Assembly (NCBI GenBank): GCA_943354875.1 | Contig: CALRDJ010000001.1 | Coordinates: forward strand, 1 to 58,242 | From: Candidatus Levybacteria bacterium GW2011_GWA1_37_16 | GTDB taxonomy: Bacteria > Patescibacteriota > Microgenomatia > Levybacterales > UBA12049 | Reading direction: 5' to 3' | Length of the DNA: 58,242 nt | Shown here: piece after piece, positions 1-58,242 of the stretch | Position numbering within the stretch: the first letter of the stretch is position 1 | How the letters are laid out: every line of letters starts with the position of its first letter | Made by a program: the position numbers and the translations under genes | The notes under the pieces: generated by a model | Told to the model about the DNA's origin: nothing | Databases searched by the model: none | The model's input: only the letters and a program-made list of their open reading frames with translations

Positions 1-21
1 CCTCCCCATTTATTCACTCGA

Positions 22-1137
22 TCATATACGAGTGCAACTTTCATATAACGCAACTGTTTCTTTCGCTTGCTTTTCCCACGAGAAAGCTCTTGAACGCTTC
101 TGACCACCTATTATATACGATTTAAAACTATCTTGGGGTGAAACTATGACATGCTGCATTTTCTCAGCTAACTCCAACATACTTCCGCTCTTAAAATATA
201 AAACGTTTTCTGCGCCAATTTCCTTAAAAACTGGTATGTCCGAAGCAATTACGAGACACTTACTATTCATGGCCTCCAAGAGTGGCAAGCCGAATCCTTC
301 CATCCTCGACGGACATACGAGTGCCCATGCATGACCATACAAATATGATAACTCTTCGTCTGACACTTCACCGAGAAATACTACTGAATCTACTAAACCT
401 AGTTTATTAACAAGTTTCCTTATCTTGCTTTGAAAATAGTCTTCTTTTCCGACAAAAACCATCTTCACTCCAGCTCCACCATGAGTAATCTCAGAAAATG
501 CATGAAGCAAAAGACTGACGTTTTTATGTGGATACATATTTCCTACATACAAAAAATAGCTTTCCAATCTTTCAAGAGCTGTTCTTATTTTAGCTTTACC
601 CTCTCGCACTTGCTCGACTCCTTCATAAATGACCGATATTTTTCCAGAATCCACTTTCAAATGATCGAGTATCTCGCTCTTTGTAGACTCCGAAACTGCG
701 ATAATCCTTTGCGCATTCTCTGCTGCTTTTTGGGTGACATATTTATAACCCAAAAGCTTTGCCTCATAAAACAATTTTGGCAACGTTGACGCCTCTCCGG
801 TGGGATAGTTATGAAGAATAAGATCATGAATAGTCACCACATATGGATTTCCATACCTGATGGGTACTGAGAAATATGGAAAATGAACAAGATCGAAGTT
901 AAATTTATTCAACAACTTTGGAAACTCGAGCTGCTCCTGAAGCGAATGCCAACGAAAATCAGCCAATTTTTTCTCAAACTTACCTTTTGGAATTTGTACA
1001 GTTAAAAATTCATTTGACCTAAAAAAAAGCGTATACTCATTTTTACTATCTACTTTAGACAGCTCCCATACGAGGTTGCGAATATATCGCCCCACACCTG
1101 TCTCATTCCACAGTCTACAATCTATCGCTATTTTCAT
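22..1137 (-). CDS. GT4-family (GT-B fold) glycosyltransferase
   Basis: ORF 22..1188. Donor-domain E-x7-E motif EGFGLPLLEAM. N-terminus MKIAIDC aligns with the other GT4 N-termini in the window. Start moved to ATG 1137, which has AAGGAG upstream and an ATGA overlap with the stop of the upstream gene. Confidence 0.85.
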   Translation of the reverse strand: MKIAIDCRLWNETGVGRYIRNLVWELSKVDSKNEYTLFFRSNEFLTVQIPKGKFEKKLADFRWHSLQEQLEFPKLLNKFNFDLVHFPYFSVPIRYGNPYVVTIHDLILHNYPTGEASTLPKLFYEAKLLGYKYVTQKAAENAQRIIAVSESTKSEILDHLKVDSGKISVIYEGVEQVREGKAKIRTALERLESYFLYVGNMYPHKNVSLLLHAFSEITHGGAGVKMVFVGKEDYFQSKIRKLVNKLGLVDSVVFLGEVSDEELSYLYGHAWALVCPSRMEGFGLPLLEAMNSKCLVIASDIPVFKEIGAENVLYFKSGSMLELAEKMQHVIVSPQDSFKSYIIGGQKRSRAFSWEKQAKETVALYESCTRI

Positions 1138-2018
1138 ACTGTTTTCTCCTTCATAGATATACCCACCATGACCAATTTTGTTATCCAAGATGGATATTTT
1201 TTTTTATAGTGTTTTTTATAAAAAATTCGCATAGCATCAAAACGGGCTTTTTGACTTCGTTTTTTTGTTTCTTCATCAGCAGTAGTAATCTTTTTCGATA
1301 CATCCTTAATTCCTCCTGCTACTCCTTTATAATGCAATATGGAAACTGAAGGAACGAAATAAATCTTCCATCCTTTTTCTTTTAACTCAAAGCAAAAATC
1401 CAAGTCTTCTCCATAAAAAAAATAGTCTTCATCCCACCAACCTATTTCTTCTCCAGCCTTCTTACGCGCTATCATAAATGCTCCAGCACAGGAATCAATC
1501 TCATGAATCTTATTCAGATCTTTAAAGCCCAAATTATATCCATTAAATATTGTTGATTCAGAAAAAATTTTAGAAATACCGGTGAAATGAGCAAATGAAT
1601 TCCAGGGTGTGGGAAATCCTCGGTGCGATGCATCATCAAGTTCTCCACTGGGCAATTCCACTCGACATGTAGCTACTCCTGCAGATGTATATGTATCCAT
1701 AAAATCAACCATTTTTTGTAAAGTATTTTTTCTTATTTCAGTATCAGGATTAAGGAACAGAATATACTTTCCACTCGCCTGGCGAATGCCTATATTATTT
1801 GCCTTAGAAAACCCTACATTTTCTTTATTTAAGATTAACTTAAAATTTGAGACTGGATACTTCGAGCCTGGAATGGTTTCTACGACTCCATCAGTTGAGT
1901 TGTTATCCACGACGATAATTTCAATTTTCAAACTTTTTCCATGCTCGAAAATTGAATCAACACACTTTTTTAAAAACTCTTTTGTATTATAAGAAACAAT
2001 GATAATTGATAAATCCAT
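1134..2018 (-). CDS. GT2-family (GT-A fold) glycosyltransferase, WbbL/rhamnosyltransferase-like
   Basis: IIIVSYNTKEFL...VVDNNSTDG, LNPDTE acidic motif, YGEDLDFCFELKEKGWKIYF. The ATG lies 3 nt after the upstream stop. Confidence 0.85.
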   Translation of the reverse strand: MDLSIIIVSYNTKEFLKKCVDSIFEHGKSLKIEIIVVDNNSTDGVVETIPGSKYPVSNFKLILNKENVGFSKANNIGIRQASGKYILFLNPDTEIRKNTLQKMVDFMDTYTSAGVATCRVELPSGELDDASHRGFPTPWNSFAHFTGISKIFSESTIFNGYNLGFKDLNKIHEIDSCAGAFMIARKKAGEEIGWWDEDYFFYGEDLDFCFELKEKGWKIYFVPSVSILHYKGVAGGIKDVSKKITTADEETKKRSQKARFDAMRIFYKKHYKKKYPSWITKLVMVGISMKEKTV

Positions 2019-2021
2019 AAT

Positions 2022-3239
2022 CTAACGAATAACCGAACTATAAACTTTTTCCAACTTTTCTACAATAGCGTCCCAGTTATAATTTTTTCGAACTAAATCT
2101 GACCCATTTTCGGAGAGCATGTTGTATAGTTTTTTATTAGTCAAAAGCTCCAAAACCTCAGCCGCTAACTCTTCTGAAGTATTACCAATTAACGCATGCT
2201 CTTTATCCTTCCCTATAACTCCCTCAATACCCAGAGATGTAGTAACCACGGGTAGACCACTTGCCATAGATTCTAAAATTTTATAACTCGTGCCTGCTCC
2301 TACACGAATAGGTGCCAATAATGCGAAACTTCTAGAAAATATTTCTGCGGTATTAACTGGGGCATTCTCGTCAAATAGTACTGAGTCGTCATTTGATAGT
2401 GCTTTAATCTCAGCAGGAATACTCCGCCCTACGATCCACAATTTCAATATGCCATTTTTTATCTGCCATTTACTCATAATTCGTGGCCAGATGTCTTTCA
2501 AGATAAATTCCACTGCATCTCTATTTTGTATCCATTTAAAATCTCCAATAAATAATATTCTTTTTTCGTCAATTTTTAATTTTTCCCGCCCCGCTTCGCC
2601 TGCCGAAGAACTTCTCATCTTGAACTTCGTCGTATCTACTCCATTTGGCACTACTACAGCATCGTCCCTATTCATGAGTTTTTTTTCTTCCTCAGAAACT
2701 GCCACAAGCCTATCTGCTTTTTTCCAGAAATATTTCTCCCATTTCTTTATTTTTGCAATATCTATGGACAGAAATGGCCTTAATAAAGGATTAGCATGAT
2801 TTGCATATCGCTCGTAAACGAGATATTCGATGTTGTGCTCTACCAAAACCACAGGTGGCAATCCTGACATATTCATAGGAAGATTGTGCATCACATAAAA
2901 TGTCTCTACATGGATAATATCGTAATTATTTTTTAACTCAGAGTTAATAGCTTCTCCCAAAGCGCTATTTGCATGTCCAGCCAGAAGAAATGGATATGAG
3001 GAAAATCCAGTTTTAAGAATTGTACTAAGAGACCATTGCGTATTTCGAGGGACAGCAATTACTTTTTTACAAATCTTTTGCAGTGCCTCAACATCTTCTT
3101 TTTTCTGATGTGATCTTTTTTCACAAATTAACGTAATCTCGTGTTTTTTAGACAGTAGTTTTAGGATATTATACAGACGAATATGTCCACCAGAAAATAG
3201 TGGGTATGGAAGGTACGATGAGACTACTAAAATTTTCAT
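2022..3239 (-). CDS. GT4-family glycosyltransferase
   Basis: N-domain MKILVVSSYLPYPLFSGGHIR. Donor-domain motif GAGTSYKILESMASGLPVVTT. 4-nt overlap with the upstream gene. Confidence 0.85.
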   Translation of the reverse strand: MKILVVSSYLPYPLFSGGHIRLYNILKLLSKKHEITLICEKRSHQKKEDVEALQKICKKVIAVPRNTQWSLSTILKTGFSSYPFLLAGHANSALGEAINSELKNNYDIIHVETFYVMHNLPMNMSGLPPVVLVEHNIEYLVYERYANHANPLLRPFLSIDIAKIKKWEKYFWKKADRLVAVSEEEKKLMNRDDAVVVPNGVDTTKFKMRSSSAGEAGREKLKIDEKRILFIGDFKWIQNRDAVEFILKDIWPRIMSKWQIKNGILKLWIVGRSIPAEIKALSNDDSVLFDENAPVNTAEIFSRSFALLAPIRVGAGTSYKILESMASGLPVVTTSLGIEGVIGKDKEHALIGNTSEELAAEVLELLTNKKLYNMLSENGSDLVRKNYNWDAIVEKLEKVYSSVIR

Positions 3240-4669
3240 GGATGAGACCGCAGATCAAATAATATGTAGTCCTTAGAGCTGGAGACAATTTTGTATGTCT
3301 TACCGAAATCAAAATCTTTGGGATTTGTATTGAGTAACACCAAGTAGTCTGCGCCCAACTCTATCATCTCTGGCAAGGGATGCTCGAAGCTTGCCCAGCC
3401 ACTTCGACGCGTCTGATACAGAAATGACGTATCTCCGTCATACGGCACTATCACTTTCGCATCTTTCGGAATGAGTGCGTCTACTGCCTTACCGGTGCGA
3501 ACAATTGCTTCATTATTAATGTTGAAATAATCACGGACGTAATACCAACCGAAAAAGACACTAAATGCCGTAATTACAAAAATTAAACTATATGCTATCA
3601 ATTTATTTTTTTGTATATCCAAGATCGTCTGTACCCCTATTCCCATAAACATTGCAAGCGTTGGAATAATCAAGATTTGATAATAATCATGCTGAACATT
3701 TCCTCTTGCAATAACAGTCATATAGATTAAAGAGGAGACAAGAAAGGAATATATAACAAGTATTTTTTTATCTTTTAACGGATATAAAAACCCTGCTACG
3801 AGGAACCCCAAGCCCCAATATCCTGCTATGAGTCGCCCTATGCGATCTGCGAACAGCCAATAGAAAAACGCCCCTTTAAATCTAATCTCTCCACCATTTA
3901 GGAGCCATGCACTCACCGGTATCCCCTCAGGAAACTGCTGCATCCATAAACGCCAAGCCAGAAGTGGGATCACAGCCAGAACTGCAATAAAAACCAGTTC
4001 CCATCTTTTCCATATCCCCCACCCATATCTATTCCATGCCATCACCAAAAGCGGTACCATGAAGAACAGCGCATACGGTTTTATCAGAAAAGAAGCTGAG
4101 ATGAAAAATAATGCAAGCAAGCCATAGATCCACTTATTTTTTTTCGTTGTATCGAGCCATTTGTCGAAAAAGTATGTTCCCGAAAGTACCATGGTCGTCA
4201 TGGAAACATCGGGCAAAAGCGTTCTACTATAGTAGATGCTATAAGGAAGAAAAAGATAGAAGAAAGCAGCAGAAATACCTGCTACATCTGATATATATTT
4301 TCGAAGAATTAAGTACAACATGAACCCTGAAAAAAGTGACGCAAAAATATTTACCAACCTGCCCCACTCCTCAATGGTAAAATGATGGAAAACAACAAAT
4401 AGACCAGCCTGAGCAATATTATAGAGAGGAAACTCTACAAATCGATACCCAAACGGATTTTCCAAGCCTGAAGGAACATTCGATAAGTCGTCAAAACGAG
4501 GATGTAAAATATCAAAACCGTGGTCTACAAAATTACGAGAAACTGCAGAGGTGTCTGCTTGACGCCACGAATGCCAATCAGCTATAGGGTTATCGAATCG
4601 ATATAGCCTGACTATAAATCCGAACGTAAAAATAAGTACCAATACTATAACTTGTAATTTCTTCATCAC
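3236..4669 (-). CDS. GT-C fold membrane glycosyltransferase, PMT_2/ArnT-like (GT39/GT83-like)
   Basis: Many hydrophobic segments. First-loop sequence RLYRFDNPIADWHSWRQADT is typical of lipid-carrier-dependent ArnT/PMT-like transferases. Soluble C-terminal tail. Confidence 0.7.
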   Translation of the reverse strand: MMKKLQVIVLVLIFTFGFIVRLYRFDNPIADWHSWRQADTSAVSRNFVDHGFDILHPRFDDLSNVPSGLENPFGYRFVEFPLYNIAQAGLFVVFHHFTIEEWGRLVNIFASLFSGFMLYLILRKYISDVAGISAAFFYLFLPYSIYYSRTLLPDVSMTTMVLSGTYFFDKWLDTTKKNKWIYGLLALFFISASFLIKPYALFFMVPLLVMAWNRYGWGIWKRWELVFIAVLAVIPLLAWRLWMQQFPEGIPVSAWLLNGGEIRFKGAFFYWLFADRIGRLIAGYWGLGFLVAGFLYPLKDKKILVIYSFLVSSLIYMTVIARGNVQHDYYQILIIPTLAMFMGIGVQTILDIQKNKLIAYSLIFVITAFSVFFGWYYVRDYFNINNEAIVRTGKAVDALIPKDAKVIVPYDGDTSFLYQTRRSGWASFEHPLPEMIELGADYLVLLNTNPKDFDFGKTYKIVSSSKDYILFDLRSHP

Positions 4670-4676
4670 ACATTAA

Positions 4677-7600
4677 TTAAGGTTTTACCGGTACAATCTC
4701 GCCAGTTTTTATCTTGGTCAATTCAGTTAGGCTACCATTCTCATTGAACTGCAAAACTCTTCCGAGATTTGTACCTTTTATGGAAAAGGCTTCTTCTGGA
4801 GAACCTACTTGATAAATAATCATGTCCTTATCCTGAAACACAAGCCAAACCGCGTCAGAAAGACCAACTGGAAATAACCAAGCATCACCATTTCTGATCG
4901 GCACATTCACAAAATATAATGTCTCTGTCTCTTCTTTAGGATATCTGGCATATGTATAGTTTATGGACGAGAGGAAATTCTGAGCTTTTAGCCCTGCACC
5001 TGCCCAATCCGCCTGCAATTTTTGTAGCTGAAAAAGCTGAAGAGATGAAAAGAGAATCACCACGAAAATAACCACTGAAACAGCTATTTGCCTACCATTT
5101 ATCAACAGATGCTCGTACATTTTTCTTAAAAATACTATAAGAATTAACACAAAACCGAAAGATGCCAAATAACTATAACGAGCGGTAATATTTCCCAGTC
5201 CTAGGAATGGCAAAAGGGCTATGATGAAAAATAGCAATCCGAAAACAATAACTCTCTTATCATCTTGAGATAGTTTTGCCATAAGTACTTGATATAATTT
5301 TATCGAACCAATTACGATACAGATCATTATTAAAGCAGTGATAAAGAAATGAACTTTAGATATACTTCTTAACTTCTCAAAAAGCGGTAAAGACGAAGGA
5401 CCTAATAGAGCAAGGGTAAAGTAGCCGATACTATTTCCTATCGTATTAAATGGTAATTTTAAGATATTGTAACTATAGTCTCCGTTAAACCAATGACTGT
5501 TTGAAAATAAACGAAGTATAAAATAAGGAAGAAGTGGAGAAAACAAAATTAAATAGGTTCTTTTCTGCATCAGTGCATTCCTCAACGATTTCTCGATAAA
5601 CACTACGTCATAAAGTACTAATAGAAGCGGCGCTACCACACCAAGTTCGTGAAACAAAGTGGCGATAAAAAGAGATAGAACGGTCAATACTAAATAAATG
5701 CTTTTCTTTTTTTCTTTCCAAAGGGCATAAAGTACCAAACTCAACAATATGAAAACCGCATTAAAAAGATGGCCTGTTCCTGATGTCCATAAAATTAGCT
5801 CCGAAGGCCCACTCAGTATAAGAAATAATACTGCAGCGCTTACTGAGAGAAATACGCTCTTCAATACTTTTATTCCGAGCATAAAGATAAGAACTAAGGT
5901 AGCAAACGCAAGACTGAGAGAAACGAAGTGATATATGGTTTGATTTAACCAAAAAAATGAATACATGAGATCAAAGTAAACCTTAGTTCCAGGACGATAG
6001 AAAAACCCATCTGATTGGATAAAATAATGGGTAAGGGTAGAGAGTGAGCTACATGAACCACAATCAGCAGCCCACCTAAGCCAAGTAAAATCATCTCCCA
6101 CAAAGTAATTTGATGTAGTCTGTGAATATAAAATAAAGGTTAAAAGAAATAAATATATAACTATTGCTAATTTTGAAATTATAATTTTCTTAATTTCCTC
6201 AAGAATATCAAGATCTTTATCTTTATATAAATTCACAAGTCCCATAACTACTCCAGTAAGCATCCAATACACAAATGCCACTTTCGATGCCTCAAAGACA
6301 TCGATGAGCACTGCATTAAGAGCTAACCCTACTGTTCCAGCAGCAAAGCCGACCATGAAACTTTTCGCAACTGGATCATCTACTCGCGGAAGGACTTTCT
6401 TAATAGATATACCGACTATGAGAAATATTGAAGCAAACGAAATAAAACCTAAAATTCCTGACTCTCCTAAGATACGGAGATAATCATTGTCTACGGCCAA
6501 ACTTACTGACCCATATCCGCTTCCGAGCAGTATATTTCTATTAAAAGCTGCGATCGTACGTGGCCATTCTCCCTGAGTTCGCGTAGTGAATGAAAGATCG
6601 TAGGCTTTCGCTTTTTTTATGATAAATTCACCGTCAAAATAACTGATTCGCGCAGAAGTCGTACTAGGCTGATTCGGTCTTTCTTGAAAAAATTCTTTTA
6701 ATGTTTCCCTAACTGGTGAAAGCGGTAAGTTAATATAACTTGATCCCTGGGGAAGACTTTCTCCGTTTGAATTGCTGGGAATTACGATCAATGCGGCCTC
6801 TTCTGGCAAATTAGCATAAGCCACTATAGCAGAAGAACTAGCTATCAATGGGTCACGATCACCTACGGCCTGTTTTACGACTACTTTATCTTTAAAATAC
6901 TCTTTCTGTACTTTTTTTACCTGGCCGATCGTAACTCCCGTCCGTGCATCAAGAAGCACATCGACTTCCGTAACAGTACTATTAAATCTCTGCAAGAGAC
7001 TCGGGAAGAAAATAAGAAAAAATATCGTCAAAACTCCCAGAGACAGAAGAACTAGTTTTTTCTTTTGGATGATAAGTAGCATAAGAAGTGCTACTAAAAG
7101 TACTACTACTGACACGCGAGAAACTGTCATAAAAAGCAGAGCAAAACCGAGTGCTGAAGCAATCAGAAGTAGCGCTTTTGCCAGTAAATTTTTAAATCCA
7201 AATACTAAACTTACTGTTATCGGTATAATGAGGACTAAATATGCAGCCAAATCATATTGACCACCAAACGTAGATGGAACTCTGGATAACTGAGATAATC
7301 GAATAGGAATTCCCTTTGCAAACTCCTCATTCATAGTCAAATACGCAGGAAATCCTAAATACTTCTGACCAAATCCATACCCCACAACTCCCATAAGCAC
7401 GAATGATAGTAAAACAGCCACGTGCGATATAAACTTTTTATCCTTCATACCAGAATAGGCGATAAAAAAGAGCGACATATATTCTATACGCCTCAGGAGA
7501 CTGAGAAAAGCAACGTTGGAGAATACATTTGAAATGGTCGGAAAAATAAGAAGAACCCCGTGAAGTGTGGCAATACCTCCTATGATCCAGAAAATCAAAA

Positions 7601-7823
7601 TCGGCATTGTCAAAGGAGTTTTGATCGATATTTTTTTTCTAAAAAATAAAAACAGCCAAAGAGCTATCACTAAAACGACCAGAAAGTCTTCTGCGCGTAT
7701 ATATACCCATGTATTTTGTATGTCGATGATGGGAAGCTTCGGATACAGAGGAATAAATGCGAGAAGAAAAAGAGTAAATACAAACAAAATATTCTCAGAG
7801 AAAAAATGCACTATTTTTTTCAT
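4677..7823 (-). CDS. Fusion membrane protein: N-terminal O-antigen-ligase-like (Wzy_C) domain plus C-terminal second polytopic GT-C-like domain
   Basis: 1048 aa. Wzy_C-like core LLFMTVSRVSVVVLLVALL and closing motif LLGSGYGSVSLAVDNDYLRILGESGILGF. The second half starts with a TM helix followed by YFVGDDFTWLRW...FFYRP, a motif shared with ORFs 21134..24007 and 46838..48517. Confidence 0.6.
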   Translation of the reverse strand: MKKIVHFFSENILFVFTLFLLAFIPLYPKLPIIDIQNTWVYIRAEDFLVVLVIALWLFLFFRKKISIKTPLTMPILIFWIIGGIATLHGVLLIFPTISNVFSNVAFLSLLRRIEYMSLFFIAYSGMKDKKFISHVAVLLSFVLMGVVGYGFGQKYLGFPAYLTMNEEFAKGIPIRLSQLSRVPSTFGGQYDLAAYLVLIIPITVSLVFGFKNLLAKALLLIASALGFALLFMTVSRVSVVVLLVALLMLLIIQKKKLVLLSLGVLTIFFLIFFPSLLQRFNSTVTEVDVLLDARTGVTIGQVKKVQKEYFKDKVVVKQAVGDRDPLIASSSAIVAYANLPEEAALIVIPSNSNGESLPQGSSYINLPLSPVRETLKEFFQERPNQPSTTSARISYFDGEFIIKKAKAYDLSFTTRTQGEWPRTIAAFNRNILLGSGYGSVSLAVDNDYLRILGESGILGFISFASIFLIVGISIKKVLPRVDDPVAKSFMVGFAAGTVGLALNAVLIDVFEASKVAFVYWMLTGVVMGLVNLYKDKDLDILEEIKKIIISKLAIVIYLFLLTFILYSQTTSNYFVGDDFTWLRWAADCGSCSSLSTLTHYFIQSDGFFYRPGTKVYFDLMYSFFWLNQTIYHFVSLSLAFATLVLIFMLGIKVLKSVFLSVSAAVLFLILSGPSELILWTSGTGHLFNAVFILLSLVLYALWKEKKKSIYLVLTVLSLFIATLFHELGVVAPLLLVLYDVVFIEKSLRNALMQKRTYLILFSPLLPYFILRLFSNSHWFNGDYSYNILKLPFNTIGNSIGYFTLALLGPSSLPLFEKLRSISKVHFFITALIMICIVIGSIKLYQVLMAKLSQDDKRVIVFGLLFFIIALLPFLGLGNITARYSYLASFGFVLILIVFLRKMYEHLLINGRQIAVSVVIFVVILFSSLQLFQLQKLQADWAGAGLKAQNFLSSINYTYARYPKEETETLYFVNVPIRNGDAWLFPVGLSDAVWLVFQDKDMIIYQVGSPEEAFSIKGTNLGRVLQFNENGSLTELTKIKTGEIVPVKP

Positions 7824-8671
7824 AAAACGTTCAATGATCTTTTATATGTAGAGATAAGATAAGTATCGCGAGTAATATGCCCAATTGCAATGGCAATTAT
7901 CGCCTTACAAATTAAAAATAATCTTACAACATAATATTCTACCATGCTTTTATGTTTTAAGAAAAAATAAGAAATACCTGCATAGATATTCACAATCGCA
8001 AATGTCCTACTTGAACTTCCTTGACCGACGTGAACAACTCGTGCCGAGGGAAAGTACTTAACTCTCATTCCAAGCCTATGAACCCTGAAGCAGAACTCCA
8101 TATCTTCTACGTACATAAAAAAATGCTCGTCAAAACCCTCTAGTTTCCCAAACAGATCAGATTTCACAGCCATAAACCCTCCACTCACCCAATCAACTAA
8201 CTGAGTCTTTTGCATTACGGATATCATATTTTCTCGTTGTTTTCCAAAAAACAAAATTTTAACCACTGTCCAGACAGAATAAAAACTGCCGAATGATTTT
8301 TGAATCGTTTTATTTTCATTTTCTAGTACCCCACCCAACACGCCGAGAGATTCTTCTTCCCGTAAGAGCTCTATCATCTCAGCAATACCATTATCCAGAA
8401 GTTGAGTATCAGAATTGAGAAATATCAAATACTGACCCTTAGCCACTTTCGAGGCGGTATTATTTGCCTTCGCAAAACCAAGATTAGTATCGTTTTCTAT
8501 AAGGATTGCCTCTTTAAACTTTGACCTGACCATTTCTATGGAACCATCAACTGAAGCATTATCAACTACAATAAGCTCAAAATTAAGGGTCTTGAGGTAC
8601 TTATATAAAGAAGACAGACAAGACTCCAGCAGCTTTTTGGTGTTATATGAGACTACAATTACCGAAACCAT
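7820..8671 (-). CDS. GT2-family glycosyltransferase
   Basis: VSVIVVSYNTKKLL...VVDNASVDGS, LNSDTQ, YVEDMEFCFRVHRLGMRVKYF. Paralog of 1134..2018. Confidence 0.85.
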   Translation of the reverse strand: MVSVIVVSYNTKKLLESCLSSLYKYLKTLNFELIVVDNASVDGSIEMVRSKFKEAILIENDTNLGFAKANNTASKVAKGQYLIFLNSDTQLLDNGIAEMIELLREEESLGVLGGVLENENKTIQKSFGSFYSVWTVVKILFFGKQRENMISVMQKTQLVDWVSGGFMAVKSDLFGKLEGFDEHFFMYVEDMEFCFRVHRLGMRVKYFPSARVVHVGQGSSSRTFAIVNIYAGISYFFLKHKSMVEYYVVRLFLICKAIIAIAIGHITRDTYLISTYKRSLNVL

Positions 8672-9252
8672 CGTGCACGTCCGAGCTTATAATGGGGATC
8701 TTTTAAAGCCCGCTCTCCTATTTCTTTTGCTGGCACACCACCAACGATAGCAAATTCGGCAACATCCTTGGCAACTACTGCACCCGCAGCAACCACAGCG
8801 CCTTTTCCTATTGTTACCCCAGCCTGAATAATGGCTCGAGGACCGATAAATACATAGTCATGAATAATGACTGGCTCTGTAATAGGCGCAAAGCTTTCAC
8901 TCTGAAGGTCATGCTCGGATGTATAAATCATAACCTCCGATGCTATATCAACATGATTTCCGATATGAAGTTTTCCTCTTCCATCAAGGACTGCACCTTC
9001 TCCAATTATCGTATCGCTACCAATGGATATATTTCCAAGCGTGTAAAATACAGCCCCCATATGAATAGTCGAGCTGCTATCAATCCTAATACCGATCAAC
9101 TGATAGACCAACCGACGAATAGGATAGATAGGTATGTATCCGACTAAATGAACCAGGTATAAGATAAGTTCGATCAATATATTTACAACTCTATTGATTC
9201 CTTTTCGAAATACCTGTTCGGATGTTAACTCATTTCCCATTTTATCTTTCAT
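8659..9252 (-). CDS. Hexapeptide-repeat (left-handed beta-helix) sugar O-acetyltransferase, WcaF/LacA-like, with N-terminal TM helix
   Basis: Repeats IGSDTIIGEGAVLDGRGKLHIGNHVDIASEV and VFIGPRAIIQAGVTIGKGAVVAAGAVV. Hydrophobic N-terminus NILIELILYLVHLVGYIPIY. Confidence 0.8.
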   Translation of the reverse strand: MKDKMGNELTSEQVFRKGINRVVNILIELILYLVHLVGYIPIYPIRRLVYQLIGIRIDSSSTIHMGAVFYTLGNISIGSDTIIGEGAVLDGRGKLHIGNHVDIASEVMIYTSEHDLQSESFAPITEPVIIHDYVFIGPRAIIQAGVTIGKGAVVAAGAVVAKDVAEFAIVGGVPAKEIGERALKDPHYKLGRARWFR

Positions 9253-10370
9253 ATCGACCCTCCTACCATATCACGTAGGACATCCAATGTTTTCTTCGCA
9301 CTTTTTTCCCAAGAAAATTTCAAGATCTGTTTCTTTCCTGCTTCTATTAATTTTTTTCTAAGGCTGTCGTTATCGAGAATCTCCTGCATTTTTTCTGATA
9401 TGTCAGCTACATCAAGAGGGTTTACATACAATGCTGCATCTCCACCAACCTCTGGAAGACTCGACACATTACTTGTGATCACTGGACACCCATATTTCAT
9501 GGCTTCAAGTATCGGAAGTCCAAAACCTTCATACAGACTTGGCAGTATAAAAAACTGCGCATGACTATATAAGCTGGGTAAATCTTCATCGAGGACGAAA
9601 TCCAAAAACTTTACTCTGCCTGAAACTCCGTAGACAGCAGGAGCATGCAAAATCTCCTCATACAACCATCCCTTTTTCCCCACTATTACTAGCTCTAGGG
9701 ATTTTTTCGATTTCAACTGAGAAAATGCTTCTATGAGTCTTACAATATTTTTTCGAGGCTGGAGAGTACTTACAAATAAGATATATGGAGACGAAACACC
9801 GAATTTTTTATCTAATCCACTCATCGTATATTTTTTTATCCCTGAACTAGGAATCCCCTTAATTCCAGGATACGCCACCACTACTCTTTCGGAGGGCACT
9901 TTGTACCACTTAATTATATCATTTTTAGAGGCATCGCTTATAGTAAATATCTTCCTTGCATTTCGAACTGAATATGCAGTCCAGTTCTTTAGTTGATAGA
10001 GATCTGCGGCTTTAAAAAGCTCAGGAAAGTATAAATAAGAAAGATCCATTACAGAAATCACCGACGGAACAGGACAAAATCTAGGAGCGTAATGCGTAGG
10101 AGTAAAAAAAACATCAGGACGAGGAGAGTGAGTAAATAAGTCAAAGGGTAGTCCTATTTGTGTCCATAATTTTTTAGGTCCGACAATCCTATATTTCCAA
10201 TTCTCTGACTCTACGGGCATACTCGCTAATGGAGGATTTTTCAAATATATTTGGAATTTGATATTTGATAGTGGAAATTCTTTGAATTGCCTCAATAATT
10301 CAAAGTTATATTCTCCTATTCCCACTCTTTTTTCCACATTTGCTTCGTTTCCATCTATTCCTATAATCAT
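9249..10370 (-). CDS. GT4-family glycosyltransferase (full length)
   Basis: N-terminus MIIGIDGNEA. Interdomain VVVAYPGIKG. E-x7-E motif YEGFGLPILEAMKYGCPVITS. Confidence 0.85.
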   Translation of the reverse strand: MIIGIDGNEANVEKRVGIGEYNFELLRQFKEFPLSNIKFQIYLKNPPLASMPVESENWKYRIVGPKKLWTQIGLPFDLFTHSPRPDVFFTPTHYAPRFCPVPSVISVMDLSYLYFPELFKAADLYQLKNWTAYSVRNARKIFTISDASKNDIIKWYKVPSERVVVAYPGIKGIPSSGIKKYTMSGLDKKFGVSSPYILFVSTLQPRKNIVRLIEAFSQLKSKKSLELVIVGKKGWLYEEILHAPAVYGVSGRVKFLDFVLDEDLPSLYSHAQFFILPSLYEGFGLPILEAMKYGCPVITSNVSSLPEVGGDAALYVNPLDVADISEKMQEILDNDSLRKKLIEAGKKQILKFSWEKSAKKTLDVLRDMVGGSI

Positions 10371-10918
10371 ATGCCTACCCCCGGATAAATAACCGATAGA
10401 CGATCTGCGTCAATTTTTAACAACTCTTGCGCGTCTTTTCGTGATGATTCGGAAATACAAAAAACCATATGTGATTCCTTCTTTACCCATTTTAATTTTC
10501 TTTTCTGCACATCTACGATCTTCTTGTCTGTTTCTTCTGGATATTTATAAACAATAAGGTCATAAAGGACGGTAGCCTTTCTTGCAGAACTTGGTGGCTC
10601 AGTCCAATCGGATGTAATAAAAACATCAACATTTCCGATGAACCATTCTATCGGAAAGATATGTAGTCTGTTCCAGAGCAAATCAAGCAATGTTGGTGGA
10701 AATTTAAACTTTTTAATTATCACATTTTTATTTGAAATTGGTCCCGATTCAGTCGGAATGAAATTGGACATTTGAAACCCACCTCTCATCGATGAAAAAA
10801 ACAACACATATTCATTCTTTTTATCATTTGCAATCAGATATTCAACCAGATTTTTTAAATAATTTGCAACCCCTGTATTCGGATATGCTAATTGACTTAT
10901 GTCTATTCCTATTTTCAT
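10367..10918 (-). CDS. Stand-alone GT4 N-terminal (acceptor) domain; donor domain missing (split enzyme or gene remnant)
   Basis: MKIGIDISQLAYPNTGVANYL aligns with the N-domains of 22..1137 and 9249..10370. The ORF stops at the interdomain motif SVIYPGVGI. Start moved to ATG 10918 on homology to the paralog N-termini. Confidence 0.6.
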   Translation of the reverse strand: MKIGIDISQLAYPNTGVANYLKNLVEYLIANDKKNEYVLFFSSMRGGFQMSNFIPTESGPISNKNVIIKKFKFPPTLLDLLWNRLHIFPIEWFIGNVDVFITSDWTEPPSSARKATVLYDLIVYKYPEETDKKIVDVQKRKLKWVKKESHMVFCISESSRKDAQELLKIDADRLSVIYPGVGI

Positions 10919-10922
10919 ATAA

Positions 10923-11549
10923 TTAATCTTTTGGAGTAATGAATTCTTTTGACAAAATACTGCCATACTCATCTATATTCAATTTCCATGCATGCCCTTT
11001 AGGCAAGTAGCCTGGAATTTCATCTATATCTGCTCTCGTCATCAGAGGAATTTGAGTTCCAGGATTTTCCAGCTTAAACATGAGGAAAAATATCGGATCT
11101 CCATGACTTACGAGCGCTGTAGTAGGACTCTGCGCAACTGCATTTTTAAAAACCTCCATCATTCTTCTTCCTATATCTTCACGCGATTCATTTCCAAGCT
11201 TTACAAACTCTTCACTATACTCATCGGTATTTTTTTTATATAAGTCTTTCAGAAAACTCATCTTTTTTCCTTCTACTGCAGGCACACAAGAATCTTTTAA
11301 GTCTGGCTCTTCTTCTATGCCAGAGATGCTCCATTCCTTAGCTAGAATCATCGCTGAATCGACAGCTCGCTCAAGTGGACTGGAGATAATTTTCTCAGGA
11401 ACTTCTCCTTTTTCATGTATTTTAATAGCTAAGCTTTTCAACTGAGCTCTTCCTTCATCTGTTAAATGCATTACTATCCCACTCCCATACACAATATCAT
11501 CGGGATTATGAATTTTCCCATGCCTGATTAAATAAATAGTTTTATTCAT
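10923..11549 (-). CDS. Histidine phosphatase superfamily protein (phosphoglycerate-mutase-like branch)
   Basis: N-terminal catalytic RHG motif IYLIRHGK. Second catalytic His in LVSHGDPI. Confidence 0.75.
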   Translation of the reverse strand: MNKTIYLIRHGKIHNPDDIVYGSGIVMHLTDEGRAQLKSLAIKIHEKGEVPEKIISSPLERAVDSAMILAKEWSISGIEEEPDLKDSCVPAVEGKKMSFLKDLYKKNTDEYSEEFVKLGNESREDIGRRMMEVFKNAVAQSPTTALVSHGDPIFFLMFKLENPGTQIPLMTRADIDEIPGYLPKGHAWKLNIDEYGSILSKEFITPKD

Positions 11550-11760
11550 GTTTTTTATCTCTATATTGGAGAAAAATGGCTATAAGAAAGAACCCTACTG
11601 CGTACCAGGTAAGTCGTTCTGCAGTAAAAAATACCCATTCAGAAAAAAGCGGGATTGAAAGAAGAAGACAGGCACTTCCGAATATCACAGCAATCCTACT
11701 ACTTTTTTTATACATAACCATGACCACAAAAAATAAGAAAACGATGTCTTGAGGTTTCAT
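11542..11760 (-). CDS. Small hydrophobic membrane protein, function unknown
   Basis: ORF 11542..11820. ATG 11760 (MKPQDIVFLFFVV) is preferred because the 11761..11822 stretch carries a good promoter for the divergent gene. Roughly three hydrophobic segments. Confidence 0.45.
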   Translation of the reverse strand: MKPQDIVFLFFVVMVMYKKSSRIAVIFGSACLLLSIPLFSEWVFFTAERLTWYAVGFFLIAIFLQYRDKKHE

Positions 11761-11761
11761 A

Positions 11762-11790
11762 TTTACAATACTACCCAACCTACCTATAAT
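11762..11790 (+). promoter_or_regulatory. Sigma-70-type promoter candidate for methyltransferase gene 11823
   Basis: TTTACA (11762..11767), exactly 17 nt of spacer, then TATAAT (11785..11790). Lies 32 nt upstream of ATG 11823. Confidence 0.5.
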
Positions 11791-11822
11791 GCGTAGGTGG
11801 ATAAAAGCATCATATAGCATAG

Positions 11823-12443
11823 ATGAGTGAAATTCAACATTCGACCAACCTACTGAAACACACGAGCCAAAACATAGTACAAAAGACTCTTTTGAGACTT
11901 TTTTATAAAGACCTTTTATCGCTCGTTCGCCCTATAAGCTCACTTTCTATCTTGGATGTTGGAGCAGGTGAAGGGTTTACCCTAAAAAAACTAGACGATG
12001 CAGGATTGGGTAGAAAACTAGAAGGAATCGATGAATCTAGCCACGCCCTTAAAGCAGGAAAAAAACTATTTCCAAAACTAACTCTTAAAAAAGGGGATAT
12101 CTATAAACTCCCATATAACGATAATTCATTCGATTTGGTTATCTGCAATGAGGTCCTAGAACACCTAGAACATCCCAAGAGGGGACTAAAAGAGGTGATG
12201 AGAGTTACGAAAAAATATGCAATTTTTTCAGTTCCTCACGAACCATTTTTTACCTTTGGCAATTTCCTGCGAGGAAGAGGTATCAAAAGCTGGAACAAAA
12301 AAATTGGCCATATAAACTTTTGGACATTTTTTTCCTTTCAAAACCTTTTAAAAAAACAGGGAGTAAGAGTTATTCAGATAAAAATTCCTTTTACATGGAT
12401 CTTGGTACTGGTAGAAAAACCTAATAAAAAGTATAAAAAGTAA
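11823..12443 (+). CDS. Class I SAM-dependent methyltransferase
   Basis: Motif I ILDVGAGEGF. Post-I acidic residue in EGIDES. Motif DLVICNEVLEHLEHP (Methyltransf_11-like). Confidence 0.85.
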   Translation: MSEIQHSTNLLKHTSQNIVQKTLLRLFYKDLLSLVRPISSLSILDVGAGEGFTLKKLDDAGLGRKLEGIDESSHALKAGKKLFPKLTLKKGDIYKLPYNDNSFDLVICNEVLEHLEHPKRGLKEVMRVTKKYAIFSVPHEPFFTFGNFLRGRGIKSWNKKIGHINFWTFFSFQNLLKKQGVRVIQIKIPFTWILVLVEKPNKKYKK

Positions 12444-14034
12444 TTTTTTTTCTTCCCTCACCGATAACTTCTTTATATAAGAATGGCAACGCATCCAGTT
12501 CTTTTTCAAATACATCTCGTTCTTTCTGACTGTATACCCTATCGTTTAAGAAAAACTCTCCATCTATGTCGTATGGTATGACCACGTATCCCACAGACTC
12601 ATCAGATAACAATTTTCTCCCGCCACTACTTTCCAACTGAGCAGAAAGCGAACTCGGAGGAAGAATACCGAATATGTCTTGACTATTAACACTGGGGTAA
12701 GATTTAGAGTAAAAACCAAACCGCTGACGAGCTGGAACCCAGAGAACTGTTTTTTTTTGAGAACCTGACTCAATCTTTTGCTGCAACAACATATATTCCT
12801 TCGGCACATCCCGTGGCCGAAAAGTGCCTTGTAGGTGCGAAAAAACAGCAAAATATATAGTACATAACCAGTAGGTCGCAAATACTACTGAAAAAATAAA
12901 TACCATATTTTCATATTTTGTCTTGTTTTCAAGCCAGCTACTTATTGTCAACAGTCCTAAGGGAACTAATAGCATGTATGTAATTACCATAAGTAAATAA
13001 AACTTGGTAGGATCACGAAATAATAAAAATCCCGGAATCAATGCGAAAATATCGTATACGAAACCGAAAGGTTCATTTGTTCCTTTGCTTAAAAATATAC
13101 CTATTATAGCTATGATAAACAGCCCAAGTACTTCTTTTTTATATCGCGTCATCATCAGACTACTAAAGACTAAGAGCGGTAAGAGAAGAAATTCAGGACG
13201 CATGAAATAAATTTTTCCGAATATATTTTCTGGCCAATTCGGATGTAGTAGTCCGAGTGTGTTAGAAAATGTAGCAAAACTTAAAAAGCCTACAGTAACT
13301 GCGGACTTAGCATCCTGGTATTTCCCACCAAATGTGGCGAGGTTAGGAATTATCCAAAAAAGATTAGAACCAATAACGATAAGCTGTACTATGAACAATA
13401 AACGAAATCTCCGACCCACATCTCTTATTCCAAAACCAATACTCCACCATAGTAAGAAAATAATCAGAGTTAAAATATATGTACGCGGTTCAAGCATACA
13501 TTGCAGCCCACTAATGAGGCCTATACCAAGAATTCTCTTCGGTGAAATAACTGATGAAGTCCAAACAAATGAAGATAAGAGTAGATACAATACGAGAGGG
13601 GAAAACGCGTAAGCCATAGCTATCCCCATCTGCCCTCCTCCTGCGATCATAAGAATATATGTATTAGTGGTGAAGATGAGAACTGAGAGCGCACTAACGA
13701 AATTCAGAAATTCTTTATCTATGTATCGTTTAAAAAACGCTTGAGCGAAAATCCATGATGAAAAAACAGAAACTACTAAGAATGGGTAAAACCAAAATAT
13801 TTTCTCGACGACATTCCATGGTAAACCTATTATTTCTACTCCTAACTTTGCTGTCAGTTGATAGTATGCTTCCAGCCATATAAATGGAGGAGTCGGAAAC
13901 CAACCAAACTCTCTTATGTTTTCTGTAAATAGATATGGCCAGTCTCCACCAGAAAGTGTTTTAGTTAACTGGATCCAAGGTAGGTATATGACGACCAAGA
14001 TTCCGAAGACAATAACAGTTAATAACCTCATCAT
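12421..14034 (-). CDS. Polytopic membrane protein, probable GT-C-like glycosyltransferase
   Basis: 537 aa with many hydrophobic segments. First-loop motif LSGGDWPYLF. Soluble C-terminal region of about 110 aa. Translationally coupled to the upstream small membrane protein. Confidence 0.45.
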   Translation of the reverse strand: MMRLLTVIVFGILVVIYLPWIQLTKTLSGGDWPYLFTENIREFGWFPTPPFIWLEAYYQLTAKLGVEIIGLPWNVVEKIFWFYPFLVVSVFSSWIFAQAFFKRYIDKEFLNFVSALSVLIFTTNTYILMIAGGGQMGIAMAYAFSPLVLYLLLSSFVWTSSVISPKRILGIGLISGLQCMLEPRTYILTLIIFLLWWSIGFGIRDVGRRFRLLFIVQLIVIGSNLFWIIPNLATFGGKYQDAKSAVTVGFLSFATFSNTLGLLHPNWPENIFGKIYFMRPEFLLLPLLVFSSLMMTRYKKEVLGLFIIAIIGIFLSKGTNEPFGFVYDIFALIPGFLLFRDPTKFYLLMVITYMLLVPLGLLTISSWLENKTKYENMVFIFSVVFATYWLCTIYFAVFSHLQGTFRPRDVPKEYMLLQQKIESGSQKKTVLWVPARQRFGFYSKSYPSVNSQDIFGILPPSSLSAQLESSGGRKLLSDESVGYVVIPYDIDGEFFLNDRVYSQKERDVFEKELDALPFLYKEVIGEGRKKITFYTFY

Positions 14035-14384
14035 TTAAATTGAGAAATATATTCCTGCAAGTATCGAAAACCGATAAGCACCAAGATCATATAAAGTATC
14101 TCCCCAAAGGGCTCTGCAAGTGATTCAACACGTAGTAAGGAGAGGGCGCAGGCACAAAACAACGTAAAAATTCCGATGCCAACCAATGTTCGTATTGATG
14201 GTGGAAATAAAACAAACCAGAGAAAAAATAATATGAAAAAACTAATAAGCGGCCCAAAAATCAGATTAAGAAAAGGTACATAAATAAAGAGCATGCCAAA
14301 TACAACTGCTAGAAGAAATATCAGAACTACTTTTCCCAAATTTTCGTTATACCAATTCCTAAACAGGAAGAACTTATTACTCAT
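14031..14384 (-). CDS. Small four-TM membrane protein, function unknown (candidate lipid-linked sugar flippase by size and topology only)
   Basis: 117 aa with four hydrophobic segments. Wedged between two large GT-C-like genes with a 1-nt gap and a 4-nt overlap. No recognisable motif. Confidence 0.5.
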   Translation of the reverse strand: MSNKFFLFRNWYNENLGKVVLIFLLAVVFGMLFIYVPFLNLIFGPLISFFILFFLWFVLFPPSIRTLVGIGIFTLFCACALSLLRVESLAEPFGEILYMILVLIGFRYLQEYISQFK

Positions 14385-14385
14385 A

Positions 14386-17300
14386 TTATAGTCGTTTATA
14401 AATCCACGCTCCGGCCACTAAGGATAGTATGGTTACTATAAGTCCCGCAAAAAAGTATCGCTGCGGTGAATACCAGAGATCTATATCTAGGGATTTTTGC
14501 GACGAGTCTATATACCAAACGTTTGCAAATTTATTTCCTAACAAGTGCTCACCCACACTTGACTTCCACCCAGATGAAAAATGTTTACTAAAAACGAGAT
14601 AAAACGGCCCATTAATATTTGACACGTGTACTGAATATTGTGTTTGATTTTTTTCTACGAAGGAGATAGAAGGCGCCTGGCTAGATACGATATTATTTTT
14701 CTTTGATAAAACTATAGCAGGAGTTGTGAGCTCTACCAGACTAAGATCTGAAATATTTTCCTGAAATAGCGTCTCATTCAGTGTGTCTGCGCAGAATGCA
14801 ACTCTTAAGATGCGAGAGTTCCTTTGGAGTGAAATTTTATTAGTAGATATGATAATCCTATTCATATTAACTTGGTCTCTTGAGATAGGAAAAAATGTTT
14901 TATGAACAGGAGAGTATGTATTTCCATTATCTATAAATAGATAAAAGCTCGGGTCGAAATTATTTCTAGACTGAAAACGCAGGCTATATTTTTTTAGAGA
15001 TGAAAAGTCATCGAACACATAGGATTTACAGGTTTTTCCAGCCAGTTGCTCTATGGTACCCTGAGGTAATAAATTCTTCTGATTCGGACCACGAAGAATT
15101 AGAGAGTGAAGACCTTTCGTAAGATTAATTGAACCGAAGTTAATATAGTCTCCTTCTACTTTTGCACTAAAACTAGCAAGCTGATTATCGATGCTAAGCG
15201 ATATTGCGCTTAAGTCTGGATTAACCAACTCTCCCATGGTACTTTTTTTTATTTTCAATAAATAAGGAGAAGAATCGGGAGACGTATATGTGTATCTTTT
15301 CGTAGTCGTTATATCATCGTCAGGGAAATGATTCTTAATCTGATCATTCACCCTATTTAACTCCTGAACAACTCCCTCAAGCATAACAAATATACTTCTT
15401 CTCTCTGCACGAGTAGCTATAAGCGCATTAAAAAATCTATCTTCAGCCAAGAGGTACTGCTGAATAGTAAAGAATGTTCTATAAGGATCTGATGATTTCG
15501 CGATAACGAGAGGAATTTTTTTGGAAATAACACCGAGATCAGATACAAGCAGATCTCTAGCTTGGGCTATGTATTCTTCCCCTTTATTTTCTATAAGAAG
15601 TTCATTTATTTGACCACTCATTTGAAGGGTGTGTCCGAGCAAATCTCCTATCTCCCCATCTATCGATTGATTTGAAGGCCTTGAAAGCCGATAGCTAAGC
15701 TCTAGTAGCTGAAATAATGTAGAGTCTATGAATATTCTCGGTTTTGGAATATGAAGAGATAAATCCTCTTTTTCTAAAGTACAGTTCAAACAATGTGGTT
15801 GTATAACAACGTCTGATATGCTTGACGGATTAACCTGCTTGTTAAATGACAAAGGATTATTGTCTATGAGGAGGTTCTCAATAGTAGCCGAACCCAGTGA
15901 CCATATCGCATTTGTTTTCGTAAAAATAATTGGATTTTCCTGATGCTCATATAGTACCCACTCTCCAAAGTCTTTTACTTTCTTAACCTTCGAATTTTGC
16001 ACCATATCTTCCTCTACTTTTCTAGGATCGTCTGTTTCTTGATCTAAGTAATTAAAGTAAAAATCTTTCCTTACTAATAAATATTTAATGCCTAATACTT
16101 GCAAGAGCGTGTCAGTTGTAGAAAAATCCTTATTGTTTATAGCTATATATAAGTTATCCACCAAAGCTTTTTCGTCCGAAGATAAAATGTTTACATTCTC
16201 AACTGTATTTTTATTCGAAAAATTTCCCAAAATCGGGGAGGTGCTCATGTATCTCCAGTTATACTGTTCAAATGCCCATACCTCATTTAACCTTGGAAGC
16301 AATAATACTCTACTACTTCCTCCGTTTTTATCCCACCACTCAGAGAAATCTTTTACATATTTCGGTAGATTAACTCTCGTTCCTACGGGTGCCGCGTCCA
16401 CTCTGAATATATCGCCAGTAAAGTAAGGAAAGTGATATGCTGCTAACAGTGTCATTACTGAACAGGTCAACAATATTCCTATTATTACCCGTAGCGAAAC
16501 AATATGTATTCTTTTTACGACAAACTGTACAAATTCTCCCAAAACAAGTGCTAATAGAAATCCCCCAGCGAACCAATACGCATATCCGAACTTAAAAAAA
16601 GCAGAGCGAAAGACAGCAAATCCAGGCACAGCTCTCATCAGTAATTCGAAGAAAAAACCAAGAGGTCTATGGATTCCTGATGTAAAAAATAATGAAACTA
16701 ATAAAAGAAATAGGAAGAATAATTTTATTTTCCTGTCTTGCTTACGAAGGAGCGTAATTAGTAATAATACAGGGAATAAGTAACTCGTTACTATGAATAC
16801 TGGATCTGAAATATAGGTTGCGGCATATGGATGATTCGCCCCACTATTATACCAATCAGGAATTCCCTGAAAACGAAATAAATTCAAGTAGCTCACATCA
16901 CGACTTATGTATTTCGTCCATTCGATAACACCACTAATCCCTCCCGCACCTTGCACAATTGAGTCGTATTCTCGAAGAGTAGTGAGAAGAAAAGGAATGA
17001 GCGAATAAGCTATAAATAGTGCATAAAATAACACAGATGCTCCTGCATACACTATGAGCGAAACGATATCTCTGTAATTACGCCTAAGGTAAAACGTAAA
17101 TCCACAAAATAGTAGGAAACATGATAACGATACCAGTAATCCTCCATAGAGTGGCATACCCACCCAACCCCCACCATTAAAAATAAAGAGAGTGAAGGCG
17201 GTGAGCAAAGATGATCTTATGATGGTCTTTCTCGATAAGTTTCCCTCTATAAACGGGAAAATAATAGCCAGAATGAGTGGCAAAGCCACTACAAGCGAAA

Positions 17301-17742
17301 ATTTCGTGCGCTCTGCTGCCCACCAGCCCTGTAATATATAAAAATTGAATGTGTATAAAATCGGGAAAAAATATTTCGCATATTTGTTGCTCACATACCC
17401 GAGTTTTTCTACTTTAGAAATGAAAATGAATGCTGAAAAAAGCATAGCAAAGAACCAAAACGAAAAAGTAAGCTTCTGTGCAAGCTGAGGATCTCCTCCC
17501 AACAACAAGACGATGGAATCAATAAAGTGAATGATGATGCTTCCTTGAATACCAGATTGATCCATGTCAAACCCACCTACGGTAGTCCATGAGTACATAC
17601 GATCAATTAAAAATGCTGGTGCCTTCAATGGAAATACAACATCATATCCAAGTATTAACTGATTTCCAGATAGCCATAAAAACGGAACGAAAGAGAAAAG
17701 AAGCAGAAATAGTACGAGAAAATGTTTCGCAAGTATTTTCAT
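14386..17742 (-). CDS. Giant GT-C membrane glycosyltransferase, AftD/DUF3367-like, with large extracytoplasmic domain and C-terminal TM anchor
   Basis: N-terminal pattern LILGYDVVFPLKAPAFLIDRMYSWTTVGGFDMDQSGIQGS...GGDPQLAQKL resembles my recollection of the AftD-family signature (DTK.DL..P..FL.R...W....G). About 650 aa of soluble region, then a final TM helix YFFAGLIVTILSLVAGAWIY. Start set to ATG 17742, with AAAGGGGG upstream and a TAATG overlap with the upstream stop. Confidence 0.5.
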   Translation of the reverse strand: MKILAKHFLVLFLLLFSFVPFLWLSGNQLILGYDVVFPLKAPAFLIDRMYSWTTVGGFDMDQSGIQGSIIIHFIDSIVLLLGGDPQLAQKLTFSFWFFAMLFSAFIFISKVEKLGYVSNKYAKYFFPILYTFNFYILQGWWAAERTKFSLVVALPLILAIIFPFIEGNLSRKTIIRSSLLTAFTLFIFNGGGWVGMPLYGGLLVSLSCFLLFCGFTFYLRRNYRDIVSLIVYAGASVLFYALFIAYSLIPFLLTTLREYDSIVQGAGGISGVIEWTKYISRDVSYLNLFRFQGIPDWYNSGANHPYAATYISDPVFIVTSYLFPVLLLITLLRKQDRKIKLFFLFLLLVSLFFTSGIHRPLGFFFELLMRAVPGFAVFRSAFFKFGYAYWFAGGFLLALVLGEFVQFVVKRIHIVSLRVIIGILLTCSVMTLLAAYHFPYFTGDIFRVDAAPVGTRVNLPKYVKDFSEWWDKNGGSSRVLLLPRLNEVWAFEQYNWRYMSTSPILGNFSNKNTVENVNILSSDEKALVDNLYIAINNKDFSTTDTLLQVLGIKYLLVRKDFYFNYLDQETDDPRKVEEDMVQNSKVKKVKDFGEWVLYEHQENPIIFTKTNAIWSLGSATIENLLIDNNPLSFNKQVNPSSISDVVIQPHCLNCTLEKEDLSLHIPKPRIFIDSTLFQLLELSYRLSRPSNQSIDGEIGDLLGHTLQMSGQINELLIENKGEEYIAQARDLLVSDLGVISKKIPLVIAKSSDPYRTFFTIQQYLLAEDRFFNALIATRAERRSIFVMLEGVVQELNRVNDQIKNHFPDDDITTTKRYTYTSPDSSPYLLKIKKSTMGELVNPDLSAISLSIDNQLASFSAKVEGDYINFGSINLTKGLHSLILRGPNQKNLLPQGTIEQLAGKTCKSYVFDDFSSLKKYSLRFQSRNNFDPSFYLFIDNGNTYSPVHKTFFPISRDQVNMNRIIISTNKISLQRNSRILRVAFCADTLNETLFQENISDLSLVELTTPAIVLSKKNNIVSSQAPSISFVEKNQTQYSVHVSNINGPFYLVFSKHFSSGWKSSVGEHLLGNKFANVWYIDSSQKSLDIDLWYSPQRYFFAGLIVTILSLVAGAWIYKRL

Positions 17743-18809
17743 TAAGTGAATACCCCCTTTAAATCCTCTTTGTTTTCCATAATCCATGCATATACATCTT
17801 TTGTCGTTTCTCTAACAGTTTTTTGAGGCGTCCAACCTGTTTTGGCCTGAATCATGTCATTGTCGGTAATATATATTCGTATATCCCCCCGGCGTGTCTC
17901 TAGCACTTTCCCAATCTCGAGTGTTTTTCCGCTCAATTCACTACAAATTGTCGTTAGTTCTTGAAGCGAGATACTATTTTCCCTACCTCCACCGACGTTG
18001 TATATACCTCCATTAAAAGCATTCATATCTTTTATCTGAAGTGACAATAACGCATAAAAATCGTCGACATGTAAAACATCTCTCACTTGCTTACCGGTAC
18101 CATCGTATCCGATGTATGACAGAGATTTATCATATATATGAGCAGCAACCCAATACGCGATTATTCCTTGATCCATTTTTCCCATTTGCCATGGCCCAGA
18201 CAATAGTCCACATCGATTAATCACTATTTTTATTCCGTAATTCTCTGCATATTCAGGAAGAAGAAACTCTGCAGAAAGCTTCGTAGCACCATAGAGCGAG
18301 CGAACTCCATCGAGTGGAAATTCCTCTGAAATACCTTTCACAGATGAACCGACTACATCCTGATGCGGAGCTAAAGCAAACCGAGTCTCTTCTTCAGTAA
18401 ACGCGAGCTCATTCAATTTCTTAACAGGATATACACGACTGGTGGAGAGAAAAATAACATCAGCCTTCGCTTTTCTGGCCAATTCAAAACAGTTAATAGC
18501 TCCAACTAAGTTAGTTTCGAGCAGATACTCAGGAGAACTGGTTACCCCTGCCATAACTGATGGCTCTGCAGAACACTCTATGATTAAATCAATACCTGAG
18601 ATTTCCAGATCCTTCTTGTTCCGAACGTCTGCTTTCAAGAAAGTGATTCCTGCTTTTTCCAATCGGGGGATATTTAACCCTGATCCTTTTCTTGAAAGAT
18701 TATCCAATACAATAATTTCGACATGAGGAAATTCTTCTTTTAATTTTAGACAAATATTAGATCCCACAAAACCTGCTCCGCCAGTAACCAAGATTTTTTT
18801 GTAGTTCAT
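17742..18809 (-). CDS. Extended SDR NDP-sugar epimerase, CDP-paratose/tyvelose 2-epimerase-like
   Basis: Rossmann motif ILVTGGAGFVGSN. LDNLSRKGSGLNIPRL. Catalytic YGATK. MDQGIIAYWV resembles the DQGWIGWF motif of tyvelose epimerase, recalled from memory. Confidence 0.6.
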   Translation of the reverse strand: MNYKKILVTGGAGFVGSNICLKLKEEFPHVEIIVLDNLSRKGSGLNIPRLEKAGITFLKADVRNKKDLEISGIDLIIECSAEPSVMAGVTSSPEYLLETNLVGAINCFELARKAKADVIFLSTSRVYPVKKLNELAFTEEETRFALAPHQDVVGSSVKGISEEFPLDGVRSLYGATKLSAEFLLPEYAENYGIKIVINRCGLLSGPWQMGKMDQGIIAYWVAAHIYDKSLSYIGYDGTGKQVRDVLHVDDFYALLSLQIKDMNAFNGGIYNVGGGRENSISLQELTTICSELSGKTLEIGKVLETRRGDIRIYITDNDMIQAKTGWTPQKTVRETTKDVYAWIMENKEDLKGVFT

Positions 18810-18811
18810 AA

Positions 18812-19864
18812 TTATTTGAAATGCCCCAGTGAGCAGATTTCCTCTAAAATCTTTTGGTTATCATAGGTATATTCCCATGTAGGATAATGAGATTTAAATT
18901 TAGACACATCAGAAATATACCATATATGATCGCCTATTCTATTCGTATCTACGTATTCCACCTGTGCTTTCTGTTTTAACAGTTTCTCTGCTACCTCAAT
19001 TGCTTCGATAATAGAGGTATTAGAGTGACGCGAACCGCCAATATTGTATACTTCACTACTACGGGGTTTTTGAAAAACATGATAAAAAGCATTCACTAAA
19101 TCATATGAATGTATATTGTCCCGTACCTGCTTACCTTTATATCCGAGGATTGAATATTTTTCTCCTGTCGCTACACATTTAACTAAGTATGCTAAAAAAC
19201 CATGGAGCTTAGCTCCTGAATGTGCAGGACCAGTGAGGCATCCACCTCGAAATACCGTAGTTTTTAAACCAAAGTATTTGCCATACTCCTGGACCATCAC
19301 ATCTGCTGCCACCTTAGAAGCCCCAAAAATACTGTGCTTAGAATTATCGATAGACATATTTTCGTCGATGCCTTTGTGATAATGATGAGTCCTGGGAAGT
19401 TCGAAACGAGTTTCCTCCTCAATGAGAGGTAATTTATTCGGTGTATCTCCATATACTTTATTAGTAGAGGTGAAAATGAAAACTGCTTCCGGACAATGCT
19501 GTCTAAAATTTTCTAAAAGATACAACGTACCGGTCGCGTTAATACTAAAATCTGTAAGCGGTTCTTTCGCAGCCCAATCATGCGATGGCTGTGCAGCAGT
19601 ATGAATAATGAGGTCAAACGCGTGCTCTTTGAATATCTTAGTCAATCCTACTTCGTCTCGAATATCGAGGCTAAAGTGGGTATAATTTTTAAATTGTTCT
19701 TCAAGCTTATTCTTATTCCAGAGCGTACTTGCTTCTTTCCCGAAAAAGTATGACCGCATATCATTATCGATCCCAAAAACGTCAAAATCCTTGTTGCAAA
19801 AGAACTTGACAGCTTCTGATCCGATAAGACCTGCAGATCCAGTAACTAAGACTTTTTTAGTCAT
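18812..19864 (-). CDS. Extended SDR NDP-sugar epimerase/dehydratase
   Basis: [33 protein letters not shown], catalytic FGASK. AGGAAGG lies just upstream of ATG 19864. Confidence 0.7.
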
Positions 19865-19903
19865 ACCTTCCTACTTTTCATTTCTTTCCTCAGAATGTAA
19901 AAT

Positions 19904-19912
19904 ATTATAACA
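19904..19912 (-). promoter_or_regulatory. Extended -10 promoter candidate for the minus-strand operon starting at 19864
   Basis: The minus strand reads TGTTATAAT (TGnTATAAT consensus). Lies 39 nt upstream of ATG 19864, which is preceded by AGGAAGG. Confidence 0.4.
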
Positions 19913-19919
19913 TATATTT

Positions 19920-21137
19920 ATGGTCAAATCCGTACTCATAGGAACATTTTCTGTTTGGAAAAATGAAAAAAGAACTGCTATAAATGGCATGATTGAGCCA
20001 TTGCTCTCATACTTTGCAAAAATTAAAAGTGAAGTTAATCTTATAGATGGCCCCCCTCCCGGGAGTGATTCTGTCACTACGAAGTTTGAGCAATACGAAG
20101 GCGAAAAGATTCAAAGCAAACAGACCTCATGGATAAGCTTATTCATGTATCCACTTCTTAATACTACTAATAACAATGAAACCAAGTTGTCTTTCAAACT
20201 TCGTGACTTTTTATCTGTTTTTGAATATCTTGCACGAAATCCTCAGCGTTACGACCTTTTTATCGGTCTAGAATCTGTATTCACTATTGCGGGTATTCTT
20301 CTCAAGAGACTTGGACTGGCTAGAAACGTCGTCTATTACGTTTCTGATTACTCTCCCAATAGATATAACCAAAGATTTTTAAACAATATATATCTAACTC
20401 TTGATAGATTCTGTTGTTATAACGCAGATTACATTTGGGATGTGTCTCCTGCTATGCATCCCGCCAGAATTAAAGCTGGGTTAGATGAAAAAAAATCAAA
20501 AAATCCAATCCTCGTGCCAAACGCGTTGTTTCCCGAACAGATATGTCCGCTAAAAAATGAAGACGACATAGAACCATTTTCTCTCGTTTTTGCAGGGACA
20601 TTTGGTCCGGAAAATGGATTACCAATTATCATCCAAGCAATGCCCTCTATAATCGATAAGCTTCCCAAAACCAAACTTCATGTGTTTGGCGGCGGCCATA
20701 CACCACAACAAGATCTGGAACAGTTAGCCGAGAAACTTAATGTGGGCAAGCATGTCATCTTTCATGGTTTCATCTCGGATGCGAGAGAACTCTCAGGCAA
20801 GATTAACCGCTACATGGTTGGCGTGGCTCCCTACGCTGGAATACCTGACTCAGCCAGATGGTATGCTGACGCGACAAAACTTCGTCTCTATATGGGGGCA
20901 GGATTACCCATTATTACAACTCACGTACCACCATTGGGAAAGGAAATTGAAAAATATGGAGCGGGAGTCGTAAGTAATGATTCACCAGAGGCGTTTTCAG
21001 AGGCGATACTAAAAATCTTTTCAGATAAAAATACACACAGACATCTACGAGAAAAGACTATCTCGTACGCGAAGCCTAATACCTGGGAGAATTCTTATGC
21101 AAATGCATTTAAGCAAATGGGAACCTCGAATGACTAA
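19920..21137 (+). CDS. Divergent GT4-like (GT-B) glycosyltransferase
   Basis: The donor-domain segment VAPYAGIPDSARWYADATKLRLYMGAGLPIITT matches the SPxKxxEYxAxGxP pattern, but the Glu is replaced by Leu. Paralog of 49868..51046. Confidence 0.65.
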   Translation: MVKSVLIGTFSVWKNEKRTAINGMIEPLLSYFAKIKSEVNLIDGPPPGSDSVTTKFEQYEGEKIQSKQTSWISLFMYPLLNTTNNNETKLSFKLRDFLSVFEYLARNPQRYDLFIGLESVFTIAGILLKRLGLARNVVYYVSDYSPNRYNQRFLNNIYLTLDRFCCYNADYIWDVSPAMHPARIKAGLDEKKSKNPILVPNALFPEQICPLKNEDDIEPFSLVFAGTFGPENGLPIIIQAMPSIIDKLPKTKLHVFGGGHTPQQDLEQLAEKLNVGKHVIFHGFISDARELSGKINRYMVGVAPYAGIPDSARWYADATKLRLYMGAGLPIITTHVPPLGKEIEKYGAGVVSNDSPEAFSEAILKIFSDKNTHRHLREKTISYAKPNTWENSYANAFKQMGTSND

Positions 21138-24007
21138 TTAAATGGAGCTGTAGGTTTTCTGATAAAACCTAGTTTATCAATTTCCTCAAAGGACAAAGAC
21201 CGAATGGATACATTACTTACCCTTACTGAAACCGGCAATTGAAACTCATGAATTTTAATTTTCTCAAGTGTTGTAGCTTGCGCTGGTATATAAATCAGAT
21301 ACGTATGTGGTTGCCCATCAGTCACAATGTCCATCCTTCTTGAATTAATCTCACTATAGTTTTCACGCCCATCTGTAAGCCAAGAAACTCGAACCTGCAT
21401 ATTTCCATTCAATGCATTCACGATTTTTTCATATTCACCCTTGCTTCCCACTGAACAAAGAAGTGGTTTATTTACCAATTGCTGAGGGTATTGAGATAGC
21501 TTCTTCTCGCTCTTCAAAGAACTAGCCCACATCTCAGAAATAGCAGGAGCTATGTTAGAAGAAGTATTTTTTATAACCATTTTTATATACCTGGCACTCT
21601 GATCACCTAACTCGTCAATTACATACTCTCCCTCTATGCGGGCACTGCCATTCTTAACCTCTTTAACAGTGCTCCAATACTTATTGTCTACTGAAACTAA
21701 AATATCATACTCAGTTGGAGCACTTCTCGGTAAGTAATTCACCCAAATAAGTTTGTTTATCTCCTGAGCTCTTCCCAAATCGAGTACGATCTCTTCTTTT
21801 TTTTCATTCGCCCATGCGATAACAAAACCAGTCCAGTTGGTTTCAAAAAGGCCGTCAATAAGGAAGTCGCGCTCGCTATACCTTGCCTCAGTCGCTGTGC
21901 TCACTTTAGCTGTTTTTATAAACTCTTTATGCTCTTTATCTAATTTCAATAGATACTCTGTTTGACTACAAGGCAGCTGGGAAATAAGAGTGGCGTTGAG
22001 TCCAAGATCTACCAGATCCTCTGCGCGTATTTCGTCAGGAACCTGATCAGAAACATCAGAGTAAGGGAACTTTTTGTCAGAAAGATCTATGGGACTCGCT
22101 GAAACAGTTATAGATATTAGAGATGGCACTACGCTTGTATGCTTTATATCTGCTTCAAGCTGCGGGTTAACACCAACTGTGTCATTACTCCTCGGAGAGA
22201 TGAAAGCACTTGTCGCAAACTCATTAGTACTTCGAGTAAATACCGTATTACTATACCATTTGGAAATATCTATAAAAATTTCTTTTGATGGATTTTTCAG
22301 TAATTTGTGAATCTCACTTGAGGTATTAATCACATCCCACTGAGAGATATAGAGACTGAGCAAGTCATCTATTTTCATTTGATTGTTTTTAACCGAATAT
22401 AAATAATCTTCAAAGGAACGAGTATTCAATACTCTATTGCCTTGTTTGTAAAACAATGCCATCGCAGTTGGAGGAAACGTACTATTCATCTGATATTTTA
22501 AATTAGGATCATTTTCAAAGTCGAGAAATAATACTGATTGAGAATTTATCGAACCCATAGGCACGACTTTTTTTATCATTTCATGGATTCTTCTGGCCGG
22601 GTTGCTTACATTAGCTATTACATAGCTAGCAGCAAGGTTCATAAGTAAAATAAGATATGCAGCGTATCCAATAACTAAAATAGGAAAAAGATTGTATTTT
22701 CTAAACCGTACTAATGAAAAAACGACCCCTAATACGAGAGCCGTTCCAACAGTTGAGGGCGTAAGATATCTATCAGTAGTAATAAGATAACTATAGGTAG
22801 GTATGCCGACAAAATAACCAATATAGTGCCCAAAGATCAATACGATACCAAATAATATAAGTCGAGATAATAGAGATTTATTTTTCCAAAGAAGTAAGCT
22901 GAGAAATAAAAGTGACAAAAGTAATGTCATACCCAAAAGAGATGTAAAGCTCGCAGATGGTTCTAAATTGGATAGTATGGGTTGAGCAAATGCCCACCTA
23001 TTAAAAATAAAATAAAGCACCTCTCCTATGACCGTTATCGCTCCAGCAAATACGAATTTTCTTTTTATGGAGAAATACGATACAGATATCGTGAACAAAA
23101 TGACTAATAGAATCTCAGGTACAATAGAAACCTCTTTAAAGGGAGAAAATACAAACTTTGTAATCGTGTCTGGAATAATGACATTGCTAAAACTAGCAAA
23201 AGGGTTGATAAAATAGGCAAATATTTTATCTCGCGCCATAGAATGAAAAAATGCGCCAACCGTTGTTTCATTTCCGGAAGCCAACGTAGAACTATATAAC
23301 TGTCTATAGATTAATACATACGGAACTAGCTTAAGACAATTAAGAATAATTTTCTTTGGAGACAACGACCACTTAGCAAATAATGCCGTCAATCCAAAAA
23401 CGAGAAATATTATTCCGTGAGCACGCAGATTTTCTATTTCTACAGACGCATAAAAAAGTGCGATACTGATGAGGTAATCTGTAAGCTTTCCAGTTCTATA
23501 GTACCTGGCAAGCATCCATAGCGTCAGCGTCGTAAAAATCACAGCACCCAAATTCTGAAAAGAATTAGAAAGATGAAATATAGTATACGAACCGATATAA
23601 CCTAGAGACGCGTAAATAATGGCTGAAGCAAAAGCTAAAACTTTTTTTTGTGTAACTTCCAGAAATAACAAAAATGCACTAATAGTGGCAGCAAAATAGA
23701 CGAGAATACTTACCGCAAAGTATGGCCCAGCCTGGAGACCAAAAACAGGATACATCGGCATGAATGGTGTATGAAGATATCGATATGGCCCACTTCCGAA
23801 CCATCCAGGATCCATACCCCAAAGTGCAAGCTCTGGATGAATAACTTTTAAGAATAAATCCCAGTCATCTGTCCAGAAATAAAGAAACGGTATTTGCCAA
23901 AATGCCAATATAACCGTCGCAAAAAGAAGCAAAATACTAGATACTGGATAGTGCTCGTTAAACAATTTTACAGATTTATTTCTCAGTATAATTAATTTTT
24001 TAATCAT
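21134..24007 (-). CDS. Large polytopic GT-C-like membrane protein with C-terminal F5/8 type C (discoidin, CBM32-like) domain
   Basis: 957 aa. First-loop motif FLYFWTDDWDLF...GPYRY. The N-terminal half is hydrophobic. Discoidin signature NWTGFVIAWANEKKEEIVLDLGRAQEINKLIWVNY...YDILVSVDNKYWSTV...ARYIKMVIKNT. Confidence 0.65.
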   Translation of the reverse strand: MIKKLIILRNKSVKLFNEHYPVSSILLLFATVILAFWQIPFLYFWTDDWDLFLKVIHPELALWGMDPGWFGSGPYRYLHTPFMPMYPVFGLQAGPYFAVSILVYFAATISAFLLFLEVTQKKVLAFASAIIYASLGYIGSYTIFHLSNSFQNLGAVIFTTLTLWMLARYYRTGKLTDYLISIALFYASVEIENLRAHGIIFLVFGLTALFAKWSLSPKKIILNCLKLVPYVLIYRQLYSSTLASGNETTVGAFFHSMARDKIFAYFINPFASFSNVIIPDTITKFVFSPFKEVSIVPEILLVILFTISVSYFSIKRKFVFAGAITVIGEVLYFIFNRWAFAQPILSNLEPSASFTSLLGMTLLLSLLFLSLLLWKNKSLLSRLILFGIVLIFGHYIGYFVGIPTYSYLITTDRYLTPSTVGTALVLGVVFSLVRFRKYNLFPILVIGYAAYLILLMNLAASYVIANVSNPARRIHEMIKKVVPMGSINSQSVLFLDFENDPNLKYQMNSTFPPTAMALFYKQGNRVLNTRSFEDYLYSVKNNQMKIDDLLSLYISQWDVINTSSEIHKLLKNPSKEIFIDISKWYSNTVFTRSTNEFATSAFISPRSNDTVGVNPQLEADIKHTSVVPSLISITVSASPIDLSDKKFPYSDVSDQVPDEIRAEDLVDLGLNATLISQLPCSQTEYLLKLDKEHKEFIKTAKVSTATEARYSERDFLIDGLFETNWTGFVIAWANEKKEEIVLDLGRAQEINKLIWVNYLPRSAPTEYDILVSVDNKYWSTVKEVKNGSARIEGEYVIDELGDQSARYIKMVIKNTSSNIAPAISEMWASSLKSEKKLSQYPQQLVNKPLLCSVGSKGEYEKIVNALNGNMQVRVSWLTDGRENYSEINSRRMDIVTDGQPHTYLIYIPAQATTLEKIKIHEFQLPVSVRVSNVSIRSLSFEEIDKLGFIRKPTAPFN

Positions 24008-24030
24008 GCAAAAATATTTTTACAGATGTT

Positions 24031-24039
24031 AGTATAACA
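24031..24039 (-). promoter_or_regulatory. Extended -10-like internal promoter candidate upstream of gene 21134..24007
   Basis: The minus strand reads TGTTATACT. Lies in the 35-nt gap, 23 nt upstream of ATG 24007. Confidence 0.3.
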
Positions 24040-24042
24040 CGT

Positions 24043-24807
24043 CTAAAAATTCTTTCCAACATAGTTTTTATATCCGAGTCTTAACAATTTTCTAACCGTA
24101 TTCTCAACCGCCCATATGTAAATATGTGAATATTTGGGTGCTCTCTCTATTATCTTAAATTTTGACTGACCTAAAGTTCGACCTATCCAGGTAGTAGGAA
24201 TGTCAGTAATTTTCGCATTATGAAAATATGCTTGAAGTGTGATCGCCATAGAAACCTCTACCCCACTCTTCTCATGAATAACAATGTCTCTTAAGATTTT
24301 TTTCCTATATAGCTTGAATGCATTACTTACATCATGAGTAGGAACGCGCGTTAGGTAGTGAAGCGACATGCAAATGATCCATGAACAAGCTGACTGAAAA
24401 AATGGACCGCCTTTCTTCCCTCCACCCCTTACATATCGCGACCCACACACGATATCCCACCCTTCCTGAGTTTTTTCATATAGTCTGTCTATATCCCCTG
24501 GTGCATCACACAAGTCCGCCATCACAGGAAGTACGAAATCAGCTTTTGCATTTTCAAAACCAAGAGCTAGAGCGGTAGCAAAAGTCGGCTTGGGATGGTT
24601 TGTCCTCGTCACCAACTTTACATGTGAATTTCCTTTTTGACTTAAATATTTTTTTACAACCCCAGATGTTTTATCACTCGAATTAGAATCATTCACGACT
24701 ATAATCTCGTGAGGTGTTTTTACTTTTTTTTTCAAAGCATCCAAAGTCGAGATAATAGCCTCTTCTTCTCTTCTGGCGGGAATAACGATAGTAAAAAGTG
24801 GTTTCAT
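24043..24807 (-). CDS. Dpm1-like GT2 polyprenol-phosphate glycosyltransferase (soluble form)
   Basis: FTIVIPARREEE...IIVVNDSNSSDKT, MADLCDAPGDI, CGSRYVRGG, SNAFKLYRKKIL. This matches the dolichol-phosphate mannose synthase pattern. Confidence 0.7.
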   Translation of the reverse strand: MKPLFTIVIPARREEEAIISTLDALKKKVKTPHEIIVVNDSNSSDKTSGVVKKYLSQKGNSHVKLVTRTNHPKPTFATALALGFENAKADFVLPVMADLCDAPGDIDRLYEKTQEGWDIVCGSRYVRGGGKKGGPFFQSACSWIICMSLHYLTRVPTHDVSNAFKLYRKKILRDIVIHEKSGVEVSMAITLQAYFHNAKITDIPTTWIGRTLGQSKFKIIERAPKYSHIYIWAVENTVRKLLRLGYKNYVGKNF

Positions 24808-24808
24808 A

Positions 24809-26884
24809 TTATTTTTTAAACACTACAAACTTACCATAGGGAGACTTTGGCACACAACTAGTATCCTCAGATGATACCAATACCACATATCGCGCAAAAA
24901 GATTCGGGACTGGAGCAGTCAGTATTCCATCCTTCGGTTGCTCACCCAAATCCTTACTTAAAGACCCTGGATATGTCTCAGGAAGAACTTCCCAATTATC
25001 ATTATCTTCAGATATTTGAAAATTTGAAGGAACCATAGATGAACAGGATTTAGGAAGTTCAAAATTAATAGTTATCAACTCCAACTGATATATTTGTCCC
25101 AAATCCCATCTCAACTCATTCCCGCTACTTATGCTATCCACTATAATTTCTTTTTTTACCACTCCCTGCACATCTACTCTTTTGTTTTCTTTATCATTTT
25201 TAAAAATCTTGATCAGAGGTACTCCGTCCACTACATACTGATATACCGGTGTTAATGTATTCTGCAAGTATCTGACTCTATAGGTGTGATCCAGACCTGT
25301 ATCGTGGGTTAGAGCTATTACATACTCTCCTTTTTGGAGATACCCACTGTACTGATTGTCAGCGAGTAAATCTGTACGAAGCTCCGGCAGGTAAAAATCA
25401 GCTGGTTCGCTAAAGGCAGTAGCGACGTGGCTATTTTTTTCCGCATGCTCATTAAGCCATACCGTAGCCTTTCTATAGATTCCACCATCATTATATCCCC
25501 ATCCCGGAATACCAGCCTTTTTAGCGCCACTCAGGCCACCAATGAATGAATTAAAGTATACATTCTCTGCAGGATGCAGCTTAACTAACGTTATAATGAG
25601 GGGTATGAAACCAGCGAGTAGTAACAATACAATTACTGCTTGTGTTTTTTTAGAAAATTTATTTATTAACACATATACCCCGTAGCCTGTTAGCATCGAT
25701 AAGGCAGGAATATATTCCATAATATGCCTGACTCCGCCAAATATCGAAGTAAATGGCAATGATGCGCGTAAAATAGGAATAAACATCCATAACAACAGGA
25801 GCAATAATATTGTGTTTTTTTTCAAATTCCGAAACGCAGCCACAATACCAATTACACCTAATATCTCCACCAAAGGGTAGGTTGAATAAAAGATCCACGT
25901 AATAGCATACGTGCCAAAATTGAAAACCGTTCTGTAATCGGGAGTATAATCAGGAGCAATACCAACTGTATAATAAATTCCTCCTACCATAAGCAATTTC
26001 CTAATAGGATCCTGCCATAACTGAGGCCATGAAAAAAAGAAAAGTGAAAATGCGATAAGAGCATATGGCAAAAGTATCCATAATGAACGCAAATACCATC
26101 TTCTTTTAGCAATAGGGTGCGTTATAAAAATATATACTGCCCATGGCAGTATGATGAATGGAAGAAATACGATATTGAATTTAGTACCCAAGGCTAATCC
26201 TGCGAAAATAGATGAATAAAGTATTTTCTTTTTCGATTGTTCCACGATGCCGTAATAAAATTGCCAAATCGTTAAGGTAAAGTACACTGCCTCGGGAACA
26301 TCTTTCAAATTAAAATGACTCTCTGCCCAAAAAAGAGGAGTCAATGCAAGCGTAATGGTTGCAATGACCGCTGGAAAAAATCCAAACAATTTATTTGTCC
26401 AGTAAAAAATAACACCTACGAGTATCGAAGCAAGCAGGAGAGTATATATTCTGTACGCGTAGTCATCTCTTAACCACCCTAATTTCTCATAAAAAATTAT
26501 ATTAGAAAATGTGGCAAGTATATCACTCAGAACCGGATGCTCTATCTGGTCACTCCTCATCAACCAATTAAACGTATGAACGTCATCTTGATAAATGCTT
26601 CTTCTATAATTTGGGTCCTGTGAGACTCTTGCAGAAATATCTGGATCAGTATAATAGTGACTTACATAATCTCTATAATATCGCTCATACTCCTTTGTTA
26701 TCGGCAAGTCTTTATAATCTGCTTTCCCATATAAAAAATTACTTGCAAATGCTTGCCCCTTAAAGTAGTGATTTCTTGCATCCCAAAATATATTGTAATC
26801 ATGCATGGTTGCATAGAGAGCGATAAAAAATACTATAGCAATAATTCCAGCTATATACTTGCTGTTAATCTTAGGAATCATCAT
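24809..26884 (-). CDS. GT39/PMT_2-like GT-C membrane glycosyltransferase with C-terminal discoidin-like domain
   Basis: 691 aa with many TM segments. C-terminal segment ELRWDLGQIYQLELITINF...FQISEDNDNWEVL...ARYVVLV. 1-nt gap to the downstream Dpm1-like gene. Confidence 0.65.
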   Translation of the reverse strand: MMIPKINSKYIAGIIAIVFFIALYATMHDYNIFWDARNHYFKGQAFASNFLYGKADYKDLPITKEYERYYRDYVSHYYTDPDISARVSQDPNYRRSIYQDDVHTFNWLMRSDQIEHPVLSDILATFSNIIFYEKLGWLRDDYAYRIYTLLLASILVGVIFYWTNKLFGFFPAVIATITLALTPLFWAESHFNLKDVPEAVYFTLTIWQFYYGIVEQSKKKILYSSIFAGLALGTKFNIVFLPFIILPWAVYIFITHPIAKRRWYLRSLWILLPYALIAFSLFFFSWPQLWQDPIRKLLMVGGIYYTVGIAPDYTPDYRTVFNFGTYAITWIFYSTYPLVEILGVIGIVAAFRNLKKNTILLLLLLWMFIPILRASLPFTSIFGGVRHIMEYIPALSMLTGYGVYVLINKFSKKTQAVIVLLLLAGFIPLIITLVKLHPAENVYFNSFIGGLSGAKKAGIPGWGYNDGGIYRKATVWLNEHAEKNSHVATAFSEPADFYLPELRTDLLADNQYSGYLQKGEYVIALTHDTGLDHTYRVRYLQNTLTPVYQYVVDGVPLIKIFKNDKENKRVDVQGVVKKEIIVDSISSGNELRWDLGQIYQLELITINFELPKSCSSMVPSNFQISEDNDNWEVLPETYPGSLSKDLGEQPKDGILTAPVPNLFARYVVLVSSEDTSCVPKSPYGKFVVFKK

Positions 26885-26885
26885 A

Positions 26886-27494
26886 TTACTTAAATTTTTT
26901 AGTCAAAATAAATGTAGGCGACAGTAACCAGATAAGACTTTTTATCTTAAAAAAGAAGAATGCATATGGAAAATATCCAGAAACATCATATCCTTTTGCA
27001 ATTCTTGCTAATCCCTCATAATCGAAAAACTGCTTATGATCTATATTTTGTAACTTTTTAGGAGTCCAACCCCATATACCCACAACGGGATATAGCCACC
27101 ATGCTGAATTAGGCGTAGTGAGTATTGCCACTCCTCCCGATTTCCCAATTCTATCTATCTCTCGTATTAGCAGACTAGGATTATGAAGGTGCTCTAATAC
27201 CTCCGTACACCAAACTAAGTCGACAGAATTTTTTTCAAATGGCAACCCTTTTTCAACATCGTGAACTAATGCGTCCTTATAATGTGGCTCTATATCAAGA
27301 GACCTAACGATATATCCTTTTTTCTTCAACATATCTGACCAAAACCCATCCCTACAACCTATGTCTAAAGCAGTCTTCCCTTTTCCCGAAGGAATAAAAG
27401 AAAATGCAATTCTTTTTCCTGCGCTAATATGTTTTTTTTCAGCTTGACCAATATCAATGGGGAGTTTTAAGAGGTGGGATACCAATTTATTCAT
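26886..27494 (-). CDS. Class I SAM-dependent methyltransferase with hydrophobic C-terminus
   Basis: Motif I ALDIGCRDGF, then DLVWCTEVLEHLHNP. C-terminal segment FFFFKIKSLIWLLSPTFIL. ATG 27494 is preferred (8-nt overlap with the upstream stop); ATG 27521 is the alternative. Confidence 0.8.
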   Translation of the reverse strand: MNKLVSHLLKLPIDIGQAEKKHISAGKRIAFSFIPSGKGKTALDIGCRDGFWSDMLKKKGYIVRSLDIEPHYKDALVHDVEKGLPFEKNSVDLVWCTEVLEHLHNPSLLIREIDRIGKSGGVAILTTPNSAWWLYPVVGIWGWTPKKLQNIDHKQFFDYEGLARIAKGYDVSGYFPYAFFFFKIKSLIWLLSPTFILTKKFK

Positions 27495-28245
27495 GTTTTG
27501 ATTTTTTCTTCTTTGTCTCATTTGATTCCTCTATGATTTTCAGGAAGGGAGATTTAAATGTTTTTTTTAGAAGTTCTATATTCGGCATAAGACAGTGCCC
27601 TCCGATAAAACCAGGAGCAAGCACAGGCCTGAGAACATTTGGCTTAGACTCTCTATATCCTTCATTGTATGTTTTGTTAAATAAAGTAACTGCTTCATCA
27701 AACAATATGCCAAACTCCTCACACCATCTCTCCATCTCTTGATGCCAAGCAATACAAAGCGCATAGTATGTGGTGTCTAATAATTTCCCCATTTCAGTTT
27801 CTCGGGACGAAGAGAGGACGGTGGTCTGAATCCCAAGCGCATCATAATACTCCTTCGCCATTACACCAGCTTCCTTTGTGGTGGGTCCGATGAATTTCAT
27901 AAATTTTAAAAGATCCTCAGTCATTCCGGGATGAGTACCACGGATAGGAGAATGAACGAGCGGAATAGATGTTTTTTCTGCAATTTTTTCTGTAGTAAGC
28001 AAAGGAAGAGTTGAATCGATGATAACCAGATCTGGATCTGATTGCTTAATTTGAGCCAAGACAATATCTTCAAACATATCGCTGTATGGAATACAAATAT
28101 GCAACACATCGAGTTTTGTATCACCAATCTCGTCTCTGTTTAAGTCTTTTACTAAGACTGTATACTGCTTCTTAATAATAGGAAGTAACGAGGATCCAAC
28201 CTCTCCTACCCCCAAAATTCCAACAATATTATTTTTTAAATTCAT
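27487..28245 (-). CDS. Short UDP-glucose/GDP-mannose dehydrogenase-like protein lacking the C-terminal nucleotide-sugar-binding domain
   Basis: GILGVGEVGSS Rossmann motif, HICIP, DSTLPLLTT, central-domain pattern, catalytic-Cys motif GFIGGHCLMPN. Only 252 aa. Confidence 0.55.
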   Translation of the reverse strand: MNLKNNIVGILGVGEVGSSLLPIIKKQYTVLVKDLNRDEIGDTKLDVLHICIPYSDMFEDIVLAQIKQSDPDLVIIDSTLPLLTTEKIAEKTSIPLVHSPIRGTHPGMTEDLLKFMKFIGPTTKEAGVMAKEYYDALGIQTTVLSSSRETEMGKLLDTTYYALCIAWHQEMERWCEEFGILFDEAVTLFNKTYNEGYRESKPNVLRPVLAPGFIGGHCLMPNIELLKKTFKSPFLKIIEESNETKKKKSKHE

Positions 28246-28270
28246 ATGTATTTATTATAACCGAAAATAA

Positions 28271-28942
28271 CTATTTTACACACATATAAACAAGGTGAAG
28301 ATTGCTTTCCCTAAAATTACTTGTTTCTATACGAGAAAAACTCCTTCCCAGCTCTTTCCTCCACCATGACTCCTTATGATAGACAATAGATTCACCTTTG
28401 GTGGCTCGAAGAATATTTACCATTATAAATTCTCGTATTTTTTCACCCATTATTCCTATCGCATGCTCTGCATTGGGCTCAACCAAGATTAGCCTTCCGC
28501 CTTTTTTAAGAGACACTGCAATTTTTTTAAGTATTTCTTTTTGCATACCTTCTGACATGAGATATAGAACACTAATTGCTAAAACACAATCGTAATAGTC
28601 TTTTTTCTTAATCGCTGAGTTGGTAAAGTCGTGCAGAAATTCTATGTTTTTTGGAGACTGTATCTTTTTGGCTATATCAATTTTGCTTTTCGAGATATCC
28701 GTACCAACTACAGACCGTCTAAAAGAAGAAGCCCCTAAGTAAACTGCCAGAAATCCATGTCCACATCCGAGATCAAGTATTTTTCCACTCTTAGGAACCA
28801 GAGAGTCAATTTGAGCAAATGGGAATCGATTAATTCTGATAATTGCATGAAGCTTCTGAGAAAAAGATACTCTGCGATAGAGCTGAATAAGCTCAGATTT
28901 CGATAAGACACTCATAGGGAGGATCATAGCATACGATTGCAC
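28271..28942 (-). CDS. Class I SAM-dependent methyltransferase
   Basis: Motif I ILDLGCGHGF, then YDCVLAISVLYLM and GGRLILVEP. Start uncertain: GTG 28942, or ATG 28927 or 28915. Confidence 0.8.
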   Translation of the reverse strand: MQSYAMILPMSVLSKSELIQLYRRVSFSQKLHAIIRINRFPFAQIDSLVPKSGKILDLGCGHGFLAVYLGASSFRRSVVGTDISKSKIDIAKKIQSPKNIEFLHDFTNSAIKKKDYYDCVLAISVLYLMSEGMQKEILKKIAVSLKKGGRLILVEPNAEHAIGIMGEKIREFIMVNILRATKGESIVYHKESWWRKELGRSFSRIETSNFRESNLHLVYMCVK

Positions 28943-28965
28943 TCATCATCAATTCCCTTTACAAT
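28937..28965 (+). promoter_or_regulatory. Promoter candidate giving a leaderless transcript for epimerase gene 28972
   Basis: TTGCAC, 17 nt of spacer, TACAAT, then only 6 nt to ATG 28972. No SD sequence. Confidence 0.35.
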
Positions 28966-28971
28966 AGTCTC

Positions 28972-29901
28972 ATGAAATATATTGTTACTGGAGGTGCAGG
29001 ATTTATCGGATCTAATTTAACCAAACAACTTGTGGCGGATGGCCATACTGTCACAGTAATCGATAATCTTAGTACCGGGAACAAGAAAAATATAGAATCG
29101 CTTATCACCCAAATTAAATTTGTAGAAGGGAGCATACTCGATCTTCCGCTTCTGCAAGATTTGTTTCAGGAACAGGATGTGGTTTTTCATGAGGCAGCTC
29201 TACCATCTGTCGGACGATCACTAGCAGATCCCAAAACCACTACCGAGGTTAATATAAACGGCACTTTGAATGTACTTATCGCCGCTAGAGACTGTGGAAT
29301 TAAGAAAGTCGTATTTGCTTCTTCATCATCGGTATATGGAGACACAAAAGTTCTCCCAAAGGTGGAAACGATGACCCCACAACCGAAAAGCCCCTATGCA
29401 CTAACGAAATATACCGATGAACTATACTGTCAAATGTTTTCTAAATATTTTGGACTTCCTACGGCTTGCCTGAGGTATTTTAACGTTTTCGGTCCCCACC
29501 AAAGCCCAAAATCGGAATATGCTGCAGTAATACCCAGATTCATAACTGCTGCATTAAAAAATGAAAGCCCTACTATTTATGGTGATGGTGAACAAACACG
29601 TGATTTCACCTTCGTTAAAGATGTTGTGAAGGCAAATATTCTAGCAGCAGCATCAGGGGTGAACGACGGATCTGTTATGAATATTGCTTGTAATAAAAAT
29701 ACGAGTCTTAATGAACTCCTTAATAGGATTAATGCACTTCTTAAAACGAATGTGAGCCCAAGATACGAAGAAGGACGAGTAGGAGACGTGCGAGATTCAC
29801 TTGCTGATATCACGAAGGCTCATGAACTTATCGGCTACACCCCAAGCTTTACTCTTGATGATGGGCTTGCTGAAACTATTGACTGGATGAAGACACAGTA
29901 A
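28972..29901 (+). CDS. Extended SDR UDP-sugar 4-epimerase, WbpP/TviC-like
   Basis: YIVTGGAGFIGSNL, SSSSVYGD, catalytic YALTK, LRYFNVFGPHQ, YGDGEQTRDFTFVKDV. Confidence 0.75.
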   Translation: MKYIVTGGAGFIGSNLTKQLVADGHTVTVIDNLSTGNKKNIESLITQIKFVEGSILDLPLLQDLFQEQDVVFHEAALPSVGRSLADPKTTTEVNINGTLNVLIAARDCGIKKVVFASSSSVYGDTKVLPKVETMTPQPKSPYALTKYTDELYCQMFSKYFGLPTACLRYFNVFGPHQSPKSEYAAVIPRFITAALKNESPTIYGDGEQTRDFTFVKDVVKANILAAASGVNDGSVMNIACNKNTSLNELLNRINALLKTNVSPRYEEGRVGDVRDSLADITKAHELIGYTPSFTLDDGLAETIDWMKTQ

Positions 29902-30856
29902 TTGAATCTACTATAAATGTTTCCCGCCTCTGACTACTGATCGCATCATAACTAATCATATCTGCGATAAATCCAAAACCTAAAAATAGTATCCCCAAAA
30001 GTATCATCACAAACCCGAACAGCACTGTCGGAATATCATTTGAAAGATGCGCACCTAAGATGAATTTTTGAATAACGAAGTATAGAGTAATACTCATACC
30101 ACAGAGCAATGAAACCATACCCAACATGCCAAAAATATGAATAGGCCTAGCAGAGTATGTTATAAAAAATTTGACTGTCAATAAATCTAAGAATCCACGA
30201 AATATACGTGTATAGGTGTATTTCGTCTTTCCGGATACTCTCTTTCGAATATGTATAGGAACCTCAGTTACCTTAAATCCTTTCCACGCCGCGAGAATCG
30301 GAAGATATCGATGCATCTCTCCATAGAGCGGAATAACCTCCACAACCTTGCGAACAAACGCCCGCATCCCCCCAGTAGAGTCTTCTAATTTTTGGTTTGT
30401 CAGGCTTCGAATAAGCCAATTAGAAATTTTGGATGGAATAACTTTTTTAATCAGGGAGTCAGAAGCATTTCTTTCTTTTCTCCAACCACAAACCACGTGA
30501 TATCCATTTTTTAATGGCTCGATAAGAGATAGAATATCCTCAGGATCATGTTGAAGATCAGAATCCATAGTTACGATAACATCCCCCTCACTATATTCTA
30601 TCCCCGCAGCTGTAGCATTTGATTGCCCATAATTTGACAATAAAGAAACTATTTTAATGCGATCATCCTGTGAAGAAATTTTTTTTAGAACCGCTAAGCT
30701 TTCATCTGTGCTACCATCATTTACGAAAATAATTTCGTACTGTATAGTTTTTTTAAGGGTATTAGTGATCTCCTCATACAGCTTTGTGAGAGTTTCCTCT
30801 TCGTTAAATACTGGAATTATAATGGAAATTTTTCCTTTTTCAGCTGCATATTTCAT
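29876..30856 (-). CDS. GtrB/ArnC-like GT2 polyprenol-phosphate glycosyltransferase with two C-terminal TM helices
   Basis: ISIIIPVFNEEETL...VNDGSTDES, MDSDLQHDPEDI, CGWRKER. C-terminal helices HIFGMLGMVSLLCGMSITLYF and VLFGFVMILLGILFLGFGFI. Confidence 0.8.
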   Translation of the reverse strand: MKYAAEKGKISIIIPVFNEEETLTKLYEEITNTLKKTIQYEIIFVNDGSTDESLAVLKKISSQDDRIKIVSLLSNYGQSNATAAGIEYSEGDVIVTMDSDLQHDPEDILSLIEPLKNGYHVVCGWRKERNASDSLIKKVIPSKISNWLIRSLTNQKLEDSTGGMRAFVRKVVEVIPLYGEMHRYLPILAAWKGFKVTEVPIHIRKRVSGKTKYTYTRIFRGFLDLLTVKFFITYSARPIHIFGMLGMVSLLCGMSITLYFVIQKFILGAHLSNDIPTVLFGFVMILLGILFLGFGFIADMISYDAISSQRRETFIVDSITVSSSSQ

Positions 30857-30880
30857 AATAAAGTGATCATAACATATGAT

Positions 30881-31657
30881 CTAGGCTTTCACTAGCTCTC
30901 TCATCGGCACAAACATATGCCTCTTTAATAAATACTCAAAAGTATTATTTATATTTGTCCTATATATCAACATAGACAAAAACCTATTCTTTCCCGTAAC
31001 TAGTGTATATGGCATAAACTGCCAGGGATGAACGAATAAAATAGAGGAGTTCCCTTTTTTATTTTCTCTTTCTACAAATCGACTAATAAGTTTTCCAAAA
31101 AGCGCAAATGATAACCCAGATCCATATGGGATTCCCATGGAAAGAACCAAACTCATTAACGATCGAGGAAATTTCGCTGAAATGCCCAACGGTGACCAAG
31201 CCGAAACAGGAACCTCTACCATACCCCCAGTCTTAAATGGTATTCCTCCATATATCGAAGAGTCATAAGTAAATCCATAACTAGATAACACCTCAAGGCA
31301 CTCCATGGGTAGGTACATTCGTGGCGCCCTAAATCCAATCGGTTTAAATTTTTTTATAAAAATGGCCGAACGCTCCAACTCTTCCAAAAGAATCTCTTTA
31401 TTCATTATTTGCTGATGAGTATGCCCATGATAGCCGATCTCATGTCCTCTTTTTCTAATTTCATCAACTAGCTCAGGGTATTGCTCGTAAATCTCGCCTA
31501 ATATAAAGAATGTAATCTTTGTATTGTGTGTATCTAATAAATTTAATATTTGAGAAGTAGCACGAGGAGTATATCCATCGTCCCTCTTTCGCTTAAGAGG
31601 ATCTAACTCTCTATACACAAATGATTCCAAGTCTACAGATAATGAGTTTTTTATCAT
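30881..31657 (-). CDS. CE4 (NodB-homology) polysaccharide/lipid-linked-sugar deacetylase
   Basis: SVDLESF, KITFFILGEIYEQYPELV, His pair GHEIGYHGHTH. About 260 aa, similar to ArnD/LgmC and the DUF3473-type deacetylases. Confidence 0.7.
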   Translation of the reverse strand: MIKNSLSVDLESFVYRELDPLKRKRDDGYTPRATSQILNLLDTHNTKITFFILGEIYEQYPELVDEIRKRGHEIGYHGHTHQQIMNKEILLEELERSAIFIKKFKPIGFRAPRMYLPMECLEVLSSYGFTYDSSIYGGIPFKTGGMVEVPVSAWSPLGISAKFPRSLMSLVLSMGIPYGSGLSFALFGKLISRFVERENKKGNSSILFVHPWQFMPYTLVTGKNRFLSMLIYRTNINNTFEYLLKRHMFVPMRELVKA

Positions 31658-31665
31658 ATATCTGA

Positions 31666-31671
31666 ATTATA
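31666..31671 (-). promoter_or_regulatory. -10 box candidate for the CE4/GtrB-like operon
   Basis: The minus strand reads TATAAT, followed by 8 nt (tcagatat) and ATG 31657. Confidence 0.35.
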
Positions 31672-31697
31672 CTATACCTATCGATACCTAAAGCGTT

Positions 31698-31706
31698 TGA
31701 TATAAT
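31698..31706 (+). promoter_or_regulatory. Extended -10 candidate for the plus-strand block starting 31705/31714
   Basis: TGATATAAT overlaps ATG 31705. The second in-frame ATG at 31714 lies 7 nt after the hexamer, at the expected transcription start. Confidence 0.35.
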
Positions 31707-32460
31707 GAAACAGATGCTAGCTGATATTCAATACTTTCTCGAAAGACTTACACTACCTCAAAGCGATAACGCACGGAAACGCTGGGTGGCTGAGCAATTA
31801 AAGCGCCTACCGAAAGGAAGACGACTCTTGGATGCCGGCGCTGGTGAATGTCAGTACGAAAAATACTGCGAACATTTGGAATACGTAAGCCAAGATTTTG
31901 CAGGATATGATGGAGCAGGAGATGGCTCTGGACTACAAACAGGCACGAGAGATTCTTCAAAAATTGACATAATTTCAGATATCGTCTCCATGCCTGTAAA
32001 GGCAAAAGATTTTGATGCTATTCTGTGTGTGGAAGTTTTTGAACATCTCCCTGCTCCACTAGAAGCACTGAAGGAATTTTCTCGTGTGATAAAAAAAGAT
32101 GGCGTACTTATCCTAACCGCACCATTTTCCTCGCTTACTCATTACTCACCATATTACTACTACTCGGGGTTTTCGATAAACTTTTATAAAGAAAATTTGC
32201 CTAAATTTGGCTTTGAGATAGATGAAGTATATTCATATGGTAATTATTTTGATACTGTGGCGCTAGAACTTGCTCGCATCCCCTTGGTATGTATCCGGAC
32301 AATTGGCGTACTCGCTTTACCAATTCTACTAGCATATATTTTTGTCCTGCCTGCGTACATACTATTACGTGTTTTGTCATTTATCATGCCTGATTCATCG
32401 CAGCTTGCTTGTTTTGGAATTTGTATCCGTGCTCATAAAACAGCCTCTTCTATGGTATAA
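31705..32460 (+). CDS. Class I SAM-dependent methyltransferase with C-terminal membrane anchor
   Basis: Motif I LLDAGAGECQ, then DAILCVEVFEHLPAP. C-terminal hydrophobic stretch IGVLALPILLAYIFVLPAYILLRVLSFIM. ATG 31714 is the alternative start. Confidence 0.8.
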   Translation: MKQMLADIQYFLERLTLPQSDNARKRWVAEQLKRLPKGRRLLDAGAGECQYEKYCEHLEYVSQDFAGYDGAGDGSGLQTGTRDSSKIDIISDIVSMPVKAKDFDAILCVEVFEHLPAPLEALKEFSRVIKKDGVLILTAPFSSLTHYSPYYYYSGFSINFYKENLPKFGFEIDEVYSYGNYFDTVALELARIPLVCIRTIGVLALPILLAYIFVLPAYILLRVLSFIMPDSSQLACFGICIRAHKTASSMV

Positions 32461-32472
32461 TTGGCGCACAGT

Positions 32473-33459
32473 ATGGAATCTATAAAAGCATCAACGCTAC
32501 CGACTATCTCAGTGATTCTCCCTACGTACAATGCCGAAAAAGACCTAAAAAAATGTCTGGATAGTATAAAAATGCAAGATTATCCGAAAGATAAACTCGA
32601 AATACTCGTTATCGATGGTGGCAGTAAGGATAAAACACTCGAAATCGCGAAAAAATATAAAACCACTATATTATTTAATCCATTCAGGGATTGCGATGAG
32701 GGAAAAAGTATAGGTTTAAGACATGCAAAAGGCGAAATTATTGCCTTAATAGACGCAGATAATGAACTGAGCTCTCCGCAGTGGTTTAGGACAATGATTC
32801 AACCCCTTCTAGAAGACAAAACGATTTTTGGAGTCGCTTCGCCTTGGCTCATGCGAGAAGATGATCCCTCTATAAATAAATATGAAACTCTTATTAAGAT
32901 CGCAGATCCTCTAGCCAGACGCTTTCATCCCCAAATGGAAATTATCGATAAGGGTTCTTATGTGGTATATAGAGCCAAGCTTGGAGATACTCCGGTGGTA
33001 GGAGCAAATGGATTTTTGTGGAGAAGAGCAGTTATAGATTCTGTCGGTGGATATGAGCAAAAATTTGAGGAAGTAAATTTCATCGCAAGGGTTATCTCTG
33101 GAGGATATTTATCCTATGCAGAAGTAAAAGATGTCGGAATTTATCATTACTACTGCACTTCCATTTGGAGCTATATTAAAAAACGAGTCAAAATAGGAAG
33201 AAAGTTTTTGGGAAGAAAAGGCAGAAAGCAAAAAACATGGGTGGATCATGCAAATCATGATAGCTTTTTACTTGCGGTATTGTATAATATATCTATTATT
33301 GGTCCTCTATTTGAGGCCATTGGAGAATATAGAAAAAGTGGTAAGGTTGCATGGTTTTGGCATCCATTCATCTCTTGGTTAACAATTCTCGTATATGGAT
33401 ACGCAGTCATAGAATATACGGTTAAAAAAGGATTTCAAACAATAACTGCAAAAGAATAA
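32473..33459 (+). CDS. GT2-family glycosyltransferase with hydrophobic C-terminus
   Basis: ISVILPTYNAEKDL...VIDGGSKDKT, IDADNE. The ORF track begins at TTG 32461; the first ATG is 32473. Confidence 0.8.
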   Translation: MESIKASTLPTISVILPTYNAEKDLKKCLDSIKMQDYPKDKLEILVIDGGSKDKTLEIAKKYKTTILFNPFRDCDEGKSIGLRHAKGEIIALIDADNELSSPQWFRTMIQPLLEDKTIFGVASPWLMREDDPSINKYETLIKIADPLARRFHPQMEIIDKGSYVVYRAKLGDTPVVGANGFLWRRAVIDSVGGYEQKFEEVNFIARVISGGYLSYAEVKDVGIYHYYCTSIWSYIKKRVKIGRKFLGRKGRKQKTWVDHANHDSFLLAVLYNISIIGPLFEAIGEYRKSGKVAWFWHPFISWLTILVYGYAVIEYTVKKGFQTITAKE

Positions 33460-33461
33460 AT

Positions 33462-34250
33462 ATGCAAAAAGATAAACTAACTGTAGCGATCGTAGGATAT
33501 GGAGTTGTAGGGAAATCCATGCATACCCTTTTCCCTAACGCTTTAGTTTATAATGGCGAGAAAAATCCTGTCGGAGATCTCACATACGAGGATATTAACA
33601 AAGCTGACGTTTCTTTCGTATGCGTCCCAACTCCCACTAAGGAATCCGGTCATTGTGATACCTCAATCGTCGAAGATGTAGTTTCAAAACTAGAAACTTC
33701 CCTTATTATTCTCAGGTCAACTGTAGAGCCAGGAACAACAGACAAACTAAAAATAAAATACAGTAAACATATTGTTTTCTGTCCTGAATACGTAGGAGAA
33801 ACAGTTGCTCACCCGCTCACGGACGAACTCGCTCGTCAATTCTTAATTTTAGGCGGGGACAGAGAAGATACGAATAAAGCAATTGAAGTGTTTCAGTCTG
33901 TTTATAATGCTTCGGTCAAAATCAGACAAATGACTGCCATAGAAGCAGAGGTAACGAAATATTTGGAAAATAGACATATCGCATTTACTGTAGCAGAATG
34001 CAATGAAGCGTATGACTTCTGCGAAAAACTGGGTGTTGACTACAATACTGTACGCGAAGCAGTCTTTCAAGACGACCCACGCATGAGCCCCTATTGGACA
34101 TTCGTGTATCCTGATAATCGCGGATTCGCCACTAAGTGCATTCCTAAGGATGTTGATGCTATCGTTGCTAAAGCGAGAGATATCGGAAGTCCCATGGAGA
34201 TAACAGAAAAGATTTTAGAAGTAAATAAAAAATGGCGTAACCTCAAATAA
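33462..34250 (+). CDS. Short UDP-glucose/GDP-mannose dehydrogenase-like protein lacking the C-terminal nucleotide-sugar-binding domain
   Basis: AIVGYGVVGKS, FVCVPTP, RSTVEPGTT, CPEYV, central helix pattern EVTKYLENRHIAFTVAECNE, catalytic-Cys motif GFATKCIPKD. Only 262 aa. Confidence 0.6.
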   Translation: MQKDKLTVAIVGYGVVGKSMHTLFPNALVYNGEKNPVGDLTYEDINKADVSFVCVPTPTKESGHCDTSIVEDVVSKLETSLIILRSTVEPGTTDKLKIKYSKHIVFCPEYVGETVAHPLTDELARQFLILGGDREDTNKAIEVFQSVYNASVKIRQMTAIEAEVTKYLENRHIAFTVAECNEAYDFCEKLGVDYNTVREAVFQDDPRMSPYWTFVYPDNRGFATKCIPKDVDAIVAKARDIGSPMEITEKILEVNKKWRNLK

Positions 34251-34260
34251 CACTAGGCCA

Positions 34261-35046
34261 CTAGATCTTTCTCATCGTGATTGTAAAATTCATCGAATTA
34301 TCTTTTTCCTTTTGACGCATATCTAAATCCACGATCCACCACCAGAACCTATCAACGATCGGCGGAATTTCGGACCATATCATATTAATGATCCAATTAA
34401 CCATCATGCACGTATGACCATGATATGTTAAGTCTATGAGCTCAAAACTATTTTTTCTAAATTCAGCGATAAGATCCTCAGCTTTATAGTGCCTTAAGTG
34501 TCCTACATGCTTATCATTTCTTTTGTTAAGGATTTTTAGAAAGAACGCCGTGCGTTCGTACGTATTTGGAACACAAATAGAAATTATCCCACCCTTTTTC
34601 GTTAATCTACCTATGTCTGCAACCACTTTTTTATCATGAACCAGATGTTCCAGAAGTGCTATCGAACATACTCTGTCAAAACTATTAGCCGGGAGCTTCA
34701 TATTTTCTGCATCACCAACCACAAACTTCACATTTTTCTGATCTTTTGGAGAAAGTGCAACGCGGGCATATGTTTTGCAAAGCTCCACGCCTTCAGGAGA
34801 AATATCTAAGCCTACTGCGTTCATACCTCTTTTTGCTGCCTCTATAACCATAAAACCACTACCCGTACCAATATCGAGAAATTTTCCATTCTTCTTCGGA
34901 GGCATATCATGAAAAATGCGTTTTACATACGCCCGTTTCCAGCTCGTTAGGTAATTTTTATGTCTATAAGAGGAGAAAAGCTCTTTAAATATTTTAACCT
35001 GACCGCTTTTTTGCAGTGCTTCTGTTTTAGTATTACTTGAAGGCAT
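34261..35046 (-). CDS. Class I SAM-dependent methyltransferase
   Basis: Motif I FLDIGTGSGF, post-I GLDIS, then DRVCSIALLEHLVH and GGIISICVPN. Confidence 0.85.
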   Translation of the reverse strand: MPSSNTKTEALQKSGQVKIFKELFSSYRHKNYLTSWKRAYVKRIFHDMPPKKNGKFLDIGTGSGFMVIEAAKRGMNAVGLDISPEGVELCKTYARVALSPKDQKNVKFVVGDAENMKLPANSFDRVCSIALLEHLVHDKKVVADIGRLTKKGGIISICVPNTYERTAFFLKILNKRNDKHVGHLRHYKAEDLIAEFRKNSFELIDLTYHGHTCMMVNWIINMIWSEIPPIVDRFWWWIVDLDMRQKEKDNSMNFTITMRKI

Positions 35047-36007
35047 AATGATTTCCTGACAAAAACTCGATATCTTCTATAATCGCCCCTTTTGATTTCG
35101 CTAGTTCTCCCACACGCGCAGGGTTAAAAAGACCTGCAGGATTTTCCTGAAAAGCAATAAGTAGATGCTTAGCGTCAAACCAATTACGTTTCATGACATA
35201 ATCTTGCGAATACTTCGAACTCTCAGAAAGGGCCCATGTAGATATAAAAAGATCTGCTTTTATTTTCAACTTATCCAAAAAATTAAGTGGAACAATGTTT
35301 ATCTTCCCCTTTTTAATTTGATCGGTATTTTTTAAAAGCAGGTTCACATTTCTCTCCCCAAATATCGTAGAAAGAAAGATCCATTGAAGACAACTAAATA
35401 GAGGAGTATCGATCATAACATACGTACTGCTACCACTAAGATGCTTTCTTAGAATTCTTATCATACTTCCGTACCCCCCACCCCATTCAACTATAGTTTT
35501 TAACTCTGAAGGCTTTGTATTTGTAGTATTGAGAAATTTAATAAAATGATATAGGTGATGTACTGCTGTATGAGAGGTTAAATATTTTGTGTCAAACAAT
35601 AATGGATCACCCACATAATCCTCTTCAAGTAAGTTTCTCAACTCACTCTTGGACACCTTTTTCTCTAAAAACGCCATCTCATGTCGAAGCCACTTGCCTC
35701 CGCTAGTAGCGAACATAGTATACATAATTCCGGGATCACGGAGAAAAGAAAAAGAGGGGTTTGGTAAAAGAGCGCTTTCAACTCGTCCATTGTATTTCTT
35801 CCAAAGCGGAGTTGTGAATTTATCCATGTTCTGATCGCTCAATGTTTTATAAAAACCCTCAAACTTACTACTAAGCTTGTCAAACGCTAATCTTTGTTTC
35901 CCTTTTTTCTCAGCAAGTACTTGCTGAGCTCCGTGCATTTTCAACCTGAGGAACTGATATCGTGTCAGTCGAAGAACTTGAGAAACATTCTCTAGAATTT
36001 CATCCAT
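35033..36007 (-). CDS. Hypothetical protein with cryptic Rossmann/SAM-methyltransferase-like motif (possible sugar O-methyltransferase)
   Basis: The only recognisable element is IVEWGGGYGSMIRIL followed by the acidic strand end YVMIDTP. The ORF track starts at TTG 36025; ATG 36007 is preferred because a TATAAT box lies 9 nt upstream. Confidence 0.35.
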   Translation of the reverse strand: MDEILENVSQVLRLTRYQFLRLKMHGAQQVLAEKKGKQRLAFDKLSSKFEGFYKTLSDQNMDKFTTPLWKKYNGRVESALLPNPSFSFLRDPGIMYTMFATSGGKWLRHEMAFLEKKVSKSELRNLLEEDYVGDPLLFDTKYLTSHTAVHHLYHFIKFLNTTNTKPSELKTIVEWGGGYGSMIRILRKHLSGSSTYVMIDTPLFSCLQWIFLSTIFGERNVNLLLKNTDQIKKGKINIVPLNFLDKLKIKADLFISTWALSESSKYSQDYVMKRNWFDAKHLLIAFQENPAGLFNPARVGELAKSKGAIIEDIEFLSGNHYAFK

Positions 36008-36016
36008 AATTTGACA

Positions 36017-36022
36017 ATTATA
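36017..36022 (-). promoter_or_regulatory. -10 box candidate for the minus-strand operon starting at 36007
   Basis: The minus strand reads TATAAT, followed by 9 nt (tgtcaaatt) and ATG 36007. Confidence 0.35.
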
Positions 36023-54121: not shown

Positions 54122-55104
54122 ATATTTTTTAAAACTGAGGTATTAATCCAGCTACTATAACGCTCGTCATTTGGATTAGAAAACATATTTTTCTGTAATG
54201 CATCGAAGATTTCAGAAATCCCTTCTTTCACTGTTTTTTGAGGTACAAATCCGATCGTGTTTTTAATTTTTTCGAAAGAAACTTTATAGTCTCGGTTATC
54301 TGGCGTTCCACCTTTTTTTTCAACTTTCATATCAGGAAAAATCTCTCTCACCAAGTCAACTAATTGTTTTTTTTGTAAATTTTCAGTCCCTACATTGAAT
54401 ACTTCCCCTGTCACTTTTTTTCTATCTGCTTCCATAATCGCATATAGTGCATTTGCCGCATCTATCGTATGTGTATATGGACGCCATGCGTCTTCCTTGT
54501 AAAGCAAAATCTGCTGACCCACAAATGCATCACGTACCATTTCATTAATCAGTAAATTAAAGCGCATTCTACCAGAAAGACCGAATATGGTTGCTAATCG
54601 AAGGATGGTGACACCAAAATCCTCTGAACTTAAAGACAACAGGGTATTTTCTGTATCTATTTTAGTTTCTGCATACAAAGATAAGGGTTTTAATAGGTCG
54701 GTTTCAACAGCAAGTGTTGTAGCGTCTGAAATACCATAGTTACTACATGTAGATGAGAATATGAATCTCCCGACTCCTGCAGCTCTCGCAACGTCCGCTA
54801 ATTGAACTGACGCTTCGAAGTTAATTTCTTTAGTAAGATTTTCATCCACTTTACACGCAGGCTCTCCCACCAATGCTGCCAAATGAAAAACAACCGATAC
54901 TCCCTCTATGACTTCTTCGACTAGCTCCCTACTTCGAACATCCCCAACGACTAGAGAAAAATGCGGATGAGAAACAAACGGCAGCAGACTTTCACCGCCA
55001 AACATGAGTGCATCCAGTCCGACCACCTCATGTCCTTTCTCTAGTAGTTTTCCCGTTAAAACACTTCCTAAATATCCGGCTGCACCGGTAACAAGAATCT
55101 TCAT
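54118..55104 (-). CDS. Extended SDR NDP-sugar epimerase/reductase
   Basis: ILVTGAAGYLGSVL, SSTCSNYG, catalytic YAETK. Confidence 0.7.
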   Translation of the reverse strand: MKILVTGAAGYLGSVLTGKLLEKGHEVVGLDALMFGGESLLPFVSHPHFSLVVGDVRSRELVEEVIEGVSVVFHLAALVGEPACKVDENLTKEINFEASVQLADVARAAGVGRFIFSSTCSNYGISDATTLAVETDLLKPLSLYAETKIDTENTLLSLSSEDFGVTILRLATIFGLSGRMRFNLLINEMVRDAFVGQQILLYKEDAWRPYTHTIDAANALYAIMEADRKKVTGEVFNVGTENLQKKQLVDLVREIFPDMKVEKKGGTPDNRDYKVSFEKIKNTIGFVPQKTVKEGISEIFDALQKNMFSNPNDERYSSWINTSVLKNI

Positions 55105-55106
55105 AA

Positions 55107-55970
55107 TTATTTTTTAAAAGACGCCAATTGACCAATCATGAAACCCGAAAACCCAACAACCTGCTCCATTCCCAACATGACTATCATACCACAGGTTAAT
55201 TGTGGGTTTTTTAATAATTTTTTCCAATTCCGGTAAAAAGCAGGACGAAGAAAATAAATAACTTGTCGACCTGTTGTACGAATTGAATGTTTCTTCAAAT
55301 ACGAAGATAGGCATTTCCCGTAATAGTATTTCTTCCATAATAAATCATATAAACTCAGTTTTCCTTCGTCATGAATTATAAAACTTTTAATTCTTTCAAT
55401 CTGATATCTTTTTTTAATTCGCTGAGGTAAATCCCAATCTTCAGGCCCCGTAAGCTTCTCATCGTACCCACCCATTTCCCAGTATGCATTCTTTTCGAAA
55501 AACCGTGCTGCCTCAATATCTGCATCGCCTACATAACAGCTTCTTTCTAACGCTTTACACATGGCCCAAAACCCTTTTCCTATACTTTTTTCGCCTATTA
55601 CAACTGCTTTAATATTTGAATTTTTGGTAATTACCTCTATGCAGTCCTTAACTACATCTTTTTCCAATATCATATCTGAGTCAGGTACGAAATAATAATC
55701 TCCAGTTGCTTTTTTCGCTGCAAAGTTTCTCTGTGCACTCCGCTCCGGACCATATGAATAAATATTTTTCGTGAACATCCTAGCTATCTCTACTGTCTTA
55801 TCAGTAGATGAGTTATCTACAACTATGATCTCAACGTTTTGGTACGATTGATCCTTAATACTCTTTAGATGCTCCAGAAGTGTTCGAGATGAATTCTTCG
55901 TATGGACTAATACAGAAACTAAAGGATTTTTTTTCATAAGATTGATATTAATTGTATCAGACAGTACCAT
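55107..55970 (-). CDS. GT2-family glycosyltransferase
   Basis: VSVLVHTKNSSRTL...IIVVDNSSTDKT, VPDSDM. ATG 55937 (MKKNPLVSV) is the alternative start. Confidence 0.8.
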   Translation of the reverse strand: MVLSDTININLMKKNPLVSVLVHTKNSSRTLLEHLKSIKDQSYQNVEIIVVDNSSTDKTVEIARMFTKNIYSYGPERSAQRNFAAKKATGDYYFVPDSDMILEKDVVKDCIEVITKNSNIKAVVIGEKSIGKGFWAMCKALERSCYVGDADIEAARFFEKNAYWEMGGYDEKLTGPEDWDLPQRIKKRYQIERIKSFIIHDEGKLSLYDLLWKKYYYGKCLSSYLKKHSIRTTGRQVIYFLRPAFYRNWKKLLKNPQLTCGMIVMLGMEQVVGFSGFMIGQLASFKK

Positions 55971-55995
55971 GGTTTACCATAAAAATCTAAATTAC

Positions 55996-58227
55996 TTATA
56001 ATTCAGGCAACCAGAGAAAGTTTTTGGGTATATCTTTATTATAAAATGGGTATTTATTCATATTTAATGGAATAGAATCAGAGGAGTAAATCTCCACATA
56101 CTCAATGAAATATTTTTCTTGAGGAAAACAATTATCCAGCTGAAAACTCACCGTAGCATACTTTGCTTTTTCAGGAGCACTACCCTCAGCTGTTAAGTTA
56201 TCCCATTCCGCTTCTGGATCAAGTAGACCAGAAACTATAGTCTTCATTTTTTTCTTATCAGACTCATAGAAATCTAATCTAAAAAATCCATCACGATATG
56301 ATTTATAAATTGGATTAGCTGTTCTTCTTACAGACCCGATAAGAGAATACCATTTTTTACCCTCAACAGAAAAATATGATGAAACTATCTGTGTTTCATT
56401 CTTACAACCAGCGGTATCTATAGAAAAATTTCCAGATTCAACATCATGATTAAGTTTTTCTGGAAATTTTATTCCAGGCCAAATTTTTATATAATCTCCT
56501 TCTGTAGATTGAAAATCAAACCTAGAAACCAAATTTTTATCCCTATGCTCTACGACTTCTGGCAATTTTGCTATAAAAATCGCCCGATCGGGTGATTGCC
56601 AAAAAGGCTTAACAAATTCTTTTATTCTATATGATCCAATTTCGTTTAAAACGAGACTTGTATGACTATTTTCTATGATATCCCAAAATAAATCGTCGTT
56701 AAAAAATGCTTCCTGAACTAACCCGCTGTCAATCCATCTCTGACTGTTAACTAAGGATGTATAGAGCGAACTGACTACTACCCACCCAGCACCAGCCTCT
56801 TGTAATTCTCCAATTGATAAAAGTCGGGTAGATCCAACTGGACTTATATCTATTTCTTGTATATTTTGAGTCAAAGGAAGGTTTACGGCAGAAACAGCTA
56901 CCCTGCTACCTGCTGGCAAATTATGAGTTAGCCATTCAGAAGCCAATGTCTGGTTCAGGGGTCTGGAGAAATATAACGATGTTAAAAAACTATTTTTTAA
57001 CGATGGCCACACGAGACATAATAAAACCACTATTAAAACGGCTCTTCTTAAAATCCTAAATTTAATAAATCGAGTAAGATCAAAAACGAAAAACGCTGGA
57101 AATAGAAGAAGAAATGGGATAACTGGAGTATAGTAACGCGCAGACGACGGAGCTGCAATCATCAAAAACATAATGAGCACAGGAAAAATAATTGATCCTA
57201 AAATCAAAGTGCTCTTAAAATTTCTAATAAGTGAGTACGCAAAACCTAAAATAATTGCGATGGTTAATAGATCGCCAATTGCATACCTTACAAGATAGTA
57301 TGATCCAACTAACGACCGGTGGTAATCGTAGTTCATCAACGTAGAAAAAGGAGCCGTGACACCAAACCTCTGAGAATCATATAAGTATTCCTTATGAAAC
57401 TCGCTAAAGTCAAAGACTATAAAAGGATTTAAGACAATAAAAGTTATTACGGCAATGATAAGAGAAGATAATAATTTTTTCCCAAAAAACAAAAGTATTT
57501 TTTTATAAACTCCCCCTCGCCCACCAAGAACTGACAAGAGATGACAAAGCAAAAATAATGGCAAGACATATATAAAGTACTTTACAGAGAATGCTAATCC
57601 TAATCCCAATCCAGTCAGAATATACGAACGTAGTGAATTACTCTTGATAAGATTTATACTTAATAACACTGATAAGGAAGCGAAAAATGAAGCGGGAGCA
57701 TCAGCGAGCACCAGAACGCTGCTTAGGACATGACGATAATTAACTGCTGTAAGCAAAGCAGCTATCAATCCTACCTTTTCGTTGTACAGTTTTTTCCCGA
57801 TTAAATATATTGGTATAACTGTCAACGAACCAAGAAGAGCTGTGATGTATCTTGTCCAGTATAAGTATTGATGTGGTGCCTTTAAAGAATATACAAATGC
57901 TTCGTAAAATCCTACGAATCCCCTATCCACAACTACATCCAAATGAGAGAAAAGAAATACGAAAAAAACAAAAGGAAGAAGGAGTATAACAATAATTACT
58001 GAATATAAAATATGAAGTAGCCCACCATATGAATACAGTATTGGCGCATATTTACCTTGAGTTATAAACTGATGAACAGAACCATATATAGTAGGCTCGT
58101 CAGGATGATTAGCAGGAAAACCTGGGTAGATTCCTAAAAATCTGATAAAACAAGCAAATAAAAAAATTAAGAATATCAGACCTCGAGAATGGGAGTATCT
58201 TCGCTTAATAAAACGCAAACTCACCAA
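55996..58227 (-). CDS. GT39/PMT_2-like GT-C membrane glycosyltransferase with C-terminal CBM-like jelly-roll domain
   Basis: 743 aa. First-loop sequence FIRFLGIYPGFPANHPDEPTIYGS carries the DE motif. Many TM segments. C-terminal segment GKKWYSLIGSVRR...GFFRLDFYESD...AKYATVSFQL resembles CBM4_9-type modules. The start is TTG/GTG, and the frame stays open to the window edge, so the true start may lie outside the window. Confidence 0.65.
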   Translation of the reverse strand: MVSLRFIKRRYSHSRGLIFLIFLFACFIRFLGIYPGFPANHPDEPTIYGSVHQFITQGKYAPILYSYGGLLHILYSVIIVILLLPFVFFVFLFSHLDVVVDRGFVGFYEAFVYSLKAPHQYLYWTRYITALLGSLTVIPIYLIGKKLYNEKVGLIAALLTAVNYRHVLSSVLVLADAPASFFASLSVLLSINLIKSNSLRSYILTGLGLGLAFSVKYFIYVLPLFLLCHLLSVLGGRGGVYKKILLFFGKKLLSSLIIAVITFIVLNPFIVFDFSEFHKEYLYDSQRFGVTAPFSTLMNYDYHRSLVGSYYLVRYAIGDLLTIAIILGFAYSLIRNFKSTLILGSIIFPVLIMFLMIAAPSSARYYTPVIPFLLLFPAFFVFDLTRFIKFRILRRAVLIVVLLCLVWPSLKNSFLTSLYFSRPLNQTLASEWLTHNLPAGSRVAVSAVNLPLTQNIQEIDISPVGSTRLLSIGELQEAGAGWVVVSSLYTSLVNSQRWIDSGLVQEAFFNDDLFWDIIENSHTSLVLNEIGSYRIKEFVKPFWQSPDRAIFIAKLPEVVEHRDKNLVSRFDFQSTEGDYIKIWPGIKFPEKLNHDVESGNFSIDTAGCKNETQIVSSYFSVEGKKWYSLIGSVRRTANPIYKSYRDGFFRLDFYESDKKKMKTIVSGLLDPEAEWDNLTAEGSAPEKAKYATVSFQLDNCFPQEKYFIEYVEIYSSDSIPLNMNKYPFYNKDIPKNFLWLPEL

Positions 58228-58242
58228 AATAAAGCTACTTAA

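Follow-up and report, generated by a model that had tools for sequence, protein, structure and literature searches.

The window that we analysed is a complete contig of 58,242 bp from a bacterium of tiny genome in the Levybacteria, a group of the Microgenomates within the CPR, and its ORFs are tightly packed, with overlapping genes along the whole contig. Of the 53 coding sequences, 52 are non-nested ORFs of 100 residues or more; the other is a membrane ORF of 92 residues (11542-11820, minus strand), which occupies the single intergenic gap longer than 100 bp. When all ORFs were scanned with Pfam and NCBIfam, about 50 of the 53 proved glycan-related, and a sugar-related assignment was missing only for the 92-residue ORF, a His_Phos_1 phosphatase (10923-11549, minus strand) and a membrane protein of 117 residues at 14031 (genes are named here by their first window position). 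Nucleotide-sugar GT4/GT2 enzymes number ten, equal to the count of GT-C transferases. An earlier note on this DNA had taken all but about four of the genes to be sugar-related, had raised a CPR host as a possibility and had the locus running past both edges. Each of these proved correct: longer contigs carry the locus 720 bp farther to the left and at least 10 kb farther to the right, where it goes on with further genes of the same types.

The left 11 kb (22-10972) is a core of nine genes, all on the minus strand, each of which recurs, with the gene order unchanged, in 71-80 of 80 related loci. These are the best 80 loci fetched, of at least 556 species-level genomes that encode a relative of the 4677 protein, and nearly all are from Levybacteria or other Microgenomates. 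The core contains six GT4/GT2 genes, one acetyltransferase and a Wzy_C-like::GT-C fusion together with a GT-C of the PMT_2 type. From the left end these are GT4a (22..1188; Glycos_transf_1 7e-30; homolog in 78/80 loci, same order), GT2a, a glycosyltransferase of the cytoplasmic EPS type (1134..2018; Glycos_transf_2 2e-29; 77/80) with EPS/teichuronic glycosyltransferases as its best NCBIfam matches, GT4b (2022..3239; Glyco_trans_1_4 4e-20; 77/80) and the 477-residue GT-C (3236..4669; at least 7 TM helices), whose homolog, when present (77/80 loci), in every case directly follows the fusion gene (4677..7823). Beyond the fusion lie GT2b (7820..8671; Glycos_transf_2 1.8e-25; 76/80), a hexapeptide-repeat acyl/acetyltransferase (8659..9252; Hexapep 4.5e-14; 72/80), a GT4 (9249-10370; Glycos_transf_1 5e-38; 78/80) and a stand-alone GT4 N-terminal half (10367-10972; Glyco_transf_4 1.4e-8; 71/80). 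GT4a is the final core gene still on the contig.

The core signature gene, 4677, encodes a protein of 1048 residues with 19 TM helices. Its N-terminal domain (residues ~1-535), which has a beta-rich outer loop (~280-410), is Wzy_C/O-antigen-ligase-like, and its C-terminal domain (~540-1048) is a PMT_2-related GT-C in which D577-D578 is invariant. The protein matched an IctB/Wzy_C-like profile at 8e-8 and PF04932 was matched by 27 of 28 members of its family (best 5.5e-6); 4677 itself scored 16 bits against Wzy_C, under the Pfam cutoff of 31.7. Several homologs carry the PGAP name 'O-antigen ligase family protein'. By Foldseek all of the top 19 matches were GT-C proteins, and the match to WaaL was weak (TMt 0.50, E 2.4). 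The C-terminal domain aligned with the 46838 family by hhalign (probability 99.7%, E 1e-25). Hence, the earlier listing of 4677 as a GT-C holds for its C-terminal half only, the protein being no plain GT-C, and the Wzy_C/O-antigen-ligase-like N-terminal half contradicts the claim that the locus has no polymerisation gene.

The same note had reported no initiating enzyme, which is true of the window. In 57 of the 61 related loci having enough flank, the core continues with a ManC-like gene, then a small PglC-type phosphoglycosyltransferase (PGT; Bac_transf, E 2e-62) and then a DUF4012 gene. These three share one strand and lie a median of 2.2 kb past the GT4a homolog, with RecO next. Three other assemblies of this species give a 720-bp extension to the left, which shows an extra GT4, the one that precedes ManC-PGT in relatives. 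All available contigs of this species end before the expected place of the PGT, which was not seen, and a metagenome scan found no contig spanning the left end. Because the PGT follows the core in so many relatives, the missing initiation enzyme is most likely a contig-end artefact, with the starter enzyme just past the left end, and we infer that this particular genome encodes it.

No ORF of at least 100 residues in the window matched Bac_transf, Glycos_transf_4, Polysacc_synt, ABC2_membrane or Wzz at E<=0.01, in agreement with the earlier report that the window lacks Wzx, an ABC-2 exporter and Wzz. Neither the window nor the flanks of the 80 relatives, taken to +-10 kb, yielded a flippase of the Wzx, MurJ, ABC or GtrA kind.

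The window is unusually rich in GT-C transferases, as had been noted from the letters alone. All ten of the ORFs named then encode polytopic proteins (7-19 predicted TM helices), each with acidic residues after TM1, and Pfam, paralogy, profile-profile comparison or AlphaFold/Foldseek supported the GT-C fold or family for all ten. PMT_2 matches were above the gathering score for 3236 (2e-9), the 691-residue 24809 protein (24809..26884, minus strand; 3.5e-9), 43858 (43858-45276, minus strand; 2.3e-10) and 55996 (55996..58242, minus strand; 4.4e-12), the last of which also matched PMT (7e-10), again above the gathering score, and has lost about 10 codons of its 5' end at the contig end (758 residues on the longer contig L005). 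The 42444 protein (42444-43892, minus strand; PMT_2 0.0068) is a paralog of 43858 (E 1e-63), and 46838 (46838-48517, plus strand), which has a Q-Q-D-E-W motif, belongs to a family in which 9 of 34 members match PMT_2 (best 1.5e-8).

Two GT-Cs resemble AftD. The 14386 protein (14386..17787, minus strand; 1133 residues, 11 TM helices, a large extracytoplasmic domain) matched GT-C_AftD at 2.1e-11, above the gathering score, and has homologs in 19/80 loci. The 12421 protein (12421..14034, minus strand; 537 residues) had no match in Pfam; its AlphaFold2 model (pLDDT 84, pTM 0.86) matched AftD (6w98, E 9.6e-8) and then AglB, STT3, PglB and ArnT by Foldseek. A G-D-W-P motif after TM1 is invariant, and homologs are present in 40/80 loci. 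Between the two genes lies 14031 (14031..14384, minus strand), a conserved protein with 3-4 TM helices and no match in Pfam, NCBIfam or PDB; a similar gene occupies this place in all 12 loci that have both neighbors, and its product may be an adaptor or a lipid-sugar flippase. The remaining GT-C, 21134 (21134..24007, minus strand; 957 residues), ends in a CBM32/F5_F8 lectin-like domain (F5_F8_type_C 3e-12). Its N-terminal membrane domain has an invariant W-T-D-D-W-D motif and aligned with the 4677 C-terminal domain by hhalign (probability 96%, E 4e-9, DD motifs aligned); Foldseek also ties both domains to the GT-C group. Only 20 homologs of 21134 were found in a search of 5.8 billion proteins.

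NCBIfam and structure matches placed all four of the GT2s previously called Dpm1/GtrB-type in the ArnC/GtrB/PgfS/Dpm1-like group. These are 24043 (24043..24807, minus strand; 254 residues, no TM helix; best NCBIfam matches ArnC 1.4e-17, PgfS and AglJ), 29876 (29876-30856, minus strand; 2 C-terminal TM helices), which matched solved structures over its full length (ArnC 4e-45, GtrB 1e-39), the GtrB/PgfS-type 41507 (41507-42406, minus strand; PgfS 1.4e-64, full length) and the Dpm1-like 46131 (plus strand; NCBIfam). Three of the four adjoin GT-C genes, which implies that sugars are added on the outer face of the membrane. A natural protein (P0253) fuses a 24043-like GT2 to a 21134-like GT-C in Rosetta stone fashion, and 24043 is probably the polyprenyl-phosphate-sugar synthase serving 21134. 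The pair of 29876 and the polysaccharide-deacetylase-family gene 30881 (30881-31657, minus strand; Polysacc_deac_1 2.5e-17) resembles ArnC-ArnD. GT2 41507 and the two paralogous GT-Cs form one stretch (41507..45276).

The accessory genes total eight methyltransferases, two DegT aminotransferases, a split transketolase and SDRs. Next to the core, 10923..12443 contains species-specific spacer genes: the phosphatase (homolog in only 1/80 loci), the 92-residue ORF and a class I methyltransferase (11823-12443, plus strand; 19/80). Two SDR sugar epimerases/dehydratases (17742-18809 and 18812-19864, minus strand) and a GT4 (19920-21137, plus strand) are 60-78% identical to collinear orthologs in JACPLF010000006.1; collinearity with a second Levybacteria species extends over window 1-29 kb. 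The block 26886..29901, of mixed strand, has two methyltransferases (26886, 28271), a truncated UDPG_MGDP_dh-like ORF (27487) and a TviC/GalE-like epimerase (28972, plus strand). In 31705..37275 are methyltransferases (31705, 34261), a NanM-like sugar O-methyltransferase (35033; TIGR04371 1.3e-14, above its cutoff), a GT2 (32461), a truncated UDPG dehydrogenase-like ORF (33462) and a DegT aminotransferase (36055). An NDP-sugar cassette on the minus strand (37268..41510) encodes an SDR (37268), a split transketolase (C half 38110, N half 39030), a 4,6-dehydratase-like SDR (39856) and an NTP_transferase (40800). An RmlD-like reductase (45250) and a methyltransferase (48514), both on the plus strand, bound the block 45250..49137, and 49138..55970 (minus strand) has a methyltransferase (49138), a GT4 (49868), SDRs (51021, 54118), a GDP-mannose-4,6-dehydratase-like gene (51970), a DegT aminotransferase (53039) and a GT2 (55107).

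From the gene families and their folds, the synteny and the GT2::GT-C fusion, we think it probable that the contig is most of a Levybacteria envelope-glycan super-locus, in which a lipid-carrier core is joined by outer-face decoration modules; substrates, order of action and acceptor are predictions. In the core layer the glycan would be started on polyprenyl diphosphate by a PglC-type PGT beyond the left end, where, as in relatives, another GT4, a ManC-like nucleotidyltransferase and DUF4012 should also lie. Six or seven cytoplasmic GT4/GT2 enzymes plus the acetyltransferase would extend it, and after flipping across the membrane the Wzy_C-like::GT-C fusion, working with the adjacent PMT_2-type GT-C, would polymerise or ligate it. 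Counting against this scheme, the flipping step has no candidate flippase of known family in the window or in the flanks searched in the 80 relatives. The second layer would be the accessory modules of ~11-58 kb together with those of the right-hand continuation (10 kb or more): SDRs, DegT aminotransferases, the split transketolase and methyltransferases may supply modified NDP-sugars, the four ArnC/GtrB/Dpm1-like GT2s may charge polyprenyl monophosphate with sugars, and eight further GT-Cs may add these singly, on the outer face, to the glycan or to other envelope acceptors. That all modules act on one product is putative.

The one-sugar-at-a-time decoration proposed earlier thus survives as outer-face addition by the GT-C and lipid-sugar genes, and not as a machine that stands alone without initiation or polymerisation. 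A self-contained, purely extracytoplasmic system of GT-Cs and polyprenyl-P-monosaccharides, with no Und-PP assembly, polymerisation or ligation, would fit the ten GT-Cs, the four synthase-like GT2s and a window devoid of PGT, Wzx, ABC-2 and Wzz genes, but is very improbable in the face of the ten nucleotide-sugar GT4/GT2 enzymes, the Wzy_C-like domain and the PGT that lies just past the contig end in relatives. The Wzy_C family includes O-oligosaccharyltransferases, and the 4677 domain could be one of the PglL/WsaB type acting on S-layer, pilin or other surface proteins, with the PMT/PMT_2-type GT-Cs O-mannosylating proteins directly. The 55996 match to the protein-O-mannosyltransferase family PF02366 besides PMT_2, the JGI name 'protein O-mannosyl-transferase' on one 4677 homolog and a PglC-type PGT like that of bacterial protein glycosylation loci are consistent with this. 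However, we consider protein O-glycosylation unlikely as the main role, since the locus contains no gene for an acceptor protein (S-layer, pilin), the AftD-like enzymes and the GT-C with a CBM32 domain suggest that the acceptors are glycans, and PMT_2 is non-discriminating, also covering ArnT-like lipid and glycan transferases.

A possible, if doubtful, alternative to the two-layer super-locus is that several independent pathways with different products (for example wall polysaccharide, lipoglycan and at least one Gtr/Arn-like modification system) lie side by side in a streamlined genome. A modular layout speaks for it: the core is in 71-80 of the 80 loci versus the less frequent AftD unit and 12421 family, 21134 is rare in the whole database searched, a 5-gene insertion interrupts synteny with a sister species and there are several separate NDP-sugar cassettes. 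Against this are the tight packing and overlapping genes, and the core, AftD unit and 21134 module keep their relative order in the second species. Independent pathways are compatible with most of the two-layer explanation, the sole difference being how many end products there are.

ORF calling on the window, which is a complete contig of even GC content (35-40% along its length), gave 52 non-nested ORFs of at least 100 aa plus a 92-aa membrane ORF located in the sole sizeable intergenic gap, in agreement with an earlier count of 53 CDS. No tRNAs, Rfam matches or internal repeats of 40 bp or longer were found in the window. By Pfam scans of every ORF (ORFs are named by start coordinate; NCBIfam was used for the assignment of 35033) the inventory consists of six GT4 genes, one being a stand-alone N-terminal half, eight GT2 genes, eight methyltransferases (seven class I enzymes plus one NanM-like sugar O-methyltransferase; 11823, 26886, 28271, 31705, 34261, 35033, 48514 and 49138), nine SDR epimerase/dehydratase/reductases, two DegT aminotransferases, one NTP-transferase plus a split transketolase, one hexapeptide acyltransferase, one polysaccharide-deacetylase-family enzyme, two truncated UDP-sugar-dehydrogenase-like ORFs, one His_Phos_1 phosphatase and ten large polytopic proteins. 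The presence of eight methyltransferase genes in one glycan locus implies a heavily methylated product. All parts of the locus belong to known kinds; what is new is the locus architecture, a conserved Wzy_C::GT-C fusion, GT-C families outside Pfam coverage and a missing flippase.

All ten polytopic proteins have 7-19 TM segments (Kyte-Doolittle scan) and acidic residues after the first TM helix, and AF2 predicted a helical bundle for both 4677 and 12421. Acidic motifs are invariant in three families (D577-D578 in 4677, D31 in 12421, D47-D48 in 21134), and D32-E33 of the 46838 family is at least 90% conserved. Five proteins exceeded Pfam gathering scores: 3236, 24809, 43858 and 55996 (PMT_2, with 55996 matching PMT as well) and 14386 (GT-C_AftD), and 42444 is a paralog of 43858 (E 1e-63). 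Single-sequence and profile searches of the PDB gave nothing useful for 4677, 12421, 46838, the 21134 membrane domain or the small TM protein encoded between 12421 and 14386, and thus fold and profile-profile comparisons were used instead. Protein 12421 has no Pfam match and about 480 homologs from Levybacteria and Gottesmanbacteria, all lacking annotation. A confident AlphaFold2 model made from 30 homologs (pLDDT 84, pTM 0.86) had mycobacterial AftD as its best PDB match by Foldseek (E 9.6e-8, TMq 0.58), followed by AglB, STT3, PglB, DPY19 and ArnT; this clear AftD-like fold was preferred over a weak match to a model called 'MmpA trehalose lipid delivery' (33.5 bits vs 210). The relatives of 46838 comprise 932 representatives, and PMT_2 was matched by nine of 34 sampled members (best 1.5e-8). 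In hhalign comparisons the C-terminal half of 4677 aligned with the 46838 family over 416 columns (probability 99.7%, E 1e-25) and with the N-terminal membrane domain of 21134 (probability 96%, E 4e-9), the latter alignment pairing the invariant WTDDWD of 21134 with VGDDFTW of 4677.

The earlier note had claimed ten GT-C enzymes, and all ten stand on the evidence of Pfam (five proteins), paralogy (42444), Foldseek (12421), family PMT_2 matches (46838) and hhalign together with Foldseek (21134 and the C-terminal half of 4677); one amendment is needed, as 4677 is not a GT-C alone. Two GT-C families are added, 12421 and 21134, whose listed members lack any GT-C match in Pfam, with 46838 as a partly recognized third. 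Such a density of GT-C enzymes is remarkable for a minimal genome. Residues 362-528 of 21134 matched TIGR03025, a phosphoglycosyltransferase (PGT) model for EPS (E 9e-4, 18.6 bits vs 295); as the match spans only the N-terminal TM part of the profile, 21134 was rejected as a hidden PGT.

The four GT2 proteins earlier assigned as Dpm1/GtrB-type kept that assignment upon comparison with ArnC, GtrB, PgfS and AglJ. Over its full length 29876 matched the solved structures of ArnC (4e-45) and GtrB (1e-39) and has two C-terminal TM helices, and 41507, with 2 TM segments, matched PgfS (1.4e-64) and also ArnC. In 24043 and 46131 only the catalytic domain was matched (ArnC 1e-17 and AglJ 1e-17, respectively) and TM segments are absent, which makes these proteins Dpm1-like. 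GT-C genes directly adjoin three of the four lipid-sugar synthase genes. Moreover, P0253, an ENA metagenome protein of 1162 aa, is a natural fusion of a 24043-like GT2 (aa 1-241, 54% identical to 24043) with a 21134-like GT-C/CBM32 protein (aa 235-1161, 45% identical to 21134) and thereby gives Rosetta-stone support for a functional pair of donor synthase and GT-C. From the adjoining ArnC/GtrB/Dpm1-like genes and this fusion we infer that the GT-C enzymes use polyprenyl-phosphate-linked sugar donors. A PF01522-family deacetylase gene adjoins 29876, an arrangement that recalls ArnC-ArnD.

The 1048-aa protein encoded by ORF 4677 (4677-7823, minus strand) bears directly on the earlier claim that the locus lacks a polymerisation gene. 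Its N-terminal half matches the IctB family, which is Wzy_C-like (8e-8). Weak matches to Pfam Wzy_C (PF04932) were obtained for 27 of 28 proteins of the family (best 5.5e-6); the score of 4677 itself, 16.1 bits (E 0.01), is below the cutoff of 31.7. PF04932 is also present in the precomputed annotation of 9 of 120 homologs among the matches listed, and PGAP named several homologs 'O-antigen ligase family protein'. In the structural model (pLDDT 70) the C-terminal half is better resolved and the N-terminal half is of low confidence. The top 19 PDB matches by Foldseek were all GT-C proteins (STT3, PglB, DPY19, AftB and Pmt) with probabilities of 0.9-1.0 but weak E values (0.01-0.9), and WaaL 7tpg (TMt 0.50, probability 0.60, E 2.4) and RodA (TMt 0.47) were also among the fold matches. 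Several lines of evidence (IctB, PF04932, PGAP names and fold matches) point to a Wzy_C/O-antigen-ligase-like N-terminal half, which would contradict the absence of a polymerisation gene. Residues 444-446, in the segment matching the end of the Pfam Wzy_C profile, are an invariant V-D-N, probably at the position where WaaL/PglL-type enzymes carry a catalytic H-N. The fusion is conserved at 54-59% identity over its full length (mean column identity 68%), and at least 556 species-level genomes among the GTDB species representatives encode a relative, which makes it a marker gene. Levybacteria make up nearly all of the best 80 of these genomes, joined by some Gottesman-, Roizman- and Woesebacteria, a distribution that places the host in the Microgenomates group of the CPR.

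In the loci of these best 80 genomes we called ORFs and searched them with every window protein. Nine genes (window 22-10972) form a core with a defined order: GT4a (22-1188), GT2a, GT4b, GT-C 3236, the fusion, GT2b, acyltransferase, GT4c and the GT4 N-half, each found in this order in 71-80 of the 80 loci. The last of these (10367-10972, 201 aa) has only the Glyco_transf_4 domain and is a separate ORF beside a complete GT4 in 71 of 80 loci; it may be a split or heteromeric glycosyltransferase. Between the core and the AftD-like genes this species has the His_Phos_1 phosphatase and the 92-aa membrane ORF (10923-11820). Only one of the 80 loci has a homolog of the phosphatase, and the position is taken by an ArnC-like GT2 in many relatives.

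Upon clustering of the related-locus ORFs having no window homolog, the three largest clusters proved to lie just downstream of the core and were assigned by Pfam as a ManC-like NTP-transferase (360 aa), a small Bac_transf PGT (221-238 aa, E 2e-62) and a DUF4012 protein, the last followed by RecO in 25 loci. DUF4012 is enriched in CPR and linked to EPS clusters (Meheust et al., PMC6744442). Of the 61 loci whose flank is long enough, 57 have the PGT gene on the same strand, at a median distance of 2.2 kb from the GT4a homolog on its far side, and the equivalent position in the window falls off the left end of the contig. The Pfam scan proposed in the earlier note indeed found no initiating PGT, Wzx or ABC exporter among the window ORFs, there being no match at E<=0.01 to Bac_transf, Glycos_transf_4 (MraY/WecA), Polysacc_synt (Wzx), ABC2_membrane, Wzz or LCP. 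The lack of initiation read from this is most likely a contig-edge artefact, and pathway steps missing at a metagenomic contig edge should be checked against the synteny of relatives before being read as biology. Three other assemblies of the species reach only 720 bp further left, and this extension contains the further GT4 that lies ahead of ManC-PGT in the related loci. An exact-match scan of JGI metagenome contigs gave no contig spanning the left break.

The assembly breaks recur. The window and a second contig (L002) end at the same base, and three assemblies (L001:12020, L003:12015 and L004:7646) end inside the second GT4, just before the expected ManC-PGT-DUF4012 genes. An internal repeat was rejected as the cause, since the window contains no repeat of at least 40 bp; the breaks may instead reflect differences between strains or a repeat in another part of the genome.

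The claim that the locus extends beyond both edges was upheld. On the right side the final window gene lacks about 10 codons, and a 47-kb contig from this species carries the locus on for 10 kb or more. The right flank (L005:1-9975, on a contig that runs 5.7 kb past this segment) encodes two more ArnC/GtrB-like GT2s, an MBOAT protein (500 aa) adjoined by a 311-aa ORF without annotation, DUF5667, DegT and GT4 proteins and a PMT/PMT_2 GT-C. To the left are the extra GT4 of the 720-bp extension and, in relatives, the continuing core, where the cluster stops with DUF4012 and RecO some 4-5 kb outside the window. We estimate the total locus at 73 kb or more, which would be about 8-10% of the genome if this resembles the 762-kb complete Levybacteria chromosome CP066685.1. 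The flanks of the related loci reach only the equivalent of window coordinate ~17.8 kb, and the notion that genes beyond 18 kb are absent from relatives and therefore hypervariable was discarded because a second species is collinear to about 29 kb. Apart from a five-gene insertion, JACPLF010000006.1 follows the gene order of window 1-29 kb, with proteins 38-78% identical, and thus the combined architecture of core plus GT-C modules is not unique to this genome.

Among the accessory genes, the two ORFs resembling UDP-glucose/GDP-mannose dehydrogenases (27487-28245, 252 aa, and 33462-34250, 262 aa) lack the C-terminal domain. As 27487 is equally truncated in another species (L089:634-1383, 249 aa, 60% identity), it is probably not a pseudogene. 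The cassette at 37268-41510 encodes an NTP-transferase, a 4,6-dehydratase-like SDR, a transketolase split into separate genes for its N and C halves, and an SDR, a set that points to an unusual NDP-sugar, either branched or extended by two carbons. The transketolase pair recurs in a shorter form at L089:6256-7376.

A three-gene unit at 12421-17787 consists of the AftD-like GT-C, a small TM ORF and the Pfam-less GT-C 12421, with gene ends that overlap or abut. The 12421 family is present in 40 of the 80 loci and an AftD-like gene in 19, and in all 12 loci having both a small ORF (105-126 aa, 3-4 TM segments) with conserved P-Y-x-N and A-E motifs lies between them. This small membrane protein locked between two GT-Cs is, with the ordered core, a further addition to the picture of the locus. 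The window version (117 aa) has no relatives in Pfam, NCBIfam or the PDB, and no family support was obtained for reading either this protein or the 92-aa membrane protein as GtrA, SMR or GacJ-like. Indeed, no window ORF matched the GtrA family (PF04138). Pfam scans of all ORFs bore out the earlier observation that no Wzx-type flippase or ABC-2 exporter can be found in the window: Wzx/MOP (Polysacc_synt), MurJ, GtrA, ABC-2, LCP and Wzz proteins were found neither in the window or annotated right flank nor among representatives of nine recurrent or membrane-protein unassigned ORF groups from the 80 related loci, and neither ABC2_membrane nor ABC_tran was matched in the window or right flank. An EamA transporter was found in only five of the 80 loci. 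In other systems the flippase gene can lie at a distant site in the genome, as for CflA (PMC9574508).

The nearest counterparts are mycobacterial arabinogalactan/LAM assembly and the rhamnose-rich wall polysaccharides of Gram-positive bacteria. In mycobacterial and corynebacterial arabinogalactan and LM/LAM synthesis WecA initiates on a polyprenyl-PP carrier, on which cytoplasmic glycosyltransferases begin the glycan, and many GT-Cs (Emb, AftA-D, Mpt), several of them clustered in one region, extend it outside using polyprenyl-P-sugars (Ppm1 and DPA donors). The Levybacteria locus would share this plan and has AftD-like enzymes (14386 by Pfam, 12421 by Foldseek) and Dpm1/Ppm1-like GT2s. Unlike the mycobacterial arabinan machinery, the window has no family match to a UbiA-type DPPR synthase or to DprE1/2, and neither an ABC exporter nor an LCP ligase was found. 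Further differences are that the PGT of the relatives is of the small PglC type rather than WecA, that at least ten GT-Cs lie in a single contiguous locus, that a Wzy_C-like fusion is present, and that the host is a CPR bacterium. The transmembrane glycosylation systems (GtrA/GtrB/GtrC, CsbB/GtcA/YfhO and L. lactis CsdAB and WpsA-J; PMC9574508, PMC8035078) resemble the locus in their repeating unit of a GtrB-type GT2 plus a divergent GT-C (here 24043-21134/24809, 41507-42444/43858 and 46131-46838), and their GT-Cs are likewise recognizable mainly by fold. The succession of polymerase WpsI and GT-C ligase WpsJ in L. lactis (PMC9574508, PMC8035078) parallels the polymerase-like and GT-C halves of 4677, but in the Levybacteria both are fused in one 1048-aa protein, far more modules are present per locus, and no GtrA (PF04138), Wzx or rhamnan ABC transporter was detected.

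Two other systems are partial matches. Wzx/Wzy-dependent O-antigen, capsule and protein O-glycosylation loci have a PglC/WbaP PGT, Wzx, and Wzy or WaaL/PglL with Wzy_C, and are similar in the small Bac_transf PGT (of the relatives), the run of GT4 and GT2 genes, an acetyltransferase, a Wzy_C-like membrane protein and NDP-sugar genes in the same locus. They differ in that Wzx and Wzz were not found here and the Wzy_C domain is GT-C-fused, falls below the Pfam cutoff and has V-D-N at the probable position of the H-N of WaaL/PglL. The Arn (L-Ara4N) pathway of lipid A modification is similar in the ArnC-like GT2 beside a deacetylase of ArnD's family, in the DegT aminotransferase, UDP-sugar-dehydrogenase-like and SDR genes close by, and in PMT_2, the family of ArnT. 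It differs in that formyltransferase or ArnA and ArnE/F are lacking, the dehydrogenase-like ORFs are truncated and Levybacteria presumably have no lipid A.

The most probable mode of action joins PGT-initiated polyprenyl-PP pathways with the three- and four-component GT-C systems (PMC9574508). The PGT would make a polyprenyl-PP-sugar that the core GT4 and GT2 enzymes plus the acyltransferase would extend in the cytoplasm, the ManC-like gene suggesting GDP-mannose as one donor. A flippase would then move the intermediate across the membrane, where the Wzy_C-like domain of 4677 would polymerise or ligate it, with the fused GT-C domain and 3236 taking part in this series of steps. Meanwhile, the accessory modules (window ~11-58 kb and right flank) would make amino, deoxy, branched and methylated NDP-sugars, the four GtrB/ArnC/Dpm1-like GT2s would load polyprenyl phosphate and the remaining GT-Cs would transfer the sugars outside. 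The model takes gene families, folds and synteny from the data; its substrates, acceptor and order of steps are inferred. As end product, a protein glycan, a lipoglycan or a wall polymer would each be possible.

A more encompassing reading, which we regard as rather unlikely, is that Microgenomates build a heavily methylated, complex arabinogalactan/LAM-like envelope heteropolymer by use of a Wzy_C::GT-C 'polymerase-ligase' and a novel flippase machinery. The conserved bifunctional 4677-type protein would then replace separate Wzy and LCP/WaaL steps, the flippase machinery would not be homologous to Wzx, GtrA or ABC exporters and might include the small TM protein, and GT-C-rich modules occupying roughly 8-10% of a ~0.8 Mb genome would diversify the surface that contacts host or phage. 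To our knowledge episymbiosis has not been established for Levybacteria. The genomes of CPR bacteria are tiny and their envelopes hardly known, and a prior description of GT-C, O-antigen ligase or mannosyltransferase loci in CPR/Patescibacteria was not found in the searchable literature, where the remark of Meheust et al. on DUF4012 was the sole connection. The allotment of at least 58 contiguous kb to glycan synthesis implies a central role of the surface glycan in the biology of the organism, be it in attachment, in evasion of phages or in keeping the envelope intact.

Many of the related records (L009, L015, L016, L018, L024 and others; L027; P0138) are titled with organism names that are hard to credit, among them 'uncultured Gammaproteobacteria bacterium', 'Candidatus Pacearchaeota archaeon' and 'Candidatus Saccharimonadales bacterium'. 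These records encode the Levybacteria-type core cluster at 50-58% identity, and the titles are probably placeholder or wrong taxonomy labels.
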